Positions 1 through 64,000 of a stretch of 64,000 nt of DNA are shown here, piece by piece. The stretch is from an uncultured virus (IMG/VR IMGVR_UViG_3300025832_000005) (Duplodnaviria > Heunggongvirae > Uroviricota > Caudoviricetes), in the IMG/VR virus record IMGVR_UViG_3300025832_000005, positions 62,001 through 126,000 of that record. One strand, 5' to 3'. The notes under the pieces were generated by a model. The model was not told where the DNA came from, searched no databases, and saw only the letters and a program-made list of their open reading frames with translations. The position numbers and the translations under genes were made by a program. Positions within the stretch are counted from its first letter, which is position 1. The number at the start of each line of letters is the position of its first letter.

Positions 1-28
1 TATAGTACATACGGTACTGATTGTCAAG

Positions 29-277
29 CTATCTATTGGAGTTTTTTTGTTGTTCTTTTAGCCAGCGTTTACGTGCCGCTGCTTTAGCCTTTTTACGCTT
101 TAGACTTGGCTTCTCAAAATATTCACGGTCACGAAGCTCTTTAAGCAAGCCTTCATTGTTTACCATTTTCTTTAGTTTACGTAGCGCACGAGCTATGTCG
201 TTATTGTGTACGTCTACTTGTAGTCCTCTATTTTCTTTTTGTTCTCGTCTTCTTGGTTTTCTATTATCTCTATCCAT
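29..277 (-). CDS. rpsU: Phage-encoded ribosomal protein bS21
   Basis: VDVHNNDIARALRKLKK...LLKELRDREYFEKPSLKRKKAKAAARKR matches the S21 signature; short charged N-terminal extension. Confidence 0.93.
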   Translation of the reverse strand: MDRDNRKPRRREQKENRGLQVDVHNNDIARALRKLKKMVNNEGLLKELRDREYFEKPSLKRKKAKAAARKRWLKEQQKNSNR

Positions 278-803
278 TTTTTCCTCGTTTTAATATTCCT
301 ATTAGCCGATTACCATTTAAACTAGGCTTTGAATCCCATTCAACTTCCTCAAGTGTATCTACTACACGAGCAAGTATCTCAAATCCTACCTGTTTATTTG
401 CGTTTTCTCGGCCTCTAAAACGCACCATTAGTTTTACTTTATTTCCTTTACTAAGGAATTTTTCAATATTTTTTAGTTTAGTGTCAAAATCATGATCACC
501 AATATTAGGTTTAAACTGTATCTCTTTTACTTCAATACGGCTTTCACGTTGCCGTTTGGCTAGATCTTTTTCACGCCGCTTTTGTTCGTAGAGATATTTA
601 TTAGCATCTAAAATCTTAGCGATAGGAGGTTTGGCAGATTCAGTTATTACTACTAAATCTAATCCTCTACTCTCAGCAATTTTTAGTGCTTTTGACTTAT
701 GCATAACTCCAAGTTGACCTTGATCGTCAACTACTCTTAACTCACTGTAACGTATTTGTCCGTTAATAGGTGTTTTAGGTTCTGGTTTGCTAAATTTTTT
801 CAT
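270..803 (-). CDS. infC: Translation initiation factor IF3
   Basis: INGQIR..LRVVD..GLDLVVI...PPIAKILD..KYLYEQK..VKEIQFKPNIGDHDFDTK..FLSKGNKVK..RFRGRE; both IF3 domains present; ATG start. Confidence 0.95.
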   Translation of the reverse strand: MKKFSKPEPKTPINGQIRYSELRVVDDQGQLGVMHKSKALKIAESRGLDLVVITESAKPPIAKILDANKYLYEQKRREKDLAKRQRESRIEVKEIQFKPNIGDHDFDTKLKNIEKFLSKGNKVKLMVRFRGRENANKQVGFEILARVVDTLEEVEWDSKPSLNGNRLIGILKRGKNG

Positions 804-841
804 TTGGGCCTATATATTGTTTGGTAATCATACTTTCTCCT

Positions 842-1258
842 TTATATGTATTCATTTGTAATCATCATCATATATTCATCAGTATCACTATATACTGTAT
901 ATTCTTTCCGTATATTAAATAGTTTTAATATATCAGACTGACGATCTTCTTTACTAAAGTAAATTGTGTTAGATTCGTTTAGTATACTTGCTACTAATTC
1001 AGTTTGTGTAACAGTGTCCAAATCTACAAAAACATTGTCACTAAGTCTCATTGTACTAATTAGCCAGGCTATGTTGTTATCATTAATTGGTCCATTAGCA
1101 TTATAAATTACAACAGGTACACTTTTGTACATTGCTTCATGTACTCGTTCAATGTCATCTAAAAATTTACTATTATTAGATAAAACTGTGACAACTGGAC
1201 CAGCATCTAATAACTTCATGTCTGGCGGTGATATGTGGTATATACTGTTTTCCCTCAT
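842..1258 (-). CDS. Hypothetical protein
   Basis: 138-aa ORF packed in the operon. Confidence 0.6.
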   Translation of the reverse strand: MRENSIYHISPPDMKLLDAGPVVTVLSNNSKFLDDIERVHEAMYKSVPVVIYNANGPINDNNIAWLISTMRLSDNVFVDLDTVTQTELVASILNESNTIYFSKEDRQSDILKLFNIRKEYTVYSDTDEYMMMITNEYI

Positions 1259-1264
1259 TGGGGT

Positions 1265-3271
1265 TTACTCATCCTCTTTATATGGTTTAGGTGGAGCCAA
1301 CTTTCCATCATAATCATCAGGCCATATGACAGTTCTTGCGTTACGTTCACTAGGGCTTAATTTACTTGTTGGTCTTGTATCAGTATACGGGTCATATAGC
1401 GGTTTGTCAACCTTTTTATTATCTGGCTTAGGTTTAACAACTTTTGCCATAGGAGTCTTTACTGTGTTGTTAGTAACTTCTTGTAATTCTGGTAGTATGC
1501 TTTCCTGCTTTTCTTCCACTATTGGTTCAACTACAGGCTTAGGCTTTTTTACTGGTGGCGGATCTCTTGGCGGCAATCCTCGATCTGCTCTACGCCATTC
1601 AAATATATACTGTGCTGCAATTAGTAGTGCAACTGCTAATGGATCAAACACAAATATAATAATGAGTATTACCCAACGTACTGCATCTTCTAGTGTAGTG
1701 CGATCAGCATCCTCGTATATAAACTCTGCCAAATACTTAACAGGTCCTACTTCTGCTTCTAGCTTTCTAGCTTCTGCTTGTAGCGCAAACTTTTCATTTG
1801 TAATACGGTCAATATTATCGTTTGCTGTTTTAATTCTAGCTAACTGTGCGTCAGTTAATGTATCTAAATCTACATCATCGCCTATCTGAATTTCAGCACG
1901 TAATCTTTCAATAACACTTTGTGACTGTAAAATCTCTGCTTCTGCTAGTTCACGTAGTCTAGCCATTTCTGCTTGCGCATTTTCAATTTTACGATCTGGT
2001 GAGTTACGTAAATCAGTAATACTATCCTGTGCTAGTTTACGTTGCTCTCTAACAGCAGGTATGTCTGTATCAAGTACTATAGTAATTTTTGTTTGTATGT
2101 TATCACGTTGTGTTTGTAAACTACTTGACGCATCATTTCTAATACGATCAATTGTATCTAATAGTCCTTGCTTACGTGCTTGTACACTTTCTGTTTGTGA
2201 TCCTCGTAGCCCTGTAACTAAGCCAGTTAAACGTTCACGCTCTGAACTAATAACTAATTGTGCTTGTGATCTTAGTTCTGTCTCTTGTGATTGTAATTGT
2301 GCGATGCGTTCTTGCTGTGCTGTTACCCAAGCATTTAGCGCACGAGTTGTATTACTGCCAAATAGTCCGTCACTAGTAACACCAATTACTGCCTGACCTT
2401 CTTGTATTTTAGCACGTTCTGTACTTTGTAGTTTGTTTGTGGTAATAACAATTGATTCCTCAATTGCTGTAATTTGTGCTTTTAGTGTATCAACTGCACT
2501 ATAGTCTGGTACTAGTTCACTAATACGAGCTTCATAATCTGCCGCTTGGGTGTCTAGTCTAGTAATATCATTATCAAGTTGTGTAATTTGATCTCTATAA
2601 GGCTGTATTTGTTCCTCTACACTTGCTACACTTGTATTGGATAACTGTGTTCTAAGCTCTGATATTAATCCATTTAATCTTACTATTTCTGTATCTAAGC
2701 TAGCTATTTCATCTGAAAATACAGCAACTCTTCCATCAAGTGCTAGTTCAGCGGCACTAATAATATCAAGTTGCTCTTGTATGCTAGGTTGACGTCTTGT
2801 ATATGCGCCATCAATACGTTGTTGTTCTTTATCTATTTTTTCTTGTATACCAACATCTTCTTTGTCAGCATCAGCTTCTCCTTTGGCAATACGTTCATTA
2901 GCTCTAGTAATAATCTCTTGTTCTCTGCCAATCTCCGCATCAAATCTTTCCAGTGTTGCCACTTGTTCATTAGCGGCGGCAGTTTGTTCAATATGTGCTT
3001 TAGATAAGAATCCAAAGATACCCATGCTTGTAATAAACATCAGTACTAGTACTGCTATACTAAGATATACTCTCAACCACCAGGCTGCTCGATCCCAATA
3101 TTTGTGTAACCATACAGCCGCCACTAGTTTGCCAATTTCTAGTGCGCCGCCCATTATAATAATAGGAATACTTGCTGCTGCAAATATAGCAACTAGCCCT
3201 GCTACACTATAGTAAATCGCAACTCCACTGATAGTTAGTGCGACTAATAAAGTTAAAATACCAAATAACAT
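1265..3271 (-). CDS. Membrane-anchored long coiled-coil protein with a central peptidoglycan-binding-like motif
   Basis: Three N-terminal hydrophobic helices, about 430 aa of heptad-rich sequence, GVTSDGLFGSNTTRALNAW motif, C-terminal hydrophobic helix, Pro/Lys-rich tail. Confidence 0.7.
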   Translation of the reverse strand: MLFGILTLLVALTISGVAIYYSVAGLVAIFAAASIPIIIMGGALEIGKLVAAVWLHKYWDRAAWWLRVYLSIAVLVLMFITSMGIFGFLSKAHIEQTAAANEQVATLERFDAEIGREQEIITRANERIAKGEADADKEDVGIQEKIDKEQQRIDGAYTRRQPSIQEQLDIISAAELALDGRVAVFSDEIASLDTEIVRLNGLISELRTQLSNTSVASVEEQIQPYRDQITQLDNDITRLDTQAADYEARISELVPDYSAVDTLKAQITAIEESIVITTNKLQSTERAKIQEGQAVIGVTSDGLFGSNTTRALNAWVTAQQERIAQLQSQETELRSQAQLVISSERERLTGLVTGLRGSQTESVQARKQGLLDTIDRIRNDASSSLQTQRDNIQTKITIVLDTDIPAVREQRKLAQDSITDLRNSPDRKIENAQAEMARLRELAEAEILQSQSVIERLRAEIQIGDDVDLDTLTDAQLARIKTANDNIDRITNEKFALQAEARKLEAEVGPVKYLAEFIYEDADRTTLEDAVRWVILIIIFVFDPLAVALLIAAQYIFEWRRADRGLPPRDPPPVKKPKPVVEPIVEEKQESILPELQEVTNNTVKTPMAKVVKPKPDNKKVDKPLYDPYTDTRPTSKLSPSERNARTVIWPDDYDGKLAPPKPYKEDE

Positions 3272-3274
3272 GAT

Positions 3275-3622
3275 TTAATCTCCGTACCGAGTGGCTAGGC
3301 CTTCGTTTATAAGAATCTGATTTACGTCAATACGGTTTTCATTAGCGTCCATAATATGGACATGTCCAAGAGTTCTACCAGCCTTGCCACGCTTATTCAT
3401 AATTGTATGACAGTAAAATTCTTTTCCAACTAGCTCTGCTAGTCGATTACGTGCTTTTTGCGCACGTTCTTTTTCTTTTGGATCAGAGCTTTTAATATCA
3501 GGAGCATTTACTCCATGAAGTTTAATACGTTGTCGTACTAATACATTAAAGCCAAGATCGATTTCAGCATCTATCGTACTGCCGTCAATAACTCGCATTG
3601 TTAAACATTTATAATCGTACAT
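3275..3622 (-). CDS. Thermonuclease (SNase)-family protein with altered active-site motifs
   Basis: RVIDGSTIDAEIDLGF..RIKLHGVNAPD..GKAGRTLG..VNQILINEGLA; start moved to the ATG at 3622. Confidence 0.75.
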   Translation of the reverse strand: MYDYKCLTMRVIDGSTIDAEIDLGFNVLVRQRIKLHGVNAPDIKSSDPKEKERAQKARNRLAELVGKEFYCHTIMNKRGKAGRTLGHVHIMDANENRIDVNQILINEGLATRYGD

Positions 3623-3623
3623 T

Positions 3624-4319
3624 TTATTGTTCCTGATTAGGCTTTTGGGCAGCCAACCATTTTTGCGCACGCCGATCGTTAGGCGGCGTTGTTAAAAACT
3701 TTTGTACGTTTTTGAATACTTGATTAAAGTTCTGTTCACGAGCTGGGTTTTCTTGACCCCCGCTGTTATCAACTACATGGAAATCAGCGGCGCCAAAAAC
3801 TTGCTGAAACTGCATTAGATTTTGTTGAACTTGGTTCCACATTTTGGAAACCATTTCAGCTGGAATACTTCTAGCACGTTGCTTATTACGTTCTTGTGCT
3901 ACTTCTTCACTTGTGTTTACATACACCATCATTGTTTCGTATCCCAATGACTTTAGCGCATTACTATCTTTTTGTACTTTAGCAACATCTTTGCCTGTAC
4001 CATCAATAACAAGACCTAGACGACCATCTAAATATTGAGTACGTCTTTTCTGTGTAAGCTCTTTGGCTTTATCACGTACTTCTTGACCTGCTTGACTACC
4101 AACAACTTCTGGATCTCCAAGATCCATATCTTGTTTCTGCGCCAAATATTCATAAATCTCATCACTATTAACAGATTTAAGGCCGCTAGATCCAAGCATC
4201 TTTCTAGCCACATAAGACTTTCCAGAACCTGGGCCACCGGCCATAAACACTGCTTTAAAAATATGAGGGTCGTTTGGACCTTCTTCAAGTGGTTGATTTA
4301 TTACTTCGTTAATTTTCAT
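3624..4319 (-). CDS. P-loop kinase (AAA_33/zeta-toxin/PNK-like)
   Basis: AVFMAGGPGSGKS Walker A, VNSD, LVIDGTG, ERNKQRAR lid; late box 5 nt upstream. Confidence 0.8.
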   Translation of the reverse strand: MKINEVINQPLEEGPNDPHIFKAVFMAGGPGSGKSYVARKMLGSSGLKSVNSDEIYEYLAQKQDMDLGDPEVVGSQAGQEVRDKAKELTQKRRTQYLDGRLGLVIDGTGKDVAKVQKDSNALKSLGYETMMVYVNTSEEVAQERNKQRARSIPAEMVSKMWNQVQQNLMQFQQVFGAADFHVVDNSGGQENPAREQNFNQVFKNVQKFLTTPPNDRRAQKWLAAQKPNQEQ

Positions 4320-4337
4320 ACATATATTTATGTATTT

Positions 4338-4832
4338 TCATTCCCAACGATAAAAAATATGCGCACCAATACGTCCTACTAGCTGTAAGGATGACGCCCA
4401 ATTAGGCTGTACATATGTAGCGTGGTAGTGTGTTGCGCCTTCTGTTAGTCCACGGTGCTTGCCGTTTTGAACTACGTTCCACGCAAGAGTTTGAGCATCT
4501 ACCCAAAGATCTTGGTTTTGTGGGTTATCTGCTTTGCCGTCACAGTACCAACTAAATTGGCACTTGTTACGGCGCATGTTACCGTTATCATCTTGTAACC
4601 CCTGCTTGACTACTTCGCAGATTGTATCGGGATAACGTATATCGTTTACACGATTAAGAACTACATCAGCAACACCTGCTCTGTCTGCTAAATTACTTCC
4701 TCGTGCTTCGTAGTAGATGTTTAATGCCATACAGCGTACTTCAGGAAATTCTTCAATTAGCTTAAAGTCTGTTGCTGATGATACTGGAGTAAATGCGAAA
4801 AACATCATAACTGCCATAATAAGTTTTTTCAT
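4338..4832 (-). CDS. Cell-wall hydrolase, SleB/Hydrolase_2 family
   Basis: Signal peptide; CMALNIYYEARG..VLNRV..YPDTICEVV..CQFSWYCDG..GATHYHA..IGAHIFY. Confidence 0.9.
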   Translation of the reverse strand: MKKLIMAVMMFFAFTPVSSATDFKLIEEFPEVRCMALNIYYEARGSNLADRAGVADVVLNRVNDIRYPDTICEVVKQGLQDDNGNMRRNKCQFSWYCDGKADNPQNQDLWVDAQTLAWNVVQNGKHRGLTEGATHYHATYVQPNWASSLQLVGRIGAHIFYRWE

Positions 4833-4856
4833 ACTCTTTGCCTCATGTATAAGAGT

Positions 4857-5081
4857 TTATATAATCTGTCCAAATTTAATTTTCTGTCGGACAGTTCCTC
4901 GGTCATCGAGAAGTTTAACTTCGCCGTCTTTAATCTCACCTCGTTGTAGTAAGCCATGACGATCTTTAATTTTCTTTCTCATATGATTGATAGCTTCTTT
5001 TTTACTACCAAATAGTTCACATTCTTTTTTAACACTTCCGTGTCTGTTGTATTCAATTGTTTCAATTTCAAATGTAGCCAT
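4857..5081 (-). CDS. Hypothetical protein
   Basis: SD GGAG before the ATG at 5081; TTGACA box upstream. Confidence 0.6.
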   Translation of the reverse strand: MATFEIETIEYNRHGSVKKECELFGSKKEAINHMRKKIKDRHGLLQRGEIKDGEVKLLDDRGTVRQKIKFGQII

Positions 5082-5139
5082 AATAAACACTCCTTACTTA
5101 AATAATATATAGATTAAAACTACAAATGTCAAGCATTAA

Positions 5140-5394
5140 TTACCATTCCTTAAACATACCTGCGTCTTCATTATCATTAAAGCCTTTGGTATAGGCAGTA
5201 ATTTCCAGTGGAGTCATGTCTTTCATTTCAACACGAGCACCTTTTTGTGTACCTTGAGGCCAGTAATGTGGATCAAAAGATCGTCCATAATAACTGTCAG
5301 CGCCACCACGATCATATGGCCCGCCGTGTACATCATCATATACGTTCTCAATTTTATTGAGTACATCAATTGGTAGTTGTGATTCAATAGTCAT
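5140..5394 (-). CDS. Hypothetical phage early protein
   Basis: 84 aa, HGGPYDRGGADSYYGR motif; TAATG coupling to the upstream gene. Confidence 0.65.
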   Translation of the reverse strand: MTIESQLPIDVLNKIENVYDDVHGGPYDRGGADSYYGRSFDPHYWPQGTQKGARVEMKDMTPLEITAYTKGFNDNEDAGMFKEW

Positions 5395-5705
5395 TACGCA
5401 GCTTCCTTTTCTCTACAAATATTTTCAATGTGACGTTCAATAGCACTATCTTTCCAATTAGCAAAGTCTAAAGAACGGGCATAACTTTTACTGACATAAT
5501 CAGCAGTAATATAGTACGCATCTTCTACAAGTTGAATACGGTTATATTCTTTAAGAGTACCTGAAGGAACACGATCATTCCAATACTCAGTTTCAGTTGC
5601 CGCAGGAATCATACCCATCCAACAACCAGGTTGCTTTGAAAACTCTTCAGCTTCTTTGCGTTGAGCGTTGATATAGTCAACTAGTGCAGTTTCCATATTA
5701 TACAT
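5394..5705 (-). CDS. Hypothetical phage early protein
   Basis: 103-aa ORF, translationally coupled at both ends. Confidence 0.65.
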   Translation of the reverse strand: MYNMETALVDYINAQRKEAEEFSKQPGCWMGMIPAATETEYWNDRVPSGTLKEYNRIQLVEDAYYITADYVSKSYARSLDFANWKDSAIERHIENICREKEAA

Positions 5706-6034
5706 TATAAAACTTCTCCTGTAATTACGTTAACAACTTTAGTATCTGGACCAAATGCTGCTTGCGCCATCATACGCTCTTCGTTCTTTTGTTCTTCTGA
5801 ACGGTTAGCTTGTGAAATCATGTACTCTTTTAAGAATGATGTCTGTTCAATCTTACGAGTGTTTTCAGAAATTTCAACTTGAAAATCAGCAATCAAACCT
5901 AATGTTGCAAAGTCAGTTACCATATCAAGAAATGGAACACGGTCATTGGATACCCAACGAACTACATCTCCATCTAAATATGCGTCAGCAAAGTTTTCAA
6001 TAACTTTTTGTTCTGTGTAACCTGTAAGCATCAT
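5705..6034 (-). CDS. Hypothetical phage early protein
   Basis: Start reassigned to ATG 6034 after SD AAGGA and downstream of the promoter at 6065-6093. Confidence 0.6.
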   Translation of the reverse strand: MMLTGYTEQKVIENFADAYLDGDVVRWVSNDRVPFLDMVTDFATLGLIADFQVEISENTRKIEQTSFLKEYMISQANRSEEQKNEERMMAQAAFGPDTKVVNVITGEVL

Positions 6035-6064
6035 TTTTGTTTCCTTGTTTGTTATCATACTACG

Positions 6065-6093
6065 ACTATAGCACCAAAACGTCTTGGTGTCAA
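6065..6093 (-). promoter_or_regulatory. Sigma70-type early promoter
   Basis: TTGACA-ccaagacgttttggtgc (17 nt)-TATAGT. Confidence 0.85.
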
Positions 6094-6159
6094 GCAAAAA
6101 CGCAGGAAAAGTTTCCTGCGTTTTCAATAGGTTATAATTTTTTTTAAATTAAATCCTGT

Positions 6160-6390
6160 CTATTTTCTATTCCAAATAGCATATAGTACCCAGATAGCAA
6201 TCAAGCCCATTAGGCCTTCTGCGCTTAGTGTGCCTAGCATCGCTGATACGTTGCTTACTACACTTGTTTCTGGGAAGAACGGAATCGCTCCTAATCCTAG
6301 TACTTCAACAACTAGCAGTAGTGCTACAATTGAAAGTCCCAAGTCTGTTAGGCCAGCAGCCCATCCTTTAATCTTTTTAAGAATATCCAT
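6160..6390 (-). CDS. Small membrane protein
   Basis: 76 aa, two hydrophobic segments, SD AAGGAG. Confidence 0.7.
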   Translation of the reverse strand: MDILKKIKGWAAGLTDLGLSIVALLLVVEVLGLGAIPFFPETSVVSNVSAMLGTLSAEGLMGLIAIWVLYAIWNRK

Positions 6391-6492
6391 AGTTTATCTC
6401 CTTTTAGGTTTTACGGGTTATGTCTCCCGGTGTGTGAACAGTCACACAACTTCAATATATTAACATAAATGTTATAAGTTGTCAAGAAGTTT

Positions 6493-7023
6493 TTAAGTAT
6501 CTTCTAAATCAAGCCACTGATACCAGCTTGGATGTCGTACAGCAAAATCTAATTGCTTACGTTTGCGTACAAGTTCATAGTATCCTGGTTGGTAAGGCTT
6601 ATATAGCGGACGCCAATTTGGTCCTACTTTATCACTTTTACTCCAGTTACAAGGCTTACATGCGGTAATACAATTGACCCAGGATGTCTTGCCGCCTTTT
6701 GATACAGGTCGGACATGGTCCATTGTAAGTTCACTTTTCAGATGTCTTTCGCCACAGTAGCCACACTCATATAAATCTCGCAAAAACAAATTATTTTTGC
6801 TAAATCGGGGCCTACGTGTTTTGTGCTTAAAATCTTTCAGCATAATAACTGCTGGCACTTTTGTTTCCCAACTGGGAGATCGGACAATCCAATCGTCATA
6901 CCAGTCAAGCACTGTGCATTTATCATGGTACATATACATTACTGCTTCTTTCCATTGTACCACACTTAATGGTAAGAAACTAACAGGTTGTGCGTCTGCA
7001 TTCAAAACCAGGGTATCGCTCAA
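6493..7023 (-). CDS. HNH endonuclease
   Basis: LVLNAD..P; RDLYECGYCG..LTMDHVRPVSKGG..WVNCITACKPCNWSK. Confidence 0.9.
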   Translation of the reverse strand: MSDTLVLNADAQPVSFLPLSVVQWKEAVMYMYHDKCTVLDWYDDWIVRSPSWETKVPAVIMLKDFKHKTRRPRFSKNNLFLRDLYECGYCGERHLKSELTMDHVRPVSKGGKTSWVNCITACKPCNWSKSDKVGPNWRPLYKPYQPGYYELVRKRKQLDFAVRHPSWYQWLDLEDT

Positions 7024-7052
7024 GTTTTAGTCCACTTCTTTGTTTTATGTAT

Positions 7053-7283
7053 TTATTCTGGGTCTTGAGCTAAAATTTCAGTAAGCAACATATGTATTGC
7101 TTCATCTGTCCAATTGTGTTCCTGATGGAAATTACCAGTTACTGAAAACCAGTCACCGTATTCTTCTACATCATTTGGAACCAGTGGATCAAATCCGTCT
7201 TCAATCATTTGTTTACATTCTGCTCGATGCAATCCGCTTTTACGCACTGCTCTCTCTAGATTGAAGTTTATTACATTACTCAT
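7053..7283 (-). CDS. Hypothetical protein
   Basis: 76-aa coupled ORF. Confidence 0.55.
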   Translation of the reverse strand: MSNVINFNLERAVRKSGLHRAECKQMIEDGFDPLVPNDVEEYGDWFSVTGNFHQEHNWTDEAIHMLLTEILAQDPE

Positions 7284-7588
7284 TAATCACACTCTGGAAA
7301 TTTATATTCTACAATTTTACGAACTACTTTTACTTGTCCGTTAAGTTTGTTTGTTACATAGTGTTTTGGTTCATTTGCGCCGTATAAGAACAATGCTCTT
7401 TTCGCAAATCCAAATATTTCTCTTTTTGTGCTTGATAATACAGTTTCTCGTGGATCGTTATCTCCAATCTCATCGAGGTATCTTAATGCGTATAATGTTA
7501 TGTCGTCTACCCCCAAGGGTACTTCGACCTTTGCCATAATTTTGCGCCCGTCTCCAGTATCTTTCGATCTCATTTTTTTGCCTTTCAT
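7283..7588 (-). CDS. Hypothetical protein
   Basis: 101-aa ORF behind a TTGACA-17-TATATT promoter; start may be 7573. Confidence 0.6.
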   Translation of the reverse strand: MKGKKMRSKDTGDGRKIMAKVEVPLGVDDITLYALRYLDEIGDNDPRETVLSSTKREIFGFAKRALFLYGANEPKHYVTNKLNGQVKVVRKIVEYKFPECD

Positions 7589-7700
7589 TTGCCTATAGTT
7601 AAGTTATAGTGTTTTGTGCCATGACGTCTTACCATAACCTATTACTTCACATAATATACGGCAAAACGACTTATTTGTCAAGTGTTTTCTTCAGTATTAT

Positions 7701-10253
7701 TTATAATTCAACGTATTCTAGTTTAACACTCCAGTTTACAGTGCTTGTGTCTCCACGTACTCTTATTGATAGTTGATTATTAAAGATCGCTACAGTAGCG
7801 TTCCATCCTGCGTCAATCACAGTCCAATCACTATAATTAGTATCTGGACTTGTATAAGAACTTGGAGTGTTAGCAGAAATATTATTAATTGCTTGGTATA
7901 TAATTAAGTCATGTTCAACTTGATCACCAGTTGAGTATGCGGTAGTTGCGTTCCAAGGTGTTATAAATGCTTCTGCATCTCCAGTATTACGCTGGTAGTC
8001 TATACGGCTAACTGCGCCAACAAAACTATCTGCATCATTAATATCTTGTACTACGCCTTGTATCTGCCAAGCTCGATTAGTTTGAGCTTGCCCAGCCAGT
8101 ACATAAATCTTAAAGAACCAAGTTTTGTTAGTACCAGGGCTAAGTACCAATCCATTAAACAATGCTGGTGTTGATGTTACATCAGTAGTTGTTAAGGTTG
8201 TATTTCCTACACCTGGTATAGTTAAATCAATATCATTAGCGTTTTCAGTAATCGTTACACTATTGTTGGACGATTTTAGTTTTCTGAATTGTAAATCATT
8301 TGTTACTCTTGATTTAAATATCTCTGCTCCAGTACCTAAATTACTAGCAGTTAGTGTATCACTAATAGTGATGTCACTAGTATTTTGTACAACACTAAGA
8401 GCACCACTAACATTAATTTTTCTGAATTCTTGTTCATTACTGACATTTTTTTGTTTGTATACTTCTACACCAGTACCTATGTTAACAAAAATATTACTTT
8501 GAGCATTGATATCATCAATTGTTGCTATATCTCTCCAACTATTTGTACTAGCATAATATGCTTCTACTTCATTAGTTGTGTTGTTGTAGCGTAACATACC
8601 ACTATTAGCTGGTGTTGATCGTTGAGTAGAGCTACCAACTGGTATAGTAATTGAACCTTGTCCTGGTATAATTGTGTTATCAGCTAAACCAATAGTAGGA
8701 TTGCCACCAGCGCCACTGCCATTAATAACTGTTATTTCATTATTAGTACCATTAATTGACCTTGCTATAGCAACTGCGCCATCTTTTGCTACAAATCCTG
8801 TACCAGACAATTCATTAACGTTTTTTCCAAATGCTGTAAATGTTACACTACTTTGTTGATAGTCTGACATTGTACCAAAGTTAAATGATGCTGTATCTAA
8901 ACGGGCAAATATAGTTAAGATGTCTGTTCTTACTACTAAATCATTTGTATTTGTTTGTAGTGCTAACTGTGCAGCTTCACTATTAACCAAATAAACATTA
9001 GCACCACCGCCGCTTTGTACTGAAATAGAACCACTTGCTACTGTTGGATTATCCGTAGCTGTATTTCCATCACTGGTACTTAATCCGCCTGCCAAGTAGC
9101 CAGGACTGTTGGGTGCTGTAGGATCGCTACCTAAACTCTTATCATCTTCACGTTGTACTACCTGTGTAGTATAACCAATAATTGTACCACAATAATCGTA
9201 TACTGGTATTTGATTGTCTACATTACTTTGTGGATCATCTGCTTGATCTAATAATGTCAGGAAGTCATCATCAAACAATAGTTTGAAAATGTTTTCGTAT
9301 TCAATTGGATCTGATTCTTGTTGTGACAAGTTACTTGCGCTAATTGGTACAGATCCATTTGACCCACCAAGCGAAGTTCCTGGTCTATATGTAACTGGGT
9401 AACCAGCAAGTTTGTCATATAAACCTTTCATACTTGAAGCTAACCTAGCATTACTAGCAACACTTCCGTTTTGTGGGTTATGCATAACACCAACACCACT
9501 ATTACAACTTGGGTCAGGAGTAGCAAATTGGCTTCCGCCTAAACTGTATGATCCATTAATATTATTTTCAAAGCTAATTAAGTTTTTAATACCACCAGCA
9601 ACACCTTCGATATCGTTACGTATACTATCAATTACACTTTGTCCAAGTGATCCAGCATTAATAGCATCAATATTATTAGCAATATTTCCTAGTATACCAC
9701 CATTAAACACGTTACCGTTAAAGCCGCCTGTTCCTATACAAGCACACACTTGACCAGGTACAATGCTACCAATTTGATCAATTAAATTTTTACCAGCACC
9801 AAGGAAACTGCCCATTGCTCGTTCTAACATATTTGGAATAGCGATTGGATCTACTGGTGCGCTACAAAAGTTAATCATGTTAGCAACATTTTGTGCTTCT
9901 GCCAATACACCATTAAGACGTCCAAGTATACTATCTAACTTAGTGTGATCCATAAAGTCGTTCATTGCGCCATCTAATTGTGATAACGCATCATATAGCT
10001 CGCCCTGTAATGCTGGAATACCCAGTAGCGCATTAATGTTTGCGCTCATACAAATCTGAATGTTTGGAAGTTTTATACCATTGCCGCCTAGTACACCACA
10101 TAACAGTTCACGTAATGTAAAACTATACTCTGCTTGTGCTACTGCTCGTAAGTTACTATTACCTAAAGCAGTGGTACCACTTAAATGATGTTTAGTATCA
10201 AGATAGTCATTGGCATTTTGTAAGCCATTTTTAAAATCAGTAAAGTCTGCCAT
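7701..10253 (-). CDS. Probable virion structural protein (baseplate/tail-associated)
   Basis: 850 aa; Gly/Asn/Ser/Thr-rich beta region with IPVGSSTQR..GMLRYN..EAY and NLGTGAEIFK repeats typical of phage fibre proteins; follows the PAAR gene. Confidence 0.6.
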   Translation of the reverse strand: MADFTDFKNGLQNANDYLDTKHHLSGTTALGNSNLRAVAQAEYSFTLRELLCGVLGGNGIKLPNIQICMSANINALLGIPALQGELYDALSQLDGAMNDFMDHTKLDSILGRLNGVLAEAQNVANMINFCSAPVDPIAIPNMLERAMGSFLGAGKNLIDQIGSIVPGQVCACIGTGGFNGNVFNGGILGNIANNIDAINAGSLGQSVIDSIRNDIEGVAGGIKNLISFENNINGSYSLGGSQFATPDPSCNSGVGVMHNPQNGSVASNARLASSMKGLYDKLAGYPVTYRPGTSLGGSNGSVPISASNLSQQESDPIEYENIFKLLFDDDFLTLLDQADDPQSNVDNQIPVYDYCGTIIGYTTQVVQREDDKSLGSDPTAPNSPGYLAGGLSTSDGNTATDNPTVASGSISVQSGGGANVYLVNSEAAQLALQTNTNDLVVRTDILTIFARLDTASFNFGTMSDYQQSSVTFTAFGKNVNELSGTGFVAKDGAVAIARSINGTNNEITVINGSGAGGNPTIGLADNTIIPGQGSITIPVGSSTQRSTPANSGMLRYNNTTNEVEAYYASTNSWRDIATIDDINAQSNIFVNIGTGVEVYKQKNVSNEQEFRKINVSGALSVVQNTSDITISDTLTASNLGTGAEIFKSRVTNDLQFRKLKSSNNSVTITENANDIDLTIPGVGNTTLTTTDVTSTPALFNGLVLSPGTNKTWFFKIYVLAGQAQTNRAWQIQGVVQDINDADSFVGAVSRIDYQRNTGDAEAFITPWNATTAYSTGDQVEHDLIIYQAINNISANTPSSYTSPDTNYSDWTVIDAGWNATVAIFNNQLSIRVRGDTSTVNWSVKLEYVEL

Positions 10254-10254
10254 G

Positions 10255-10554
10255 TTACCCTCCGGCTCTTACATCGCCGCTTGCGCTTGTCGCTGATGGT
10301 CCACAGTGTTCAGGACCATAACCTGGTCGTCCGCAATAGCTGTCTGCTGATGAGGGGTCATTTAAAATGATGATAGGTTTACCGCCAGCACGAGTTCTAC
10401 CACTAGTCGCAGTAGCTTGAAGAACGCCCCCACCATGACTGTTGGGGTCGCCCTCTGTACTAATAAATTGTCCGTTTACTCTGACATTATTAACTATAGC
10501 TCTAGTTGAGGCTCCACATAGTCTCTTGTCATTATTTCTGTGTACAAAGTTCAT
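10255..10554 (-). CDS. PAAR-like spike-tip protein (gp5.4-like)
   Basis: HR..D...CG..VRVNG...EGD...H, GGKPI...D, HC..A..S.DVRAGG pattern. Confidence 0.7.
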   Translation of the reverse strand: MNFVHRNNDKRLCGASTRAIVNNVRVNGQFISTEGDPNSHGGGVLQATATSGRTRAGGKPIIILNDPSSADSYCGRPGYGPEHCGPSATSASGDVRAGG

Positions 10555-10565
10555 ACACGTATTTA

Positions 10566-10895
10566 TTAGATAAGCAGACTACTTTCTGCCGCTGTTGCTG
10601 TCGTAATACCAGTTGTACTCTGCATATATCCGTCAGCTAAGTTCTTTTCAGTTTTTGTAATTGCTACAACTTGCGCTTTGCCAATAAACACTGGATCATT
10701 GCTTTTTGTATCAATACTCATAATCCAAGGAATAAGCATTGCTTTACCATCTTGTGGGTTAATTGTAAGCACTGTTGGCTTTACTACATTTAATGCGTTG
10801 TCGTCTTCTGAATCAAATCTAGCAACGACTTCTTCGCCAGTGCTACATTTAACAGTCATTACATCGCCTTTTTTAAAGTTTGAAATCTTTAACAT
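10566..10895 (-). CDS. Hypothetical protein (small beta-barrel, Sm-like pattern)
   Basis: GDVMTVKCSTGEEVVAR..P...PW..Y.QSTTGI. Confidence 0.6.
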   Translation of the reverse strand: MLKISNFKKGDVMTVKCSTGEEVVARFDSEDDNALNVVKPTVLTINPQDGKAMLIPWIMSIDTKSNDPVFIGKAQVVAITKTEKNLADGYMQSTTGITTATAAESSLLI

Positions 10896-11151
10896 TTAGT
10901 TTTACTTCTCCAATAAGTTCACGTACAGTTTCGGGTTGTAATCTTACTAACGCCATACCGCCGCCTTCTACTAATAATTTGCCATCATGATAAATTTGTG
11001 GCATTGTTCTGTGACCTTCTGTAATTAGAAACTCACGTGCTTCTGGAACAGACTCGACATTGATCTCCTCAAACTCGAATCCGTTCTTTTTTAAATAATC
11101 CTTAGCCATGTCACAGTAACCGCATAAGTTTTTGCTGTATACTGTAATCAT
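10873..11151 (-). CDS. Glutaredoxin (RNR electron donor)
   Basis: VYSKNLCGYCDMAK..GHRTMPQI..GG; adjacent to nrdB. Confidence 0.9.
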   Translation of the reverse strand: MITVYSKNLCGYCDMAKDYLKKNGFEFEEINVESVPEAREFLITEGHRTMPQIYHDGKLLVEGGGMALVRLQPETVRELIGEVKLNVKDFKL

Positions 11152-12275
11152 AAACTAAATCCTTTAAATGTATCTTGGGTAACATCTTGCTTTGTGCCAC
11201 CGTTAATATAACTTGTAATCTCTGTTTCCTGTGGTGCTACTTGTACATCTCCACCAGCGATCCATTTCTTTGTCCAAGGCAATGGGTTACTAGCTTGATT
11301 GTAAATTTTAGGAAGACCAGCATTGCCCATACGCTTCATGGCAATGTGTTCAATGTACTGACTTAGTAGCTCTTTGTTTAAGCCAAGCATACTACCGTCT
11401 TTAAACAAATAGTCCGCCCAGGCTTTTTCCTGATCTACAGCATCAGTAAACATCTTGATACATTCTTCTTCTGTTTCTCGAGCAATCTGTTCAAACACTG
11501 GATCGTCTTTCTTGAGTGTTTTAAGTAATAGCTGTGTTGATCCTAAATGTAGGTTCTCATCACGAGCAATAAACTTAATAATCTTAGCATTGCCTTCCAT
11601 CTTTTTAAGTTCAGCAAATGCCCAACTACATGCGAATGAAACGTAGAAGCGAACACCTTCAAGAATGTTAACACTCATTAGTGCTAACCATAGTTTCTTT
11701 TTAAGTTCATACAGATCAACTACAACTTTTTTGCCATTAACTGTGTGTACGCCTTCACCTAGTAGATTGTAGTAACTAGCGCCTTCAATTAGATCGTCAT
11801 AGTACTTGGAGATATCTCCAGCACATTCAATGATCTCTGGAATATCCATAAGTTGATCAAAGATAACGCTTGGGTCATTATACACATTACGAATAATATG
11901 TGTGTAACTACGACTGTGGATTGTTTCACTAAATGTCCAGGTAATAATCCAGTTCTCTAGTTCTGGTAAACTTACAATGCTACCAAACGATTCCACTGGT
12001 CCACGCCCTTGTACACTATCCAACAAGATCTGTCTTTTAAGATTACTTGTAAAGATATGTTGCTCATGGTCCGTCAACTGTTTAAAGTCTTTCCCATCAC
12101 GATATGTATCAACTTCTTCTGGACGCCAGAAGAATCCTAGTTGTTTGTCTGTAAACTTATCAAAGCTAGGATACTTCATTGTATCGTAACGTTGAATTGT
12201 TACTCCTCCTGATGGATCAAGGAATGCCAAGTTATTTGTTTGGCTACCTTTGTTAGTTACGTCAAAAACACTCAT
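11148..12275 (-). CDS. nrdB: Ribonucleotide reductase class Ia beta subunit
   Basis: FFWRPEEV, QILLDSVQGR, ETIHSRSYTH, LEGVRFYVSF, RDENLH, VAPQETE. Confidence 0.97.
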   Translation of the reverse strand: MSVFDVTNKGSQTNNLAFLDPSGGVTIQRYDTMKYPSFDKFTDKQLGFFWRPEEVDTYRDGKDFKQLTDHEQHIFTSNLKRQILLDSVQGRGPVESFGSIVSLPELENWIITWTFSETIHSRSYTHIIRNVYNDPSVIFDQLMDIPEIIECAGDISKYYDDLIEGASYYNLLGEGVHTVNGKKVVVDLYELKKKLWLALMSVNILEGVRFYVSFACSWAFAELKKMEGNAKIIKFIARDENLHLGSTQLLLKTLKKDDPVFEQIARETEEECIKMFTDAVDQEKAWADYLFKDGSMLGLNKELLSQYIEHIAMKRMGNAGLPKIYNQASNPLPWTKKWIAGGDVQVAPQETEITSYINGGTKQDVTQDTFKGFSL

Positions 12276-12288
12276 TCAATCTCTCTCT

Positions 12289-14589
12289 TTATATTACACA
12301 GCTTTCGCATTCATCGTCTTCAATTGTTATATTATCTTCCACTATACTTGATTGTTCCAGTTTGTCAATATCTATTTCGCCGGCTCCGTCATATGTGTTA
12401 AAATAATACAACTGCTTGCCGCCATATTTGTAGAACATCATTAGATGTTGTAGCATACTACTCATTGGAATCTTCTCATCTGGGAAGTGCTGTGGATTAT
12501 AACTTGTGTTTACACTAATACCTTGATCGATATATTTTTGTAACACTGCCATAATCTGTAAGTATCCTTCTGGTGATGTCTGATCCCATAGTAGTTCATA
12601 CTTGTTTTTGAGATGATGGATACCAGGCACAACTTGCTTTAGTACACCATGTTTTGATTGTTTAATACTTACTAAACTACGTGGTGGTTCAATACCGTTT
12701 GTCGCATTACTAATTTGTGCTGACGTTTCAGCAGGCATAAGAGCCATTAGTGTTGAGTTACGGATACCTGTTTTAGCTAATTGTACTCTTAGTTCTTTCC
12801 ATGGCATACGTTCTTTGTGTGCTACTAGTTCATCAACATCTTTCTTATATGTGTCAATAGGTAGGATACCATCACTATATTTTGTTTGGTCATTCCACAA
12901 ACATGCGCCTTGCTCTTGTGCTAGGTCTGCGCTTGCTTTAATTAAACTGTAACTCCATGCTTCAGCATACTCATCAATCATTTCTAGATTAGGCTCACTG
13001 TATGTCATATTGTTTCGTGCCATCCAGTATGCCAAGTTAATAATACCTACACCTAATGGTCGTCTACCCATGGTTGCCATTTCTGCCGCAATTACTGGAT
13101 AGTTCTGATAACTGAGTAGAGCATCAAGCCCACGTACTGCTAGTTTACCAATACGGATAAAGTCACTTGGCTTACGTACATTGCCCCAATTAACAGCACT
13201 TAGTGTACATAAGGCAATCTCACCATCTGGATCATTAAAGTCATTAAGTGGTTTTGTAGGTAAATTAATCTCACAACACAAGTTACTTTGTTTAATAGGT
13301 GCCATATCTGCTTTGAACGAACCATGCTCGTTAGAATGGTCAACATTTTGTAAGTAAATGCGTCCAGTATCTTTGCGTTCTCCCATAAAGTGACTAAACA
13401 ACTCAAGTGCTGGTATTGTCTTCTTACGTAGTCTTGTATTACGCTCTGCTGTTTCATATAAACGTTTAAACTCGTCTTGGTCAGCAAAGAATGCTTCGTA
13501 TAGTCCTGGTACATCACTAGGTGAGAATAAGGTAATGTCTCCGCCAGTAATTAAACGCTCATACATTAGTTTGTTAAACTGTACACCGTAGTCCATTTGA
13601 CGTACACGATTATCTTCAATACCTTTGTTGTTTTTAAGTACTAGTAGATCTTCTGCTTCGAGATGCCAAATCGGGTAATATAATGTTGCTGCTCCGTTTC
13701 GCACGCCGCCTTGGCTACATGATCTGGTAGCAGACTGGAACATTTTAAAGAAAGGAACGACCCCGGTATGATATGCGTCACCTCGACGTATGGGGGAGCC
13801 GAGAGCCCGTATACTTCCTGCTCCAATACCAATTCCTGCTTTTTGTGATACGTATTTGACAATACTACTAGTAGTTGCGTTAATGCTATCGAGACTATCG
13901 CCAGTTTCAATAAGAACGCACGAACTAAATTGTCTCTGCGGAGTACGCACGCCTGCCATAACAGGAGTAGGTAAACTGATATCGAAAGTACTAATGGCAT
14001 CGTAATAATCCTTAACCCATTTTAATCTTGTTTCTTTGTCATAACTACCAAATAATGTCGCTGCAATTAGCATATATGCCATTTGTGGTGTTTCTAGTTT
14101 TTCACCTGTAACACGGTTTTGTACAAGATACTTGCCACGCCATTGTTCCATAGCGGCATATGTAAAGTCTTGATCACGGTCGTGTTTAATATAATCATTA
14201 AGTTCGTCCCATTCTGAAGCAGTATATTCAGTGAGCAACGCTGGGTCATACCATCCTTCATCTACATTACGAGTAATTAGTTTTAAGATATGCCAAGGTT
14301 CAAAGCTATCGTATACTTGTTTGCGCAAATGATACACAATAAGGCGCCCTGCTACCCATTGATAGTTTGGGGCATCTTCTTCAATTAACTCTGAAGCACT
14401 TTTAATAAGTGTTTCTTGGATGTCATCAGTTGTAATACCATTATAAAAATGTAAGTTACTCTTCATCTCAACTTGACTAGGACTAACTCCATTAATACCT
14501 TCACAGGCATAAAAAGCTACTTTATGTAGCTTTTCGAGGTCAATTGCCTCTTTACTTCCATCTCTTTTTGTTACTTGAATATTGCTCAT
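12289..14589 (-). CDS. nrdA: Ribonucleotide reductase class Ia alpha subunit with ATP cone
   Basis: VTKRDG ATP cone, QFSSCVLI, SNLCCEI, ALCTL, KQLYY, C-terminal ECESCVI; no intein or intron seen. Confidence 0.97.
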   Translation of the reverse strand: MSNIQVTKRDGSKEAIDLEKLHKVAFYACEGINGVSPSQVEMKSNLHFYNGITTDDIQETLIKSASELIEEDAPNYQWVAGRLIVYHLRKQVYDSFEPWHILKLITRNVDEGWYDPALLTEYTASEWDELNDYIKHDRDQDFTYAAMEQWRGKYLVQNRVTGEKLETPQMAYMLIAATLFGSYDKETRLKWVKDYYDAISTFDISLPTPVMAGVRTPQRQFSSCVLIETGDSLDSINATTSSIVKYVSQKAGIGIGAGSIRALGSPIRRGDAYHTGVVPFFKMFQSATRSCSQGGVRNGAATLYYPIWHLEAEDLLVLKNNKGIEDNRVRQMDYGVQFNKLMYERLITGGDITLFSPSDVPGLYEAFFADQDEFKRLYETAERNTRLRKKTIPALELFSHFMGERKDTGRIYLQNVDHSNEHGSFKADMAPIKQSNLCCEINLPTKPLNDFNDPDGEIALCTLSAVNWGNVRKPSDFIRIGKLAVRGLDALLSYQNYPVIAAEMATMGRRPLGVGIINLAYWMARNNMTYSEPNLEMIDEYAEAWSYSLIKASADLAQEQGACLWNDQTKYSDGILPIDTYKKDVDELVAHKERMPWKELRVQLAKTGIRNSTLMALMPAETSAQISNATNGIEPPRSLVSIKQSKHGVLKQVVPGIHHLKNKYELLWDQTSPEGYLQIMAVLQKYIDQGISVNTSYNPQHFPDEKIPMSSMLQHLMMFYKYGGKQLYYFNTYDGAGEIDIDKLEQSSIVEDNITIEDDECESCVI

Positions 14590-14652
14590 ACTGTTTTCGT
14601 CCTTATAGTATATCATGTTAGTGCCGAATCATCGTAGTTCGGGGTATATTTG

Positions 14653-15105
14653 TTATTTTATTATGTTTTTTATTTTAGTTCTGTAGGAAACAGAACATAT
14701 ATCTTCAGTGGGTAATGTACTTATACTACCGTGATCAAAGTTAAGCAGGTGTTTATTATCGATCAGCGCACATAGACGCTGAAAACTTTTACCAATACAT
14801 GTTACATACAGTAGCTCATTTTGTATGTTTGGATTGGCATAATAGATAGTATATGCCATTCCTAATGCGACACTATTTTGACAAAAGTTTCCTTGATGTA
14901 ACATTTCCCAAGGTGTTGGCCACTGTTCTGGGTTAACAGGATCAATAGATATGTTAACCAATGGAGCACTTTGCCACCACTGTACTACAGTCTTACTTAC
15001 ATCAAGTGTATTTGTTTGATCCAAGCCATTACGGAAGTCACGCCACATACTTAAACGCTTGCTAGGTGACTCATACCAGGCTTGATTATTTAATTGCTGT
15101 TCCAA
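14653..15105 (-). CDS. Hypothetical protein
   Basis: 150 aa, WPTPWEMLH..C motif. Confidence 0.65.
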   Translation of the reverse strand: MEQQLNNQAWYESPSKRLSMWRDFRNGLDQTNTLDVSKTVVQWWQSAPLVNISIDPVNPEQWPTPWEMLHQGNFCQNSVALGMAYTIYYANPNIQNELLYVTCIGKSFQRLCALIDNKHLLNFDHGSISTLPTEDICSVSYRTKIKNIIK

Positions 15106-15749
15106 AGTTGATATGTATATTTAAATTTCGTTATAGTATTAGCGCCATCAGTGTACATTAAACGTAGTGTGTTTGCTACGCTAATATCTGCACTAAAGGT
15201 CACATCTACTGTTGCGGTTTCGGTATAATTATCATCAATTGCGCTTGTTGAAGCACTAATGTCTGTTGCCATTCTGATTTGGCCAACACGTACACCATTA
15301 GTACTTTCTAATGTATAATCAATGATAGCGATATTGTATAGTGTGGTATCAATACTAAAGCCAGTTACTACATTATTTCCATTTGCAGCTAGAGAAAGGC
15401 TGTTTGGAATCGTTGCGTAACGTTCCATGCTAATCTCACCATTAAAGTTGGCAGTAATAGCACCAGTTGGAGCAGTAGCAAACGTTAGTGTAGTTCCAAC
15501 AATACTATAATCAGCAGGATTAACTTGTGAACCGTCATCAAATACTCCTACTACGCCGTTTGTAGTTAATGTACTTGGTACAACAAATGCTGTGATTACG
15601 CCATTACCTGTGCCTACACTAATAGTAGTGTTTCCGATAAACAACCTTTGATTGTCTGTTGCGTATCCTACTTCACCTGGATCAAGCAAGGGCAAATCTG
15701 CGAAGTTGCCTTGCCTTACTTTAATTTTACTAATACGTGTGTCTGCCAT
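15090..15749 (-). CDS. Virion protein with Mtd-N-like N-terminal domain
   Basis: SKIKVRQG..LPLLDPGEVGYATDNQRLFIGN; late box and SD upstream. Confidence 0.7.
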   Translation of the reverse strand: MADTRISKIKVRQGNFADLPLLDPGEVGYATDNQRLFIGNTTISVGTGNGVITAFVVPSTLTTNGVVGVFDDGSQVNPADYSIVGTTLTFATAPTGAITANFNGEISMERYATIPNSLSLAANGNNVVTGFSIDTTLYNIAIIDYTLESTNGVRVGQIRMATDISASTSAIDDNYTETATVDVTFSADISVANTLRLMYTDGANTITKFKYTYQLWNSN

Positions 15750-15772
15750 TGATCTGTTCCTCTATAATGTAT

Positions 15773-16438
15773 TTATGACAGGTTATAAAACTCTGCTACC
15801 TTGCCGGCCCACTTTTCTTCCCAAACTTTGAACTCTTCTGGGCCTACTTCAAATAACTGCCAGTCTAAATCTCGACTACACATAAAGATAGCGGCATGCT
15901 CAATCTTTGTTTCAAATATTTCGTTGTGGGCCATCGCATAAGCGGCGGCTTGCATAAAGTAGTCGTCAATCCACTCACGCTTTTTGGGTTTATTGGTTTG
16001 TTTAAAATCCATAATACAAGGCTTCCCCTTGTACATGCCAACTAAGTCAGTAGTACCAGCATACAATCCTGGATAACACAAGTTTACTTCACTACCCCAA
16101 ACTTCGTCAATGTCAGCTTCTACGTTTTTTATAACGGTCTCTGCCATCATCTTGGCTTGTAGCATAGTTTTACCTGTATACTCTTGGTTAAGGCTCCATG
16201 CTTCCAGCATTTCGTGCATTATTGAACCTACGCCAGCGGCTTCAGTTACAATTTGTTGTGCTTTCTTTTCACCTACACGCTTTTTCCAAGCATTGAGGTG
16301 TGTCATATCCTTTGTTTTACTCAGGATAGTAGTAACACTGGGCACAGGATCGCCATACGGATTTTCGTATAAACGTTTGCCGTTTACGCTTTTGCGTTTA
16401 AATTCTTGATACGGGTAGGGTGTGGTAATTTTTAACAT
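15773..16438 (-). CDS. PD-(D/E)XK exonuclease (Cas4/MGME1-like)
   Basis: VPSVTTIL..W...VG..G..MH..E..YAGTTDL..IMDFKQ..Q..AYA. Confidence 0.85.
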   Translation of the reverse strand: MLKITTPYPYQEFKRKSVNGKRLYENPYGDPVPSVTTILSKTKDMTHLNAWKKRVGEKKAQQIVTEAAGVGSIMHEMLEAWSLNQEYTGKTMLQAKMMAETVIKNVEADIDEVWGSEVNLCYPGLYAGTTDLVGMYKGKPCIMDFKQTNKPKKREWIDDYFMQAAAYAMAHNEIFETKIEHAAIFMCSRDLDWQLFEVGPEEFKVWEEKWAGKVAEFYNLS

Positions 16439-16469
16439 ATAGTGACTATAGCACTAATGAACTACAATG

Positions 16470-16814
16470 TCAATAGTTGATTACCCATTTAAATGTAGTA
16501 TTTGTAGTAGTATTTGTCTGACGTTGTATTGTATAACCCAAGTTCTCAAAATAACTAATAACTTGTTTCATTTGGTCAACTTTAGCAACATCAGCAATGT
16601 CAGTTCCTTGCCATACATTAAAATATGCTTTGGCATCAGCGGTTGCTGTTGGGTTACTCTCTGTCATTGTAGTTCCATCATCTACTATTGTTTGGTAAGC
16701 GCCAGCACTAGCATCAACTATAACTTGACGCATCAATGCTGATGTTTCATCAAAGATTGTTAAATCATTTCTTGCTGTTGTTCTTGCTTGCTGTGCGCTT
16801 ACTTGATAACTCAT
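16470..16814 (-). CDS. Hypothetical late protein
   Basis: 114-aa ORF in a coupled operon. Confidence 0.65.
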   Translation of the reverse strand: MSYQVSAQQARTTARNDLTIFDETSALMRQVIVDASAGAYQTIVDDGTTMTESNPTATADAKAYFNVWQGTDIADVAKVDQMKQVISYFENLGYTIQRQTNTTTNTTFKWVINY

Positions 16815-17128
16815 AGTTTCTTATCTTTCTTTGACAGTTGTTTTGATGCCATTTTACTAACAGTGTCGTCAGTAGGATCAGTTTCAGTGGGGAGAGCTGA
16901 ATCTAATTTTACTTCTTGTTTGTTAGCACTACCAACGGCAGAAATACTGTTTAACATACGGATTAGTGATTTCATTTCTAAATAATATCCACTAGACTGT
17001 AATTTAGCTAATAATGCTGGTGTTTTAATTGAAGTCATACCACGTGCTTTAGATCGAACAATTAATTCTTCGATACCATTTAGGACATAGTCCTGTCCTT
17101 CAGTTATTATGACTTCATTAACTAACAT
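16811..17128 (-). CDS. Hypothetical late protein
   Basis: N-terminal MLVNEVIITEG motif. Confidence 0.65.
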   Translation of the reverse strand: MLVNEVIITEGQDYVLNGIEELIVRSKARGMTSIKTPALLAKLQSSGYYLEMKSLIRMLNSISAVGSANKQEVKLDSALPTETDPTDDTVSKMASKQLSKKDKKL

Positions 17129-17976
17129 TACTTGTTACCTGCGTCCAGTTCATTAATAATATTGATAAACTGATCGTGTGTCATAGTGCCGCTTTCAACC
17201 ATTTTAAAGAGCTTGTCTTTACTCTCTAGAAACTTTTTTTCAGCTAACGCACCTTTTTCCATGTCTGCTAAAGCACTTTCGCCTTTTAACTCACGTCCAA
17301 GTTGGTTGTCATCACCAGCGGCAGCATCGTCGCCACCAAATTCGTCACCCATGTCTAGTTCATCTGTGTCGCCCAGGTCCATGGTATCTGTACCCATGTC
17401 TGTTGGCATTGTTTGTGCTGGTTGCTCGCCACGTGCTACAAGTGTTGCGTTTTCTAATTCACCTTTTGCTGATTTAGCAGAGTCAAGTAATCCACCAAGT
17501 GCCGCTTCAGCACTAGCATTATATGCTTCTGCTTGTTCAAAGCCTAGTTGTTCTTTCATTGCGTCAACAATTGGCATAAGTTTTTGTACTTGCATTCCTG
17601 CTAAGTCTTCAACCATTTTTTGTAGTCCATCAACTAACTCTTGTGCGGCTAGCATTACTTCTGCTTGCTCTAGTTCTGCTGATTCACGTACTTTAGTTTT
17701 CATCTTTTTACCATCGTTACGTGTTGGCGCAACTTCACTGATGTAAGTACGTAATGAGTGTGAAATTAAACTTAATTTATTATAAGTTTTATCTTCCCAA
17801 TAAGCACTGTTGCTTTCTTTAATTGCTGTAATCTTTGCATTAGTTGCGTTTAACATACGCCCTAATGATTCACTGCTCATTTCAGAAACATTAACATTAT
17901 GACCAAATGTGTTAGCCAATACTTTGTTAATTTTTTCTACGTTGTGGGCAGCTGAGTTTAAATCGTTTAAATACAT
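17128..17976 (-). CDS. Hypothetical acidic helical protein, possibly a head core/internal protein
   Basis: 282 aa, acidic linker, late box upstream. Confidence 0.65.
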   Translation of the reverse strand: MYLNDLNSAAHNVEKINKVLANTFGHNVNVSEMSSESLGRMLNATNAKITAIKESNSAYWEDKTYNKLSLISHSLRTYISEVAPTRNDGKKMKTKVRESAELEQAEVMLAAQELVDGLQKMVEDLAGMQVQKLMPIVDAMKEQLGFEQAEAYNASAEAALGGLLDSAKSAKGELENATLVARGEQPAQTMPTDMGTDTMDLGDTDELDMGDEFGGDDAAAGDDNQLGRELKGESALADMEKGALAEKKFLESKDKLFKMVESGTMTHDQFINIINELDAGNK

Positions 17977-18016
17977 TGTATAATTCCCCGTTGTTTATTA
18001 TATTTATACACATCTG

Positions 18017-18484
18017 TTACAGACGTGATAAAATTCTTTGCTTTGCTTCTTGTACTTTTTGCTTCGCCCTACTGGCTTTAGCAATGGCAATATCTTCATT
18101 GATACCACCTCTGTTTGCTCTAGATTGTTGTGCCCAAGTTTCATATAGCGCATTACTATAATCATGGTCATACTTTTCTAATTCTGTAATTCCTGATGTT
18201 TTATTAGTGATATATTTTTTAACAATACCCATTGCTGTTTCAAACAATGCTAAGTCACTGTGTATTACTTCGTTGCCATCAACTACATTATAAAAGTTTT
18301 TTTGTCTACCAGCAAACTGCTCACTGATAATGTCAATGCGATAGTTTTGTACTGTAATTGATTGCTCTGTTATAGTTTGTGTCATAGCAACTTTTAGATC
18401 AACGTCAGCTTCTGCAGCCTCGTTAAGCATAGCAGATGTTTCCTCAACCTGCGCAGTTAAAATGTCTTTAAGAGATCTAGTCAT
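18017..18484 (-). CDS. Hypothetical protein
   Basis: 155-aa coupled ORF. Confidence 0.6.
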   Translation of the reverse strand: MTRSLKDILTAQVEETSAMLNEAAEADVDLKVAMTQTITEQSITVQNYRIDIISEQFAGRQKNFYNVVDGNEVIHSDLALFETAMGIVKKYITNKTSGITELEKYDHDYSNALYETWAQQSRANRGGINEDIAIAKASRAKQKVQEAKQRILSRL

Positions 18485-18711
18485 TATAATTTACCGTACT
18501 TGTTAATGTTAAGTTTATAACCTGTTGTTTTACTGTCTACTACTTTATCTAGTACACCACGTACAACTAAGTTTTGCGCAATATACGCATCACGCTCATT
18601 TAATGACTTACGCTCTAGTATAATGTCTTCAGTAAAATGACTATCTAAAAAATCACTTTCACGACTATTAATAAATGTAGGAAAGCCACCTTTGGTTACA
18701 AATGCTCTCAT
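18484..18711 (-). CDS. Hypothetical protein
   Basis: 75-aa coupled ORF. Confidence 0.55.
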   Translation of the reverse strand: MRAFVTKGGFPTFINSRESDFLDSHFTEDIILERKSLNERDAYIAQNLVVRGVLDKVVDSKTTGYKLNINKYGKL

Positions 18712-19577
18712 TGGTTTTGTATCCCTCTGCCTCTCAACAAATCCTGACGCATATTATCGTACGCCGCACGATTTGGTGTACCTGTAGGAAGACGTCTTGC
18801 GTCTCTATTGGCATTTTTATTCATTTGTGTTTGTTTAATTGTAAGCTCTCGGTTAGTATCTGCCATTTTATTGTTGATACGTTTATTCATATTTGTTTGA
18901 TCACTATTAAATTTACCCATAGCTGATCTGCCTTGAGCTAAACTATAACGTTCATTAACTTTGTAACAGTCACAATGTTTACATTCTGGACCACATTCAC
19001 ATTCAGTAACAGGTTGTCCACAACAGTCTTTGCTGCACATTTCAACGCCGTCCTTCATCCATGTTTTTTTGTCTTCATTTGTTAATGTTTTATATTTAAA
19101 ATTCTCTAATGAATCTGGTCCTTCGTGGTTAAATACTGCGTTGTTCCAAACATCATGTGCATAATTATTTGCTGATGCTACATCACCTTTAATTGCGCTA
19201 GGACCACCGTTATATCCTCTAAGTTGTTCTTCCCAATTGGCTGCACCATAATGATCACCTTGTGCTTTAAAATACAATAATCCTACCTTAGCATTTATAT
19301 TTGCATCATTTTTTATATCATCTAATGAATAGTTTGTTCCATATAATCTATTAACATCGTTTAATGCTGGTAATCTAACTTGAGCCATTCCGTATGCATT
19401 ATTTGTACGATTCGTGTCACCGACTACAGTGTTACCATTCTTATCAAACTGACCTGTTCTACTTTCTTTATTAAAAAGTTCCATAGCTATCGCAAATGGT
19501 ATATTTAGATCAGCCGCTGTTTTTCTAATTATATCAGATCTGTTACTATTCTCATTTATGATATCAAATATCTTCAT
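18708..19577 (-). CDS. Lytic transglycosylase (SLT) domain protein with a Cys-rich insert
   Basis: KES..AYGMAQV..N..VG..Y..GYNGG SLT motifs, then CSKDCCGQPVTECECGPECKHCDC. Confidence 0.75.
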   Translation of the reverse strand: MKIFDIINENSNRSDIIRKTAADLNIPFAIAMELFNKESRTGQFDKNGNTVVGDTNRTNNAYGMAQVRLPALNDVNRLYGTNYSLDDIKNDANINAKVGLLYFKAQGDHYGAANWEEQLRGYNGGPSAIKGDVASANNYAHDVWNNAVFNHEGPDSLENFKYKTLTNEDKKTWMKDGVEMCSKDCCGQPVTECECGPECKHCDCYKVNERYSLAQGRSAMGKFNSDQTNMNKRINNKMADTNRELTIKQTQMNKNANRDARRLPTGTPNRAAYDNMRQDLLRGRGIQNQ

Positions 19578-19578
19578 G

Positions 19579-19866
19579 TTACTTTACCTTGTTTAGCCTT
19601 TGTATTGCTTTACTTGCTGGATTCATACGTTTTGTGCGCTGTGCTTTTTTAGCTATTCTAGCACCCATCTTTGCTTTAGTTTTACGTAAAGTCATTCTTT
19701 TCTTCATATCAATGGGTTTAGCACATTGTGATGGATCGCTCACAACTCTGCCTTTTCGTTGTCCCACACTACAGCGAAATTTTCTAACAATTTTATTACC
19801 TTTGCGAGCCCAGACTAGCTGTGCTTCAACAACAGGTTCTTCTGATGTGAGTTCGTTTAAGTTCAT
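19579..19866 (-). CDS. Small basic late protein
   Basis: Lys/Arg-rich 95 aa; late box 5 nt upstream. Confidence 0.7.
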   Translation of the reverse strand: MNLNELTSEEPVVEAQLVWARKGNKIVRKFRCSVGQRKGRVVSDPSQCAKPIDMKKRMTLRKTKAKMGARIAKKAQRTKRMNPASKAIQRLNKVK

Positions 19867-19885
19867 ATAGTTATTTATTAGATTT

Positions 19886-20182
19886 TTATGACATTAATAA
19901 TGTTGCTAGTAATGTTAGTACACCAGCAAGAACTGTACCACCAGTTCCCATCATTATTTTATTTGTTGTGGCATTTGCTTTAATCATTTCTTCACGCATT
20001 TTAGAGAATTCACGGATGCCTTCTTCTCTCATGGAAGTCACACTTTTTTCAATATTATTAAGGCGGGTATCAATATTGTTAACTTTTTCTTCCAAGACAC
20101 GATACCTCTCAGCACACAGGTCAACGTGAGCTTCTAAATTCTGTTTCTCTAACTGGGTTGTCCCAATTGTAGCTATAGACAT
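19886..20182 (-). CDS. Coiled-coil protein with C-terminal membrane anchor (XhlA-like topology)
   Basis: LEAHVDLCAERY..coiled coil..hydrophobic C-terminus; start reassigned to ATG 20182. Confidence 0.6.
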   Translation of the reverse strand: MSIATIGTTQLEKQNLEAHVDLCAERYRVLEEKVNNIDTRLNNIEKSVTSMREEGIREFSKMREEMIKANATTNKIMMGTGGTVLAGVLTLLATLLMS

Positions 20183-20321
20183 AATTCTTCTCAACTGTGT
20201 CTTCAGCACATCGTTGTGCCTTGTTAACAGTAGCCTTTTATGTAGCCTTTTGATATCGGAGGCTTGTGGCGAACTCCGTAGTCTTGTGCCTTAGTTTTTT
20301 CTTAATACTATTTATTGATGT

Positions 20322-20729
20322 CTACGTTTTCTTAAAGTATATGTTTAATAGTTTTTCGTCATAAGTCTCAAATGTATTAGTGACAAAGTTTGCGGTTTCT
20401 GTCAGATAAGGAGTAAATGCTACGCCGTCAAAATCATTTTCTAAGAAATGTACTGGATTATCGTTTAACATGTAAACGTCGGCATGCTCTACTGCAAATT
20501 CAATTTTCCACACATGATGTAGTCCTTTATGCGCTGAACCGAAGCGGTAATCAACTACATCTTGTGCTTCAAGGCACTTAACTGCAATAGATATTGGCTG
20601 GCTTCTCATGCCAGCTAGCTGAATAAGTGTATTAAAATTTTGTTTTTGATTATATGCTATAACATTTTTTGATTTACTATTATTGTCAGTAATATCAACT
20701 AGTGTATAGACTATGTATTGTTGTATCAA
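20322..20729 (-). CDS. Hypothetical protein
   Basis: YTLVDIT..Q.QNFNTLIQ motif; TTG start. Confidence 0.65.
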   Translation of the reverse strand: MIQQYIVYTLVDITDNNSKSKNVIAYNQKQNFNTLIQLAGMRSQPISIAVKCLEAQDVVDYRFGSAHKGLHHVWKIEFAVEHADVYMLNDNPVHFLENDFDGVAFTPYLTETANFVTNTFETYDEKLLNIYFKKT

Positions 20730-20737
20730 ATGACACC

Positions 20738-21520
20738 TTAAACTAGACTTCTTCCAAATGCTCTGCCAGCAGCAAATCCACCAGTGAACGCTGCAGCACC
20801 AACAGCTGCTCTTTGCGCAATTTTTCTAGCAGTAATTTTTGGCTCTGCGCTAGCAATATCTGGATTAATTAATCCGCCTGCTTTACTAAATTGTTTAAAT
20901 GGTTCATACAGTTCACTACGTATAGCATTGGCTCTATAATATTGAATTATTTTAGTTGCTGCTAATTGTTTTTGTCCTGCTTGTAATCCTTGCCATCCAG
21001 TTGCCATTCGTCTAATAGACTTATAATTAGCTTCTTTAATATCAAGACTGCGTTCAAGACGCATGAATAATCCACTAGCTTGTTTGGGATTTTGCCCAGC
21101 AGCTATGGATCTTAAATATGTTTTTAACTGTTGCTCTGGTATACCAACTCTTGCTGCTTGTGCTTTTTCAGAAGCATCGATACCAGTTTTAGTTGATATT
21201 TTATGAAGTGCGTGATAAAGATCATTGCCGTCTCTACGATAGTTTTTAAAGTTACCACCGCTAGCAAGTGTTCTTTTAGCATAATCTTGCGCCATAGGTT
21301 TAGTACTTGGATTTTGTGACATTATATGCATTGTTAGCAAGTTCATGAACGCAAAGTCCGCAGTGTTTTTCAAATCAACAGTTTCAAGTTGTTGACGAGT
21401 TTTGTACATTTTACTAGCTTCATTGAGATCATTAACAAACCCAAATTTTGGTTCGTTAGCCTCACTCATAGTATGTCCGCCTTCGATTTCTGCCCATTGC
21501 TTTGCTGTATATTGTTCCAT
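20738..21520 (-). CDS. Hypothetical late protein
   Basis: 260 aa; late box 5 nt upstream. Confidence 0.7.
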   Translation of the reverse strand: MEQYTAKQWAEIEGGHTMSEANEPKFGFVNDLNEASKMYKTRQQLETVDLKNTADFAFMNLLTMHIMSQNPSTKPMAQDYAKRTLASGGNFKNYRRDGNDLYHALHKISTKTGIDASEKAQAARVGIPEQQLKTYLRSIAAGQNPKQASGLFMRLERSLDIKEANYKSIRRMATGWQGLQAGQKQLAATKIIQYYRANAIRSELYEPFKQFSKAGGLINPDIASAEPKITARKIAQRAAVGAAAFTGGFAAGRAFGRSLV

Positions 21521-21528
21521 AGTAGTAT

Positions 21529-22602
21529 TTATAAGTTTGGCGTCCAGCGATGTCTTGGTACAAGTTTAATTTTATCTCTACCTACTACATATCCTTCGCC
21601 ACCACTTTCACCTTTTGTAGTTGCTGTTACATCAGCTGGAGCATTGTCTAGCTGATCAATAATATTATTTTTTACTGTCATAATTTGTACAACTAATCCT
21701 AGTATAGCATTTAATCCATTACTGTCACTAGCCATTAGTTTTGCTTGTTGTCCAGCACTTACTTTACTAGTTTTTAACCAGTCGAAAAAACCACTTTGTA
21801 ATTGCTTTAATTTACCTTGTTTTACCATTTGATTTACATATGTATAAATGATATTACCTTTATTACTAAGACCCTGTTCAGGTGTTAACCAACCGTCAAT
21901 TGCTTGAGCATTAGCATTAGTTGCTTTTATAATGTCTTCTACACTGCTAATATCTACACTAGCTTGATGTGGTACATATGTTTGACCCATAACTACAACT
22001 TCATTAGTATTAATTCTTTTTGTATCTTTAATAGGAGTGCCAGTTTTGTCGCCAAACTCTCCGTATATACTGTGTGCCGCAATACCAATACTACTTGCGC
22101 CAACTCTTTTACCAAGATCACTGTTAGCGTCTATAGTATATAGAACACTATTTGGTTCAAATTGATATGTGTCGTTGTTTGATACGTATGGTTTGCTTGG
22201 TGAGTATAATAAATCACCATATATAAAGCCACGCAGATCGTTTGGTGTATTACGTTGCATGATGTCAAATACATCACCCATGTTATTAGCAAAGTCCTGT
22301 CTCCAGTCTTCGCCTTTACCAGTACTCATAACAAATGATTTTAATTCATCACTGCTAGTAGTTTTATTTTTACCCCAGCCATTTTTACCAGTTAGTACAA
22401 ACGTTCCGTCTGCTTCTCTGCCCCAATAGATAGTAGGATTGCCGTCCCATTTAATGGCTACATCATTTGAATCTTGACCAAGTCGTTGTAGTATACTTGC
22501 CGCTCTAAGAGCACCAGCACTGCCTTCAGCAAATACTAGATCTTCTAAGTGCTGGTATTCACGCCCTACTTTAGCTTCCGTTAAAAACTGGTTTGCTCGC
22601 AT
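21529..22602 (-). CDS. Ligase-like nucleotidyltransferase (RNA-ligase/DUF6267-like)
   Basis: HLEDLV, KWDG (motif I), YGDLLY, EGYVV (motif IV), IKLV (motif V). Confidence 0.65.
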   Translation of the reverse strand: MRANQFLTEAKVGREYQHLEDLVFAEGSAGALRAASILQRLGQDSNDVAIKWDGNPTIYWGREADGTFVLTGKNGWGKNKTTSSDELKSFVMSTGKGEDWRQDFANNMGDVFDIMQRNTPNDLRGFIYGDLLYSPSKPYVSNNDTYQFEPNSVLYTIDANSDLGKRVGASSIGIAAHSIYGEFGDKTGTPIKDTKRINTNEVVVMGQTYVPHQASVDISSVEDIIKATNANAQAIDGWLTPEQGLSNKGNIIYTYVNQMVKQGKLKQLQSGFFDWLKTSKVSAGQQAKLMASDSNGLNAILGLVVQIMTVKNNIIDQLDNAPADVTATTKGESGGEGYVVGRDKIKLVPRHRWTPNL

Positions 22603-23390
22603 TAGCTTTGTTCTTTCCAATTTGGATCGTTAGCTCTGATATTTGCTAATAGCTCTTCGCCTTCTTTACCCAATGCTGCTACAATAGCTTCCACACTGCC
22701 CATGTCTTGTTTGTGGGCATTAGGGCCTAATAATAATTTAGCAATCTCATCAATGTCACTTGTAATAAATCCATCTGGATCTTTTTTACCGTTTGGTAAA
22801 CGTTTAAACAATCCAACATAGTTACTCCATAACATGCCTTTTCCTTTAGCAATAATACTAAGCATCTGTTGCTTGTTAACACCTTTAAACGGCGATCCTT
22901 TTGGAATATTATGTGTATGGAATTGTGCCGCATTAGCAGCATTTGGTACTACCATAATGTCTACTTGGTGTGTGTTATCACCAATTGGTGTTTCTACGTG
23001 TACACTAGTACCACTTTGTCCTGTGTTAAACCCTGCTAAGTCAAATACTTGACGTAGCTTTTTACGGATGTCAGCATCTTTAGCGTCTTCCATATTAAAA
23101 TGTTGTTTTAGCTGATCTACATCTACGATCATATCCAAGTCACCACTTACTTTACCAGGTGTTGGAGTTGCTCCACTACCAATTGGTATAGCAGTACTAC
23201 CAGTTTTTGCCAGTACTGAATTAATTGATTTCATAATGCCAGGTATTAGTTTGTGATCAAAGCCCACACTGTCAGGGAATACATTACCGCCTTCTCTAAG
23301 ATGTAAATCTTCTTGTCTTAATCTTTTGATGCGGCTTCCACGACGGATTTTGCGTTTGCTCATTCCGCCTAGTATGTCTTTAATCTTCAC
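22602..23390 (-). CDS. Pol-beta-fold nucleotidyltransferase-like protein
   Basis: IGSG..SGDLDMIVD..HQVDIM signature. Confidence 0.7.
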   Translation of the reverse strand: MKIKDILGGMSKRKIRRGSRIKRLRQEDLHLREGGNVFPDSVGFDHKLIPGIMKSINSVLAKTGSTAIPIGSGATPTPGKVSGDLDMIVDVDQLKQHFNMEDAKDADIRKKLRQVFDLAGFNTGQSGTSVHVETPIGDNTHQVDIMVVPNAANAAQFHTHNIPKGSPFKGVNKQQMLSIIAKGKGMLWSNYVGLFKRLPNGKKDPDGFITSDIDEIAKLLLGPNAHKQDMGSVEAIVAALGKEGEELLANIRANDPNWKEQS

Positions 23391-23623
23391 AGCTTTGATA
23401 CCCCTCTTTTAAACTTCCGAGGATCCTTGGTGCGAATTGAATTAATTAATCTTTTATTCAAATCCGCCGCAGTTTCATTATCAAATGTCTCATTAATTAA
23501 TTCAATTAAGTTAATTGCCGTAGCAATTACTTGTTCAGCATTTGCTTCAACAAGTTGCCGTCTGTCACGCTTTGGTGACATAGAATTAATTTCTTCTAAA
23601 ATAGATCTCGTTTTACGTTTCAT
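23387..23623 (-). CDS. Hypothetical late protein
   Basis: 78 aa; TATAAATA 8 nt upstream. Confidence 0.65.
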   Translation of the reverse strand: MKRKTRSILEEINSMSPKRDRRQLVEANAEQVIATAINLIELINETFDNETAADLNKRLINSIRTKDPRKFKRGVSKL

Positions 23624-23645
23624 ATCAATACTATTTATAAATATT

Positions 23646-23836
23646 GTTGTTAAAACATTGGTGGATAGTACTTATAGCAACTTTGCATTTCCTGATCGTG
23701 AACTTAGGATCCATAGGCAATAAGAATTAATACAGCTATGGGATGCGGGCAACAATTCAGGCTAATATCTTCGCCCGTTGTTCGTACATCATATTATAGA
23801 TACATATAAGGTCAACGGCATCAATGTTTTAACAAC
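23646..23836 (+). ncRNA. Candidate structured ncRNA (about 190 nt)
   Basis: 18-bp terminal stem (23646-23663 with 23819-23836, one G-U pair on the + strand), internal hairpins, TATAAATA at 23636-23643. Confidence 0.55.
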
Positions 23837-25221
23837 TATTCCCTTCGTTTAAGTAAATTTTGTAATCTTGCGGCGTTTTCCACTGCGGTATTATCAGGCT
23901 GTGCTGACTCAGTACCAGCAGGGCTAACAGTTGCTTTATTCTTTAAGCTCTGATAGATGCTTGCTACTTGTCCTTCTTCACCTTGTTCATCTTCATCCAA
24001 GTCTGTAATACGCAGTGTATTCATATCATAGCCCAAGTCTAGTTTAGATCCAACACCACTACTACTACGTGTTTTCATAAACTGTATCTGTACTCTGCCA
24101 CGTTCACGCATTGCTCTTGAGCTAAAGATACCAATTAGGTTGTCTGCTGTATTAATCTTACTAATACCACCAGCAATGTGACTGTGATCAAACTCTACTT
24201 CATCAACAGCACCACGATTCAACTGAGACGCTGTAACAAACAATATGTTAAGCTCAATAGCTAAGTTACGTAGTTCTTCACTTACATACTTGTCTTTAAT
24301 AAACTGATCGCTTGGATTAACTTTAACGCTAACAGGCATCATAAGATCCAAATAGTCCACAAACAATCCATCAATTTTAATGTCGTTTTGTATCTGATAT
24401 TCTTTAATATATGCCTTGATATCATTAATAGTTGCGCCGTTAGGCATTTGTATCATTTGTAGTACGCCTGCTTTTTTGCTTGCCATACGTACTTTAAGTG
24501 CTGTGTCATCAGCATTGCGCATAACATCTTTAGTACTCTGGTTAGTAACCATAGCATCAATACGCATACTACATAGTTCTTCACTAAGTTCTAAACTTAC
24601 ATACACTACGTTCTTGCCAGCTAAACTCCAGTTGAGTGCCATGTTTTGCATAAACAAACTCTTACCACTACCGGATCCGCCAGCAAAGATGTTTAGTTCG
24701 CCTGGATTAAATCCACCATATAGTATCTTGTCAAGGCTTTCCCATCCAGTACTGTTTTGTCCACGATTGTCTTTAATTGCTTGTATACGTCCTGCTGGAT
24801 CGTCCCAGTAGTTAAGCCCAAAGTCTTTTGCTAGTCCAATACCAACAGCATCTTTAATTAGTTGCTCAACACTTCCGTATTCATGTCGTTCTAGTTTATC
24901 AGCACTTTCCAGGATAGCACCCTCAAGTGCCTTGTGTCTACAAAACTTTTCGTATTCATCCATAAACCATTTTTTATGGTCATCAGTAATCTTTGCTCTT
25001 ACATCATCAAATTCAATTCTTACTTTGGCTTTAATTTGTTCATGTGTTGGTAAATCGCCGTAGCCATCTACATGTTCTTGTATAAAGTCCATAACAGGCT
25101 GATACTTACGAACAAAGTATTTGCTGTTTGTAATCGCATTGCAGCGTACAAACAAATCTTTGTCAGCAAGTAAAAACTCTAGATATAACTTTTGTAAATC
25201 TTCTGTGTACTCTTCACTCAT
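23836..25221 (-). CDS. Replicative DnaB-like helicase (gp41-like)
   Basis: STGW..LD, AGGSGSGKS, VSLELSE, FVDYLDLM, TASQLNR, KTR. Confidence 0.92.
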   Translation of the reverse strand: MSEEYTEDLQKLYLEFLLADKDLFVRCNAITNSKYFVRKYQPVMDFIQEHVDGYGDLPTHEQIKAKVRIEFDDVRAKITDDHKKWFMDEYEKFCRHKALEGAILESADKLERHEYGSVEQLIKDAVGIGLAKDFGLNYWDDPAGRIQAIKDNRGQNSTGWESLDKILYGGFNPGELNIFAGGSGSGKSLFMQNMALNWSLAGKNVVYVSLELSEELCSMRIDAMVTNQSTKDVMRNADDTALKVRMASKKAGVLQMIQMPNGATINDIKAYIKEYQIQNDIKIDGLFVDYLDLMMPVSVKVNPSDQFIKDKYVSEELRNLAIELNILFVTASQLNRGAVDEVEFDHSHIAGGISKINTADNLIGIFSSRAMRERGRVQIQFMKTRSSSGVGSKLDLGYDMNTLRITDLDEDEQGEEGQVASIYQSLKNKATVSPAGTESAQPDNTAVENAARLQNLLKRRE

Positions 25222-25441
25222 TATTTGTTAGCTTCTTCAATATATATTCCTCTCGAGTGTAGATCATTCGCCAGGCGTCACCCTTGAGCGGCACTTTACC
25301 ATGCATATCCATAGTTATAGCGTATTCCCAGTAATTTGTCAACCAGATAAACTTACCACTGTGATCACTACGGGTTGGCATCCAAGCAAAATGCTTGGTC
25401 CAATAACTGTGTAAATCAGCATATGCGCTAATGTGTTTCAT
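25214..25441 (-). CDS. Hypothetical Trp-rich protein
   Basis: W.K.FAW.P....GK.IWL motif; start reassigned to ATG 25441. Confidence 0.55.
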   Translation of the reverse strand: MKHISAYADLHSYWTKHFAWMPTRSDHSGKFIWLTNYWEYAITMDMHGKVPLKGDAWRMIYTREEYILKKLTNNE

Positions 25442-25481
25442 CTTATCTACTTGTCTCCAAAAATTTTCATCTCTTATATTA

Positions 25482-25535
25482 TAATCATCTACAATAGGAT
25501 TTTGCAAGTAATCATCTACAATAGGATTTTGCAAG
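25482..25535. repeat. Perfect 27-bp tandem duplication of the primase 3' end
   Basis: taatcatctacaataggattttgcaag occurs twice in tandem. Confidence 0.95.
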
Positions 25536-26531
25536 TAGCTGGATCTTCGTTGTGTTTGTTTCTGCACTGTCTATAATGCTCCTCACTGTGAATAGTCTAC
25601 CATATTTTACAGCAGCATCTGCCGCATCTTTACAGCTTTCCCATGGAGGAAAACTGACTGACCAACCTCTGCGAATAGCTGTTTTAACTAAGTCCATGCC
25701 TGCGCTATCTGCGTCTGGCACAACTATAACTTCTTTTTTTAGATCGTCAATAATATCACACTGTACATTACTTGGTGTATTGCCACTAGTAGCAATGCCA
25801 TTTACTAACAATGCGTCCATTTGACCTTCAGTAACGATCGTATACTTATGAGTACGCTGTTTGTCTAGATTATAAACAAAGTTCTTGGGCATCTGATGAT
25901 AGTATTTTGGTGTAGCTTTGTCAGGTGTTTGTCCTACCCAACGTGCTGTATATCCTACTGTTTTTCCTTTATAGTTAAACGGCAATATGATACGATTTCT
26001 GAAATGGCTTTCTGGTGTCCACTGCCAACCATTATAGAAACTCATTCCACGCTCTTCAACATACTGTACTGCTTTTATAAAACTTTCCAGTTGTCTTGGA
26101 GTTAGTGTATCAGTATCCCATTTATCAAAGGTAGTTGCGTTTTTTGGCAATTCCATAGGTTGCCATGTAATTTTAGCTTTTTCCTTACGTTCAGTAGTTG
26201 AAATAAACTGTTGTGCTACTTGATCTTTTTCGTTCTCTTTAAGTAGTTCAAAATTAACTCGTTGTATTTGGGCTGGATCAGCGCCAAACGCTACTAGTAA
26301 ATCAGATAACATTGTGTTGATTCGGTTACCAGGGCTCCAACCTGTTTTGTAATTACAGTTAAAACAGTTATATTGAACTTTATCGTCCTGGAACATTATA
26401 CCGCCACGTCCACGAGTATCTCTACTGTGTCCACGAGTATGGCACATTGGACAATTACCACTTGTCCATCCACTTGGGGACTGTTTCCAGCCACCAGGAA
26501 TGCTCTGGCGTACAAAATCTAAAACTATCAT
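25512..26531 (-). CDS. DNA primase (gp61-like)
   Basis: NCPMC..NCFNC zinc ribbon, RIILPF..GYTAR, TEGQMDA, PDAD..G, KDAAD TOPRIM motifs. Confidence 0.9.
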   Translation of the reverse strand: MIVLDFVRQSIPGGWKQSPSGWTSGNCPMCHTRGHSRDTRGRGGIMFQDDKVQYNCFNCNYKTGWSPGNRINTMLSDLLVAFGADPAQIQRVNFELLKENEKDQVAQQFISTTERKEKAKITWQPMELPKNATTFDKWDTDTLTPRQLESFIKAVQYVEERGMSFYNGWQWTPESHFRNRIILPFNYKGKTVGYTARWVGQTPDKATPKYYHQMPKNFVYNLDKQRTHKYTIVTEGQMDALLVNGIATSGNTPSNVQCDIIDDLKKEVIVVPDADSAGMDLVKTAIRRGWSVSFPPWESCKDAADAAVKYGRLFTVRSIIDSAETNTTKIQLLAKSYCR

Positions 26532-26540
26532 ATATGCAGT

Positions 26541-27335
26541 TTAACTTCTATATAGCACTTTGTCAAGTGTTCCTTCGTTGCCAACTGCTGCAACATAGCG
26601 GAAACGTACCCACATAAACATACCATCAAATGTAAACGGCTCTAGTCCAGTGGCACCAGTAAATGTCCAATAATCTTCTGCGTCACCTGGATTAAGCTGA
26701 ATAGTAAACCAATCGCCAACTGCTTCTGTTGGGCTTTGTTCAAGTGATCCTTCAGCATAAAACTTGCCACTAAAGTTAGTAGTGTACGCTACAACAGTAT
26801 TTGTGCCGTCACTATTCTGACTTTGGGCTGTACCAGTAAAATTATTTGTTGTATCAGTATCACCAGTTAAACTTTCATCATCTTGACTAGGGGTAATAGT
26901 GGTAGCTGTGGTAGCTTTTACTTCTAATACATATGTTAACCGTGCGTTTTGGTCACTGTATAGTCCAAATACCATTGCTTCACTATCGGTATAAGTAATG
27001 GTAACATCATATAACGCAGGAGACAATTTACCTAGATCGGACTCAGTTAACCGCATTAATACACTACCAGTATCAGTACTAAGTGTAACAAGAGTTTTAG
27101 TTATAATAGCAGTCTTGGTTGTTCTATTAACCACACTTGCTTTAAAAGTTTTATTAGCTAAACTTACTGGTTTGCGACTGTTATCGATAACAAAGAATTC
27201 AAAATCATTAGTAACCCCATCATAAGCAATTAATGGCTTATGATTTTGTGAACCATAATATGTTGTACCTCTACGATTTGGTATAACAATTTCACTTCGT
27301 TGGTTGTAACTATATGCTTTGCTTTGATAATTCAT
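26541..27335 (-). CDS. Structural protein with a BppU-like N-terminal domain
   Basis: beta-rich, G..N..EF.V.D..RKPV pattern; late box plus SD GGAG before ATG 27335. Confidence 0.55.
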   Translation of the reverse strand: MNYQSKAYSYNQRSEIVIPNRRGTTYYGSQNHKPLIAYDGVTNDFEFFVIDNSRKPVSLANKTFKASVVNRTTKTAIITKTLVTLSTDTGSVLMRLTESDLGKLSPALYDVTITYTDSEAMVFGLYSDQNARLTYVLEVKATTATTITPSQDDESLTGDTDTTNNFTGTAQSQNSDGTNTVVAYTTNFSGKFYAEGSLEQSPTEAVGDWFTIQLNPGDAEDYWTFTGATGLEPFTFDGMFMWVRFRYVAAVGNEGTLDKVLYRS

Positions 27336-27380
27336 GTTTCGGATCTCCACTACTATTTATAGTGATAAGTAATAATAATA

Positions 27381-27764
27381 ATGACACATATACCAAACAA
27401 ATATCAAAAACTACTAGAAAATTTTCCGTTCTTAACTTTAGTTTCGTACGGCGGTAACGAGTACGTTGGAATAATGCAAAATCAGGACCATCAGATGGCC
27501 AGTATGTATTGTTTTGATAATATTAAAAATGACAAAGACAAAGAAGAATTTATTGAACTAGGCGAAGAATGGTGGTGGGGGACAAATAGAATGATCCCTA
27601 TTAACATTATTTTTAAAAGTCAGTGGAGCAAATATAGATCATCACTGGTTACATTTAGTCTTAAAGACTTTCAAGTAGTACATGGGCCAACTATTAGCCT
27701 AAGTAACATTTGTCAGAAACGTATTAAACGCCGTAATATTCAGTTAGTACGTAAAGTTACGTAG
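27381..27764 (+). CDS. Hypothetical phage protein
   Basis: FPFLT..EYVGI.QN..LGEEWWW..NRMIPI; only plausible + strand gene in this region. Confidence 0.75.
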   Translation: MTHIPNKYQKLLENFPFLTLVSYGGNEYVGIMQNQDHQMASMYCFDNIKNDKDKEEFIELGEEWWWGTNRMIPINIIFKSQWSKYRSSLVTFSLKDFQVVHGPTISLSNICQKRIKRRNIQLVRKVT

Positions 27765-28494
27765 TTCTAATATTACTGTTTACTTGCGGATCAATTACAC
27801 TTAGTTTACGACTAGTTGATTTTTCTGCCGCATGCAGTAATAATGCTCGTCTAATTTCATTGCTGTTATTAGGCATGGTACTGTGTAGTAGCCTCGGATG
27901 CCATGCTACAAAACTACCAGCATTTGCTGTGTACTGTTGATAATTATCAGCATAGAATGTATACCAACTTTTATCATCTTGTATGCTTCTTGGATCAAAT
28001 ATATAGTTGTGAGTTCCTGGAACGTACCCTGTTGCTCCATTGTGTTCATTAAAATCACACATCATTACCATAAACTGTAGACCTAATAATTCTTGATTAT
28101 ATCGAAATTCTGGAAATCTATAAGGTGTATCAATATGTGGACGATAAAAATTCATACCTGGATGTAATACAATAAAATCTTGCACATGCCATACCCAATT
28201 ATGTTCACCGAATGCTGCGTCTGCGTATTGTCCTAGTGTGTTTTTCATTTCATTGATTATTGGATGCTGAACTTGTTCAGTCCAGTAATATGCCCAGTCA
28301 ATGTCAGTCTTAGGGTTTTCCATGTCTTTTACTTGATTCCATCCAATCCATTTTTTATCTTTAGTGTGTCCTCGCTCAGGTCTTATTGTTTCAGCAAATT
28401 CATTAAGTTCGTTTATCTTGCCTATATCAAAAGCATCACGCTGAACTGTAAACCCGGTATGCTTCAAATCGTGTAAAAAAATGTCTCTGTTCAT
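27757..28494 (-). CDS. 2OG-Fe(II) dioxygenase, phytanoyl-CoA dioxygenase family
   Basis: PHID (HxD), NGATGYVPGTH, GS...WH..LLH..N...RRA. Confidence 0.85.
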   Translation of the reverse strand: MNRDIFLHDLKHTGFTVQRDAFDIGKINELNEFAETIRPERGHTKDKKWIGWNQVKDMENPKTDIDWAYYWTEQVQHPIINEMKNTLGQYADAAFGEHNWVWHVQDFIVLHPGMNFYRPHIDTPYRFPEFRYNQELLGLQFMVMMCDFNEHNGATGYVPGTHNYIFDPRSIQDDKSWYTFYADNYQQYTANAGSFVAWHPRLLHSTMPNNSNEIRRALLLHAAEKSTSRKLSVIDPQVNSNIRTT

Positions 28495-28495
28495 G

Positions 28496-29053
28496 TTAAT
28501 ATCCTAATTGTTCACATATTAAGTTAATATGTACTATGCACGCCATTGCGTAAGAATGGGCGTGACTTTTCTTAAAGTAGTATTCGTTACCAACTGGCTT
28601 AGTCCAGACTTCTTGTAGTATTCGTTGCCAGCTTTGATTTGCTAAATGCCGTTTAGCTGGACGTATAATTGCTAATGTTGCCGCTAGTTGCTCTAGTGTA
28701 GTAGGACGTAATTGTTTTAGTAATTTTTCATGTCCTGAAAGATGAAAAACTTTATCAACAAAGTCTGTATGCTCTAGTAATTGCCACACTGGCTCTTTAT
28801 TCATTAGTTGCTCCAGATGATCATTATCCCTTACATCTTTATATATGCTGACATTTAATACGTCTAGTTTAAAAAAGCCTTTGTCATCAGCCATTTTATG
28901 ATCAATTGTACAAAGCCCATTAACTGGATCTACTGGTACACGATGTGTATATACACCTGTATTATGTTTTTTGCTTTTTAATCTTGCTGGTACATGTTTT
29001 ACTAGTTTTAGTGCTAGTTTTCTGTCAGCAAAGTCTAAGTCAATATCTGGCAT
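28496..29053 (-). CDS. Minimal family-C DNA polymerase (DnaE palm-core) subunit
   Basis: MPDIDLDF, HNTGV, FKLDVL, LAIIRP, YFKKSHAHSYA, all within 185 aa. Confidence 0.85.
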   Translation of the reverse strand: MPDIDLDFADRKLALKLVKHVPARLKSKKHNTGVYTHRVPVDPVNGLCTIDHKMADDKGFFKLDVLNVSIYKDVRDNDHLEQLMNKEPVWQLLEHTDFVDKVFHLSGHEKLLKQLRPTTLEQLAATLAIIRPAKRHLANQSWQRILQEVWTKPVGNEYYFKKSHAHSYAMACIVHINLICEQLGY

Positions 29054-29056
29054 GCT

Positions 29057-29350
29057 TTACCCTAACCAAAATAACTGTACCATAGCGATACTATTCATTA
29101 CAACAAACCATATTGTTAGTACAATAGCAAATCCTGCTCGTCTAATCCATGTACTGATCACACCAAGTATACTGCCTACCAAATACATAGGAATAAAGAT
29201 CTTGGTTGCTGGATCTAATACTGTATATGTTAATACCGCACTAGCACCAATCAGCATTACGGCTTCAACTAGTTCGCAGTAAAACGCAAACGGCGAAAAC
29301 TTATAACTATCTTTAAAAAACTCTATTACGTTATTATACATCTTACGCAT
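29057..29350 (-). CDS. Small membrane protein
   Basis: Three hydrophobic helices. Confidence 0.65.
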   Translation of the reverse strand: MRKMYNNVIEFFKDSYKFSPFAFYCELVEAVMLIGASAVLTYTVLDPATKIFIPMYLVGSILGVISTWIRRAGFAIVLTIWFVVMNSIAMVQLFWLG

Positions 29351-29996
29351 TACTATCTCCGTCTATTATTGTTTTAACCCACTGTACATCTTGTGGTTGT
29401 TGTTGTGTTTTTCTACCCCAATGAGTAGCATCAATACTATTTGCTACACGATTGAAACATTCTTCATTCATATTGTTTAGTGCTGATTGAGCTCGTTTAC
29501 TACAAATAATAATCCAGGGGGATATTTTTCCACTCTCTGCCCAATCTGCGATAACATAACCACCAGCACTTTCCCAGAACGTATCAAAGTAAGACGTCTT
29601 ACTTGCGTGTTCTACAAATCTTTCTAATGCTCTATCAACTGTTTCTTTTTTTAGATGTTCTCTAATGAACAGCATATACATTCTATCAGTTGCCCAGTCT
29701 TTGAGCTTTGCTTGCTTACGTACTAACCAACGTGTGTATGCTTCTGCGTCAATAACATTGGTATTAATACAATAACTACCAAACTTTACAAACGCACTAA
29801 AGTACTGACTATCAACAAACTGTGTATACTCTCTTGGCTTGCCTTGCATACCCAAACGATAAAACAAATCAAATGCCAAGAATCCTGCTATAGTTTCAGG
29901 AAACTCTTTTTGTAACCATCTTCTTTTCTTTTCACAGATGTGTGACATAAGTGTGCTTTCACGCTTAAAAACCTTGCCACAATACTCGCACTTCAT
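29343..29996 (-). CDS. Hypothetical protein with an N-terminal C2HC zinc finger
   Basis: CEYCGKVF...HIC. Confidence 0.7.
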   Translation of the reverse strand: MKCEYCGKVFKRESTLMSHICEKKRRWLQKEFPETIAGFLAFDLFYRLGMQGKPREYTQFVDSQYFSAFVKFGSYCINTNVIDAEAYTRWLVRKQAKLKDWATDRMYMLFIREHLKKETVDRALERFVEHASKTSYFDTFWESAGGYVIADWAESGKISPWIIICSKRAQSALNNMNEECFNRVANSIDATHWGRKTQQQPQDVQWVKTIIDGDSNA

Positions 29997-30457
29997 TTTT
30001 TCAACAACTCTTTAATCTCTTTTGGTTTCATACCTTGTTGTTCCATCATATCACGAAACTCTTTCTTGTCACCTGTTAGTGCTAAAATTACAAGTTCATC
30101 ATCATTACATTCTGGATACTGTGTTACTAACCATTCAGCTAGTTTATTCTTTTTACCTTTTTTACCAGGCGGCATCCAATCATGTTTTTGTGCTTTTCCT
30201 ACACCAGCAATTTGTAAAGACTGTAGTTGTAGTTCTGGATGTTTAGCTAGTAGATTAAAGTTTACATTTGAATAGTCATTAACTAGAATTAGGTACTGTG
30301 CTGCGTTACCGCCCTGTACACTACTTGCCCAACGCTGTTGTATCCATAATTGTTTGTCGTACTTTACACGTTCTTCATCATCAAGTGTTTTATACCAATT
30401 ACGATTTTTAGTATCGATTGCTCGCATTTCGTTAGCAATGCTAAGTTTACCTACCAT
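29993..30457 (-). CDS. Possible clamp-loader small subunit (gp62-like)
   Basis: Size and pattern (QRWAS..VN..N..HPELQ..KHDW..KK..Y) resemble gp62; replication context. Confidence 0.45.
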   Translation of the reverse strand: MVGKLSIANEMRAIDTKNRNWYKTLDDEERVKYDKQLWIQQRWASSVQGGNAAQYLILVNDYSNVNFNLLAKHPELQLQSLQIAGVGKAQKHDWMPPGKKGKKNKLAEWLVTQYPECNDDELVILALTGDKKEFRDMMEQQGMKPKEIKELLKK

Positions 30458-30660
30458 ATTCCAAGTGTCCTTCCATTACCAGCTATTATAGCACAACATG
30501 TTAAAATATGCAAGACAATCCAGAACGTTCTGAACCATAATGCTTTAATAACATCGTTGTGTCGTAAAGGCAAAAACTCTGGCTTATCGTCGTCATTAAG
30601 TCCAGCTGGCATGCCAACTGTTCTACTCCAAACTTTAAGCCATCGTCTTTGCCCACTCAT
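30451..30660 (-). CDS. Small hypothetical membrane protein
   Basis: 69-aa coupled ORF. Confidence 0.55.
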   Translation of the reverse strand: MSGQRRWLKVWSRTVGMPAGLNDDDKPEFLPLRHNDVIKALWFRTFWIVLHILTCCAIIAGNGRTLGIW

Positions 30661-30836
30661 TACATGGAGTTCTTACGTTCTTGGATTTCAGCACGACGAG
30701 TTTTAGTTAGTTTACCTAGCTCACCTAGTGCTTTACGAGCTCTACCAGCAGCCGCTTTAGTGCTTTTGCCTTCCCATAGTTCATGCTCTTTAGTATATGT
30801 TTCGTATGCTTCTACGATTTGTTCGTGTAATGTCAT
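30660..30836 (-). CDS. Histone H1-like (Hc1-family) small DNA-binding protein
   Basis: KSTKAAAGRARKALGELGKLTKTRRAEIQ; SD AAGGAG before ATG 30836. Confidence 0.7.
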   Translation of the reverse strand: MTLHEQIVEAYETYTKEHELWEGKSTKAAAGRARKALGELGKLTKTRRAEIQERKNSM

Positions 30837-30853
30837 TAAATTCTCCTTTGATA

Positions 30854-31354
30854 TTACCATAAATCATCAGTACTCAGTACATCAGGTATTTTATTTGTTT
30901 CTTTTACAAAGTAAACACACAGTGGTTTTACTGTGTCTTCAAGTGGTACTGCTAGTATATGTCCATACTTTAATTTAGGAAAATACCATTTCATATCTTG
31001 ATAAATGTTTACTATTTCTACTTCGTTAAACTCAGGCATAAATCCACTAATTGGATTAATCGAAAATGCCTTAAATCCACGATCATTTAAACTTGTAATA
31101 GGCAATACTTCTGGATCGCCTACCATTGGATCACATACAATTATATGCCAGTCTAGTGGTACACTAACTGTATGTTTTCCTATTTTTAACACCGCGGCAG
31201 GAGAACTAAAACTTTCCAAAAATACTAATGGTACAAATATATAATCTGCGTTATCCTTGTCGCTGTAATCTAATACACAATAACGTATATCTTCTATTTC
31301 TTCTGGAACAAAGTCTAAGTCATAACTTTGATTCTCTACTGTTAATACTTTCAT
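30854..31354 (-). CDS. Hypothetical protein
   Basis: 166 aa, coupled to the helicase gene. Confidence 0.7.
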   Translation of the reverse strand: MKVLTVENQSYDLDFVPEEIEDIRYCVLDYSDKDNADYIFVPLVFLESFSSPAAVLKIGKHTVSVPLDWHIIVCDPMVGDPEVLPITSLNDRGFKAFSINPISGFMPEFNEVEIVNIYQDMKWYFPKLKYGHILAVPLEDTVKPLCVYFVKETNKIPDVLSTDDLW

Positions 31355-32805
31355 TTATAATTTACTTTCTCTACCCTAAACGGATAATTTGCTTCCTTGT
31401 AGAACTTTTTACGTTCTGTTAAGTGGCGTTTACTAAACTTAGCACTACTGGTAATGTCCCAAATTTGTACACTGTCTTTATCTTGTGCTTTACGTATTCC
31501 ACGTCCAATACTTTGAATTACTCTTACAAAGGACTTGCCAGGCTCCAAGAGAACCAAGTTAAAAATACGAGGAATGTTAATACCCACGGCAGCCACTCCA
31601 TAGGTTGCGATGATAACTTTATTATTTGCTTCACTAACTTCATCATATTCTTCTTTCCTGTCTTTTGATTTCATACTACCACTAATAAACACAGCATCTT
31701 CACCTAGGCGTTCAATTAGTCCTTCGCCTGCTTTAATTCTATCTACCAATACAAGTGTATTACCTGTTTCAGCCATATTAGTAATAAGGTCTCCTAAGTA
31801 GTCTAAACGATTTTTATCAGTTGTCAAGTATGTTAGTTCACTCTGATAGTTGCCAAAGCTCACACTGTCTTGCATTTGTAGTATGTTAACGTCACACTGC
31901 GCAAGTACACCTTGGTCTTGTAGTTCACTTGCAGCTAACTGATGCACAACTTCGCCCAAACTTACTTCCAAGCTCAAACGCTCATAATCTGCTTTGGGTA
32001 TTGTACCAGTTAACCCCCAACGGATAGGTACATTACGGAACGGACCTGTTAGTAGTTTTTTAAGTACGTCAGCTTTTGCTTGGTGTACTTCGTCTACCAT
32101 AATACATACTAGACCTTCAGAAAATTCATCCAGTCCCCAATCTTGTTCTCCATCACGGAAACGTTTCTCCATGATGTTTAAACTTTGCCATGTACAAATG
32201 GTGTGTGTCTTACCAAAGTCTTTGCGGTCACCAAAGTACACACCTACATCTAAACCTAAGTTGATGTAATCTAATTCTGTCTGTGTTACCAAATCTTTGT
32301 TTGGCACAATAACAATACTGCGTCCATAAGGCTCAATTAGATTACTAAGAGCCGCTGTCATTAATGTCTTACCAGCGCCTGTAGCAATCTCTTGAATACT
32401 TTGTGTATTATTAATAAACTTATTGATAATACCTACTTGATAGTCACGTAGTATAACAGGTTGTCCTGCCGCTGGATGTTTATCAGGCCATGCTCGGTCA
32501 GCAAAATGTTCTTCAGTTATTTCTGAAAACTTTAAATCCCAAGTATTGCGATTGTCTTCTATATCAAATTCGTATCGTTGTTCTTGTAGTATTGGAATGA
32601 TATGACTAAGCGCATTAACAAATGTATTACCGCCCATAGTAAAGTAACCAACACATCCATCCCAACGTCCTAGTTTATAAGCAGGAACATGTCTGGCGTA
32701 TGGTAACATAAACTTTAATTTCTGTTCACATTTACGACGAGTTTGTAAGTCGAGGCCTTCAACTTTACAGTTAACCTCGTCTTTAAGGATAATTTTACAT
32801 TTCAT
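31351..32805 (-). CDS. uvsW: SF2 DNA helicase, UvsW-like
   Basis: LRDYQ, ATGAGKT, DEVH, GLTGT, GINIP, QSIGRGIR. Confidence 0.9.
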   Translation of the reverse strand: MKCKIILKDEVNCKVEGLDLQTRRKCEQKLKFMLPYARHVPAYKLGRWDGCVGYFTMGGNTFVNALSHIIPILQEQRYEFDIEDNRNTWDLKFSEITEEHFADRAWPDKHPAAGQPVILRDYQVGIINKFINNTQSIQEIATGAGKTLMTAALSNLIEPYGRSIVIVPNKDLVTQTELDYINLGLDVGVYFGDRKDFGKTHTICTWQSLNIMEKRFRDGEQDWGLDEFSEGLVCIMVDEVHQAKADVLKKLLTGPFRNVPIRWGLTGTIPKADYERLSLEVSLGEVVHQLAASELQDQGVLAQCDVNILQMQDSVSFGNYQSELTYLTTDKNRLDYLGDLITNMAETGNTLVLVDRIKAGEGLIERLGEDAVFISGSMKSKDRKEEYDEVSEANNKVIIATYGVAAVGINIPRIFNLVLLEPGKSFVRVIQSIGRGIRKAQDKDSVQIWDITSSAKFSKRHLTERKKFYKEANYPFRVEKVNYK

Positions 32806-32860
32806 ATTTAATATACTACACTACTTGTTGGGGGTTGTCAATAATACTTATAATAAAGAA

Positions 32861-32886
32861 GGCTCGGTAAGATGTCTTACCGAGCC
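32861..32886. terminator. Hairpin, probable terminator
   Basis: ggctcggtaaga tg tcttaccgagcc inverted repeat; T-rich run follows on the minus strand. Confidence 0.55.
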
Positions 32887-32952
32887 CCAGTTTGTGCAAT
32901 AGCGTTGAGTGAGAGTGACGCAGACAGAGGAGGTCTACTATTGCACTGTCTA

Positions 32953-33963
32953 TTAGGAATTACGGCGCATACAAGTCATTTCTACGTACCGCTTCCATTT
33001 ATCGCCGTTCATCTTCTTGAGATCGGCAATCTTGAGTACCATACGCAAGCTCATTTCACGTAGCTTGAGTCGGTTAGTGTGTATATAATCCAGTAGATCT
33101 GATTGATCAGACTCACTAAAGTTATATTCGGTTAACATACCGTCACTGACGATCTGCTTACAACGCAACCACTTTTCGTGCATTGTATCCAGTGTAAGGT
33201 CCAAATAGTGACACCGTGACATAATAGCGTCTAGGTGATCTTTAATCTTACCACGTGTCTTTTCAAACTTGAGGTTAGTAATAAAGATAATCGAACCTTT
33301 AAACTCGAATTTGTCTGGAATGCCTTCGTTGTGAAGCACACGGCTTTCACTACGCCAGCTCAGGAACCGCTTTGGGCTACTGTCTAGTGCCGCTTTAAGC
33401 AAGTTAAGTGATGTCTCATCGTACAATACACTATCACAGTCATCTAGTACAAGCACACTGCCTTCGTTGGCATATTCAAATAGTAGCTTGTACAAACCAA
33501 TGGCACTTGCGGCACCTTTTTCCATTCCATATTTGCGTCCAGTACCTGTGGTACCCCCGCCCATTTTATTCATCATTTCCGCTTCATTCATTACCTTCTC
33601 TACACCGTAGGATTTACCTACACCTGGAGGACCAGTAACAACCATACCACGGACAACACCATCACATGATGCGTATGTCATATCTTCTAATACTTGAAAA
33701 CGTTCACGCAGACGTTCAATTATCTCTGCGTCTGTTTCAGTTTTTTCTGGCGTTTGTACTTCACCATTTGTCATTAATGAAAAGCAAGTTGTTCCTTTTA
33801 CATTAATACGGACATTGCGATCTGGCATATCATTATGCTCTTTGCCACATACTGTAATATAAGGGCCGGTTGCTCCGTCCTTAAATTCTTTAGTCATCTT
33901 AAAGACTTTGTCAGTTACTGGCATATTGCGGTATGTTCCGTTATGTACTATTACTTGTTGCAT
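32953..33963 (-). CDS. P-loop/AAA+ ATPase
   Basis: GPPGVGKS, LVLDDCD, LLKAALD, IFITN, SR; start after SD GGAG. Confidence 0.8.
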   Translation of the reverse strand: MQQVIVHNGTYRNMPVTDKVFKMTKEFKDGATGPYITVCGKEHNDMPDRNVRINVKGTTCFSLMTNGEVQTPEKTETDAEIIERLRERFQVLEDMTYASCDGVVRGMVVTGPPGVGKSYGVEKVMNEAEMMNKMGGGTTGTGRKYGMEKGAASAIGLYKLLFEYANEGSVLVLDDCDSVLYDETSLNLLKAALDSSPKRFLSWRSESRVLHNEGIPDKFEFKGSIIFITNLKFEKTRGKIKDHLDAIMSRCHYLDLTLDTMHEKWLRCKQIVSDGMLTEYNFSESDQSDLLDYIHTNRLKLREMSLRMVLKIADLKKMNGDKWKRYVEMTCMRRNS

Positions 33964-34023
33964 CTGTTTCTCACTCCATTTGCTCTGTTTATACATTCAT
34001 AATAACATCAAGTATTCGATAAG

Positions 34024-34719
34024 TCAAGCACTTTCTTCTACTCTTACGTAATTAATTACAGTTTCTTTACACTGACTAAACTTGCTGACGTCATGTTGCT
34101 TTACTTTACCAGTAAGAATAACGTTACGCCCTTCAAGCAATCCTGCGATATCAGGTTCTTTACTAAAGAAGAACTTCACAATGTTGTCATCTTTATCAAC
34201 ACAAGTTACCAAGTGAATTCCATATTTGGCGATAAACTTTACATCACGAACATATACACCAAAACGTAGACGTTCGCCACGTTTACCAATAAACTCACTT
34301 TTGTCACGTAGTTCGTCAAACCAAGTGTCTAGGTCATCACGCTTTTTACTAATACGTAAACTGTTGGGTAAACTAGCAATAACACTGATGCCAAAACTAT
34401 TGGTTTCGTTATTGCCTATTGACTTAATAACACCGTCTTCAAAACTATTAAGTGTACCCATGAGCTTCTTTGCTACTAGTGTACCTTTAAAATATTCACG
34501 TATTTCAACAGCACGTTCTTTTTGCTGATCAGTAATTTCTGGCATATCAACTGTGCCATTCATATACTGAAAGATCGCAGTTTTATTATCTTTAGTTTCT
34601 TCTCCACGATCACTGTCGTAAAATCCAAACCCACTTTTAATAAACCCTTGCTGATCATCAACATATACAGACAATTGCAAGGCTTGATCCACATTGTAAA
34701 CTGTTTCTGACTTTTTCAT
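34024..34719 (-). CDS. Hypothetical protein with a possible C-terminal OB fold
   Basis: SEFIG..GER...G.VK.H.....ETVINYV. Confidence 0.65.
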   Translation of the reverse strand: MKKSETVYNVDQALQLSVYVDDQQGFIKSGFGFYDSDRGEETKDNKTAIFQYMNGTVDMPEITDQQKERAVEIREYFKGTLVAKKLMGTLNSFEDGVIKSIGNNETNSFGISVIASLPNSLRISKKRDDLDTWFDELRDKSEFIGKRGERLRFGVYVRDVKFIAKYGIHLVTCVDKDDNIVKFFFSKEPDIAGLLEGRNVILTGKVKQHDVSKFSQCKETVINYVRVEESA

Positions 34720-34925
34720 ACTGATAACTTTCCACCAAATTTACGGATACGTTCGTTAGCTTCTTCTTGCTTCCACTCAGCTACTTTATCCCAAGCACGA
34801 CAGCTAGCCCAGTTGCCACTGTTTGACATTTTTGCGATCATACGGTGAGCTTCTTTCATTGTCAATCCAGACTGATAAAAGTAATCTTTTTTCTCACCGA
34901 AATTTCTTGCTTCAATTGCCCACAT
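34716..34925 (-). CDS. Hypothetical early protein
   Basis: 69-aa ORF. Confidence 0.55.
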   Translation of the reverse strand: MWAIEARNFGEKKDYFYQSGLTMKEAHRMIAKMSNSGNWASCRAWDKVAEWKQEEANERIRKFGGKLSV

Positions 34926-34929
34926 CTGA

Positions 34930-35214
34930 TTAGGCTCCTATGCTTAGTGGTGTTAACATTGATGCTGTAACTTTCCACTGTGTAGACGAGTTGTTATCAA
35001 GTACAACTACAGTCTTTTGATTAACTTTGGTAACACGCCCTGTTACTGTAGCATTACGGCGTCCTGTAAATGATACAATGTCACCTACCATAAACGAACG
35101 TGATGCTTGACGAGCAAGGAATGTTTGACGCAATTTAACTGCTGCAATAATCTGATTTAGTTCATCACGATCACTGTTTTGGATTGCTTGGATTGCTGTG
35201 TTTAACATTACCAT
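34930..35214 (-). CDS. Small SH3/KOW-like early protein
   Basis: F.VGDIVSF..GRVTKVNQKTVVV..WKV..SML. Confidence 0.65.
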   Translation of the reverse strand: MVMLNTAIQAIQNSDRDELNQIIAAVKLRQTFLARQASRSFMVGDIVSFTGRRNATVTGRVTKVNQKTVVVLDNNSSTQWKVTASMLTPLSIGA

Positions 35215-35246
35215 TGTGTTATTCCTTTTGCTTTGTTTATACTAAT

Positions 35247-35275
35247 ACTATACAGTAAGACGTCTTGGTTGTCAA
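35247..35275 (-). promoter_or_regulatory. Sigma70-type early promoter
   Basis: TTGACA-accaagacgtcttactg (17 nt)-TATAGT. Confidence 0.85.
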
Positions 35276-35658
35276 CCTACGATTTTAATATCTACGCTTT
35301 CACTGTAGTATCCGTTGCTTTCACCGTACCAGCGAATATCTACTGAGCCTTTTATAGTTCTAAAACGGTAGTAGGTCCAAGTTTCGCTTTCACTGTATTC
35401 TTTGCTTTCGCCGTCGTAGTTGCTTACTTCTTCAACCAACAGCAGTGGAGTTCCAACAAGATCATCTAAGTCGCCTACAATGTCTTCGATGTATACGCTT
35501 TCACAGCAGTCCTGCATATGATACATACGCACATAGTGATCTTCAGTCAAGTGGAAGCGAAGTTCGTAGTCATCAAGTTTTAATACTTTGCAAAGAATTC
35601 GTCCCTGCAAATCTTCAAACGATTTTACTGGATCTACTACTGTTTTAACCATTGCCAT
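35272..35658 (-). CDS. Conserved-type phage hypothetical protein
   Basis: YHMQDCCESV..TWT.Y..T.KG...RWYGESNGYYSE motif. Confidence 0.75.
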   Translation of the reverse strand: MAMVKTVVDPVKSFEDLQGRILCKVLKLDDYELRFHLTEDHYVRMYHMQDCCESVYIEDIVGDLDDLVGTPLLLVEEVSNYDGESKEYSESETWTYYRFRTIKGSVDIRWYGESNGYYSESVDIKIVG

Positions 35659-35693
35659 TTTGTATTCCTTGCTTTTGTTTAACTTATACTAAT

Positions 35694-35722
35694 GTTCTAG
35701 CAGTTCTAGATCAGGAAGTCAA
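35694..35722 (-). promoter_or_regulatory. Early promoter with a non-canonical -10 box
   Basis: TTGACT-tcctgatctagaactgc (17 nt)-TAGAAC. Confidence 0.65.
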
Positions 35723-35782
35723 CAAAAAACAGAACAAAGGTTTCCAGTGTTTTCAATAGGTTATAAAATAGTTTGAATTAAT

Positions 35783-35998
35783 TTAAGAAACTTTTCCGTA
35801 TTCTTGGATAGTTTCTCTGGTTAGAATGCCATCTATCCAATTACTTGCCGCATCTTTGACATAATTAATATGTTTATTTGGATATTCAATACCGCCTACC
35901 CATTTATCATTTTCATAATATGCTACACTAAAGACTTCGTCTTGTAGCATAATTACGCTGAGTTTTTCTTCTTTGGTATATGAGTCGATAATTTTCAT
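35783..35998 (-). CDS. Hypothetical protein
   Basis: 71-aa ORF with SD. Confidence 0.55.
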   Translation of the reverse strand: MKIIDSYTKEEKLSVIMLQDEVFSVAYYENDKWVGGIEYPNKHINYVKDAASNWIDGILTRETIQEYGKVS

Positions 35999-36000
35999 TG

Positions 36001-36822
36001 TTATTCCTCTTTGGTTAAGCTAGTACGACAAACTGTTGGATATTTAGAAAAAGTTTCGTAAAGAGTTGTAGGCGAGTCTTGTGGCTCACCAATTAATAAT
36101 ACTTCACTAGTAAGAAGTTTTGTATACGATTCTTTATCATAACCTAACTTAATTAGTTCATCTTCATATTCTTCAAATATATTCTGTTGATGATGGAATA
36201 GATTTTTAAATATTGTTGGAGCAGTGGAATTTTTGTTTTGAGTTAAGTTTAAGTTTAAGTAAAAATTTGACGGTATTTCTAAAACTCTATTGTTAACAGT
36301 ATCAAAATCTTCCTCAATAGCTAATTCATTATTTTCTTGTGTATAATCAATTTGACTATGTATATAACTATTGCTAATATTATTGTGATTATAGATGTTA
36401 TCCATAAACAATACTAATGCTCCCCAACTTGTGCTGTTTCTTTTTCCAAATCCATAATCCATTAACTCACTATTGGGTAATGATATTATGTCTTCGTCAG
36501 GCAATAGCGAGATATGCTGTAATAGCATATCCATATCCAAATAATCTTTATTAAAATGGAATGGCTTATGCCGTGTGTTGATCATCTTAAGGTGTGGTTT
36601 TCTGATAATCTTTTCCCATTGTTCAACTAATTTAACAACTAATGGATTTTCCATATTCAGTTTCCAGGAAAGTGACGCTTTTTCCACTTCTGGATTCTGT
36701 TTGTATAGATTATAAGATTTACGATATTCAGGTTGTTCATGTTCTGACTGTACAATCCATTCACCATTGTTATCTATTTCATCAGTCAATCCAATAGTAA
36801 AGATTAAAGTCTTAGCTGTCAT
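36001..36822 (-). CDS. Hypothetical protein (very AT-rich)
   Basis: 273-aa coupled ORF. Confidence 0.6.
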   Translation of the reverse strand: MTAKTLIFTIGLTDEIDNNGEWIVQSEHEQPEYRKSYNLYKQNPEVEKASLSWKLNMENPLVVKLVEQWEKIIRKPHLKMINTRHKPFHFNKDYLDMDMLLQHISLLPDEDIISLPNSELMDYGFGKRNSTSWGALVLFMDNIYNHNNISNSYIHSQIDYTQENNELAIEEDFDTVNNRVLEIPSNFYLNLNLTQNKNSTAPTIFKNLFHHQQNIFEEYEDELIKLGYDKESYTKLLTSEVLLIGEPQDSPTTLYETFSKYPTVCRTSLTKEE

Positions 36823-37055
36823 TATTTTTTCCTGTTAACTGTCTTAAAAAAGCCTTCATGGCTTTGAAATGATGCTATCAGTTCTTCCCATTGTTGTGGT
36901 GATATTGCTATAGCATGTGGTATTTTTTTATCATCTTCAAATTGTCTAATATAGACAATGTCATCAAAACTATTAATAATAAGGTCAGAGTAATTACCGT
37001 GATCGTCCATGATTGTGATCGTAATCTCATCATGATCCATTTCTACGCTATACAT
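36822..37055 (-). CDS. Hypothetical protein
   Basis: 77-aa ORF. Confidence 0.6.
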   Translation of the reverse strand: MYSVEMDHDEITITIMDDHGNYSDLIINSFDDIVYIRQFEDDKKIPHAIAISPQQWEELIASFQSHEGFFKTVNRKK

Positions 37056-37103
37056 CTGACCTTATACTCCTGTCCACTGTGTTCTTATTTAAGGGATTCA
37101 GGT

Positions 37104-37307
37104 TCATTCAGAAAAGTGAGTGTTTAGCATTTCAATACGATCAGTTGCTGATGCCATTTTATCAAGTTCTTCTTGAATAGCTTCAACAATATCGCTGTGT
37201 TCACCAATACCAACTGCGTGGTTCATGTATACCAAGATGTTTGTTTTGGCACGTTCTAGTTCACCCTCGGCGTGCATACGTGCTGCTTTTACTAATTGTT
37301 CTTTCAT
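37104..37307 (-). CDS. Hypothetical protein
   Basis: N..VY....VGIGEHSDI motif; start reassigned to 37307. Confidence 0.65.
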   Translation of the reverse strand: MKEQLVKAARMHAEGELERAKTNILVYMNHAVGIGEHSDIVEAIQEELDKMASATDRIEMLNTHFSE

Positions 37308-37311
37308 TTTA

Positions 37312-37629
37312 TTATCCTTCTGAATCCTTAGTTGATAGACAACCAAGTACAATAGTAACAACTGATCCAATAAATGGAATCAATGTTGCGGCGGTCCACC
37401 ATGGATTTAATCCACAATTACGGCATCGTTTAGCTGTTACTGCTAGCATAACCCACAGTAAGGAAATCAGTGCCACCATACTAATTAAAAGTACCATTGC
37501 GCTACCACTTTCAACAAACGGAGTTACTATAATTACCGCAAGAAACGTAATTACTATTGTACCCCAATATTGACTTCTAGGTGCGGAACCATTAAAACTA
37601 AAGTTTCTTTTAAAATCTTCTGTTAACAT
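37312..37629 (-). CDS. DUF805-like membrane protein
   Basis: FSFNG.A.RSQYW..AV.AKR....G..W...IPFIG. Confidence 0.75.
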   Translation of the reverse strand: MLTEDFKRNFSFNGSAPRSQYWGTIVITFLAVIIVTPFVESGSAMVLLISMVALISLLWVMLAVTAKRCRNCGLNPWWTAATLIPFIGSVVTIVLGCLSTKDSEG

Positions 37630-37648
37630 ATTTTTTCTTTCTATTATT

Positions 37649-37723
37649 TGGCTGGGTCGATAGGACTCGAACCTATACTCTACGCTACCAAAAAGCGGTG
37701 CATTACCATTATGCTACGACCCA
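37649..37723 (-). tRNA. tRNA-Gln(TTG)
   Basis: Cloverleaf, anticodon loop TT-TTG-GT, GTTCGA T-loop, encoded CCA. Confidence 0.9.
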
Positions 37724-37728
37724 TTACT

Positions 37729-37803
37729 TGGCAGTCCCTAGGGGAATTGAACCCCTCTTTCCAGGTTGAAAACCTGGCGTCCTAACCGATAGACGAAGGG
37801 ACC
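37729..37803 (-). tRNA. tRNA-Glu(TTC)
   Basis: CCAGG-TTTTCAA-CCTGG anticodon arm, encoded CCA. Confidence 0.92.
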
Positions 37804-37807
37804 ATTA

Positions 37808-37892
37808 TGGTGCGGATGGAGAGACTCGAACTCTCACGCCGTGAAGCACAGGTACCTAAAACCTGCGTGTCTACCGATTCCACCACATCCGC
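37808..37892 (-). tRNA. tRNA-Leu(TAG)
   Basis: CAGGT-TTTAGGT-ACCTG, long variable arm, CCA. Confidence 0.92.
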
Positions 37893-37895
37893 TTA

Positions 37896-37936
37896 TGGTG
37901 CCTGTTGAGAGACTTGAACTCCCGACCGGCTTATTA
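37896..37936 (-). pseudogene. Orphan 3' half of a tRNA (Thr-like)
   Basis: TAATAAGCCGGTCGGGAGTTCAAGTCTCTCAACAGGCACCA: T-arm, acceptor strand and CCA, with no 5' half attached. Confidence 0.75.
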
Positions 37937-38011
37937 TGGTGCTGATGGAGAGAATCGAACTCCCAATCTACTGATTACAAATCAGTTGCCTTACCATTGG
38001 GCCACATCAGC
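37937..38011 (-). tRNA. tRNA-Thr(TGT)
   Basis: ACTGA-TTTGTAA-TCAGT anticodon arm, CCA. Confidence 0.92.
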
Positions 38012-38518
38012 TTAGAAACTTTGTCCTTCATAATAGCGTTTCATTCTACTATGTCGTCCGTTTCCTTTATTCTTACCCTTGTATGTTAATGTCTGACTAT
38101 GACAGTTAGGACATAACAAACTTAGGTTATCTTCAGCGTTATTTTCTGAATTGCCATCTTTGTGTTCTAATTCTAACACAATTGGCTTTTGGTTCCACTC
38201 AGTAATTCCGCATTGCCAGCAACCACTTACTTGTTCTGCCAAGTACCGTTTAACTGGTCCTTTGCTTAGTTTACCTGTTTCCTTCCAAACACGAACGTAT
38301 TCGTTATGTTGGAAACTATGTTGGCACTCTAAATTACAAAATTTATTCTTAGTCGAGTGTGACCATTTATTTTCATTTCCACAGTGCAGACATATAAATG
38401 TTTTTATAGGTCCTGCTCTGCTAACGCTATATCTACTTCCTTCTTTATGTGCTACCATATGTGCGTTCAACGCTCTTTGGGTAGCATATTCTTTATTACA
38501 TTCACCGCACTTAAACAT
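38012..38518 (-). CDS. HNH homing-type endonuclease with N-terminal zinc fingers
   Basis: CGEC..H...H, CLHC..FC..C, CWQCG..LELEHKDG..NN..NL.LLCPNCH; stop codon abuts tRNA-Thr. Confidence 0.88.
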   Translation of the reverse strand: MFKCGECNKEYATQRALNAHMVAHKEGSRYSVSRAGPIKTFICLHCGNENKWSHSTKNKFCNLECQHSFQHNEYVRVWKETGKLSKGPVKRYLAEQVSGCWQCGITEWNQKPIVLELEHKDGNSENNAEDNLSLLCPNCHSQTLTYKGKNKGNGRHSRMKRYYEGQSF

Positions 38519-38586
38519 CAGTGGCTCCTTATTTGCTCAAAAGTATTTATGCTTTTAAGCAAAATTTGCTCTATTAGTTGAGCAAG

Positions 38587-38608
38587 CTACCAACTGAGCT
38601 ATTGCGGC
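38587..38608 (-). pseudogene. Orphan 5' tRNA fragment (Thr-like, through the D-loop)
   Basis: GCCGCAATAGCTCAGTTGGTAG followed by unrelated sequence. Confidence 0.7.
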
Positions 38609-38609
38609 G

Positions 38610-38684
38610 TTATCTTTTTACTCTACAAATTGGACAAAAGTCGTTGTGATCCAATTCAAATTTACATTCAGGACATTTATTCAT
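38610..38684 (-). CDS. 24-aa zinc-ribbon peptide
   Basis: MNKCPECKFELDHNDFCPICRVKR; ATAAGTA box 5 nt upstream. Confidence 0.5.
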   Translation of the reverse strand: MNKCPECKFELDHNDFCPICRVKR

Positions 38685-38705
38685 ATTAATACTTATCCTG
38701 TATCT

Positions 38706-38796
38706 TGGCGGGCAGCCAGGGATTCGAACCCTGGGAACGCTATTAACGTTCGTCCGCTTAGTAGGCGGGTGCTTTAAACCACTCAGCCAACTGCCC
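38706..38796 (-). tRNA. tRNA-Ser with anticodon ACT
   Basis: CCGC-CTACTAA-GCGG anticodon arm, long variable arm, G73, CCA. Confidence 0.85.
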
Positions 38797-39187
38797 GTAA
38801 ACCGTCCCAACCTCCAAGTATTGCATGTTCTTCTGCATGACAGTTTGCACATAACAATGCGCACTTATCTACTTCTTCTAAAAAGACCTGTAAGTTTTTA
38901 GATCTTCTAAACGCTTTTGGGTCCTTCTTAGTCGGGTCTTTGTGATGAAACTGTAATGCTCCTGTGTAGTTGTTATATCCACACTTTTCGCAACAGCCAC
39001 CTTTATGTTTAATCGCTTGCAACCTAACATCTTTTTGTGTTTGGTGCGTTAATTTAATGTGACAACTTTTACACCGGATCTTCTGACCACCATAAAAGTT
39101 GTCTGGATTAGTTTCGTTACAAGTCTTACACAAGTATGGCTTTACCACACCTTTCTTACCTGAACTGCCTATGCCTTCTAAGTTCAT
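38783..39187 (-). CDS. HNH endonuclease
   Basis: CKTC..CKSC, GGCCEKCGY..ALQFHH.DP..K..E.DKC.LLCANCHAEEH; ORF ends inside tRNA-Ser. Confidence 0.88.
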   Translation of the reverse strand: MNLEGIGSSGKKGVVKPYLCKTCNETNPDNFYGGQKIRCKSCHIKLTHQTQKDVRLQAIKHKGGCCEKCGYNNYTGALQFHHKDPTKKDPKAFRRSKNLQVFLEEVDKCALLCANCHAEEHAILGGWDGLRAVG

Positions 39188-39230
39188 CTTACTCTCCTAT
39201 ACTGTTATTTAGCATATTAAAGTAAATTTA

Positions 39231-39255
39231 CTTTAAGCCACTCAGCCACCTGTCC
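39231..39255 (-). pseudogene. Orphan 5' fragment of tRNA-Ser
   Basis: GGACAGGTGGCTGAGTGGCTTAAAG, similar to the 5' end of the intact tRNA-Ser (GGGCAGTTGGCTGAGTGGTTTAAAG). Confidence 0.8.
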
Positions 39256-39261
39256 GTATTC

Positions 39262-39337
39262 TGGCTCCCTCTGCTGGGCTCGAACCAGCGACAAATTGAT
39301 TAACAGTCAATTGCTCTACCAACTGAGCTAAGAGGGA
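39262..39337 (-). tRNA. tRNA-Asn(GTT)
   Basis: ATTGA-CTGTTAA-TCAAT, G73, CCA. Confidence 0.93.
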
Positions 39338-39340
39338 ATA

Positions 39341-39448
39341 AAGACTGCTTATTGCTAACACACCTATCAACACTTCCTCCCTCACCTAGCCTTATTGACA
39401 TTGCTAGTTACGTTTGGTTGCTACTTGTGTGTAGCAATAAGCAGTCTT
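39341..39448 (-). ncRNA. Candidate structured RNA within the tRNA operon
   Basis: 17-bp perfect closing stem aagactgcttattgcta/tagcaataagcagtctt with an internal hairpin. Confidence 0.55.
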
Positions 39449-39457
39449 CCTTATTCT

Positions 39458-39525
39458 TGGTGCCCTCTCCCGGACTCGAACCGGGACGCTGTGAAGACTG
39501 AGGATCCCCATTCTCCATCACTAGG
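39458..39525 (-). pseudogene. Chimeric tRNA lacking an anticodon arm: 5' part like the CAT tRNA, 3' part of a tRNA-Leu
   Basis: CCTAGTGATGGAGAATGGGGATCCTCAG joined to TCTTCACAGCGTCCCGGTTCGAGTCCGGGAGAGGGCACCA; the two acceptor strands do not pair. Confidence 0.75.
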
Positions 39526-39534
39526 GTTATTCTT

Positions 39535-39628
39535 TGGTGCGGGCGGTGGGACTTGAACCCACAACGTGATCATTAATCTGTGAAGGATTTTAAGTCCTTT
39601 GCGTTTCAACCAATTTCGCCACGCCCGC
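39535..39628 (-). tRNA. tRNA-Leu(TAA)
   Basis: AAGGA-CTTAAAA-TCCTT, long variable arm, CCA. Confidence 0.92.
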
Positions 39629-39760
39629 TTATTAACTTTTTAACTCTGGAATAGTTGCCCCCTTTTGGAGCAAGTCCAACTTCTAACAACGTTTGTCTTA
39701 TATTACTATGATTATCGTATGCTGTCAATAACTCATTGTCAGAAACTTTAACTTAAACAA

Positions 39761-39784
39761 TGTCTACCATTCCACCAAGAGGGC
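39761..39784 (-). pseudogene. Orphan 5' fragment of tRNA-Leu
   Basis: GCCCTCTTGGTGGAATGGTAGACA; GCCCTCT pairs 7/7 with AGAGGGC of the 3' half ending at 39458. Confidence 0.8.
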
Positions 39785-39799
39785 ACTTTATTCTAATTA

Positions 39800-39990
39800 C
39801 TGTGTATGTGTGGGAGGTTCTCAACGCTTTCGCTCCGCCTATCCACACTAACGACAAACACTTGCCGGCATACTTGCATCGAGCCTTTTGTTGTGATTGC
39901 GACATCACTTCTCATCATATGGGACTTGCTAACCCATACTAGCTGAGGAGCAACCTCAACACGTCTCTTGGTACTCCTAAGGAGTACTAT
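39800..39990 (-). ncRNA. Candidate multi-hairpin ncRNA
   Basis: GC-richer gap with at least four hairpins (gtactcc/ggagtac, tgagg/cctca, tatggg/cccata, gtgat/atcac); no convincing ORF. Confidence 0.4.
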
Positions 39991-40075
39991 TGGTCCTAGC
40001 GGTTGGAATCGAACCAACTCGGTCATTACAACAAAGCGTTATGAGCGCTGAGGCTCCCCATTTGCCATCACTAGG
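39991..40075 (-). tRNA. Atypical tRNA with anticodon CAT and a long variable region
   Basis: 7-bp acceptor CCTAGTG/CGCTAGG, AGCG-CTCATAA-CGCT, about 16-nt variable region, GTTGG-TTCGATT-CCAAC, A73-CCA; position 8 is A. Confidence 0.7.
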
Positions 40076-40082
40076 TGTATTC

Positions 40083-40159
40083 TGGCGGTCCCTGCAGGAT
40101 TCGAACCTGCAACCTACTGCTTAGAAGGCAGTTGATCTATCCAGTTGATCTAAGGAACC
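40083..40159 (-). tRNA. tRNA-Arg(TCT)
   Basis: ACTGC-CTTCTAA-GCAGT, CCA. Confidence 0.92.
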
Positions 40160-40406
40160 TTAATTCTATTGTTTTTAGTTTTAACATGATAGCATTAACT
40201 GAGTCTGGTGTCAAGCCTGGAATAACATCATCATTGTCATTTATGCCAGGTAGTTGTACAAACATATTGTCGTCAAAAACTGCCGCTTCATACTTTGCTT
40301 TTCCAGGCAAAAGTACTACACTAAGCTGATACTTTCCAAACTGCTGTTTAGCTTGAAAGTGACCAGGACCAACTTCATTAAACTTGAGTGTATTGAAAAG
40401 TTGCAT
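40137..40406 (-). CDS. Hypothetical early protein
   Basis: SD GGAGG before ATG 40406; reads into the 5' end of tRNA-Arg. Confidence 0.6.
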   Translation of the reverse strand: MQLFNTLKFNEVGPGHFQAKQQFGKYQLSVVLLPGKAKYEAAVFDDNMFVQLPGINDNDDVIPGLTPDSVNAIMLKLKTIELRFLRSTG

Positions 40407-40410
40407 CAGT

Positions 40411-40818
40411 TTACACCTCCAATGTATATGGTTTATTCCACTTACCAACATTAACGTCAGTGTAGTGTGAACGACTAAAGTAATCAGTCATTGCGTCATC
40501 GTTGTTAAAGTACTTTGGACCTTTCATAGCATCTACAAGCTCTTCTAAAAAGTCACTAGCGGCACCGTATGTTTCAGGATAGTAAGGGTTTACTTGAATG
40601 TATCCATCATTTTCATAGTATGGTGTACCACGGCGTTCTGCGATCTCCTGGTTCTTTTTATTGGCTTCACCAATAAAGTCAATTGGACCACTCTTAATGT
40701 TTACACAAATTGTTGAGTGATTATTAACACTAATGCTGGCTTTCATACGATACTTTTTTAGTACTGCTTTGATGCCTGGTGCTAATTCTTTTTTCATTGC
40801 TTGTGATACATACGCCAT
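40411..40818 (-). CDS. Hypothetical early phage protein
   Basis: MAYVSQ..K..D.MTDYF..HY..VNVGKWNKPY; SD AGGAG. Confidence 0.75.
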   Translation of the reverse strand: MAYVSQAMKKELAPGIKAVLKKYRMKASISVNNHSTICVNIKSGPIDFIGEANKKNQEIAERRGTPYYENDGYIQVNPYYPETYGAASDFLEELVDAMKGPKYFNNDDAMTDYFSRSHYTDVNVGKWNKPYTLEV

Positions 40819-40851
40819 TTGCTAACTCCTGTTTGCTTAACTTATACATAA

Positions 40852-40880
40852 TGTCTAGCAGTTCTAGACCAAGATGTCAA
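40852..40880 (-). promoter_or_regulatory. Early promoter with a non-canonical -10 box
   Basis: TTGACA-tcttggtctagaactgc (17 nt)-TAGACA. Confidence 0.7.
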
Positions 40881-40888
40881 TAGCTAAT

Positions 40889-41263
40889 TTAACTTTTTTT
40901 ATATTTTTTTAACATTTTTTCTTGTTCAGCATATGCTTCAATTTCCCACGGACGTTCAAAGTAAGGAATATCACTAGGCTCAAACATAGGAAACTCACCA
41001 CGTACATCTTGTTTAATGTGTACAAACTCATGGAAGATAGCAGTAATAAGGTCTTCAGTTTTCAGACCTTTGCGAACACGGATCTCATACTCACGATCAT
41101 CATCGCCTTCTAAACAGTCTGCTTCGGCGGCCAATCCTGGCGCAATCTCTACATCAACTGCTAGTTTACGGTGTCGTGGTAACCAGTAATCTTTAGCAAA
41201 CCATAATGCTTCTGTTACTAGTTGTCGTTCTTTTTTAGTACCGCCGATTACACTATAAAGCAT
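40889..41263 (-). CDS. Zincin-like metallopeptidase
   Basis: HEFVH (HExxH) and PWEIEAY. Confidence 0.75.
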   Translation of the reverse strand: MLYSVIGGTKKERQLVTEALWFAKDYWLPRHRKLAVDVEIAPGLAAEADCLEGDDDREYEIRVRKGLKTEDLITAIFHEFVHIKQDVRGEFPMFEPSDIPYFERPWEIEAYAEQEKMLKKYKKS

Positions 41264-41290
41264 TGTGATCCTCTTTTAACTTATACATAT

Positions 41291-41319
41291 ACTATAGCAC
41301 CAATACGTCTTGGTGTCAA
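41291..41319 (-). promoter_or_regulatory. Sigma70-type early promoter
   Basis: TTGACA-ccaagacgtattggtgc (17 nt)-TATAGT; differs by one base from the promoter at 6065. Confidence 0.85.
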
Positions 41320-41328
41320 GCCGGTTTA

Positions 41329-41487
41329 TTAAAAAAATGCCATTAAAATTAGAATTAATATTAGCCAGCCAACCCAGTTAAATCCGCCACCAATTAAGCC
41401 CTTACTTTTAGCACAATCGTAGCAGTAACGATACTTCTTTGGTGTCTTTTTTGTACAAAAAAATGCGTCACATGTTTTTTTACTCAT
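41329..41487 (-). CDS. 52-aa Cys-rich membrane peptide (missing from the ORF track)
   Basis: MSKKTCDAFFCTKKTPKKYRYCYDCAKSKGLIGGGFNWVGWLILILILMAFF; ATGA overlap with the uvsY stop. Confidence 0.6.
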   Translation of the reverse strand: MSKKTCDAFFCTKKTPKKYRYCYDCAKSKGLIGGGFNWVGWLILILILMAFF

Positions 41488-41939
41488 AATGAAATATCTT
41501 CTAATCCTGCTGATCTTAATTTTACAATGTTATTAATCTGAAATCCTTTAGTATCCAGTGCTTTGATAAGCCCCATATACTTGTTACGGATCAAGGCAAA
41601 CTCATTACAAATGTGTTGCTGGTCGATAACATCAGGTTCACCTTCAGCATACTTGTCAGCGTCACGGCTACTTAGAGCACGATTATAATGCTCTAAAAAC
41701 TTTTTATATTTTTGTGTTTTTATTTTACGAAGTTCAATATTCAGATATTCCAGAATTGCTTCTATCTCCTGTAATTGATTAAAACGATATTCAATTATAC
41801 CAGGCATGTCTCGTGAATGTCTTTCGACACTGCCTTTAAGGCCACACTCTTTACGTGCTTCGTCTAATTGTTTTTCGTAATAATCAATTGCAGGGATAAT
41901 GTTACTGATATCTTTTCGTATATCGTTAAACCAGCTCAT
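41484..41939 (-). CDS. uvsY: Recombination mediator, UvsY-like
   Basis: Helical, D..KY...EP..., K.FQINNI motif; downstream of the recombinase. Confidence 0.7.
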   Translation of the reverse strand: MSWFNDIRKDISNIIPAIDYYEKQLDEARKECGLKGSVERHSRDMPGIIEYRFNQLQEIEAILEYLNIELRKIKTQKYKKFLEHYNRALSSRDADKYAEGEPDVIDQQHICNEFALIRNKYMGLIKALDTKGFQINNIVKLRSAGLEDISL

Positions 41940-42188
41940 TTACCATTCTTCATCATCTTCGTTAAACTCGTCCAAATCTACATATTCAGTATATTTGTCT
42001 CGGATAACTTTGTCAATAGTTCCGTCAAAACCAACTAGTTCATCAGATACTTCTTCAATATCAATTGAATCTTCTAGGGTCATTAAGAACTTTTGACAAG
42101 CGTCATATTTGTCCTTTGCTGTAATGTATGGCTTTACTGCCATCCAAAGATTCACGAACTGTTCAATTTCGTCTTCACTCAGTTTCAT
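41940..42188 (-). CDS. Hypothetical acidic protein
   Basis: 82-aa ORF between uvsX and uvsY. Confidence 0.65.
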   Translation of the reverse strand: MKLSEDEIEQFVNLWMAVKPYITAKDKYDACQKFLMTLEDSIDIEEVSDELVGFDGTIDKVIRDKYTEYVDLDEFNEDDEEW

Positions 42189-43293
42189 ATGTATCAGTTT
42201 CCTCAGATAATGTGTTCTCGTTATTTAGTTCATCAGCATCTTCAGTAACGTCATCTACTTTTTGGTCGTCCCATTCGCTCATAATAAGGTCTAATGCGCC
42301 ATCTTTATTAGCATTCCAAGGCTTACGGAACATTTTAATTACTTCACCAGTTACGTGACTAGTGTATTCCAAACTGTTACCGCTCTTCTTTAGAATATCT
42401 TTGGCTTCAAAGAACTCTACAAGTCCACTGTATGGACTCATACCTGTTTCATATGGAATCTCCACTTGTACACTTTCAAACGGTTTAGCATAACGTGTTT
42501 TCATTACCTTACACGCCGCTCTAATACCATGTACTTGTGAAGTCTTGTTGCCGTCTGCGTCTACTTTTAGTTTAAGTTTACGCATAGCAACCACAATACT
42601 ACTTGCGTAGATAAAGCCTTGCCCACCACTAATCTTATCATCTGGATCAAACATATCCTGTGATGCGTATGTGTGGTTAGTTGCCATTAGTCCTACGTTG
42701 TATTCGCCCAACATGTTAACAGTATTACGAACCAGTGATGTTAGTGCTTTAGGCTTACGGCCCAAGTCACCCTTCATATCACCTGCTTCAAACTGTTTAA
42801 CATCAGTTGGTGTCAACATCATACCTAATGAGTCAATCACAAACAATACTTTAGGACGTTCGTCCTTTTCCTTGTCTGCCCATTCCTTTTTGTAGTCTGT
42901 CATGAAATCACTCATAACTTTGGCTACATCGTCAATCATTGCTAAGTTAAGTTTTAGCAACTTATCTGGACTTGTATCTACATCTAATGCGTGTAGCCAA
43001 GTCTCATCTAGTGCGTTTTCAGTATCAATTAGTACAACAAAAATGTTTTGATCCTGTGCTTGTTTAACAATATTACCAGCCGCAATATACGATTTACCTG
43101 CGCCTGATTCACCAGCTAGTACTGATACTTTGCCAAGTGGAATACCCTTTTCAAAGTCTCCACTAATTAATTTGTTTAGTGTATAATTACCTGTTGAAAT
43201 CCATGTATCTGGATCATTAAACCCAACACTTAGTCCGGGCACCGCTTTAGTAATACTCTTGCGGAATTTACTTACATCAAATGGTCTTGCCAT
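42175..43293 (-). CDS. uvsX: RecA/UvsX recombinase
   Basis: WISTG, AGESGAGKS, IDTENA, VIDSLG, NHTY, SGG, KTR. Confidence 0.92.
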   Translation of the reverse strand: MARPFDVSKFRKSITKAVPGLSVGFNDPDTWISTGNYTLNKLISGDFEKGIPLGKVSVLAGESGAGKSYIAAGNIVKQAQDQNIFVVLIDTENALDETWLHALDVDTSPDKLLKLNLAMIDDVAKVMSDFMTDYKKEWADKEKDERPKVLFVIDSLGMMLTPTDVKQFEAGDMKGDLGRKPKALTSLVRNTVNMLGEYNVGLMATNHTYASQDMFDPDDKISGGQGFIYASSIVVAMRKLKLKVDADGNKTSQVHGIRAACKVMKTRYAKPFESVQVEIPYETGMSPYSGLVEFFEAKDILKKSGNSLEYTSHVTGEVIKMFRKPWNANKDGALDLIMSEWDDQKVDDVTEDADELNNENTLSEETDTYETE

Positions 43294-43357
43294 TATTATC
43301 TCCTAGAAAGAAAGTGTCGGGCGACATATTTGCCGCCCTTAACTATATGTTATGGAT

Positions 43358-44374
43358 TTATGCTCTTGAGCGGATTGCCGCTAAGATGTCCTGCGCACTT
43401 GGCTTGTCACCTTCAGCTGCTACTGGAGCAGGTGTTGGTGCAGGCGTTGGTGCCGCTTCTGCTACTGGAGCAGGTGTTGGCGTAGGTGCTGTTGCTACTG
43501 GTTGTGGCGTTGGCGTTGCTACTGGAGCAGGTGCCGCTGCTGGCGCACTACCATTATTTGGTGCGCTGTTTGATGTATCAATTTGTACACCTGATGGGCG
43601 ATAAAAATTACCCCAACGTGATGGATCATACATTTTACCATCAACACTTGCTTCAAACATTTCAGCAATTACTGCCAACTCTGCTTCGCTTGGTTGCTTT
43701 GGTAGATAATCATTTAGATTATACAATCCATGTGTTTCGATAGCTGCACGTTCATTGCTATCTAAGCTACGTTCTCTACGAGCCCAACCACTAGTTGAGT
43801 AATCTGCGTATTGACCTTTTGTTGTCTTAGTAAGACGGAAGTCTGTACCACCTTCGTAATCTGTAGGAAGTTCTTCAAAGTCACTACTCATTAGAGCACC
43901 TTTAATAATATTGAAGATACTTGGATTAATTACAAATCTACGAATTGGATTTTCTGGAGACTCTTCTTCCAAAGAGTTTTCAGTTACAAAACCTTGGAAT
44001 ACGTATGAACGTTTCTTCCAATACTTACGACCCATGTCTTCTAGACTTGGATCCTTAAACCACTGACGTACCTCTGATAGTACTGGACAGCTTCCAACTG
44101 GTCCCCACATTTCATTACATGGAACGTTTACAACACAACGACGACTGTCTGGTTGTCCTTCGATTCCTTGAAACTCCATGCGAATCATTTGACGCTCACG
44201 CCAAAAGAAAGTGTTTCCTGTATCTCCATCTGGAAGGAAACGAATTACACTTGTTGAATTTTCTGGGATGTTCCAAAACGGATAGATTGCGTTATCGCCT
44301 CCGCCGCTTTGCTTGCCTGGACCGCTGTTGTCCTGTGCTTGTAGTTTTGCTTTAATTTCTGCCAATGATGCCAT
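43358..44374 (-). CDS. Single-stranded DNA-binding protein (gp32-like)
   Basis: IRFLP, CPV, RKYWKKRSY, P..Y..G.DF.L.K....ADYS.S; Pro/Ala linker. Confidence 0.85.
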   Translation of the reverse strand: MASLAEIKAKLQAQDNSGPGKQSGGGDNAIYPFWNIPENSTSVIRFLPDGDTGNTFFWRERQMIRMEFQGIEGQPDSRRCVVNVPCNEMWGPVGSCPVLSEVRQWFKDPSLEDMGRKYWKKRSYVFQGFVTENSLEEESPENPIRRFVINPSIFNIIKGALMSSDFEELPTDYEGGTDFRLTKTTKGQYADYSTSGWARRERSLDSNERAAIETHGLYNLNDYLPKQPSEAELAVIAEMFEASVDGKMYDPSRWGNFYRPSGVQIDTSNSAPNNGSAPAAAPAPVATPTPQPVATAPTPTPAPVAEAAPTPAPTPAPVAAEGDKPSAQDILAAIRSRA

Positions 44375-44490
44375 AGTTATTCTCCTAATATGTTTGCCTA
44401 TGTGTGTTGCTCTAAGAGCAACTTTTGCCTAAGTTTGCCTAAGTGACAATGTACTTATTATCACTAATATATAATACATGCGTTAGTTTG

Positions 44491-45855
44491 TCAACTAAAA
44501 AGTTTATTAATATCATAAGATTCGAATACTTTATTGATATCCGCTTCCCATTGATCACTTTCTGCATGTACTGGTGTCTCATTGTGTGTTGGCTGTAGCC
44601 TAGGCATCAGCGAAGCAAGTGCTTTTGCTGATTTACCCAGTATAGCATCGTCGTTGATGCTGTCAACCAATTTACTTGCTTCTGCAAGACAATTTGACAT
44701 TGTGCTTTCGCTCTCATCAAGAACGTTAGCAATATACTCCATCACTGCGCCTAATTGGGCTCGTGCTGAAGAATTCTCAAATGTGTGGTTCATTGGATTT
44801 TCAGGATCGCCGACAATGTCAGTTCCTTCTTTAACCCAAACTGTTTTACCACTATTTTCAACAACACTTACAAGGTTGTTGATTGTTTCTGCTACTTTTG
44901 TATTGTGTTCACGTACTGCTTGCATTTCTTTTACAAGTGACTGAACATAAGGTAGTGCGCCTTCTACATTTTCATCAAAGTGATGTACTGTAAATTTTGT
45001 TTTGATATCATCTAGTCCATTTTCGTCCAGTTGCTCATCGCTGGCTTCAAATGCTTCAATCATTGATGAATAGGTTCTTGCGCCCTTCATACGGTTAAGT
45101 GTTTCACGTATACTGTTAATACGTCCAATAACTGCTTCTACAATATCTGCTGTATCTTCGTTAACAAGTCCATTCTTTTCACTATAACGTCTAAACTCTT
45201 TAAGTTTCTTTAATTCTGAACATTGTTCTGCGATATGTTTGCCGAAGTCATCCATTGGATTACCACCAGCTTGTACGTGACGTAGCATAGCTCTGCCGCC
45301 TGCTAAGTTGTTACTTGGAAACTTGTAACGTTCACCTTCGCTGTTTTCAATATAGATGGCTTGAATGTTTCTACTACGTGATCCACGTTGTTCTTCATTC
45401 ACTGCTTTGTTATGTTTAATAACAAGTCTAGCACTTTCTAATTTTTGGTAGCTACTTTTGCTACTCCCGTATGCGGCTCCGATGCCTTCATTTACTTTAT
45501 CTTGATTCATGTCTTTTACCTTTTGAGCTTGGTAGTCGAAATCTTTTGGTTCAATTGACTTGGTGAAATTCTTTAGTGTGTATTCAATAATACTACGGTT
45601 GGCCAAAGTTTTAATCTGTCCTAGCGTTTCTTTTATTGATTGATGATCTACATTTGATCCTAAACTTACTTTTATATTACGAGTATTTTCAGTTTCATCT
45701 AAACTAATCATAGTTCCAGTGTCTATCATAAAAAATCGTCTAGCTTCTGCAGGGTCTACTGTATCAGCACCCTCATCAGTATACAATTTTAAATCGTGAC
45801 CGTTGCCTTTGAGTATTTTAAACATCTTTTCTGCAACTAATTCTGAACTCAACAT
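44491..45855 (-). CDS. Hypothetical late protein
   Basis: 454 aa; RSRNIQAIYIEN..GERYKFP motif; late box upstream. Confidence 0.75.
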   Translation of the reverse strand: MLSSELVAEKMFKILKGNGHDLKLYTDEGADTVDPAEARRFFMIDTGTMISLDETENTRNIKVSLGSNVDHQSIKETLGQIKTLANRSIIEYTLKNFTKSIEPKDFDYQAQKVKDMNQDKVNEGIGAAYGSSKSSYQKLESARLVIKHNKAVNEEQRGSRSRNIQAIYIENSEGERYKFPSNNLAGGRAMLRHVQAGGNPMDDFGKHIAEQCSELKKLKEFRRYSEKNGLVNEDTADIVEAVIGRINSIRETLNRMKGARTYSSMIEAFEASDEQLDENGLDDIKTKFTVHHFDENVEGALPYVQSLVKEMQAVREHNTKVAETINNLVSVVENSGKTVWVKEGTDIVGDPENPMNHTFENSSARAQLGAVMEYIANVLDESESTMSNCLAEASKLVDSINDDAILGKSAKALASLMPRLQPTHNETPVHAESDQWEADINKVFESYDINKLFS

Positions 45856-45882
45856 ATCTCTTTAACTTTCTATATAATGTAT

Positions 45883-47439
45883 TTATACCAAAAACGTAAA
45901 TGGCATAGGTGCTAAATCTTCTTCATCACTAAAACTATCTTTAAGCTCGTTATATGTAACTTCATCATACTGTGCTACTTGTTGTGCGACTCTAACCACC
46001 AGCAATGCTGACATTACTAAGTCATCAGTTTCGCCTTCTTTTGCGCTGTAACTAGCACCACGAGCAACAAATGTTTTTGTTTCACGTAGTAGTGTACTAC
46101 TGGCTATTTCCATTTTATCAGTTTCAATCCAGTTTTTAAATTTACTACATGCTGCTAACTTACTTTTGTTTGTAGTAGTAAACCCTTTTCTATAACCTCT
46201 GCTTGATCCAGCACGTCTAGGTTCAGATATAAATGTGCCAGGTAAGTTTTCCTCACCCATTTCATTAATAACAACTAGTGCCGCTTCTCCTAGTGTATTG
46301 TTTTCTACACTCCAATATATTTCAGATTCAGGTGCTCCTGATTGTATTTCAGTAAGCATTCCACGTAATATTCTTATTTGCTCTTGTATAGGAGTTTTAT
46401 TGTGCATCCACTCTCCTACTTGTCGCATACCAGGAAGCTCGTATATTTGTATTGCGCTGTTGTCGCCACCTGTACCCAAACTTGGATCCAATCCAGCAAT
46501 ATAAGTTTTTCCATTTTGGAATGGCCTATACCAACGTACTTGTCCAGTTTTCTTGAGTACATCTTTAGTTTCCATTAACGATAACTTTACACTGTCAATA
46601 AGTGTTTCATCAAAGGCAATGAATTCATTTAGGTGTTCACGACGGAATCGCTCCTCACCAATTTTACCTGTTTCTTCATCTGCCCATTTTTGGTCACGGT
46701 CTGGATGATGTTTCCAATCAGCACTGTATGCTTTAAACCCATTTTTACCAGTTTCTTTTTCATTACCATATGCGTCAGTTGTCTTTAGTGCTTCTCGCCA
46801 AATACGAGCAAATTGGTCATCGTCTTGGTTTGGTGTACTTGTAATAATACATTTACCACCTGTACTAAGTGTTGGTGACAATGCTGTCCAGAATTCACGA
46901 GCAATAGTAGGTCTTACAAACGCAAACTCGTCTAAGTACGCTAACGATATACTTAAACCACGTCCAGTATTGTCTGTAGTTGCTTGAGCAATAATACGGC
47001 TACCATTGTCAAACTCTAGTGATCCTTTATTATATGCTGTAACACCAGCACGTATAAAGTTTGGTAAAAGTTCGTAAGCAAAACGTATACGCTGCATAAT
47101 CTCTTGTGCGCCACTATACTTGTGCGCCGCAATTAGAATAGTTTGGTCTGGAATAAACATACTATACCACAGCAAGTATGCGCCCGCCGCAGTTGATTTA
47201 CCCATCTGTCTACTAATAAGAGCAATACTGTATCTGTGATTGTGATACGAATTTAATAGTTCTCTTTGGTAATCAAACAACTCAAATTTAAGTCTACCCT
47301 TGGTAGGGTGTTGAATCCAAACATATTCAGTTATAAAGTACTGCGGATCCATAGCACATTTAGCAAGTTCTTGTAACTCATGCGTTGTGTATTTTTCTTT
47401 TGTGTACGGGGTTTTAGTTAATTTTGTATCTACTGACAT
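45883..47439 (-). CDS. Terminase large subunit (gp17-like)
   Basis: LFDYQ, SRQMGKST, YLDEFAFV, TSTPN, GLDPSLG.GGD.S, VENN, DDLVMS. Confidence 0.95.
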   Translation of the reverse strand: MSVDTKLTKTPYTKEKYTTHELQELAKCAMDPQYFITEYVWIQHPTKGRLKFELFDYQRELLNSYHNHRYSIALISRQMGKSTAAGAYLLWYSMFIPDQTILIAAHKYSGAQEIMQRIRFAYELLPNFIRAGVTAYNKGSLEFDNGSRIIAQATTDNTGRGLSISLAYLDEFAFVRPTIAREFWTALSPTLSTGGKCIITSTPNQDDDQFARIWREALKTTDAYGNEKETGKNGFKAYSADWKHHPDRDQKWADEETGKIGEERFRREHLNEFIAFDETLIDSVKLSLMETKDVLKKTGQVRWYRPFQNGKTYIAGLDPSLGTGGDNSAIQIYELPGMRQVGEWMHNKTPIQEQIRILRGMLTEIQSGAPESEIYWSVENNTLGEAALVVINEMGEENLPGTFISEPRRAGSSRGYRKGFTTTNKSKLAACSKFKNWIETDKMEIASSTLLRETKTFVARGASYSAKEGETDDLVMSALLVVRVAQQVAQYDEVTYNELKDSFSDEEDLAPMPFTFLV

Positions 47440-47464
47440 ACTAATACTTATGTTAAGTTAAAAA

Positions 47465-47497
47465 GGGGAAGCGACAAATTGTTTTGTCAGCTTCCCC
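47465..47497 (-). terminator. Rho-independent terminator-like hairpin
   Basis: ggggaagcgacaaa..tttgtcagcttcccc stem followed by a T-run on the minus strand. Confidence 0.6.
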
Positions 47498-47534
47498 AAA
47501 TGTAAACCTTAAGCCTGTAATTAAGGGTTGTATA

Positions 47535-48341
47535 TTATATACCCGCTAGTTTGCGCAAGTAATCTAATTCTTCGTGTGCGTGTGTATGCGCATCATTATT
47601 GCATTCACATCCTGTTTCTGGTTGGCCAATTGTACATCCACAATCTTCACATGTTGCTGTTGCTTCTTCGCCTAAGCCTTCGCCCATTCTTGACAACGCA
47701 TCTTGAATAACATCTGCGTCTAAGGCAGTTAATAGTTCGTGCATTACTTTTTCAATACCATGTTGTTCGATCATATCGTATACTGGTTTTGTATAATAGC
47801 CGCCTGCTTCGTTAGTTTTAGCTCTAGCGTTAGCTCTTTCTTCAGCAGCACATTCATCACATGTATCAATTTCACCATCAGTTTCGTCTTTCATGTATTC
47901 ACAATCTGAACAACCTTTGGTTTCTTCTCCTAATTCATCTCTACCCCATACAAACTTACCATCTGCGCCAGGTTTCATACGCTTAATAATCTCCGCATTT
48001 TTACCTAGTCCATCATTTTTACGATCATCTGCTTTTTTTTGATAAAATGGATTATCTGCATGTGTATATGAACTATCGCCTGATACTTTACGTACTGCGT
48101 CTTGTGGCATTGAAGCATTGCTTTTACCTACTTTAATAGCGTTTGCTGTACTTGCTACTGCATTGTAACGATCTTGATAGTTTTCTACATATACTTCTAC
48201 CATGTCATCGCCATTACGTAGTCCGCCTTTTTTAACTTTTACGTTTTCTTTGCCGTATTCTTTCATAGCTTTTGCTGGAGACATTGATGTTTGTTTCCAA
48301 CTCTTTTCGCCTTCTTTTAAATATTCAGTAAATGTTTTCAT
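47535..48341 (-). CDS. Probable head internal/core protein
   Basis: MKTFTEYLKEG N-terminus, modular body, C-terminal LRKLAGI. Confidence 0.65.
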   Translation of the reverse strand: MKTFTEYLKEGEKSWKQTSMSPAKAMKEYGKENVKVKKGGLRNGDDMVEVYVENYQDRYNAVASTANAIKVGKSNASMPQDAVRKVSGDSSYTHADNPFYQKKADDRKNDGLGKNAEIIKRMKPGADGKFVWGRDELGEETKGCSDCEYMKDETDGEIDTCDECAAEERANARAKTNEAGGYYTKPVYDMIEQHGIEKVMHELLTALDADVIQDALSRMGEGLGEEATATCEDCGCTIGQPETGCECNNDAHTHAHEELDYLRKLAGI

Positions 48342-49018
48342 TATTCTAGTCCTGCTAATTTTTTCATATATTCAATAGCTTCACCAAATCCACTATCACG
48401 ACCAATACGACTATCTAAGTCACGTGCTACTTGATCTCTAACATCTGTATCGCCTGCTTCAGCAAAATTATCGTTATCATCTGCTAAGTTCATTAAGTCT
48501 GACATAGCGGCATCAATAGCACGCTCTGGACTATCAAATTCACCTGCTTCGTGTCTTTTAACAATATCGTCTACAACTTCAGCAACTTCAGCATTGCCTT
48601 CGTCACTAAACATACCGTATTCACGGTTGCTATCATACTCGCCACGTGATGGGTTGTAGTCTGGTGCGCCTGCTTCTTGTACGTCTTCGTTCATGCTTTT
48701 CCACATTTCGTCACATTCTTCTTTGCTAACGCCTTGTGCCATATACTCTTGACAAAAATCATCATGGTCCATGTTTTCAGCATCGTCCATCATTTTGTCT
48801 TTCATGCCGCCTTCATTTATTGACTCTTCCATGGTTGCTTCTGTATGTGCTTCACGCATTGCTCCCATTAATTCTTCAAAAGCAGATCTTACATCTCCTA
48901 AATCACAATCATCGCCACAAGCTGCTTCTAGCTTGCCGCCATCACGGAATACACTATTAAGTTCTTTTAGTTTATCCATTGCTCCATTAAATGTATTATC
49001 TATTTTTGAATGTGCCAT
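48341..49018 (-). CDS. Probable head internal/core protein (acidic)
   Basis: C-terminal MKKLAGLE. Confidence 0.65.
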   Translation of the reverse strand: MAHSKIDNTFNGAMDKLKELNSVFRDGGKLEAACGDDCDLGDVRSAFEELMGAMREAHTEATMEESINEGGMKDKMMDDAENMDHDDFCQEYMAQGVSKEECDEMWKSMNEDVQEAGAPDYNPSRGEYDSNREYGMFSDEGNAEVAEVVDDIVKRHEAGEFDSPERAIDAAMSDLMNLADDNDNFAEAGDTDVRDQVARDLDSRIGRDSGFGEAIEYMKKLAGLE

Positions 49019-49019
49019 A

Positions 49020-49640
49020 TTAAATACCTGCGTTTCTTCTAAGTACTGCTAGTTCACTGTCTATGCTATCTGATAGTTTGTGTGCTGTATCTTTTTTCAT
49101 TGTAGTTTTATGTGTCTTACCACCAAACTCAAAACTGTCTTTACCAGATCTTGATGCTGCAGCAGCCGCTTGATTAAAAGCATTTTCGTCAATATCATCT
49201 TCTTCAACTTTTGCTTCGTCTACTTTATCATCGTCGTCTTTTTCCCATGGTGCTTTTTTAAGAGATACTTTTTTTCTTTTCTCGCCACGCTCTGGTTCGT
49301 CTGCTTTATCAAAAGCACGTCTTATTGCTTTCTCATCTTCAGCACTACCTTCTTTAAATGATGCATATGCTTCACTTACACTTTCTACAGTGTGGTCTGG
49401 ATACACAGTTTCATCTACACTAACATGATCGCCTTTTGCTTTCAAGTAACGGCGTAAACTTGTATCTACATCACTACCCATTGATTGCATTGGGTCGTCC
49501 ATCATTTGTTCATCTGGGGCTGTTGTTGCTTGCTCGAATCCTGCGCCCTCTGCTTCTTCAACTTCTGCTGTTGTTTCAATTCTGTTAAGAAGTTCTGGGT
49601 TTACAATTCCTGCTAATTTTACTAAGTCTCTTAAATCCAT
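49020..49640 (-). CDS. Probable head internal/core protein
   Basis: N-terminal LVKLAGI and C-terminal LRRNAGI. Confidence 0.65.
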   Translation of the reverse strand: MDLRDLVKLAGIVNPELLNRIETTAEVEEAEGAGFEQATTAPDEQMMDDPMQSMGSDVDTSLRRYLKAKGDHVSVDETVYPDHTVESVSEAYASFKEGSAEDEKAIRRAFDKADEPERGEKRKKVSLKKAPWEKDDDDKVDEAKVEEDDIDENAFNQAAAAASRSGKDSFEFGGKTHKTTMKKDTAHKLSDSIDSELAVLRRNAGI

Positions 49641-49644
49641 TTTT

Positions 49645-50145
49645 TTATACCTTATATTCTTTATTTAATTCTGATTTAGGTAAGTTCTTAACAAAGTTTG
49701 AAACAAATTCATTTCCAAAGTTGTCTTTATGTTCTACTTTTTCAGCTTCGCTATAATCAGCATCTGCTAATACACTTTTGCTTTCATCATCAGTAGCGTT
49801 CTCTAAATCCTCTTCTTCGTCGATAAACTCACCTTCATTATATACTCTAATTGCTCCAATACTAATACCAGTTGACGCCGCAACTTCTTCTTGCATTACA
49901 TTTGGAGTACATGGTAGGTGTGTTACGATTTCCAAAGTAGACACTGCGCTCGGGCCAATGTCACCAAACCCGGCTGGGCTTCTTTGAATAATACTAGTCT
50001 TAGGTGCGCTTACGCTCTCTACATTGTATCTTGCTAAGTGCTTCTCTAATTTATCTAGTTGATCATCTGACATTTCAGCCACAGTACGTAGTCTGAAGTT
50101 GTATGTTTTCTCAGATTCTGCCAAATATTGCTTTAAACTTTTCAT
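49645..50145 (-). CDS. Hypothetical late protein
   Basis: MKSLKQYLAES N-terminus. Confidence 0.7.
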   Translation of the reverse strand: MKSLKQYLAESEKTYNFRLRTVAEMSDDQLDKLEKHLARYNVESVSAPKTSIIQRSPAGFGDIGPSAVSTLEIVTHLPCTPNVMQEEVAASTGISIGAIRVYNEGEFIDEEEDLENATDDESKSVLADADYSEAEKVEHKDNFGNEFVSNFVKNLPKSELNKEYKV

Positions 50146-50165
50146 AATATTATCCTATCTTATAG

Positions 50166-50693
50166 TTATTTATCACCGTTCTTAGATTCTGCCACTTTTG
50201 CCATAATGTCGTTAATAAGGCTAGAACGGTCAAATTCTTCAGCAGCTCCTTCAATAGGACCGCCATCAATCGGGGTGTCATTGAGCTTGGCAATTTGCAT
50301 TTCAACTTTCTTTTCTTCTAAATCAAGTTTACGTTTGCGCATTTGCATCTCAATCATCTTTAATTTTTTGTCCATCTTTGCTGTTTTAGCTGTAATGGCA
50401 TTTGTCATCATTTTACTTGCGCTATCAAACACTGGAGCAGCATGTCTGTCTTCTACGTTTTGTCCAAGATCCATAAGATCTTTAAACGCATCCATTGCTT
50501 GTTGAGCATACTCATCCATGTCTTTATCAAGTGACTCTAAATCACGCACTGCTGGTAATGCTTGGTCAATTTTATCAGCAGTGTCTAATGCTTGTTGCAT
50601 TGATTCTAAATCAAACCCAGTTTCTTCTGCTGTAGTTTGTGCTGGCGTTTCTGGACTAGCCATGTTAAAAACTTCTTCAATTTTTTTACTCAT
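50166..50693 (-). CDS. Possible terminase small subunit (gp16-like)
   Basis: Helical, L...V..R....F..A..M pattern; lies between head completion and terminase genes. Confidence 0.5.
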   Translation of the reverse strand: MSKKIEEVFNMASPETPAQTTAEETGFDLESMQQALDTADKIDQALPAVRDLESLDKDMDEYAQQAMDAFKDLMDLGQNVEDRHAAPVFDSASKMMTNAITAKTAKMDKKLKMIEMQMRKRKLDLEEKKVEMQIAKLNDTPIDGGPIEGAAEEFDRSSLINDIMAKVAESKNGDK

Positions 50694-51139
50694 TTTTTTC
50701 TCTTCTTTGTTTTCTTAGGATTATTAAAAAGTTCATTCTCAGTTAGCACTCTAAATCCTACGCCTTGTTTTGAAGCAAATAACTTTGCGGCTTGCCATTT
50801 AGCTTCGTTTACTACTGCGGCGGCTTTTTGAGCTGGACTTCTAGCATTGCCAAGTATTTGTCCAGCAGGCTTAATTTCTATAAACTCAGCATGTCTTTTT
50901 TTGTTTACATCTTCATACACTATAAAAAAGTCTGGCACATACATTGTTTGCTTATTTTTAACTGGATGAAAATATGGTATGCGATGACTTTCACTTGCCC
51001 AGGCTACTACACTAGGATGTGTATCACAAAATCTCATAAATTTTAATTCCCATCCACTACGATATCTCGGTGAATGTTTACCAATATACCTAGATAAATT
51101 TCTAGGTGTGAATATTCCTTGTTGAAACTTAGATGCCAT
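50690..51139 (-). CDS. Head completion nuclease (gp4-like, TnsA fold)
   Basis: YRSGWE..FM..CD..V..WASE..IPY..Y.PDF..EIKP..N.AKW.AA..F.VLTE. Confidence 0.9.
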   Translation of the reverse strand: MASKFQQGIFTPRNLSRYIGKHSPRYRSGWELKFMRFCDTHPSVVAWASESHRIPYFHPVKNKQTMYVPDFFIVYEDVNKKRHAEFIEIKPAGQILGNARSPAQKAAAVVNEAKWQAAKLFASKQGVGFRVLTENELFNNPKKTKKRKK

Positions 51140-51160
51140 TATATACGTATTTATGTTTAA

Positions 51161-51841
51161 TTAAAAGTTTTCAAAAGCAACGTGTTCTGGTTGAAATTGT
51201 GCTGTAAAAGTAACTGGTGCGCTGTCTGAATAGTCTAGTCTATCATGAGTAACATTTGTCATCATACAGTTAGACATAATAATCCTTCGTCCACGACCAT
51301 CACCAGCAGCTGCTGGAGTATTTGGTGGACCAGCAAAAACTGATTCACGTGTGTCAGTAGTAGTTATAATAATTCTATTAAAGAAAAATCTACCTAACGA
51401 ATTTATTGCGTTAAGACCGCTTGGTGTATTAATTACACCAGTAGTAGCATTTGAAGCAAACGGAGATTTAAGTTTACTTAATCCTTGTGAGTAATAATAA
51501 GAAGCATAAGAAGTAAGTAAATTTTGAAAGTGACCATCAACAGTATCATAAAATGTTATTGATGATGGTGAAATTTCCTGTCTAGTTGTCACAAATCTTT
51601 GATGATTGTATTGATTTAATCGTGTTACATTGTATTGATAGTCAGGCAGTTCAACTCCTGATACTCTATCAAATACAAATGATTTTCCATAACTTTCATC
51701 AGATAGTGTAGCAGCATCGTCAATTTCCATAAACACAGAAAAGTTAAATTTCTGTCTTGGCTTCTTGAACATTACGAGATCGTCGACTCCGTAAATCGAT
51801 GCTGCTGCATTAAGTGGACCAGTGCTAGAGGTTATTCCCAT
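51161..51841 (-). CDS. Tail tube-like / baseplate tube-initiator protein
   Basis: V.LP.Y....NQYN..I.FYD..LDYS.S.P..F tube-fold pattern; follows the tube gene. Confidence 0.65.
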   Translation of the reverse strand: MGITSSTGPLNAAASIYGVDDLVMFKKPRQKFNFSVFMEIDDAATLSDESYGKSFVFDRVSGVELPDYQYNVTRLNQYNHQRFVTTRQEISPSSITFYDTVDGHFQNLLTSYASYYYSQGLSKLKSPFASNATTGVINTPSGLNAINSLGRFFFNRIIITTTDTRESVFAGPPNTPAAAGDGRGRRIIMSNCMMTNVTHDRLDYSDSAPVTFTAQFQPEHVAFENF

Positions 51842-51847
51842 TAGTTA

Positions 51848-52438
51848 TTAGCCTGTTGCGTTAACTAATGTGTTGTCTACTGTGCCGCCTGTAAGTGTGG
51901 CGTTTCCAGCAGCGTCATAAATCTCTGCGTTGTCGTATTGAATTTGTACTGTAACTTGTACTTGGTCACTTGCGCTATATGCCATATCGCCATACTGAAT
52001 GTTTGTGATGTAGCAACCGCTAAGTTCAAACTTGTCTAGTACACCTGGTGTTGGATTTGCTCCGTCAAGTGTTTCTATTGAAGTTGAAAATTTATAACCA
52101 GCACCTGCTCTTACACTACTTTGGTTAGCGTGGTCTACTTGTCTGTTAAGTTGGTTATTTAATTCTCTTAGTGTAACGCCATCAATGTCGTCACGTAATA
52201 CAATACTTACAGGTTCCCATGTGTGTTTGCCTGCTAAGTAAATTCTACTATTGTACGCATCTACTGGGATTTGTTCGTGTGTTAATCCAGGTCTGCTTGT
52301 ACTAATAACGTTTCTTGTTGGGGTAGCACTAAAGCCTTCACCCTCAAAAGTAACTCTGAAACGGTACTGTAGTTTTGGCATAATAGTAGTGGTGTTTCCT
52401 GAATTGTCTGGAACACCTAGTGTTGTTAATACTGCCAT
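51848..52438 (-). CDS. Tail tube protein (gp19-like)
   Basis: PKLQYRFRV..RP..YLAGKHTWEP..RDD..GC...YGD..Y..IQYDNA. Confidence 0.85.
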   Translation of the reverse strand: MAVLTTLGVPDNSGNTTTIMPKLQYRFRVTFEGEGFSATPTRNVISTSRPGLTHEQIPVDAYNSRIYLAGKHTWEPVSIVLRDDIDGVTLRELNNQLNRQVDHANQSSVRAGAGYKFSTSIETLDGANPTPGVLDKFELSGCYITNIQYGDMAYSASDQVQVTVQIQYDNAEIYDAAGNATLTGGTVDNTLVNATG

Positions 52439-52537
52439 GTTAGTCTCCTCTATACTAGCTAATACTATTTATAAGAAATCAGTGAAAAAAAATGGACGCA
52501 CTAGGCGCCCATTAAGTTTGTAGTTATTTTAGTCTTT

Positions 52538-54916
52538 TTATGCGTTAGACAGTGTACCACTGTTAACGATACGGATTGGAATGTAAATAAATTCTACTGA
52601 TTTAGTTGGCTCAATTGCCACATCAATATATAATTCGTTACGGTCAATACGTGCTGGTGTGTTGTTGCTTGTATCACACACAACAGCAAAGTCTGTTACA
52701 CCTCTGCGGCTTAAAATATCTGCCAAGAAACGTTCAAACACTTGTGCTGCTCTTGCTCTAGTCTGTGTATCGTTTTGTTCAAACAAGAATGGTCTAGCAA
52801 TCTCATCAAAACGTTCACGTAAGTAAGCCACCAAGCGAGCAACGTTAACACGGTCAAGTGCTGTTGTTGTACTTGCTAATGTTTTCTGTCCAAATATAAC
52901 TGTACCTTGTCCAATAAATGTTGTAATTGGATTTAGTTTGTTTTGATACATTTCATCACGTTGTCCTTGTGTAAGGCTAATTGCTTTAAACTCATTCTCA
53001 CTAGTAATGTAACCAACTGAGCTTGCGTTTTGTACAACACCACGTGTTAATCCTGCTGGAGCAAACCATGGGAAACTAATGTTGTCGTTATAAGCAAATG
53101 TGTATAGTGCCATGTGACTTGCTGGAACAACTACTGTTTTACCTGTAACTGGCTCTGTTGAGTTGCCTGATGGATAGTATGCGGCACTGTAAGTATTATT
53201 TGTTACTAAGCCATCTTCTCCATTTTCAGTAGCAACGTTACTATTTTTAACCCAACTAATTGCTTCAGTTGCAGTTTTGCGCATTGGTGTATCAATAATA
53301 ATAAATGCTGTTTCACCACGGTCACTGTTTAGTGTTACTAATTCGTCTGTTAGTTCAGGATAGTTAGGTGCTGCTAGTAAACTATATGCGTACTGCTCTT
53401 CACGTAAATCTGCTCCTGCTACTACTGCTTGCATGCCAGCCGCTACAACTTTACGTTGAGCAAATCTACCAAATGCGCCACTGCCATCTGAATGATTAGT
53501 TGCCGCATTTCTCCATGCTGTGCCGTTCCAACTACGTACTGTATTTCTACTTTGTGCCATATTAACTACAAGCATTCCATCTGGATAAATTGTCGCATCT
53601 GGAGCACCTGCAATACCAGCACCGCCGCCGAAAGTGTCGTCAATGTCAGCAAACAATACACCGTTTGCGCTTGTTTGGTCACTATTTGAATGTTTAACCC
53701 AAGCAGAACCATTATGCTGATAAATTTTAGGATAGTCACGGGCATTAGCACCGCTTGCTAATGTTGTGTCGACCCAAACATCACCATCCGCTAATGCGGC
53801 GCCTAAGGTGTCTGTTGTTGGTGCTGTTGTGCTATATTGTACATCAGCTGCTGCGGTCCATGCAGAACCATTACTAGTATAAATGTCTAAACTATCAACT
53901 GTGTTATCAAACCAATATTGACCAGTTGATGCTGTTGCTGTTGGTGCTGCAATTTGTGCTAATAATGAAGAAGCTAATGCCAACGGTGCGCCTGCGCCGC
54001 TTACTACTAAGATATCAATTTGATCTACTGCTTCACCTAAAAGTATACCGCCTGCTGTGGCACTTGATGTTAGTGCTGTTGCGCTTGCGCCATCTTGTGG
54101 TACAAATGTAGTAATATCAGCATTATCTGAACCATCACTTACACCTACTACTGATTGTGGATTCCATGCTGTAGTAAATTTACTAATAGCAATACTTACA
54201 CCGTTACCTGGGCTTGTTGTTTTAACCCAAACATCGCCATTACTTGGTCCTACTGGTACGCTATAGTGTGGTGCTAGTGTTGCGCCTGCTGTTACCCATG
54301 CCGCTCCACTTTCTTTATAATATTCAATACTATTACTTAAAGTTGAAACTACGACGTGATATCCGCCAGTTACAACTGCTGCCGCTGGTGCTGTGCCTGC
54401 CGCTGTACTAATTACTTCTACTGTTGGTAGTTTGTTTTCCCATAGTCCACTTGTACTGTTATATACGTGGATACCATACTTACTAGCGTCTGTGTCTAAC
54501 CAGTATGTATTTGCTGTTGAAAATGTACTTGTTGGTTGAATTGTTGTTGAATCTAATTCTGCTAGGTCAATATTAGCACGAACGATAAAGGCTCGTGATC
54601 CTTGTCCTAGATAACTGTATGCGGCTAATAAGCCGTATTCACTTGTTTCGCTACCTTGTACAATAGCTGTTCCGCTTGTAGTGAATGTTGGATTACCAAA
54701 ATATTGTGTAAGCTCACGCTGTGATGTAACTGAAATTACATTACCAGCTTGTGTTGCTTTTGTAAATTTTGCGATACCATCTGATTCACTACCAGTTGGA
54801 TCTGTTTTATTTTCTCTTGTTGCTACAACAATTAGTGGTACTGTTCCGTTTCCGGCGGCGCCATATGCGCTTTCATCAGTTACACTAACCTGTACACCTG
54901 GTGATACTAAAGCCAT
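52538..54916 (-). CDS. Tail sheath protein (gp18-like)
   Basis: LVSPGV, FG.P, WFAPAG..RG, LNPI, FGQKT..ALDRVNVARL, FEQND, CD.SNNTP..IDRNEL. Confidence 0.95.
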   Translation of the reverse strand: MALVSPGVQVSVTDESAYGAAGNGTVPLIVVATRENKTDPTGSESDGIAKFTKATQAGNVISVTSQRELTQYFGNPTFTTSGTAIVQGSETSEYGLLAAYSYLGQGSRAFIVRANIDLAELDSTTIQPTSTFSTANTYWLDTDASKYGIHVYNSTSGLWENKLPTVEVISTAAGTAPAAAVVTGGYHVVVSTLSNSIEYYKESGAAWVTAGATLAPHYSVPVGPSNGDVWVKTTSPGNGVSIAISKFTTAWNPQSVVGVSDGSDNADITTFVPQDGASATALTSSATAGGILLGEAVDQIDILVVSGAGAPLALASSLLAQIAAPTATASTGQYWFDNTVDSLDIYTSNGSAWTAAADVQYSTTAPTTDTLGAALADGDVWVDTTLASGANARDYPKIYQHNGSAWVKHSNSDQTSANGVLFADIDDTFGGGAGIAGAPDATIYPDGMLVVNMAQSRNTVRSWNGTAWRNAATNHSDGSGAFGRFAQRKVVAAGMQAVVAGADLREEQYAYSLLAAPNYPELTDELVTLNSDRGETAFIIIDTPMRKTATEAISWVKNSNVATENGEDGLVTNNTYSAAYYPSGNSTEPVTGKTVVVPASHMALYTFAYNDNISFPWFAPAGLTRGVVQNASSVGYITSENEFKAISLTQGQRDEMYQNKLNPITTFIGQGTVIFGQKTLASTTTALDRVNVARLVAYLRERFDEIARPFLFEQNDTQTRARAAQVFERFLADILSRRGVTDFAVVCDTSNNTPARIDRNELYIDVAIEPTKSVEFIYIPIRIVNSGTLSNA

Positions 54917-55010
54917 TTTATTCTCCTCTGGTCATATCTATCGATGTTAGTATTTATTAGAATAGCTATATATCAGGGGGGAAACAGGGGTTAACTACGT
55001 AGTTATTTAA

Positions 55011-55523
55011 TTAATTAGCACTATATGAGTCAATATGTGAGATAAGAGCATGTACATTAAACTCAAGATCTTTTAGTGTACCATTGTTACAAATAGTAAA
55101 GTCTGACATCCACTGTTCTAAACTCATACTATTTTTATTCTCTGGAGGTAAATGATCACTACGGTCAACCCAAATACAGTAATCAAACACACCTGTATTT
55201 TTCATGGCATGGAATTCTTTTTTGTTTCTTAGCCCACAATAGATGTCATAAGCGTTAAACATTTCTCTACCTAGTGTAGCAGGATCCGGTACATTGTAAT
55301 CACAGATAGCTTCATACCACTCTTGTCTGTGGTTATGTCGGTCAGCATAACATTCTTCTTCAGATTTATATCCATACTTGTCTTTAAGATCGTTGTATAT
55401 AAATTGTAGACTACAAAATTTTGAACTGCTTTCAAAACTGTATCCATACGTGTCTCTGAGTATCTCACAGACAGTATCTTTGCCATGGCGTCCATGACCT
55501 ATTACTAGTAATTTTAATTTCAT
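55011..55523 (-). CDS. Deoxynucleoside monophosphate kinase-like protein
   Basis: IGHGRHGKDT, G.R..E, D..I.NNGTL. Confidence 0.7.
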   Translation of the reverse strand: MKLKLLVIGHGRHGKDTVCEILRDTYGYSFESSSKFCSLQFIYNDLKDKYGYKSEEECYADRHNHRQEWYEAICDYNVPDPATLGREMFNAYDIYCGLRNKKEFHAMKNTGVFDYCIWVDRSDHLPPENKNSMSLEQWMSDFTICNNGTLKDLEFNVHALISHIDSYSAN

Positions 55524-55554
55524 GTTTATATAATAGCAAACCTAGTTGTAGTTG

Positions 55555-56295
55555 TCAACCGATAATTATACCTAAGCCAGCTTGGCCATCAGTATAAGTT
55601 TTAAGTTCATCATCTAGTTTGTCAATTGCCATTTGCGCATCACTACGCAATGCGTCAGCATTAAGACTAGTACCACCTTGTGGACCAGCAATAGTATTAA
55701 ACTTACCACGAGCTTCTGCTAACATTAGTTTACTATATGCTAGTGCCAATTCTTTAATCCATGGCATGGCATATGTATCACTTAGTAATTCTTCTTCACT
55801 GCGCTGTTTATAAGTGTGTAAGTATACAGTGTCAGCGGCTTTAGTTCTGCGATGAATTGTTATTTTTTTACTAACAGTATTCCAAGTAAACAATAACTCT
55901 TTACCAAAAATACGACCAAGTGTTTCACGATGTTGTGATAAAGCATCAAATGTTGCTAGTCCGCCAGCTCTACCGCCGTGTAACAAATAGTTGTTTAAAT
56001 ATGCTGCTTCGAATGGTTCCATATCAGCACCACCACTACCATTAAGTGTGCCACTTGCTCGTCTGTAAATGGTATAAACATCTATAACTTCATCAGGTAA
56101 AGTATAGTCAGCAACATCAATTACTAAGTCTAATGTAATGAAGCTTTCTTCGACAGCGTTTTCACTACGCTGTCTATATTTTTCTAATGCCTTGCGAATG
56201 GAAAGATCGTAGTGCTCTGGGTCGAGCTCTACGTCTACCATTTGTCCGCCTAAGCGAAGTTCGATTTCTTTAATTAATTCATCACGTTTTGCCAT
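55555..56295 (-). CDS. Neck protein (gp13-like)
   Basis: RLGG.MVDVEL..RGKF..I.GP.GG..LN motif. Confidence 0.85.
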   Translation of the reverse strand: MAKRDELIKEIELRLGGQMVDVELDPEHYDLSIRKALEKYRQRSENAVEESFITLDLVIDVADYTLPDEVIDVYTIYRRASGTLNGSGGADMEPFEAAYLNNYLLHGGRAGGLATFDALSQHRETLGRIFGKELLFTWNTVSKKITIHRRTKAADTVYLHTYKQRSEEELLSDTYAMPWIKELALAYSKLMLAEARGKFNTIAGPQGGTSLNADALRSDAQMAIDKLDDELKTYTDGQAGLGIIIG

Positions 56296-56308
56296 GTAAG
56301 TATTTATA

Positions 56309-57463
56309 CTATTTGAAGGCTTTTAGTAAAATAGTATCTTCATTAATCCTACCGTTCATTTTAATATCAGTAGTTTTCAGATATCCGAACTGTGTTTTAA
56401 GTTTATGATGTGTTACCTTTTTCCACTGTGGCAATATTTCACTTGGCTTACGTACTGTTTTTTGTCGGCTTGTCTTCTCATCAAAGAACTGAAGTGTAGT
56501 ACCTTTAACTTGTAGTGTAGCTTCGTGTTGCGCATAGTAGATACCAAGTTTACGTGTTTTAGTATTAAACACAACTAGCGCACTAGCACCAATGATGTCT
56601 TGTGGAGGAATACTGCTAATACCGTAGTCTGGATCACTTGGCTTAAACTTCATCTTCTTAACTAAATCAACAGCACTTTTTTGTTTAGGCTTACGCACAG
56701 CTCTTGTTTGTTTCTTCTCAGCACGTAAAATGTCAAGTGCTTGAAAGATACGTTGGTAAAAACCATGTAGCTCTTTCTTTTCTTTTGTACTCAAGTGATT
56801 AAAACCTTCAGCAAGTTGCTGTTGCATATCGTCTTGTTTTTTAGGAGCAGGCAAGTTAATAAGTTCTTCTAGCTCTTGATACGCACCTTCATAAAACTGC
56901 TGAATAAATCGAGCATGTCCTAGATTAACTTCTAACTTGCGGAATAGTTGTAGAGGTTGCTTGTCTTTAAGTGGATTCTTTTTAGGATCACGAAGCCAAT
57001 CATCTGCCCATTGATCAATCTCTTCCATTTTATCAATGGTTGCTTCTTGAAGTCTTTCCTGAATTGTAGGAACATACTTTACTTTTTTTGTAGTTAATTC
57101 AATCTTTTTAAGCTCAACAATCTGACGTCCTTCTTCTGCTAGACTCTTGATCCACGCATCTAGTTTACCTACATAATCAGGATGAATTTTATCTGGAGCA
57201 TTTTCTTCAATAAATGCGGCTGTTGCCCAATGGCTTTTACCACCAACTTTGTGGTCTGGTAACTTATTAATAGCTACTTGTACTTCTTTATCGTAGTTTT
57301 TCTTAATATAGTTCTTAACTTGATTTAACCACTCTTTTGACTCCATCATATAATGAATATGATATTGTGCTGTATGCCAATCCTTTGTAGGAACCATATC
57401 CCAAGCGCCTTTGCGTCTTGTAGCACGTACTGTTTTTTTCTTACGAGTTGATGTTTTAGCCAT
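56309..57463 (-). CDS. Hypothetical protein
   Basis: SD AGGAG before ATG 57463; C-terminal KTVRKP..NGRINEDTILLK. Confidence 0.75.
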   Translation of the reverse strand: MAKTSTRKKKTVRATRRKGAWDMVPTKDWHTAQYHIHYMMESKEWLNQVKNYIKKNYDKEVQVAINKLPDHKVGGKSHWATAAFIEENAPDKIHPDYVGKLDAWIKSLAEEGRQIVELKKIELTTKKVKYVPTIQERLQEATIDKMEEIDQWADDWLRDPKKNPLKDKQPLQLFRKLEVNLGHARFIQQFYEGAYQELEELINLPAPKKQDDMQQQLAEGFNHLSTKEKKELHGFYQRIFQALDILRAEKKQTRAVRKPKQKSAVDLVKKMKFKPSDPDYGISSIPPQDIIGASALVVFNTKTRKLGIYYAQHEATLQVKGTTLQFFDEKTSRQKTVRKPSEILPQWKKVTHHKLKTQFGYLKTTDIKMNGRINEDTILLKAFK

Positions 57464-57542
57464 GTTATTCTCCTGAACTATATTGCCGTTACTTATAAAC
57501 AATACACTATTTAAAAACCTTTGTCAAGCCATAAATATACGT

Positions 57543-58685
57543 ATGCCACGTTTAACATTATATAAACCAACTAAAACTAACGATTTTCACTTTATGGATC
57601 GCCAGATCCGTGAGCAATTTTGGATTGGAGGCACAGGAGTTAACGTACACAAGTATGTAGGGCCAGCCGCACAGCCCAATCAAAATGATCCATCACAGCC
57701 CAATTATATTGACGGACGTGAAGTGGATCCACTCAGTGGAGATTTTATTAATGTAGATAGTCTCATTAATGAAACTAAAATACAAGACTTATTATTCTTG
57801 GAAAACAGAGATAGAAAATACGATCCAGACATTTACGATCTGCGTGGTATATATAATGTACAAGACAATGATTTTGACCTAACACAATTTGGTATGTTTT
57901 TAGCAAACGATCAATTTTATATGACATTCCATACTAATGATATGGTTGAATTACTTGGAAGAAAACTATTACCTGGTGATGTACTAGAATTACCTCACTT
58001 ACGTGATGATTTGTTATTAGATGCTAATAAAGCACCTATAAGCAAGTATTATGTAGTAGCAGACGGCAACCGTGGTGCTGAAGGATTTAGTCAAACTTGG
58101 TATAGTCATATTTGGAGAGTAAAACTTAATCCACTTACAGACTCACAAGAGTTTAATGATATACTTGGCAATGCCAGTGACAGTGCTACAGTAAATTACG
58201 ATATAAGCACATATAAGTCAGAGTTTAATGTTAGTGATGCGATTGTAGCAAGTGCTGCGCAAGATGATCCAGATGGTACAAGTTTACTAGATCATTTATA
58301 TGGTTTTGAACACGCAACTGCTGGTGGTGTTGTAATACAAGATAATACATATAACCATGGCGAAACAATAGCAAGTGGCAGTGCTTTTCCAGCAGATGCC
58401 AATGAAGGCGAATATTTTATTAGAACAGACTTTAGTCCGAACCGTATGTTTGTGAGAAGAGGTTCTAAGTGGAACAGAAGTTACGACAACGTAACTGACA
58501 AGACTTGGGTAGACCGTACATATAACGCAAGTGATTATATTACAGAAGATGCCAAGTCAATGGTAAACGATGAAGAATTTAATAGGAAGCAAGCAATAAG
58601 TGATGTCATTATGCCACGTCCAGACAATAAAGTTAATAGCGAATATGTTGAAGACGGGTATACGGATGACGATTACGTGCTGTAA
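57543..58685 (+). CDS. Neck/head-closure protein (gp14-like)
   Basis: IQDLLFLENRDRKYD..LTQFG..GDVLELPH; late box 5 nt upstream of ATG 57543. Confidence 0.75.
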   Translation: MPRLTLYKPTKTNDFHFMDRQIREQFWIGGTGVNVHKYVGPAAQPNQNDPSQPNYIDGREVDPLSGDFINVDSLINETKIQDLLFLENRDRKYDPDIYDLRGIYNVQDNDFDLTQFGMFLANDQFYMTFHTNDMVELLGRKLLPGDVLELPHLRDDLLLDANKAPISKYYVVADGNRGAEGFSQTWYSHIWRVKLNPLTDSQEFNDILGNASDSATVNYDISTYKSEFNVSDAIVASAAQDDPDGTSLLDHLYGFEHATAGGVVIQDNTYNHGETIASGSAFPADANEGEYFIRTDFSPNRMFVRRGSKWNRSYDNVTDKTWVDRTYNASDYITEDAKSMVNDEEFNRKQAISDVIMPRPDNKVNSEYVEDGYTDDDYVL

Positions 58686-58696
58686 GGATAAAAAAC

Positions 58697-61195
58697 ATGG
58701 CAATAACTAAAAGACTAGTAAAAGGTAGCGCATTAACGCATACAGAGTTAGATAGTAACTTCACCGATTTAGATGGTCGAGTAACTACTCTCGAAAGTAC
58801 ACCAGGTAGTGACAGTCAAACATTAACATTAGCAGGTGATGATTTAACTATTACCGGCGGCAACACTGTTAGTTTAAGTACATTAAGCACAGAGGTAGTT
58901 GATGATACATCACCACAACTTGGTGGCAATTTAGATTTAAATGGCAACGAGATTACTGGTAGCGGTGGTTCTGCGATATCAGAGGTATTAAACGTATTAA
59001 CACTAGTGGGTGGTAATAATGGTATCATTATGCGTACAACAACTGGCGCAGGTAAAATTGTAATTGGCGACCAAGCAGGTTCCGTTGTACTTGGTAACTC
59101 TGCCAATTCAATAGAATTTGTAGACAATGTAGATGTTGACTTTACAAATACTAATGTTGACTTTACTAGCGCAACTGTAACAGGATTAACAGTATCACAA
59201 AGCATCGATAGTTTAACTGATGTAGATACAAGCACTACACCACCAGGTGTTGGTCAAGTACTTAAATGGGATGGCGCACAGTGGGAGCCAGCAAACGATT
59301 CATCTGGAAGCGGCGGAATTACATTAACAGCATTAAGTGTAACAAGTGCTAGTGCTAGTGCTAGTTCAAGTTTAGTTTATAACAATACAACTGGAGTATT
59401 CACATATACTCCTGCTCTTAATACTTGGGCATCTATTACTGGAAAAGATGACGCAAATGGTCCAAATGAGGTTACTATTGGAAGACTTGCAGGTTCAGGC
59501 GGCGACAGTTCAGTAGCAGTTGGCCAACTTGCAGGCGAGACATCTCAAGGTGATTATTCATCAGCATTTGGTCCCCTCGCAGGCCGGACAAATCAAGGTT
59601 CAAACTCAGTTGCGATTGGTAACCAAGCTGGGTTAAGTAACCAAGGTGACTACGCAGTAGGAATAGGTACCTTGGCAGGAGTGCTCACCCAAGGCGAGCG
59701 TGGAATAGCAATTGGTTATGAATCTGGCAGATCAAGCCAAGGCGCAGACTCAATAGCAATTGGTACGAAAGCTGGCAGAGGATCCCAAGGCAACAACTCA
59801 ATTGTACTTAATGCGACTGGGGTAACTTTGGAAAACACAACAGCAAGTAGTTTAGTAATTAAGCCAATTAGAAATGCAAGTGGTACACATAGCATGGAAT
59901 ACAACCCAACTACAGGTGAAGTTACATATGACACACTTGGTGGCGGCGGTGGTGGTGGTATTGATTTAACAGCATTAAGTGTAACAAGTACTAGTGCTAG
60001 TGCTAGTCCAAGTTTAGTTTATAACAATACAACTGGAGTATTCACATATACCCCACCTAATTTAACAGAGCTAGGAAGCAATTTAGACCTAAACAGCAAT
60101 GATATTACTGGAACAGGAAATATTAATATTATTGGTTCGATTACATCAACTGCGGTAGGTACACCAACTATTACTAGTAGCACTGATATCATTCTTTCAG
60201 CTAACAGTGGAAGTGGAATAGTTAATGCTAGTGGAAGTAAAATTACAAACTTAGGTACACCAGTAGCGGGAACAGATGCTGCAACTAAAGCGTATGTTGA
60301 TGCTAACGGAGGAGGATCATTGTCGTGGGCAACTTTAGCTGATAAAAATAATGCCAGCGGACCTACTAAAATAGCATTAGGACTAGACGCCGGTTCAGTA
60401 ACTCAAGGTCTCAACACCATAGCAATTGGTGAAACTGCTGGCCAAACTAATCAAGGCGTCTCCGCCGTAGCAATTGGCACTGGTGCGGCTACAACCGATC
60501 AAGGCGGTGCCGCAATAGCAATTGGCAACGGCACTGCGGTTACTAATCAAGGTGCAAGCGCAGTAGCAATTGGTAATGTGGCTGCCTTAGCTGGACAAGG
60601 CGACAACGCAATAGCGATTGGGAACAGGGCAGGCGGATTTGTAAATCCGCAAGCAGCAACTTCGATTATATTAAACGCAACTGGTGCCCAATTAGAAAAT
60701 ACAACAGCAGATAGTTTTGTAGTTAAGCCAGTACGTAATGCTAGTGGTACACATAGTATGGAATACAATCCAACTACAGGTGAAGTTACATATGACACAC
60801 TTGCTAGTGGTGGCTTACCTAGCAGATCCCCTCCAATCGGCGCAACAAGCAGTTTAGCTGATGCCGCACAAGCAGACTTGGATATTACAGGATTCAAATC
60901 ATACACATTAATGGCTATCACAACAGACAAAGCGGCCCGTGTAAGATTGTATGTGAATGCTGCAACAAGAACAGCAGATGCGGCAAGGGCAGAGGGTATT
61001 GATCCAACATCAGACGCAGGTGTTATTGCTGAAGTAATTACCACAGGCGCAGAAACTGTTATTATTAGTCCAGGTGCTATTGGATTTAACTTAGAAAGTT
61101 CGCCAACTACAAATATACCATGTAGAGTTACAAACAAAAGCGGTAGCACAGGTACTGTACAAGTAGGCTTAACCATACTACAACTGGAGGCGTAA
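58697..61195 (+). CDS. Tail fibre/adhesin with YadA-head-like 14-residue repeats
   Basis: KGSALT..ELD.NF, PQLGGNLDLNG, repeated QG..(S/A)(V/I)AIG..AG, DAATKAYVD. Confidence 0.8.
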   Translation: MAITKRLVKGSALTHTELDSNFTDLDGRVTTLESTPGSDSQTLTLAGDDLTITGGNTVSLSTLSTEVVDDTSPQLGGNLDLNGNEITGSGGSAISEVLNVLTLVGGNNGIIMRTTTGAGKIVIGDQAGSVVLGNSANSIEFVDNVDVDFTNTNVDFTSATVTGLTVSQSIDSLTDVDTSTTPPGVGQVLKWDGAQWEPANDSSGSGGITLTALSVTSASASASSSLVYNNTTGVFTYTPALNTWASITGKDDANGPNEVTIGRLAGSGGDSSVAVGQLAGETSQGDYSSAFGPLAGRTNQGSNSVAIGNQAGLSNQGDYAVGIGTLAGVLTQGERGIAIGYESGRSSQGADSIAIGTKAGRGSQGNNSIVLNATGVTLENTTASSLVIKPIRNASGTHSMEYNPTTGEVTYDTLGGGGGGGIDLTALSVTSTSASASPSLVYNNTTGVFTYTPPNLTELGSNLDLNSNDITGTGNINIIGSITSTAVGTPTITSSTDIILSANSGSGIVNASGSKITNLGTPVAGTDAATKAYVDANGGGSLSWATLADKNNASGPTKIALGLDAGSVTQGLNTIAIGETAGQTNQGVSAVAIGTGAATTDQGGAAIAIGNGTAVTNQGASAVAIGNVAALAGQGDNAIAIGNRAGGFVNPQAATSIILNATGAQLENTTADSFVVKPVRNASGTHSMEYNPTTGEVTYDTLASGGLPSRSPPIGATSSLADAAQADLDITGFKSYTLMAITTDKAARVRLYVNAATRTADAARAEGIDPTSDAGVIAEVITTGAETVIISPGAIGFNLESSPTTNIPCRVTNKSGSTGTVQVGLTILQLEA
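59324..60803 (+). repeat. Two near-identical internal DNA duplications in the fibre gene
   Basis: 86 bp at 59324-59409 and 59966-60051; 67 bp at 59873-59939 and 60737-60803. Confidence 0.9.
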
Positions 61196-61196
61196 C

Positions 61197-62945
61197 ATGG
61201 AATTGTTCCAAGTAACACTAAAGCATGGCGAAGACATTAATGCTTTCTATGAGGATATGGAAACACCAGGTGGTGCTCTAACTATTCCAGATCGTAAAGT
61301 AGAGTGTGCCGCAAGACGCCCAACTTCAAGAACCACAGGCTATATGCTTACTATGGAAGAAGCAATGGAAGTAGCTGATGACGACAGAGTTGAACAAGTT
61401 ATACCACAAAGTGTTTTAGATAGAAACATAGATAAACCAGCAAGTACTTTCACAGGCAGGTTTGACAAAGGTGTTCCAAGCGGTTCAGCGCCGTTTACAA
61501 AAGCAAATGGTCAAACAGGAATGAAGTATACTGTTGATCACAAAAATTGGGGCATACTAAGACACAGTGAAGGCGCAAACAGAACCAATTGGGGATCAAA
61601 TGCTTCATTATCAGATAGATATGTTGATGACAGTGTAACATATTCAGCAAGTGGTAAAAATGTAGACATTGTTATTGTTGAAATAAAAACATTAAGCGAC
61701 CACGCAGACTATTCAAGTAGAGTAGTGGACTACAACTGGGGTCAACACTACAACACAATCACAGGTGGTACTAACTATACATACAGCAACGCAGACGCTC
61801 GTGACAACTATGGCGCAGAAGACAAACATCCCACAGCAGTCACAAGTTATGCGGCAGGCACACTATACGGACTTGCCAATGATGCAAACATATACATGTT
61901 TGACAAGACTTACGAAAAATCAAAGTCAGGCGGCAGTAGTGATGATAGAACTTATGCCTACATCAGAGAGTTTCACGCAAACAAAAGTATAAATCCAGCA
62001 ACAGGTAGAAAAAATCCTACTATTGTTAATATTAGTTTGGGAACACAGACCCTAGTAGGCGGCGGGGCCGCTTTAATTCACTTCCAGGGTGTAACTACAG
62101 ACAACGGCACAGGCAATGATCTATTAGCCGCAGAACTAAATGCAAGAGGTATATATGCAAGTGATCCTGAGTGGACAGACAATCAACAATTTAGTGTAAA
62201 TTCGCAAGTCCTACTAAGTGATATGCAAGATGCTATAACAGATGGAATTATTATTGTAGCATCGGCAGGCAACGAAAACAGATACACTGATGTGTCAGAT
62301 GGCGACAACTACGATAACTATATTGTTAGTGAGGGGGCATATTTCTTTAAAGATTACTACTTTGGCGGTAATTATCCATTTAGATATTACTATCATCGTG
62401 GCTCCACTTATACGTTCAATGGTGCTATTTGTGTAGGTGCGTTAGGAGTTAACACAAATCAAGGCAAAGCAGGTTTCAGCAGTTGGGGACCAGGTGTCGA
62501 TGTATATGCCGCAGGAGTTGGTTGTTTTGGCGCAGGAGAAAGTAGCAATATTATGTTTGGTGTTCCGTATCCAGGACAAGAAGCAAATACATCAAACTGG
62601 GACACAGTACAGTCTGGATCAGGAACAAGTTATAGTGCGCCGTTCGTAACAGGTATGTTAGCTTGTTTAGCAGAAATATATCCTAACCTTACACACGCAC
62701 AAGCAAGAACATATTTACACGACAATGCTGTAACAGGATTAATGGTAGACACAGCAGACGCAATAGATGTAGACACAGACACAAGAACAAGCATAGACGG
62801 TAGCAGCATTGATAGAATAGCATTGTGGAAGAATCACAGAGCCACATCAGGCAATATGGCGTTCAACACATATAACAAAGATGTTAACAATAAGCCTACA
62901 ACTGGTGCTATCTATCCTCGTACAAGAATACGCAAGCGTGGGTAA
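61197..62945 (+). CDS. Subtilisin-like S8 peptidase
   Basis: SGKNVDIVIV, HPTAVTSYAAG, IVNISLG, SAGNE, FSSWGPGVDVYAAG, SGTSYSAPFVTG. Confidence 0.85.
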   Translation: MELFQVTLKHGEDINAFYEDMETPGGALTIPDRKVECAARRPTSRTTGYMLTMEEAMEVADDDRVEQVIPQSVLDRNIDKPASTFTGRFDKGVPSGSAPFTKANGQTGMKYTVDHKNWGILRHSEGANRTNWGSNASLSDRYVDDSVTYSASGKNVDIVIVEIKTLSDHADYSSRVVDYNWGQHYNTITGGTNYTYSNADARDNYGAEDKHPTAVTSYAAGTLYGLANDANIYMFDKTYEKSKSGGSSDDRTYAYIREFHANKSINPATGRKNPTIVNISLGTQTLVGGGAALIHFQGVTTDNGTGNDLLAAELNARGIYASDPEWTDNQQFSVNSQVLLSDMQDAITDGIIIVASAGNENRYTDVSDGDNYDNYIVSEGAYFFKDYYFGGNYPFRYYYHRGSTYTFNGAICVGALGVNTNQGKAGFSSWGPGVDVYAAGVGCFGAGESSNIMFGVPYPGQEANTSNWDTVQSGSGTSYSAPFVTGMLACLAEIYPNLTHAQARTYLHDNAVTGLMVDTADAIDVDTDTRTSIDGSSIDRIALWKNHRATSGNMAFNTYNKDVNNKPTTGAIYPRTRIRKRG

Positions 62946-62953
62946 ATAGTAGT

Positions 62954-64000
62954 ATGACAAATATAACCGCAGTACCATACTTTTATGACAAACAATTTAG
63001 ACGCTATATTCAGCAATTTATTCGTATCTTTGCGGGCTTTCAGTATGTTAAAGGATACACTGAGCAAGGCGAGCCAGTGTATCATACAACACCCGTTCGT
63101 TATGGTGATATTAGTCGTATGGCGGCACATATACAAAGAGAGAACAGTGAGAATACATTAAGCACTGTGCCTTTTATTAGTTGTTATGTTACTGATTTAC
63201 AACCAGATGTAAACAAACGAGTGTTTCCTCAGTTTGAAGAAAAAATGACTGTTATTGAAAAAGAGTATAATACTACTACTAACAGTTATCAAAATAAACA
63301 AGGCAGTGTGTACACAGTAGAACGTCATATGCCAGTACCTTATACGTTAAGAATGCAAACTGACATATGGACAAGTAACACAGATCAAAAAATGCAAATG
63401 CTAGAACAAATACTAGTATTGTTTAATCCAAGTCTCAACATACACACAACAAACAACCCACTAGACTGGAGTAGTTTAAGTGTTGTTGAACTTGTTAATA
63501 CACAGTGGACAAACCGTGGTATACCCAGTGGTGTTGATGATATAATTGATATTAGTACTTTAACATTTGAGTTACCAATCTTAATTAATCCTCCAGCAAA
63601 GGTAAACAAAAGTAGTATGATTCATACTATCATTACTAACTTACATGAAGTTGCTACTGGAGATGCTGATAGTATCAAGGTGTTAAATGATATTAATGCT
63701 ATCACTACTAGCTATACAGTAGTAGCAGTTGATAATAAAGTAAAACTAGATGTATCAGGCGGAGTAGCAACAGCACAAATACTAGGTAAAACTGGTGCTG
63801 TTGAAGCTGGGCTAAGATGGGATACTATTTTTAAACAATACGGTGCTGAACTCAGAGAAGGCACTAGTCAAATAAGATTTAAACAAACAGACGATCCTGG
63901 AGATATGACTACTGATATTATTGGTAAACTTAATGGTGACAGTTCATCAGATACATTAACAGTAACATTAGATAATAGTACTATAACCGCAGATTCACAA
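62954..64000 (+). CDS. Tail terminator/sheath stabiliser (gp15-like), runs off the window end
   Basis: YFYDKQFRRYIQQFIRIF..PVRYGD..MPVPY.L...DIWTSNTDQK.Q.LEQILVLFNP; not in the ORF track. Confidence 0.8.
   Translation, partial: MTNITAVPYFYDKQFRRYIQQFIRIFAGFQYVKGYTEQGEPVYHTTPVRYGDISRMAAHIQRENSENTLSTVPFISCYVTDLQPDVNKRVFPQFEEKMTVIEKEYNTTTNSYQNKQGSVYTVERHMPVPYTLRMQTDIWTSNTDQKMQMLEQILVLFNPSLNIHTTNNPLDWSSLSVVELVNTQWTNRGIPSGVDDIIDISTLTFELPILINPPAKVNKSSMIHTIITNLHEVATGDADSIKVLNDINAITTSYTVVAVDNKVKLDVSGGVATAQILGKTGAVEAGLRWDTIFKQYGAELREGTSQIRFKQTDDPGDMTTDIIGKLNGDSSSDTLTVTLDNSTITADSQ

Follow-up and report, generated by a model that had tools for sequence, protein, structure and literature searches.

Many late genes in this phage DNA open with an ATG exactly 5 nt (N5) after a TAA(A/G)TA box, which raises the question of whether the box is a promoter placed such that transcription would begin on the start codon itself. 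We analyzed a 64,000-nt window of a 133,132-bp contig from an uncultured virus, and boxes were counted on the whole contig and on both strands. The 133-kb contig derives from a marine giant myophage related to PA5oct and Rak2, and is 37% complete by CheckV's estimate. Genes were called by a greedy longest-ORF procedure with a first-ATG rule, and only ATGs opening ORFs of at least 80 codons were counted for each spacing after TAARTA. For comparison with relatives we used 176 IMG/VR loci with 2,339 distinct box contexts, which are not phylogenetically independent, having been dereplicated by sequence context only. Four metatranscriptome runs contain the sequence of this phage DNA as assembled contigs with flat cover, which are uninformative on 5′ ends. 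Our analysis makes it probable that about 15 genes carry a promoter at the exact spacing for a leaderless mRNA, belonging in part to a T4-type late system and in part to a sigma70-type class.

The first-pass annotation had named nine N5 starts, and all of them are present. Seven lie on the minus strand. TAAATA precedes a 231-aa zeta-toxin/AAA_33-like kinase gene assigned by Pfam and PHROG (box and start at 4317-4330, gene 3624-4319), a 99-aa ORF (10552-10565, ORF 10255-10554), a 95-aa ORF (19864-19877, ORF 19579-19866), and a 260-aa ORF (21518-21531, ORF 20738-21520). A TAA is found immediately before the box at 10554. TAAGTA is located immediately 3′ of a tRNA-Ser gene (38682-38695) and opens a mini-ORF of just 24 codons (38684-38610), the product of which is a zinc-ribbon-like peptide (CPEC...CPIC). 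The large terminase (TerL) gene (45883-47439) has ATAAGTA with a T-run ahead (47437-47450), and ATAAATA is found before the neck or head-tail adaptor gene (56293-56306, gene 55555-56295). On the plus strand, ATAAATA in a divergent intergenic region (57532-57545) precedes a virion structural protein gene (57543-58685), and TAAATA (62943-62956) precedes the gene for a gp15-like tail sheath stabilizer, which starts at 62954. The slightly longer spacers that had been reported likewise hold: ATAAATA-N8-ATG at the head closure gene (51137-51153, minus strand, gene 50690-51139), with a predicted leader of 3 nt; TAAATA-N8-ATG at a 78-aa ORF (23621-23637, minus strand, ORF 23387-23623); and TAAGTA-N9-ATG at a 127-aa ORF (27366-27383, plus strand, ORF 27381-27764). 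Three minus-strand genes were said to have the same box followed by a leader and an AGGAG-type Shine-Dalgarno (SD) motif, and this is what we find: the box lies 34 nt before the sheath ATG at 54916 (54951-54956, AGAGGAG), 27 nt before the tube ATG at 52438 (52466-52471, AGAGGAG), and 20 nt before the ATG at 15749 (15770-15775, AGAGGA).

The N5 arrangement is real and far beyond chance. The contig contains 222 TAARTA sites, after which 11 ORF-opening ATGs are found at N5, none at N2, N3, N4, N6, or N7, three at N8, and a broad hump at N17-35, so that the contig-wide histogram bears out the enrichment anticipated in the first-pass annotation. The Poisson probability of at least 11 at N5 is 3e-7, given a mean of 1.4 per spacing. 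Long ORFs are opened by 11 of the 12 ATGs at N5 versus 56 of 194 (29%) for the remaining spacings between 0 and 40 nt (Fisher p = 2e-5). Outside the window, N5 sites are located at contig positions 1415, 34934, and 40121; the ATG at 34934 is preceded by other in-frame starts and does not count toward the 10 first-ATG N5 genes. None of the 14 genes in the contig with a box at most 10 nt before the ATG has an SD match. The start codon is ATG in all 10 N5 genes and in all five genes behind the sigma70-type promoters described below. A box-N5-TTG at 57502, the only long-ORF case with a non-ATG codon, was rejected as a gene start, the real start being the ATG at 57463 behind AGGAG. Over the first 45 nt, the 15 candidate genes are more weakly structured than 88 genes led by an SD (median fold energy -1.4 versus -4.0 kcal/mol; one-sided Mann-Whitney p = 0.015), although the effect is modest.

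We compared the box to the late promoters of T4. According to PMC7892883, T4 gp55 flips the adenines at -12, -9, and -8 in the open complex, and TATAAATA therefore covers positions -13 to -6. PMC2988020 locates the T4 late TATA box roughly one turn of the helix before the start site. The hexamer fits a late promoter element read by gp55 and occupying -11 to -6, and a 5-nt gap would thus put the predicted +1 on the first base of the start codon, a geometry already proposed in the first-pass annotation and supported by the positions of the flipped adenines. (A)TAA(A/G)TA resembles the TATAAATA -10 element, and the same box is found 18-36 nt ahead of SD-led structural genes including sheath and tube. 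As in T4, a TATA-like element of 8 bp at -10 precedes structural genes with no -35 element, and gp55 homologues occur in the lineage of the phage. In a pooled logo of the 159 N5 sites from relatives, 73% of the sites carry A at -12, 82% carry a purine at -2, and 75% carry T at -1; no base exceeds 57% at any position from -30 to -13, and -35 is not conserved. T4 late promoters depend on gp55, gp33, and gp45. Searches of the contig with T4 gp55, phrog_234, and phrog_12791 returned no gp55 homologue, which is weak evidence because the contig is incomplete; homologues (phrog_234, E 1e-22 to 1e-26) are encoded by five of the 23 records from relatives, among them each of the four that exceed 110 kb. 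The promoter role of the box, a transcription start on the A of the start codon, and leaderless translation of the mRNAs are all predicted from the DNA.

The system nevertheless differs from that of T4, in which no ORF-opening ATG is found at N0-12 after its 32 TATAAATA sites, and the leader has its mode about 28 nt past the box. In our phage an ATG follows at N5 after about one-quarter of the boxes. The initial T of the T4 consensus shows no conservation, and ATAAGTA, the form of the TerL box, is accepted with a G at -8 in place of an adenine that T4 gp55 buries. The same script finds no ORF-opening ATG at N5 in Syn9. The Rak2-like jumbo phages CBB and GAP32, the TerL proteins of which are about 47% identical to that of our phage, have ATAAATA as putative late promoters ahead of structural genes and encode a gp55-like sigma factor (PMC5259590). 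The part of PMC5259590 considered here describes no leaderless class, and CBB has only two ATAAATA-N5-ATG sites in 378 kb. We propose that a gp55-type sigma factor reads (A)TAA(A/G)TA as a late -10-like element at -12/-11 to -6. RNA polymerase would start on the A of an ATG located exactly 5 nt after the box, and the resulting mRNA, having neither a 5′ leader nor an SD, may be translated via recognition of its 5′-terminal AUG in a 70S-type leaderless initiation pathway. The remaining late genes, sheath and tube included, would use the same box with a leader of roughly 15-30 nt and AGGAG.

A second, new spike is associated with sigma70-type promoters and is as sharp as that at N5. Among relatives, TTGACA-N17-TAnnnT lies 6 nt (N6) before an ATG at 41 sites, versus no more than four at any other spacing between N0 and N17; the contig has four such sites at N6 and one at N7. 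All five are on the minus strand. The N6 sites are found at a dNMP-kinase-like gene (TATTAT, 55521-55558, gene 55011-55523), where the arrangement is kept in eight relatives and replaced by a leader and SD in another (L040), at an exonuclease gene (TATAGT, 16436-16473, gene 15773-16438), at a primase gene (TAAACT, 26529-26566, gene 25512-26531), and at a 117-aa ORF starting at 6058 (TATAGT, 6056-6093). The N7 site belongs to a DNA helicase gene (TAGTAT, 32803-32841, gene 31351-32805). A sigma70 -10 hexamer occupies -12 to -7, and a 6-nt gap would therefore set the predicted +1 on the ATG, so that host-type sigma70 promoters could give the same outcome as the late ones. Each of the two promoter classes thus peaks at the sole spacing that places the predicted +1 on the A of the ATG. 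The leaderless late programme put forward in the first-pass annotation is supported as a prediction for the late genes with N5, but the design is not restricted to late genes, because it extends to the exonuclease, primase, and dNMP-kinase-like genes and one uncharacterized gene at N6 and to the helicase gene at N7. The contig would then contain about 10 late genes at N5, three to four at N8-9 with predicted leaders of 3-4 nt, and five early or replication genes at N6-7.

The arrangement is retained, and also exchanged, in relatives. Their distinct box contexts include 159 N5 sites versus 2-8 at each of N0-4 and N6. Orthologues in diverged relatives retain the box, and the same genes alternate between N5 and box plus leader plus SD; single genes may thus flip between both designs over evolution with the promoter retained. 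The terminase gene has N5 in 34 of 44 distinct upstream regions and is SD-led in six, with 42 of the 44 carrying either box-N5-9 or an SD. N5 is found in 14 of 41 regions for the neck gene (25 have box, leader, and SD), and in 21 of 44 for the gene at 57543, where 10 have N6-9 and 13 are SD-led. The head closure gene has N6-9 in 18 of 41 regions and N5 in six, and the sheath stabilizer gene has N5 in only three of 37. For the ORFs at 10554, 19866, and 21520, N5 is present in 3 of 3, 2 of 2, and 5 of 5 distinct upstream regions, respectively; the comparison recovered no relatives for the kinase gene at 4319. SD-led orthologues of TerL, neck, and 57543 use the same start codon and so confirm the starts of these three genes. 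Sheath and tube are always SD-led, with N5 in none of 42 and none of 32 distinct upstream regions. The earlier suggestion that low-copy parts are leaderless and high-copy parts SD-led therefore fits within the lineage. It is not a general rule, because the tail tube gene of HTVC008M is itself N5.

HTVC008M, a cultured T4-like pelagimyophage of Pelagibacter, shares the N5 spike: 9 of its 45 ATAAATA sites are N5 and two are N8, the N5 sites lying mostly before baseplate, neck, and tail genes. It shares the marine habitat of our phage and also encodes gp55, bS21, and CsgF/CHASE2-like genes, but is distant from it (24 common genes, mean identity 39%; TerL 30%) and has neither IF3 nor a sigma70-N6 spike. 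In the part of the pelagimyophage paper considered here (PMC7029224), late-promoter prediction failed and the box-N5-ATG architecture is not reported. HTVC008M bears on the idea, raised in the first-pass annotation, that the design is set by phage bS21, with or without IF3, retuning ribosomes between 5′-AUG and SD-led initiation on leaderless transcripts. The window contains adjacent minus-strand genes for both proteins: IF3 (IF3_N and IF3_C, 270-803), with an ATG without SD that is overlapped by an SD-led 13-codon uORF, and, directly 3′ of it, bS21 (65-220, ORF 29-277). Both are known modulators of leaderless translation in Escherichia coli, but a high IF3 level disfavors leaderless mRNAs there, and so does having bS21. 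IF3 does not track the architecture, as CBB has IF3 but only two N5 sites and HTVC008M has the spike without it. bS21 co-occurs with the design in a sample of six genomes that was not corrected for phylogeny: it is present in three genomes with N5 sites (our phage, HTVC008M, and PA5oct, which has two to four), whereas T4, Syn9, and CBB either lack it or give matches under the cut-off. Overall, retuning of this kind appears rather unlikely.

The late promoter could also be genuine while longer transcripts reading through from upstream supply most of the translation of the N5 genes, through termination-reinitiation or 70S scanning, in which case the SD would be missing due to the short stop-to-start distance. 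Genes are densely packed on one strand, and terminator prediction gave none on the minus strand from 4319 to 29. At three N5 genes out of 10 (those at 21520, at 62954, and at contig position 1415), the upstream gene ends on the TAA of the box, and a TAA abuts the box at 10554. However, TerL lies about 95 nt from its upstream gene with a T-run or hairpin in between, and a hairpin or T-run precedes the TerL box in many relatives. The gene at 57543, in its divergent intergenic region, has no upstream ORF on the same strand. Coupling moreover predicts neither a particular hexamer at a constant distance of 5 nt nor the N6 spike behind a sigma70-type -10 element, and we regard read-through as the main route as quite improbable. 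It is very improbable that TAA(A/G)TA is an AU-rich translational signal on leadered mRNAs, either S1-binding or Kozak-like. Its composition, its fixed short distance to the start codon, and the conserved purine at -2 and T at -1 could be read as start-codon context, but the identical element 18-36 nt ahead of SD-led sheath, tube, and 15749 could have no ribosome-binding role there. The element also matches the late-promoter consensus of T4, CBB, and GAP32 in a lineage that encodes gp55, and a different element, TTGACA-N17-TAnnnT, spikes at the spacing appropriate to its own promoter type. An artefact of chance or of AT-rich composition and start-codon choice is practically negligible: the raw number of sites in the window only mildly exceeds the shuffle expectation (9 versus 3.78 ± 1.96 in 100 shuffles, about 2.4×, with one shuffle reaching 9), but the spike is confined to one spacing and to ATGs that open long ORFs, is kept in diverged relatives with different flanking DNA, and is not produced by the same script in T4 or Syn9.

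Promoter-set leaderless mRNAs, which remain our preferred reading, have precedents in other phages. The Thermus phage P23-45 has leaderless middle and late mRNAs, like phiYS40. In phiYS40, which is virulent, most middle and late transcripts are leaderless, and a connection with the balance of IF2 and IF3 has been suggested (PMC3594737); its host belongs to Deinococcus-Thermus, a phylum where leaderless mRNAs are abundant anyway (PMC12340547). phiYS40 differs from our phage in its promoter type and has no gp55 system. The lambda cI mRNA made from PRM, a sigma70-type promoter, starts on the A of its AUG and is translated by 70S or 5′-AUG recognition. That case concerns one regulatory gene in a temperate phage, whereas the candidates in our contig phage form a conserved set of about 15 early and late genes.

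A first-pass annotation had listed nine TAA(A/G)TA boxes followed by an ATG after exactly five nucleotides (N5), together with three at N8-9, and all of them are present in the window where it placed them. Counted as a plain pattern, the nine sites are mildly enriched over shuffled sequence (3.78 +/- 1.96; 1 of 100 shuffles reached nine). We compiled a spacing histogram for the whole contig, using both strands, 222 TAARTA sites and ATGs opening ORFs of at least 80 codons. Here, 11 ORF-opening ATGs are found at N5, none at N2-4, N6 or N7 and three at N8, with a broad hump at N17-35. An ATG behind a box opens such an ORF in 11 of 12 cases at N5 versus 56 of 194 at other spacings (Fisher p = 2e-5; Poisson p = 3e-7). 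Gene calls from a greedy ORF caller made for this analysis (first-ATG rule, 218 genes) place a box at N5 in 10 genes, at N8 in two and at N9 in one, with none at N1-4, N6 or N7, and no called gene with a box at N5, N8 or N9 has a Shine-Dalgarno (SD) match. Additional N5 sites are located outside the window, among them those at contig position 1415 (baseplate hub/CHAP-like) and at 40121, before a homing endonuclease apparently splitting two phrog_18771 ORFs. The site at 38684, annotated as an N5 late gene, exists but opens just 24 codons, encoding a CPEC...CPIC zinc-ribbon-like peptide. This small ORF (38610-38684, minus strand) comes right after a tRNA-Ser and is followed by a tRNA-like remnant and then by a leadered box and SD for the HNH gene at 38518. 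A TTG at 57502 with a box at N5 was considered as a tenth leaderless gene and rejected: the box is missing from two related loci (L018 and L019), and the start is the ATG at 57463 behind AGGAG.

The same hexamer, usually with an A before it, also precedes SD-led structural genes at a distance of 18-36 nt (sheath 54916, tube 52438, 15749, 45855 and 57463). Its sequence agrees with the T4 late consensus TATAAATA and with ATAAATA, which the accessible text of PMC5259590 proposes as late promoter of phages CBB and GAP32. The box very likely serves as the late promoter. In the gp55 open complex, as described in the part of the cryo-EM study available to us, the adenines at -12, -9 and -8 are flipped (PMC7892883). 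These positions put TATAAATA at -13 to -6, so that five more bases place +1 on the next nucleotide; by this measure the promoter geometry originally proposed, with +1 on the A of ATG, is right. The TerL box has a G at -8, the position at which T4 gp55 binds an adenine according to the same text (PMC7892883), and could represent a deliberately weak promoter or a different sigma-factor specificity in this lineage. Homologues of gp55 (phrog_234) were detected in five of the 23 relatives' records searched, including all four longer than 110 kb (E 1e-22 to 1e-26). In the contig itself we found no match with the T4 gp55 protein, phrog_234 or phrog_12791, a negative that carries no information given the contig's estimated completeness of 37%.

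We compared orthologous starts in 176 related loci totalling 2.07 Mb, which were collected in three IMG/VR scans with TerL, a 289-aa SLT-like protein and the 57543 protein as queries. N-terminal sequences were used in tblastn to find the starts, and the 30 nt upstream of each were sorted into classes, counting distinct sequences only. For TerL (47439), 34 of 44 distinct upstream regions have N5, two have N6-9, six are SD-led and two are of other types. The gene at 57543 is similarly dominated by close spacings (21 at N5 and 10 at N6-9 among 44; 13 SD-led, none other), and head closure (51139) has 6 at N5, 18 at N6-9, 9 SD-led and 8 others among 41. The neck gene (56295) is split between N5 (14 of 41) and box plus leader plus SD (25), with none at N6-9 and two others. 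N5 is rarer for the gp15-like gene (62954; 3 of 37, none at N6-9, 19 SD-led, 15 others) and for 45855, which is leadered in this phage (6 of 43, these from distant relatives; none at N6-9, 16 SD-led, 21 others). All 42 distinct upstream regions of the sheath gene and all 32 of the tube gene are SD-led. Box and spacing are kept in relatives though the flanking DNA has diverged, and the start codons are validated by SD-led orthologues that begin at the same codon. The pooled set comprises 2,339 distinct box contexts, dereplicated by sequence context only and not representing independent lineages, and contains 159 long-ORF ATGs at N5, 2-8 at N0-4 and N6, 14 at N7, 25 at N8 and at most 35 at other spacings. 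The box-to-ATG distance histogram suggested as a check is enriched at N5 both in the contig and in the related loci. In the pooled N5 logo, position -12 is A in 73% of sites, -2 is a purine in 82% and -1 is T in 75%; the logo contains no -35 element. Bacterial RNA polymerase typically starts in such a context, with a pyrimidine at -1 and A at +1. We rejected an A at +4 as a recognition base, as in lambda cI work, because A is found there in just 29% of pooled N5 sites.

A sigma70-type promoter also abuts start codons. The arrangement TTGACA-N17-TATTAT-N6-ATG precedes the dNMP-kinase-like gene 55523 and is kept in eight relatives, with a leader and SD found instead in another related locus (L040). 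Scanning for TTGACA (up to one mismatch), N16-18, TAnnnT, k nucleotides and ATG returned four contig sites at k = 6 (6058, exonuclease 16438, primase 26531 and 55523) and one at k = 7 (helicase 32805). Among the relatives, k = 6 accounts for 41 sites and any other k from 0 to 17 for at most four. The sigma70 -10 hexamer occupies -12 to -7, and with k = 6 the A of ATG thus once more becomes +1. That two promoter types each peak where the mRNA would start with AUG is our strongest argument that the design concerns leaderless transcripts, and it speaks against reading the box as a translational element or as a side effect of stop codons. The design is thus not confined to the late programme proposed in the first-pass annotation and also covers early genes with sigma70-type promoters.

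Three N5 genes have a box whose TAA is at the same time the upstream stop codon; for these, reinitiation on read-through RNA may provide a parallel route. Reinitiation cannot account for TerL, which is located ~95 nt past the previous gene and behind a T-run, nor 57543, which starts from a divergent intergenic region. Overall, the exact spacing very probably exists for making what we predict to be leaderless or near-leaderless mRNAs, and the underlying box-N5-ATG observation is considerably strengthened. Folding predictions lend this modest support: the first 45 nt of 15 candidate leaderless mRNAs, which are A-rich and G-poor, form weaker structures than the same stretch in 88 SD-led genes (median -1.4 versus -4.0 kcal/mol, p = 0.015). 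If correct, box-N5-ATG and -10-N6-ATG form a simple rule predicting transcription starts to the nucleotide.

Leaderless mRNAs are known for lambda cI, in Thermus phages and in some bacterial phyla. Leaderless phage messages as such are thus not new; what is new is their predicted fusion to gp55-type promoters as a conserved class. In the open-access literature searched, we found no description of leaderless mRNAs from T4-type late promoters. Matches combining cyanophages with leaderless transcripts merely cite a gene-finder paper, and the start-site maps of phiKZ and AR9 report no leaderless phage transcripts.

Comparison phages were scanned with the same scripts as the contig. T4 has no ORF-opening ATG at N0-12 behind any of 32 TATAAATA sites (mode N28), and Syn9 has none at N5. 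N5 is found at 2 of 145 ATAAATA sites in PA5oct, and CBB has two ATAAATA-N5-ATG matches in 378 kb. The Pelagibacter phage HTVC008M (NC_020484; our loci L217-L224) shows the same spike as the contig phage: nine of 45 ATAAATA sites have N5, two have N8 and every other spacing occurs at most twice, with TAARTA raising the N5 count to 12 (e.g. record positions 18943, 19456, 31132 and 75830). HTVC008M encodes gp55 (E = 3.5e-66), and its N5/N8 genes include those for head closure, tail-tube cap, baseplate wedge proteins, tape measure, DNA end protector, neck, CsgF-like and CHASE2-like proteins and the tail tube itself. The proposed division into leaderless low-copy and SD-led high-copy genes thus holds in the contig's lineage but fails in HTVC008M, where the tail tube is at N5. 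In the accessible text of a pelagimyophage paper, middle/late promoter prediction 'was unsuccessful in PMP genomes' (PMC7029224); as far as that text goes, the architecture appears unreported in pelagimyophages. If confirmed, leaderless transcripts would explain this failure and allow start codons and promoters to be annotated better in a large group of abundant marine phages.

The window encodes IF3 (270-803, minus strand) and, directly after it, bS21 (65-220, minus strand). A sigma70-like site lies nearby at 1410-1382, and no terminator is predicted downstream of the 4319 late box on the minus strand. No SD precedes the IF3 ATG at 803. In this region (803-845, minus strand), AAGGAG leads a 13-codon uORF in a different frame, which begins 31 nt before the IF3 ATG, stops 9 nt beyond it and may serve coupling or autoregulation. 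Tuning by IF3, as suggested earlier, is not borne out, since CBB has IF3 and only its two N5 matches, and HTVC008M has a strong spike and no IF3. The contig phage, with its strong spike, has both factors; PA5oct has bS21, no IF3 and few N5 sites (2-4); bS21 is below cut-off in CBB; and T4 and Syn9, with no N5 sites, have neither. The N5 architecture thus tracks bS21 across six genomes, a tiny sample without phylogenetic control. Both the contig phage and HTVC008M carry their own bS21. A reading built on bS21 would have a PA5oct-like giant phage and HTVC008M, as unrelated marine myophage lineages, converge on the fusion of gp55 promoter and start codon. It is conceivable, though rather unlikely, that phage bS21 remodels the mRNA exit/anti-SD region of the host ribosome such that leaderless phage messages are preferred over SD-led host messages. 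Work in E. coli, as far as the accessible texts report, points the opposite way for both factors: model leaderless mRNAs are inhibited by high IF3 (review PMC9031893), and lambda cI is better translated by ribosomes lacking uS2 and bS21 (preprint PMC10491246). For phiYS40, the available text of a review describes mostly leaderless middle/late mRNAs and a reported increase in IF2 and decrease in IF3 upon infection (PMC3594737). If bS21 does act in this way, promoter geometry and one ribosomal protein would make up a virus-specific translation channel. If the predicted leaderless design holds, HTVC008M on Pelagibacter HTCC1062 would offer a cultured system for studying whether phage bS21 affects leaderless translation. 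A phage initiator tRNA as leaderless helper was rejected: the sole tRNA with a CAT anticodon (ARAGORN, 85 nt, 39991-40075, minus strand) does not resemble an initiator, its variable arm being long and its 1-72 end paired, and would be an unusual tRNA-Met or tRNA-Ile2.

The window covers positions 62001-126000 of one IMG/VR virus record of 133,132 bp, which is of the linear class; its completeness of 37% is a CheckV estimate. PHROG and Pfam scans identified a myovirus structural set (sheath, two tube-like proteins, gp15-like sheath stabiliser, neck, head closure and TerL). Recombination is represented by T4-like genes for UvsX, UvsY and a gp32-like SSB, and the scans also found ribonucleotide reductase, a CHASE2 cyclase and a curli cluster with CsgG/CsgF. 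The tRNAs number ten. We found neither a major capsid protein nor a portal nor gp55, as fits a fragment of a larger genome. TerL places the contig closest to Pseudomonas phage PA5oct (57%), Atu_ph07 and, among Rak2-like phages, CBB (47%) and others like it; a search of the phage collection for DNA nearly identical to TerL was without a match. By our own ORF calls, the contig has 45 genes in common with PA5oct (mean identity 42%), 24 with HTVC008M, 14 with Syn9 and 11 with T4. Assigning a host from IF3 was rejected: a pattern-limited scan returned Bacteroidota, Saccharibacteria and WWE3 MAGs at 36-44% identity, which is too weak, and such hosts conflict with the sigma70-type early promoters and strong SDs.

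In place of a T4-type gp43 polymerase, the only finds were short pieces resembling DNA polymerase III alpha (window 28496-29053 and contig 25433-25945; phrog_11778, phrog_11127, PF07733). Outside the window, contig 42045-49796 (locus L083) holds a cluster of CHASE2-adenylate/guanylate cyclase, curlin-repeat protein, FecR-like protein, CsgG and CsgF, of which phrog_35576 and phrog_35372 are common to HTVC008M, both at N5 there. The homing endonuclease (phrog_655) at contig 39461-41064 (L083:1461-3061, also outside the window) lies between two phrog_18771-matching ORFs, a pair that from its sequence looks like a gene split by a mobile homing endonuclease. Metatranscriptome runs X3, X4, X17 and X18, all in the form of assembled contigs, were aligned to window 44001-64000; cover by these contigs, which carry no 5'-end information, is flat in X3/X4 and patchy in X17/X18. 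In contigs of two metatranscriptome runs, 265 bases at 47917-48183, inside gene 47535-48341, are swapped for 19 others, which is a strain variant or an indel. Upstream of the SSB gene (44375-44420, minus strand), repeated (C/T)TAGGCA motifs are followed by a strong SD; the repeats are kept in ~40 distinct sequences of relatives and may represent an operator or a middle-promoter element.

Follow-up and report, generated by a model that had tools for sequence, protein, structure and literature searches.

Few structured RNAs encoded by phages are known to us, and most of them have no known role. GOLLD and ROOL, for example, are phage-borne structured non-coding RNAs of unknown function. The RNA gene described here resembles them in being a stand-alone folded RNA of a large phage, with no coding frame, no known partner and an accessory-gene setting, but it is much smaller than either. 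It shares these same features with the four non-coding RNAs reported in phage PA5oct (PMC7318152), although those RNAs lie at a different place in the genome. No sequence or structure match links it to any of these RNAs, and it has no match in Rfam. Specifically, our covariance model of the new RNA (R1) gave no match at E<=10 against the ncRNA001-004 regions of PA5oct.

The window analyzed here, that is, the whole stretch of 64,000 nucleotides, consists of bases 62001-126000 of a 133-kb IMG/VR virus record, for which CheckV gives a completeness of 37%. By protein matches, the record falls among the PA5oct / RaK2 / Atu_ph07-like jumbo phages. The element lies in a 212-nt gap between two genes that both lie on the minus strand (positions here and below are those of the window):

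23836..25221, - strand: DnaB-like replicative helicase gene (phrog_19, E 7.2e-73); its stop codon touches the 3' foot of helix P1 of the RNA

23387..23623, - strand: gene for a 78-aa protein annotated as 'virion structural protein' (phrog_11854, E 7.9e-19), transcribed away from the RNA

A sequence-only reading of this stretch had proposed an unannotated + strand RNA of about 190 nt, closed by an 18-bp stem with a single G-U pair. The stem is present as claimed: 23646-23663 pairs with 23819-23836, and the G-U pair, G23661-U23821, would become a C-A mismatch on the minus strand. Only these two sites in the window match the 14-nt core of the stem, against 0.12 matches expected. Folding of the + strand gave -55 kcal/mol with a z-score of -4.43; the minus strand had z = -2.69. 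Covariation among relatives and tests of strand, described below, support a structured RNA of about 185 nt, and we regard it as very probably a real non-coding RNA gene on the + strand and a member of a new family. The family has 54 distinct sequences of 168-224 nt, and R1 scores the window at 196.9 bits (23622-23843, + strand). The predicted features of the RNA are as follows:

23649..23833, + strand: structured non-coding RNA, 185 nt in the window, with its ends placed from the promoter spacing and the base of P1

23649-23663 / 23819-23833, + strand: helix P1, extendable to 23646 / 23836

23671-75 / 23806-10, + strand: helix P2, CUUAU / AUAAG, from the consensus model

23693-96 with 23788-91 and 23700-03 with 23780-83, + strand: helix P3, UGAU with AUCA and GAAC with GUUC

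23711-16 / 23736-41, + strand: helix P4, with an invariant AAUAAGA in its loop

23745-50 / 23773-78, + strand: helix P5, with AGGCU in its loop

We assembled an alignment of 45 distinct sequences (A2), from which RNAalifold, unaided, recovered P1, P2 (CUUAU/AUAAG), P4 (CCAUWG/CWAUGG) and P5 (GCGGGC/GCCCGU). P3 did not come from RNAalifold; it was added by comparing the subgroups side by side. The resulting five-helix model contains 36 pairs, and 94.6% of the cells are paired over the 45 sequences. In 16 of the 36 pairs (96 cells) both sides had changed, a result that none of 500 shuffles matched. As a control, we slid the partners by 1-3 columns, and pairing fell to 35-52%. Changes on both sides are present in P1, P3, P4 and P5; P2 lies beyond the reach of this check because it never varies. 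P3 is the weakest helix, with 83% of its cells paired, and is maintained through UGGU/ACCA in one relative (L150) and through other changes in two more (L121, L020). Since A2 divides into three main subgroups, some of the covariation signal represents few events; mutual information across columns is likewise dominated by these subgroups. Many of the unpaired bases in the junctions are invariant in A2.

The three inner hairpins of the sequence-only reading can all be found in the sequence, and two of them are conserved as P4 (CCATAG 23711-16 with CTATGG 23736-41) and P5 (GCGGGC 23745-50 with GCCCGT 23773-78). The third, TCCTGA 23690-95 with TTAGGA 23704-09, is not kept throughout the family. 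It competes with P3, and in a direct comparison it is paired in 207 of 324 cells (64%) versus 377 of 432 (87%) for P3. This hairpin may be an alternative fold in the subgroup to which the window belongs.

In the consensus helices of A2, there are 98 G-U cells when the sequences are read on the + strand and 28 when they are read on the minus strand, and 21 of those 28 fall at a single terminal position where there is probably no pairing. The P1 pair 34-290, for example, occurs as A-U and as G-U equally often, in 22 of the 45 sequences each. Threading each sequence through the consensus fold gave a lower energy on the + strand in 53 of 54 cases, by a mean of 8 kcal/mol. Unconstrained minimum free energies do not separate the strands: the + strand is lower in only 21 of the 54 sequences, and the minus strand is lower by a mean of 1.7 kcal/mol. 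We take the G-U bias in co-varying helices to be a better measure of strand than free folding energy. This bias and the consensus-fold energies point to the + strand, and we conclude that the RNA is read from it, antisense to its neighbors.

The palindrome TATTTATAAATA at 23632-23643, pointed out earlier, does place a late box, TATAAATA, on each strand:

23636..23643, + strand: TATAAATA box, putative late-type promoter of the RNA, from sequence and conservation in the family

23632..23639, - strand: TATAAATA box, putative late promoter of the 78-aa gene, 8 nt before its ATG and overlapping the + strand box by 4 bases

The core of the + strand box, TAAATA, is conserved in the family together with TTGTT. 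In nearly all of the 45 sequences of A2, a block (T/G)TAAATATTGTT lies 5-6 nt ahead of the first paired G, and relatives carry (A/G)(T/G)TAAATA at the same 5-6 nt spacing. The block TAAATATTGTT 5' of P1 is kept even where the box on the opposite strand has changed or moved (L015, L023, L033). In the window the first paired G is G23649, which forms a G-C pair in 45 of 45 sequences and lies 6 nt past the last A of TATAAATA. Late promoters of T4 have the same spacing between the TATAAATA box and the start. The box is thereby centered near -10 of the start that we infer, where a late transcription unit would have it. In other words, the bidirectional late box of the sequence-only reading is borne out as a predicted arrangement, with the + strand TAAATA box back to back with that of the 78-aa gene and with both the box and its spacing conserved.

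The placement of the boxes in the window points the same way. The window contains nine copies of TATAAATA, eight of them on the minus strand and directly upstream of minus-strand gene starts; six of these eight genes are annotated as structural (virion proteins, tail tube, head-tail adaptor). The total is near chance by an estimate from base composition, and it is the placement that is telling. We consider it probable that the RNA has a late-type promoter of its own. The likeness to the late genes of T4, which have a TATAAATA promoter, lies in a box 6 nt before the inferred start that also precedes genes annotated as structural; the locus is unlike them in that the product would be an RNA and that the box stands back to back with one on the opposite strand. 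Neither gp55 nor gp33, the late sigma factor and co-activator of T4, was named in the PHROG and Pfam tables, which span part of the genome. We found no terminator-like site downstream of the element, and the sequence past P1 is not conserved in A2. For these two reasons we place the 3' end at the foot of P1, to which the transcript would be trimmed.

Twelve RNA-labelled sequencing runs contain part of the window. We examined four marine metatranscriptome runs, each from a different study, as contigs. Contigs cover the element in three of the four studies (X1, 22600-24297; X4, 23671-23843; X5, 23697-23863); those of X7 do not. In X4 and X5 the depth on the element is no higher than on its flanks. 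Contigs of this kind indicate presence in RNA libraries only, without strand, ends or level, and may include DNA carried over into the library.

We searched for relatives of the locus in three ways. The helicase protein identified 80 related viral contigs, of which 33 contain the element by BLASTN at 70-100% identity; a profile search of the same contigs brought the count up to 36 of 80. Wherever genes had been inserted, they lay between the helicase gene and the element and never between the element and the 78-aa gene, and we therefore ran the next search with the 78-aa protein. The RNA lies directly upstream in all 80 of the loci kept, out of 178 relatives found. The third search used a gapped RNA-motif pattern alone, independent of both proteins. 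Among the 80 loci fetched, 39 held the RNA according to the covariance model, at 124-264 bits; the remaining 41 had matched by chance. In each of these 39 loci the 78-aa gene abuts the RNA, so that this gene is its constant neighbor. The helicase gene is an inconstant one, since several relatives have inserts between it and the RNA; examples are a radical SAM/SPASM gene (L006, L025) and an MCD/GNAT-like gene (L042), both on the same strand as the helicase gene. Among the genome-contig pattern matches listed, none of 80 loci matched R1 at E<=0.01, and hence no cellular homologue appeared there.

The same junction was compared in phages that have no RNA at this place. Among cultured relatives, the distance from the helicase gene to the homologue of the 78-aa gene is 35 nt in Vibrio phage 2.275.O and 40 nt in PA5oct, and in Phosso a single small CDS lies between them. 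In uncultured relatives without the RNA, the slot holds divergently read genes for lipase class 3 (lipase_3), a DUF1353 protein or small unknown proteins, or genes read with the helicase gene, namely radical SAM/SPASM and MCD/GNAT-like ones. Because relatives have short gaps or protein genes at this position, the RNA is one of several alternative accessory cargoes. TAAATA precedes seven of the eight slot protein genes read. The helicase/78-aa junction can thus be seen as a cargo slot for protein or RNA genes behind the same kind of promoter. Nothing ties the function of the RNA to the 78-aa gene.

The slot is hypervariable in nine of the relatives (L006, L025, L034, L042, L059, L064, L066, L077 and L081).

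The sequence-only reading had also drawn attention to two words at or in the loops of the hairpins and to their repetition in the leaders of other genes. We located these words in the RNA, TAGGCAA at 23714-20 and CAGGCTAA at 23758-65. Their fates in the family differ: AGGCU is near-invariant, whereas TAGGCAA is confined to the window's own subgroup. The repetition in leaders is real, in that the 133-kb record contains clusters of AGGC[A/T] in only two places, both in leaders and in the sense of the message, with 3 and 4 words respectively:

43358-44374, - strand: SSB gene, by annotation

44375-44450, - strand: SSB leader, in which a UAGGCAAA-like word occurs three times about one or two hairpins directly ahead of the ribosome site

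20210-20320, - strand: leader of gene 19886-20209, 110-140 nt, with AAGGCWAC four times, behind a AATAAATAG box

The pattern in the SSB leader is kept in 5 of the 6 relatives read (L165-L168, L170), down to 52% identity of the SSB protein, and it has the appearance of a translational operator conserved across this group of jumbo phages. The product of gene 19886-20209 combines a coiled coil with a membrane helix at its C-terminus, and the true start of this gene is likely the ATG at 20181. The RNA itself carries AGGC[A/U] one to four times, mostly in the interior of P5, where insertions add further GGCU words. In two divergent short forms (L150, L147), AGGUU replaces the AGGCU of P5 and a single AGGC[A/U] occurs elsewhere.

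We propose that the RNA gene is accessory cargo in the variable slot between the helicase and 78-aa genes. It would be transcribed from the + strand, opposite to all its neighbors, from the TAAATA late-type box, with a start at or near G23649, the first base of P1. The mature 3' end would probably arise by trimming back to the foot of P1, and this helix of 15-18 bp would protect both ends of the RNA. Late in infection the RNA would act in trans by binding a protein, both through the invariant core of the junction (P2, the AAUAAGA loop of P4 and the AUAGA..GAUAAGG strand) and through the one to four exposed AGGC[A/U] words of the expandable P5 domain, and its effect would come from holding or titrating this protein, not from pairing with a target. 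A general protein-binding role in trans is the most likely mechanism, and the AGGCU words in the loop fit it, though on whether the RNA does act in this way we lean neither toward yes nor toward no. Taken as a whole, that is, as an accessory-slot RNA gene with its own + strand late promoter and a protein-binding role in trans, in a marine jumbo-phage clade related to PA5oct and RaK2, the proposal seems to us evenly poised between right and wrong.

A narrower version of protein binding would make the late RNA a specific decoy that titrates a repressor of the WAGGC(A/U) words in the SSB and 19886-20209 leaders and so lifts or retunes repression. In favor of this, AGGC[A/T] words cluster nowhere in the 133 kb except in these two leaders, five of the six relatives read retain the SSB operator, and the RNA bears the same core one to four times in the RNA sense. 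In addition, AUAGGCAAU, present in the window's subgroup, is compatible with the operator form, and the operators ACUUAGGC / ACAUAGGC have a counterpart of similar sequence in the junction word ACUUAGGA / ACAUAGGA. The word that the RNA conserves, however, is AGGCU and not the AGGCA of the leaders, and UAGGCAA occurs in one subgroup only, with half of the word inside the P4 stem. By our own estimate 0.21 words are expected per 185 nt, so that the two words in the window are weak evidence. The operators also persist in phages in which no full-length match to R1 was found in records that are 25-66% complete (L167, L168, L170), which weakens the link between the RNA and the SSB operator. A sponge would leave the invariant P2, P4 loop and junction strands unexplained, and the 133 kb, about 37% of the genome, yielded no RNA-binding protein family. 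The CsrB-like sponge that had been suggested is possible, if thinly so. The RNA does resemble the CsrB/RsmZ sponges in having a repeated short purine-rich word, predicted to be unpaired, whose copy number varies through insertions in one domain, but the word is AGGCU rather than GGA, there are 1-4 copies rather than many and no GGA array, and the RNA has a large invariant core outside the repeats. We judge the specific decoy to be unlikely. More doubtful again is a role in cis, in which + strand transcription would run into the helicase gene and silence it late as antisense, with the fold doing nothing but stabilizing the 5' end. The lack of a terminator after the element, the convergence of the RNA on the helicase gene and the metatranscriptome contig X1, which spans both, would all agree with this. 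The gene downstream on the + strand varies, however, from helicase in the window to radical SAM/SPASM (L006, L025) and MCD/GNAT-like (L042) in relatives; the sequence after P1 is not conserved, and a mere stabilizer needs no invariant junction bases.

A 6S-like decoy for RNA polymerase, the other suggestion made from the sequence, would account for a length of about 185 nt, a long closing helix and probably late expression, and 6S RNA (SsrS) is indeed similar in size and has its ends paired in a long helix. Against this, P3, P4 and P5 meet at a three-way junction, which makes the fold a branched one and not a rod with a central bubble; in addition, the scan against Rfam returned no 6S match, either at the gathering score over the whole window or at E<=10 for the element. 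We therefore find a 6S-like role very improbable. To a similarly small degree we credit a structure that belongs to a minus-strand transcript, whether it serves the helicase message as a 3' end or processing signal or the 78-aa gene as a leader. All the neighbors are on that strand, unconstrained folding is as good or better there, and its fold has a z-score of -2.69; yet 98 G-U cells would turn into C-A mismatches, and for 53 of 54 sequences the minus strand gives the worse consensus fold. Late messages of the 78-aa gene would also leave the element out, since their box is located downstream of it. Least probable of all is an element that acts as DNA, such as a replication origin, a cruciform or a miniature transposon with terminal inverted repeats. 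It would explain 18-bp inverted ends near primase and helicase genes and a contig, L010, that folds back exactly at the repeat. The element is nevertheless single-copy in the 133-kb record and the window, its arms and inner hairpins co-vary without keeping any one sequence, and strand-biased G-U pairs make sense only for RNA. Of all these readings, that of a protein-binding RNA acting in trans is the one we favor.

We compared the element with other known classes as well. A cmscan of 23560-23900 at E<=10 returned a single chance-level match, to a snoRNA model; Rfam gave no match to the element for Y RNA / YrlA, phi29 pRNA, tmRNA or tRNA-like RNAs, and ARAGORN found no tRNA or tmRNA in 23400-24000. 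The TROVE family is absent from the Pfam tables, which cover 8 ORFs of the window and 110 outside it. None of the CsrA, Hfq, RegA and Ro families was found in the same set, with PHROGs alone for the other ORFs of the window and a record that represents about 37% of the genome. A small protein was rejected as the product: the reading frame from the near-invariant AUG of CUUAUGGCA runs for anywhere from 5 to 55 aa, the AUG is AUA in 4 of 54 sequences, and indels of 1 nt shift the frame. A miniature inverted-repeat transposon was likewise set aside, given the single copy in the record and window and the co-varying arms. RNAduplex runs of the whole RNA against 193 start regions produced long meaningless duplexes and were dropped.

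The locus thus represents a new RNA family for which the comparative support is strong, in the form of 54 distinct sequences, five helices, a conserved box and a fixed genomic address, and the group that carries it consists of abundant yet uncultured marine jumbo phages. The RNA is compact and well bounded and has an expandable motif domain, which makes it well suited to structural study and to a search for its partner. If the specific decoy, unlikely as we hold it, were true, this would be the first sponge RNA of a phage that counters translational operators of replication genes, and the RNA, a rigid scaffold displaying the leader words on its expandable domain, would release or retime the messages for SSB and the coiled-coil membrane protein late in infection.

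Several smaller observations were made along the way. In addition to the helices of the model, we noted an isolated co-varying pair at A2 columns 97/168 (G23707-C23758 in the window), which is G-C in 46 sequences, A-U in 4 (three lineages) and G-U in 2, and is mismatched in none. The pair connects the base just ahead of AGGCU in P5 with the junction word UUAGGAU, and it may be a tertiary contact or a coincidence; we left it out of the model because no helix surrounds it.

On five incomplete records without the RNA, R1 produced short weak matches only. The best weak match, G008:C1:100322-100388 (L171; 22.4 bits, 67 nt), lies in the SSB leader of that phage (G008), at a point where a hairpin comes immediately after a TAAATA box. 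Its resemblance to R1 may go no further than a promoter and a stem.

In contig L010, positions 3950-4280 run from the 3' end of the helicase gene through the inverted element into the reverse complement of the helicase gene. This fold-back at the 18-bp inverted repeat is most likely an artifact of assembly or amplification.

Finally, the phage carries many host-like genes, including those for a ClpB-like ATPase, DnaJ, ClpP, ClpS, Hsp20, PhoH and a bilin reductase, and further ones for CsgG/CsgF, a CHASE2-cyclase and a class II aminoacyl-tRNA-synthetase-like protein (in the window and the rest of the record, G000, L178-L182). At 270-803 on the minus strand, the window encodes a protein of a 'translation initiation factor' family (phrog_9787), and at 37650-40160, also on the minus strand, it contains eight tRNA genes, among which lie HNH endonuclease genes at 38012-38518 and 38783-39187.

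Follow-up and report, generated by a model that had tools for sequence, protein, structure and literature searches.

Broken tRNA genes in a marine phage are probably insertion scars of HNH endonuclease cassettes that carry a replacement tRNA

In the tRNA cluster of an uncultured marine phage, the resident genes for tRNA-Leu(TAA), tRNA-Ser(ACT) and tRNA-Thr(TGT), all on the minus strand, are broken, and each of them is followed by an HNH endonuclease gene, or by the remnant of one, and then by an intact tRNA gene with the same anticodon. The pieces are best explained (with a probability of roughly 0.8) as marks left by the insertion of free-standing HNH homing endonuclease cassettes, which would break a tRNA gene at its anticodon arm or close to it and bring a replacement with them: since each HNH insert comes with a working tRNA of the same anticodon, the broken pieces would be the scars of a mobile element that disrupts a gene and then replaces it. 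The cluster lies in a stretch of 64,000 nucleotides (hereafter the window), whose initial annotation had proposed mobile cassettes that swap tRNA genes; that interpretation is supported, cutting, the cut site and the resistance of the carried copy being the parts of it that we infer. The features concerned are listed below in order of transcription (matches are to the window itself or to related loci, L004 and the like).

39991..40075, minus strand: intact tRNA with anticodon CAT (Met*), 85 nt, long variable arm, 35.7 bits
39761..39784, minus strand: resident tRNA-Leu(TAA) 5' piece, acceptor strand and D-arm, 24/24 to L004 5032-5055
39629..39760, minus strand: cassette leader and HNH gene remnant (last ~42 codons), from comparison with L279 and L194
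39700..39728, minus strand: promoter-like site (TTGACA, 17 bases, TAATAT), 10/12, inside the HNH remnant
39535..39628, minus strand: carried intact tRNA-Leu(TAA), 61.7 bits, the same tRNA following an intact HNH gene in L194, L278 and L279
39498..39525, minus strand: 5' piece of a long-armed CAT tRNA, 25/28 to window 40075-40048 and 96% to L194 3079-3105
39458..39490, minus strand: resident tRNA-Leu(TAA) 3' piece, variable-arm end, T-arm, acceptor strand and CCA, 33/33 to L004 5085-5117
39231..39255, minus strand: resident tRNA-Ser(ACT) 5' piece, 23/25 to L018 Ser(ACT)
38783..39187, minus strand: HNH endonuclease gene 1, 134 aa, phrog_2255 (E 1e-24)
38706..38796, minus strand: carried intact tRNA-Ser(ACT), 49.0 bits
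38587..38608, minus strand: resident tRNA-Thr(TGT) 5' piece, 19/22 to L018 Thr(TGT)
38012..38518, minus strand: HNH endonuclease gene 2, 168 aa, C2H2 finger and HNH, phrog_14736 (E 1.7e-22)
37937..38011, minus strand: carried intact tRNA-Thr(TGT), 71.5 bits
37896..37930, minus strand: resident tRNA-Thr 3' piece, variable loop, T-arm, acceptor strand and CCA, from a partial-match scan and synteny with L018/L019

This architecture is directly observed, and all pieces of the three nested cases (Leu, Ser and Thr) described in the initial annotation were recovered at their positions on the minus strand. The three carried tRNAs exceed the gathering score of 29, and the 133-kb contig has a single intact gene for each of Leu(TAA), Ser(ACT) and Thr(TGT), which is in every case the carried copy. 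Partial tRNA-like matches form 202 intervals in the real sequence against 9 in the reversed sequence, so the tRNA pieces are not due to chance. Besides the HNH genes, the only ORF found within the cluster encodes a zinc ribbon of 24 aa. Among GenBank phages, the cluster has no close relatives (megablast returned two records, with 3-4% covered), and a distant blastn search with it matched tRNA genes only. Upstream of the Leu site, the Met* tRNA occupies a position taken in L004, L006, L017 and L018 by a normal tRNA-Met of 77 nt, and in the sister phage L010 it is followed by an HNH gene that is absent from the window. A collapsed tRNA-Met was considered at a palindrome (~39988-39968) just after the CAT tRNA and rejected, because in L010 an HNH ORF ends with the first half of this palindrome; it is at most a possible 9-base 3' remnant. 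The conserved 206-base spacer at 39990-39785, which is confined to the window lineage and L010, has a fold z-score of -1.97 and no Rfam match.

At the Leu(TAA) site, the 3' piece reported as matching does match: both pieces are the ends of the intact Leu(TAA) gene of L004, their acceptor halves (GCCCTCT and AGAGGGC) pair 7/7, and the 3' piece extended to 39502 agrees with the L004 gene at 39/45 positions. The insert between them had been described as a promoter followed by an intact tRNA; the carried tRNA-Leu does have promoter-like hexamers ~70 bases upstream, but the stretch is a truncated HNH gene, and as promoter-like sites are no commoner in the region than in shuffled sequences, this one is a lead only. 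The decay of the HNH gene can be followed directly, 510 bases having gone between two copies of an 8-base repeat (AAGTTAAA) that occurs in L279 at 654 and 1164 and only once in the window, at 39754, from where window 39754-39522 agrees with L279 1164-1396 at 226/233 positions. The reading frame of the remnant extends 23 bases into the carried tRNA-Leu(TAA). Downstream of this tRNA, the 28-base 5' piece of the CAT tRNA is joined to the Leu 3' piece, forming a chimeric pseudo-tRNA (39525-39458). The carried Leu(TAA) has a central anticodon-loop sequence identical to that of the resident alleles and a clearly different D-arm, so any resistance must sit outside the anticodon loop, for example in the D-arm. 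The proposed link to anticodon-nuclease defence found no support.

The Ser site also agrees with its first description (5' piece, HNH gene, intact Ser(ACT)): only the 5' piece of the broken gene is found, and the last 14 bases of HNH gene 1 are shared with the carried tRNA-Ser. In L010, an intact Ser directly follows Asn and HNH gene 1 is absent. For the third site, called Thr-like, the 5' piece, HNH gene, intact Thr(TGT) and 3' piece are all present, but the acceptor halves (GCCGCAA vs AACAGGC) agree at 3/7 positions only and do not pair; the 5' piece matched no intact acceptor stem in the tRNA collection compared. By position, this 5' piece is syntenic with the intact Thr of L018, after the small zinc-ribbon ORF. 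The 3' piece has 21 bases (37927-37907) that match L036 Thr(TGT) at 95%, aligns to the 3' end of the L018/L019 Thr at the syntenic site, and lies directly upstream of tRNA-Leu(TAG), as does the intact Thr in L018 and L019. The stop codon of HNH gene 2 abuts the carried tRNA-Thr, and L010 carries a 96% identical HNH gene 2 protein. A further detail of the initial annotation needs correction: the 3' pieces do not begin at or just after the anticodon but past the anticodon arm, in the variable region. This arm is missing from the resident Leu and Thr genes, which may hint at the cut site.

Uninterrupted alleles, which relatives were expected to hold, are observed at the same sites in L004, L010, L018 and L019. 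The order in L004 is Arg-Met-Leu(TAA), with an intact Leu gene identical to both Leu pieces of the window, and in L018 and L019 an intact Thr lies immediately upstream of Leu(TAG). L010 has neither HNH gene 1 nor the Leu(TAA) cassette and holds two HNH genes missing from the window. No mis-assembly was seen, as every junction is spanned, with 0 differences, by independent contigs from four studies (runs X4, X9, X12 and X14); these run data are assembled contigs, and joints with short sides (19-31 bases), probably from tRNA genes of other organisms, were excluded. The same arrangement is present in three IMG/VR contigs, L002 and L003 being 99.9-100% identical over 2.3-2.5 kb. Contigs from an RNA library also span the whole cluster, although contigs alone do not show transcription, RNA ends or fragment RNAs.

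Comparison between loci indicates that the Leu(TAA) HNH cassette is mobile. An intact 203-aa HNH gene with the same tRNA-Leu(TAA) is present in L194/L195/L278 and in L279, and the cassette is 92-97% identical between loci whose flanks are otherwise unrelated: beyond the cassette itself (225 bases, 91.6%), the window has just a few tRNA-like stretches in common with L194, and beyond the cassette (229 bases, 97.8%) just one tRNA with L279, and tblastx of L194 against the 64-kb window gave no match beyond the cassette and the HNH domain. The same cassette is found in different resident alleles, as the first bases of the flanking 5' pieces show (window, GCCCTCT; L194, GCTCGCA; L279, GCGGGCG). In two of these loci, the window and L194, the 3' piece is the counterpart of the 5' piece and the two still pair, each pair corresponding to a known intact allele (L004 for the former; L019 and L006 for the latter). 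The junction-near sequence is common to all three loci and the outer acceptor parts vary by locus, a pattern compatible with short conversion tracts.

Nested genes recur elsewhere. A Leu(TAG) gene of L010 has halves identical to the intact L019 gene (22/22 and 42/42), the acceptor halves of a nested Leu(TAG) in L217 pair 7/7, and those of a nested Leu(TAA) in L210 pair if G-U is counted (read by eye, an exact reverse-complement search having found none). In the best-preserved copies, those of L210 and L194, the halves extend into the anticodon loop, in keeping with an insertion at or close to the anticodon arm. Over 825 bases, the cassettes of L217 and L010 share 79.5% identity. Only 5' pieces were found for Lys(TTT), 63 bases upstream of an HNH ORF in L114, L122 and L136 (18-20 of 22). 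HNH ORFs, detected by motif rather than by profile, occur in 3/26 distinct tRNA clusters of relatives (the window, L002 and L010), and clear internal fragments were found only there. Weak internal tRNA matches of 18-23 bases were seen in L022, L057, L061, L065, L078 and L079.

To what extent is this type of HNH gene tied to tRNA genes in general? HNH genes 1 and 2 reach 15.8 and 15.4 bits with the Pfam HNH model, under its cut-off of 21.4, which the enzymes of L194 and L279 exceed (26.7 and 26.5). A single-protein search with the L194 HNH returned its own two contigs only, and a family alignment (A1) was required to find more; it has 21 invariant columns with the core LELEH.DGN ... LCPNCHS, all 21 of which are kept by HNH gene 2. 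HNH gene 1 falls in a different PHROG family from the F-TflIV-like enzymes. Against solved structures, the A1 profile found no credible relative (best E 0.041, cytochromes). The A1 family comprises at least 596 viral and at least 583 bacterial stretches, of which the best 80 of each were taken. Its linkage to tRNA genes is plainly observed: a tRNA starts between -40 and +150 bases from the ORF end in 75/139 distinct viral ORF contexts (33 with an overlap and 14 with a gap of 0-5 bases), and a tRNA gene is present in 71/80 bacterial loci (the best 80 of at least 583), 29 of which have the tRNA directly downstream (-40 to +60 bases; 19 Leu, 8 Gln). Close homologues of HNH gene 2 lie at most 75 bases from a Thr(TGT) gene in 14/22 distinct cases, Thr(TGT) making up 18/128 tRNAs in these loci, and about half of the Thr-linked homologues are downstream of the tRNA instead of upstream. 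Pieces are rare beside HNH relatives (5/44 rows, two of them from the window's own lineage); a same-isotype piece match occurs in 11/75 viral contexts, and no 5' piece was found in the 29 bacterial loci with a downstream tRNA (best 16 of 22). One bacterial locus, L323, has a possible 3' piece (20 of 25).

The alternative that survives best, although it is improbable, is that these HNH enzymes cut tRNA genes generally, as a SegB-like enzyme recognizing a T-arm motif would, and that nesting is a by-product of ectopic recombination, with the isoacceptor match due to homology and with neither a dedicated target nor selection for rescue. SegB recognizes a T-arm motif and cleaves many tRNA genes (PMC2330249), and general cutting would also suit the two-tRNA chimera of the window, a second chimera in L194 joined at the common AGACTT, and the several gains and losses by which the sister clusters (window vs L010) differ. 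It accounts poorly for the presence of one type of cassette in three resident alleles that share an anticodon, for HNH sub-lineages that track isoacceptors (Thr(TGT) in the 14/22 homologues above; Leu, Gln or Lys elsewhere), and for the agreement between broken and carried anticodons in all four cases with a known intact allele (Leu, Ser and Thr in the window and Leu(TAG) in L010), in clusters of ~9 different tRNAs.

Could the pieces instead have been retained as useful RNAs or signals, such as defence decoys, sites of RNA processing or elements that control the nuclease gene? Their location inside a transcribed tRNA operon, the RNA-library contigs covering the whole cluster (though transcription is not thereby shown) and the fixed distance of 45-68 bases at which 5' pieces precede the HNH start in several loci would fit such a role, which is nevertheless very unlikely: the Thr 5' piece of L010 is scrambled past its first 10 bases while the following ~50 bases are nearly identical, the Leu halves have decayed or been lost close to their junctions, and the extent of the pieces varies between loci, many cassettes having none. 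Bacterial tRNA group I introns sit in the anticodon loop, and integrative elements frequently insert into tRNA genes, where partial duplicates are left behind. A degenerate intron of this type, or an integrase insertion with duplication of the attachment site, might thus be envisaged, as the halves of the best-preserved copies (L210 and L194) reach into the anticodon loop. Both routes are barely credible: no intron family matched window 37000-41000 at E values up to 10, nor any at the gathering score in eight related loci, no recombinase ORF is among those found in the cluster, and the flanking pieces belong to a different allele rather than duplicating the carried tRNA. Finally, conserved tRNA arms can mislead short-read assemblers, but an assembly artefact or a chance resemblance is scarcely conceivable, given that pieces of 24, 33, 22 and 42 bases match intact alleles exactly and that the arrangement is common to three IMG/VR contigs and bridged without differences in four runs.

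The reading of the pieces as scars of replacement-carrying cassettes suggests the following course of events. Each cassette is a unit of three parts, namely a short leader, the HNH gene and an entire tRNA gene, the last beginning at the end of the HNH frame or within it. In a co-infection, the nuclease would cleave the intact same-anticodon tRNA gene of a relative, and recombination from the cassette-bearing genome would mend the break; the phage encodes a UvsX-like recombinase. With homology provided by the conserved D-arm and T-arm, the recipient would keep its own acceptor ends, the inner part being lost or disrupted. The interrupted gene would no longer present an intact site, and the carried tRNA would assume its function. 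After fixation, the nuclease gene may decay, as in the Leu cassette of the window, and the carried tRNA would be kept because it is the sole remaining copy.

A broader and more tentative proposal, with the odds somewhat against it, is that these cassettes are natural home-and-rescue drives, forming isoacceptor-specialised lineages of one HNH family in phages and bacteria, which insert in the anticodon loop and are made harmless by the replacement tRNA, without splicing. Processing of the tRNA 5' end may remove the stop codon of the nuclease message and thus limit its expression, and such drives might be the main reshufflers of phage tRNA sets and spread unusual tRNA variants between unrelated phages. 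If true, the scar reading would explain the tRNA pseudogenes and odd pieces of phage clusters and the rapid turnover of tRNA sets (within 3 kb, four nuclease genes distinguish the two sister phages), and it predicts a nuclease family with long, tRNA-gene-specific recognition sites. Tractable relatives may be available, since related enzymes adjoin tRNA-Leu in T4-like coliphages that have been cultured, such as ACG-C40 and CM8. By sequence, the L279 enzyme belongs to the same family as proteins of T4-like coliphages annotated "H-N-H endonuclease F-TflIV", with 46% identity over residues 82-195, and in phage ACG-C40 the gene of a protein so annotated lies 6 bases upstream of tRNA-Leu(TAA), with no 5' piece found upstream of the HNH gene by inspection by eye.

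A literature search found no description of a split tRNA gene with a nested nuclease and a same-anticodon replacement. The closest known system is T4 SegB, a free-standing GIY-YIG homing endonuclease in a tRNA cluster (PMC2330249; PMC13096335). In the available parts of these accounts, SegB, like the cassettes, is a nuclease gene of a phage tRNA cluster, present or absent among close relatives, and nuclease genes are associated with tRNA genes across many phages; it cuts the tRNA genes of relatives that lack it and drives the inheritance of itself and of neighbouring tRNA genes, a behaviour to which that of the cassettes may be likened. Unlike SegB, the cassettes encode HNH enzymes (Pfam and PHROG matches are to HNH only), and SegB lies between tRNA genes, its T-arm motif is common to many tRNAs, and the same portions describe no split resident gene with a nested same-anticodon replacement. 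A group I intron in a tRNA gene is likewise inserted in the anticodon loop and spreads to uninterrupted alleles; in the cassettes, by contrast, no ribozyme is detectable, the resident gene lacks a part of its sequence, and a second complete gene, instead of splicing, maintains the function. Another example of a free-standing nuclease gene inside a useful gene whose function is kept is the Aeh1 ribonucleotide reductase, reportedly split by mobE (Friedrich et al. 2007), where protein halves reassemble, whereas the tRNA halves of the present case are dead and their function passes to a replacement gene.

Engineered home-and-rescue or cleave-and-rescue drives are synthetic Cas9 systems in animals, which destroy a useful resident gene and carry a functional copy of it, and the cassettes may be regarded by analogy as a natural, protein-guided phage version of the same principle. 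Homing endonuclease genes are known to persist within self-splicing introns or inteins, or beside their target; if the proposed reading is correct, breaking the target and supplying its replacement would represent a third mode of survival.

The tRNA cluster of the window lies between 40159 and 37649 on the minus strand and comprises, in transcription order, Arg(TCT), a long-armed CAT tRNA, Leu(TAA), Asn(GTT), Ser(ACT), Thr(TGT), Leu(TAG), Glu and Gln, all nine scoring above the Rfam tRNA gathering score of 29 (35.7-71.5 bits). A tenth ARAGORN call, at 43416-43506, falls in a repetitive coding stretch and was rejected as a tRNA. The window comes from an IMG/VR virus contig of 133 kb, estimated to be 37% complete, and the public runs holding this stretch are marine or estuarine metagenomes. 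A full-length homologue of translation initiation factor IF-3 is encoded at 270-803 (minus strand; Pfam IF3_N E 1.8e-24, IF3_C E 4.1e-28). The initial annotation had described three broken tRNA genes (Leu, Ser and Thr), each accompanied by an intact tRNA for the same amino acid, and every piece was confirmed by reading the strand and by comparison with relatives. For this comparison, 80 loci around homologues of a 135-aa ORF adjoining the cluster were fetched. The 3' pieces had been placed at or just after the anticodon; they start in the variable region, past the anticodon arm. In what follows, the broken genes are called resident and the intact ones carried.

Pieces of resident tRNA genes and nuclease genes in the cluster
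39784-39761, minus strand, 5' piece of resident Leu(TAA)
39525-39498, minus strand, 28-base 5' piece of the CAT tRNA (25/28)
39490-39458, minus strand, 3' piece of resident Leu(TAA)
39255-39231, minus strand, 5' piece of resident Ser
39187-38783, minus strand, HNH gene 1
38608-38587, minus strand, 5' piece of resident Thr
38518-38012, minus strand, HNH gene 2
37930-37896, minus strand, 3' piece of resident Thr

Intact alleles of the resident genes are found uninterrupted at the same sites in related phages. Both Leu(TAA) pieces are identical to the intact gene of locus L004 (24/24 for the 5' piece, 33/33 for the 3' piece), where the gene order is plain Arg-Met-Leu, and the two halves pair at 7/7 positions of the acceptor stem. 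The 3' piece is joined to the CAT tRNA 5' piece, forming a chimeric pseudo-tRNA. The Ser 5' piece matches the intact Ser(ACT) of L018 at 23/25 positions, and in the sister phage L010 (flanking protein 95% identical) Asn is directly followed by an intact Ser, without a nuclease gene between them. The two Thr pieces align to the two extremities of an intact Thr(TGT) that L018 and L019 have at the corresponding position, where a small zinc-ribbon ORF precedes it and Leu(TAG) follows directly. The Thr halves do not pair in the acceptor stem (3/7). As a general control, tRNA-like partial matches occurred in 202 intervals of real sequence versus 9 of reversed sequence. The arrangement of pieces is real, and empty sites are present in relatives.

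Mis-assembly was looked for and none was found. Loci L002 and L003 share the arrangement, with 99.9-100% identity to the window over 2.3-2.5 kb, and all junctions are spanned with 0 differences by contigs of four runs, each belonging to a different study (X4 records 19-21; X9 records 30 and 32; X14 records 10 and 12-14; X12 records 4, 6 and 7); the source sample may be among them. The arrangement has been assembled independently.

The cluster displays several other features. Its tRNA-Ser (38706-38796, minus strand) has the anticodon ACT, with an A at the wobble position, which is unusual for Ser and conserved: it also occurs in relatives (L002, L007-L010, L018, L022, L053), in L194 and in the unrelated viral contigs L084 and L088-L090, while a few relatives (L019, L028) have GCT instead. 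A long variable arm combined with a CAT or TAT anticodon (Met or Ile for ARAGORN) is seen in the window (39991-40075, minus strand), L010 (8652-8742) and L194 (2314-2407), at 35.7-58.4 bits, the CAT tRNA occupying the place of the ordinary tRNA-Met of relatives. It is followed by a 206-base non-coding stretch (39785-39990, minus strand), 91% conserved in L010 and absent from all other fetched loci, with a fold z-score of -1.97 and no Rfam match. At its start is a short palindrome that closes with ACCA and in which the final 9 bases of the displaced tRNA-Met may survive. Immediately ahead of the Thr site, the window shares with L010 and L018 an ORF of 24 aa that has two CxxC pairs (mini zinc ribbon; 38610-38684, minus strand). 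A terminator-like hairpin with a T-rich run (38566-38585, minus strand) immediately follows the Thr 5' piece and precedes HNH gene 2; it is kept in L010, where the Thr 5' piece is scrambled.

HNH genes 1 and 2 encode HNH endonucleases according to PHROGs (E 1e-24 and 1.7e-22, respectively), both under the Pfam cut-off. An alignment of 11 proteins of the family, that of HNH gene 2 among them, has 21 invariant columns. The family is encoded by at least 596 viral and at least 583 bacterial stretches, the best 80 of each being fetched. Of 139 distinct viral contexts, 75 have a tRNA whose start falls between -40 and +150 relative to the ORF end, the ORF and tRNA overlapping in 33 and lying 0-5 bases apart in 14. 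In the window, the nuclease frame overlaps the Leu tRNA by 23 bases and the Ser tRNA by 14, and abuts the Thr tRNA; Thr(TGT) lies within 75 bases, on either side, in 14/22 distinct close homologues of HNH gene 2. For the best 80 of the bacterial loci, a tRNA gene is present in 71, and directly downstream in 29 (19 Leu, 8 Gln).

The same architecture was encountered at other loci.

Pieces of resident tRNA genes and associated cassettes at other loci
L010, Leu(TAG), 208-aa HNH gene and intact Leu(TAG) inside the split gene; pieces 22/22 and 42/42 to the intact L019 gene
L217, Leu(TAG), cassette 79.5% identical to the L010 cassette, in another allele; halves pair 7/7
L210, Leu(TAA), split, both halves reaching the anticodon loop; pairing only when counting G-U (by eye), no match by exact search
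L114, L122 and L136, Lys(TTT), 5' piece 63 bases upstream of an HNH ORF overlapping intact Lys(TTT)

The carried tRNAs of L210 (790-866) and L217 (1794-1870) have Leu anticodons (TAA and TAG) and measure only 77 nt, without the usual long variable arm. The pattern is not universal in loci of the family: it was seen in 5/44 locus rows of one survey, 2 of them from the window's own lineage; same-isotype matches of at least 18/22 were found in 11/75 viral contexts, 8 of these being checked by eye as fragments; and it was found in 0/29 of the bacterial loci with a tRNA directly downstream. Across 26 distinct relative clusters, motif-detected HNH ORFs and clear internal tRNA fragments are both restricted to the window, L002 and L010 (six other loci giving weak 18-23-base matches); fragments and nuclease genes go together.

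The Leu insert informs on the history of such cassettes. An exact 38-base search with the carried Leu tRNA retrieved L194 and L195, and a shorter search of metagenome contigs L278 and L279; in all four, an intact 203-aa HNH gene precedes the same carried tRNA. The stretch formerly read as a promoter is a remnant of this gene, its short ORF corresponding to the HNH C-terminus: 39754-39522 matches L279 1164-1396 at 226/233 positions, and 510 bases lying between two copies of AAGTTAAA in L279 are missing from the window. The Leu insert is what decay has left of a mobile cassette. Within the remnant, a promoter-like site may drive the carried Leu tRNA, such sites being here no commoner than in shuffles. 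Over 114 residues, the L279 enzyme shares 46% identity with T4-like coliphage proteins annotated as F-TflIV-like (a T5 link); in ACG-C40, the gene of one of these proteins sits 6 bases ahead of tRNA-Leu(TAA).

Outside the cassette, L194 and L279 have nothing in common with the 64-kb window except tRNA-like stretches. The flanking resident pieces differ in their first bases, which are GCCCTCT (window), GCTCGCA (L194) and GCGGGCG (L279). For the window and L194, the 3' piece has the matching partner strand, and both of these pairs are the same as in an intact allele known from other phages. Since dead halves would not co-vary, this points either to separate entries into different intact genes, or to homing with conversion tracts ending in the conserved D- and T-arms, and the junction-near sequence common to the loci, itself decayed, fits homing with such tracts. 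L194 also harbors a chimeric pseudo-tRNA (2240-2313, minus strand), to which the long-armed TAT tRNA contributes its first 13 bases, joined at the anticodon loop to a Leu(TAA)-like 3' half, adjoining a 195-aa ORF (2402-2989, minus strand) that is GIY-YIG-like by eye, with no Pfam hit at E 0.001.

Taken together, the endonuclease-driven tRNA swapping proposed initially is supported in all parts accessible to sequence comparison, and homing appears as the best-supported explanation of the broken and carried tRNA pairs. The nuclease would cut the intact resident tRNA gene, and repair of the break would copy the cassette from a donor genome (a UvsX-like recombinase is encoded at 42175-43293), leaving the resident gene interrupted and the carried tRNA in its place. 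In the 133-kb contig, Leu(TAA), Ser(ACT) and Thr(TGT) exist only as carried copies, with Rfam scores resembling those of resident alleles. The later decay of nuclease genes that is expected under this scheme is seen in the Leu cassette of the window and in the HNH gene present in L010 and missing after the CAT tRNA of the window. We infer the cutting, the cut site and the resistance of the carried gene; the carried Leu tRNA shares its anticodon loop with resident alleles and has a clearly different D-arm.

In the openly accessible literature searched, no account was found of a nuclease gene that splits a resident tRNA gene and carries a same-anticodon replacement. HNH genes adjoining tRNA arrays have been noted in bacteria and phages (PMC8421152). 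The closest studied system is SegB, a GIY-YIG enzyme that recognizes a T-arm motif and favors the inheritance of the T4 tRNA region (PMC2330249), and can also amplify a tRNA gene (PMC13096335). The arrangement described here represents a new form of free-standing homing endonuclease behavior, and an unusually well documented one: three cases lie within 2 kb, relatives have empty sites, and one cassette occurs in three resident alleles.
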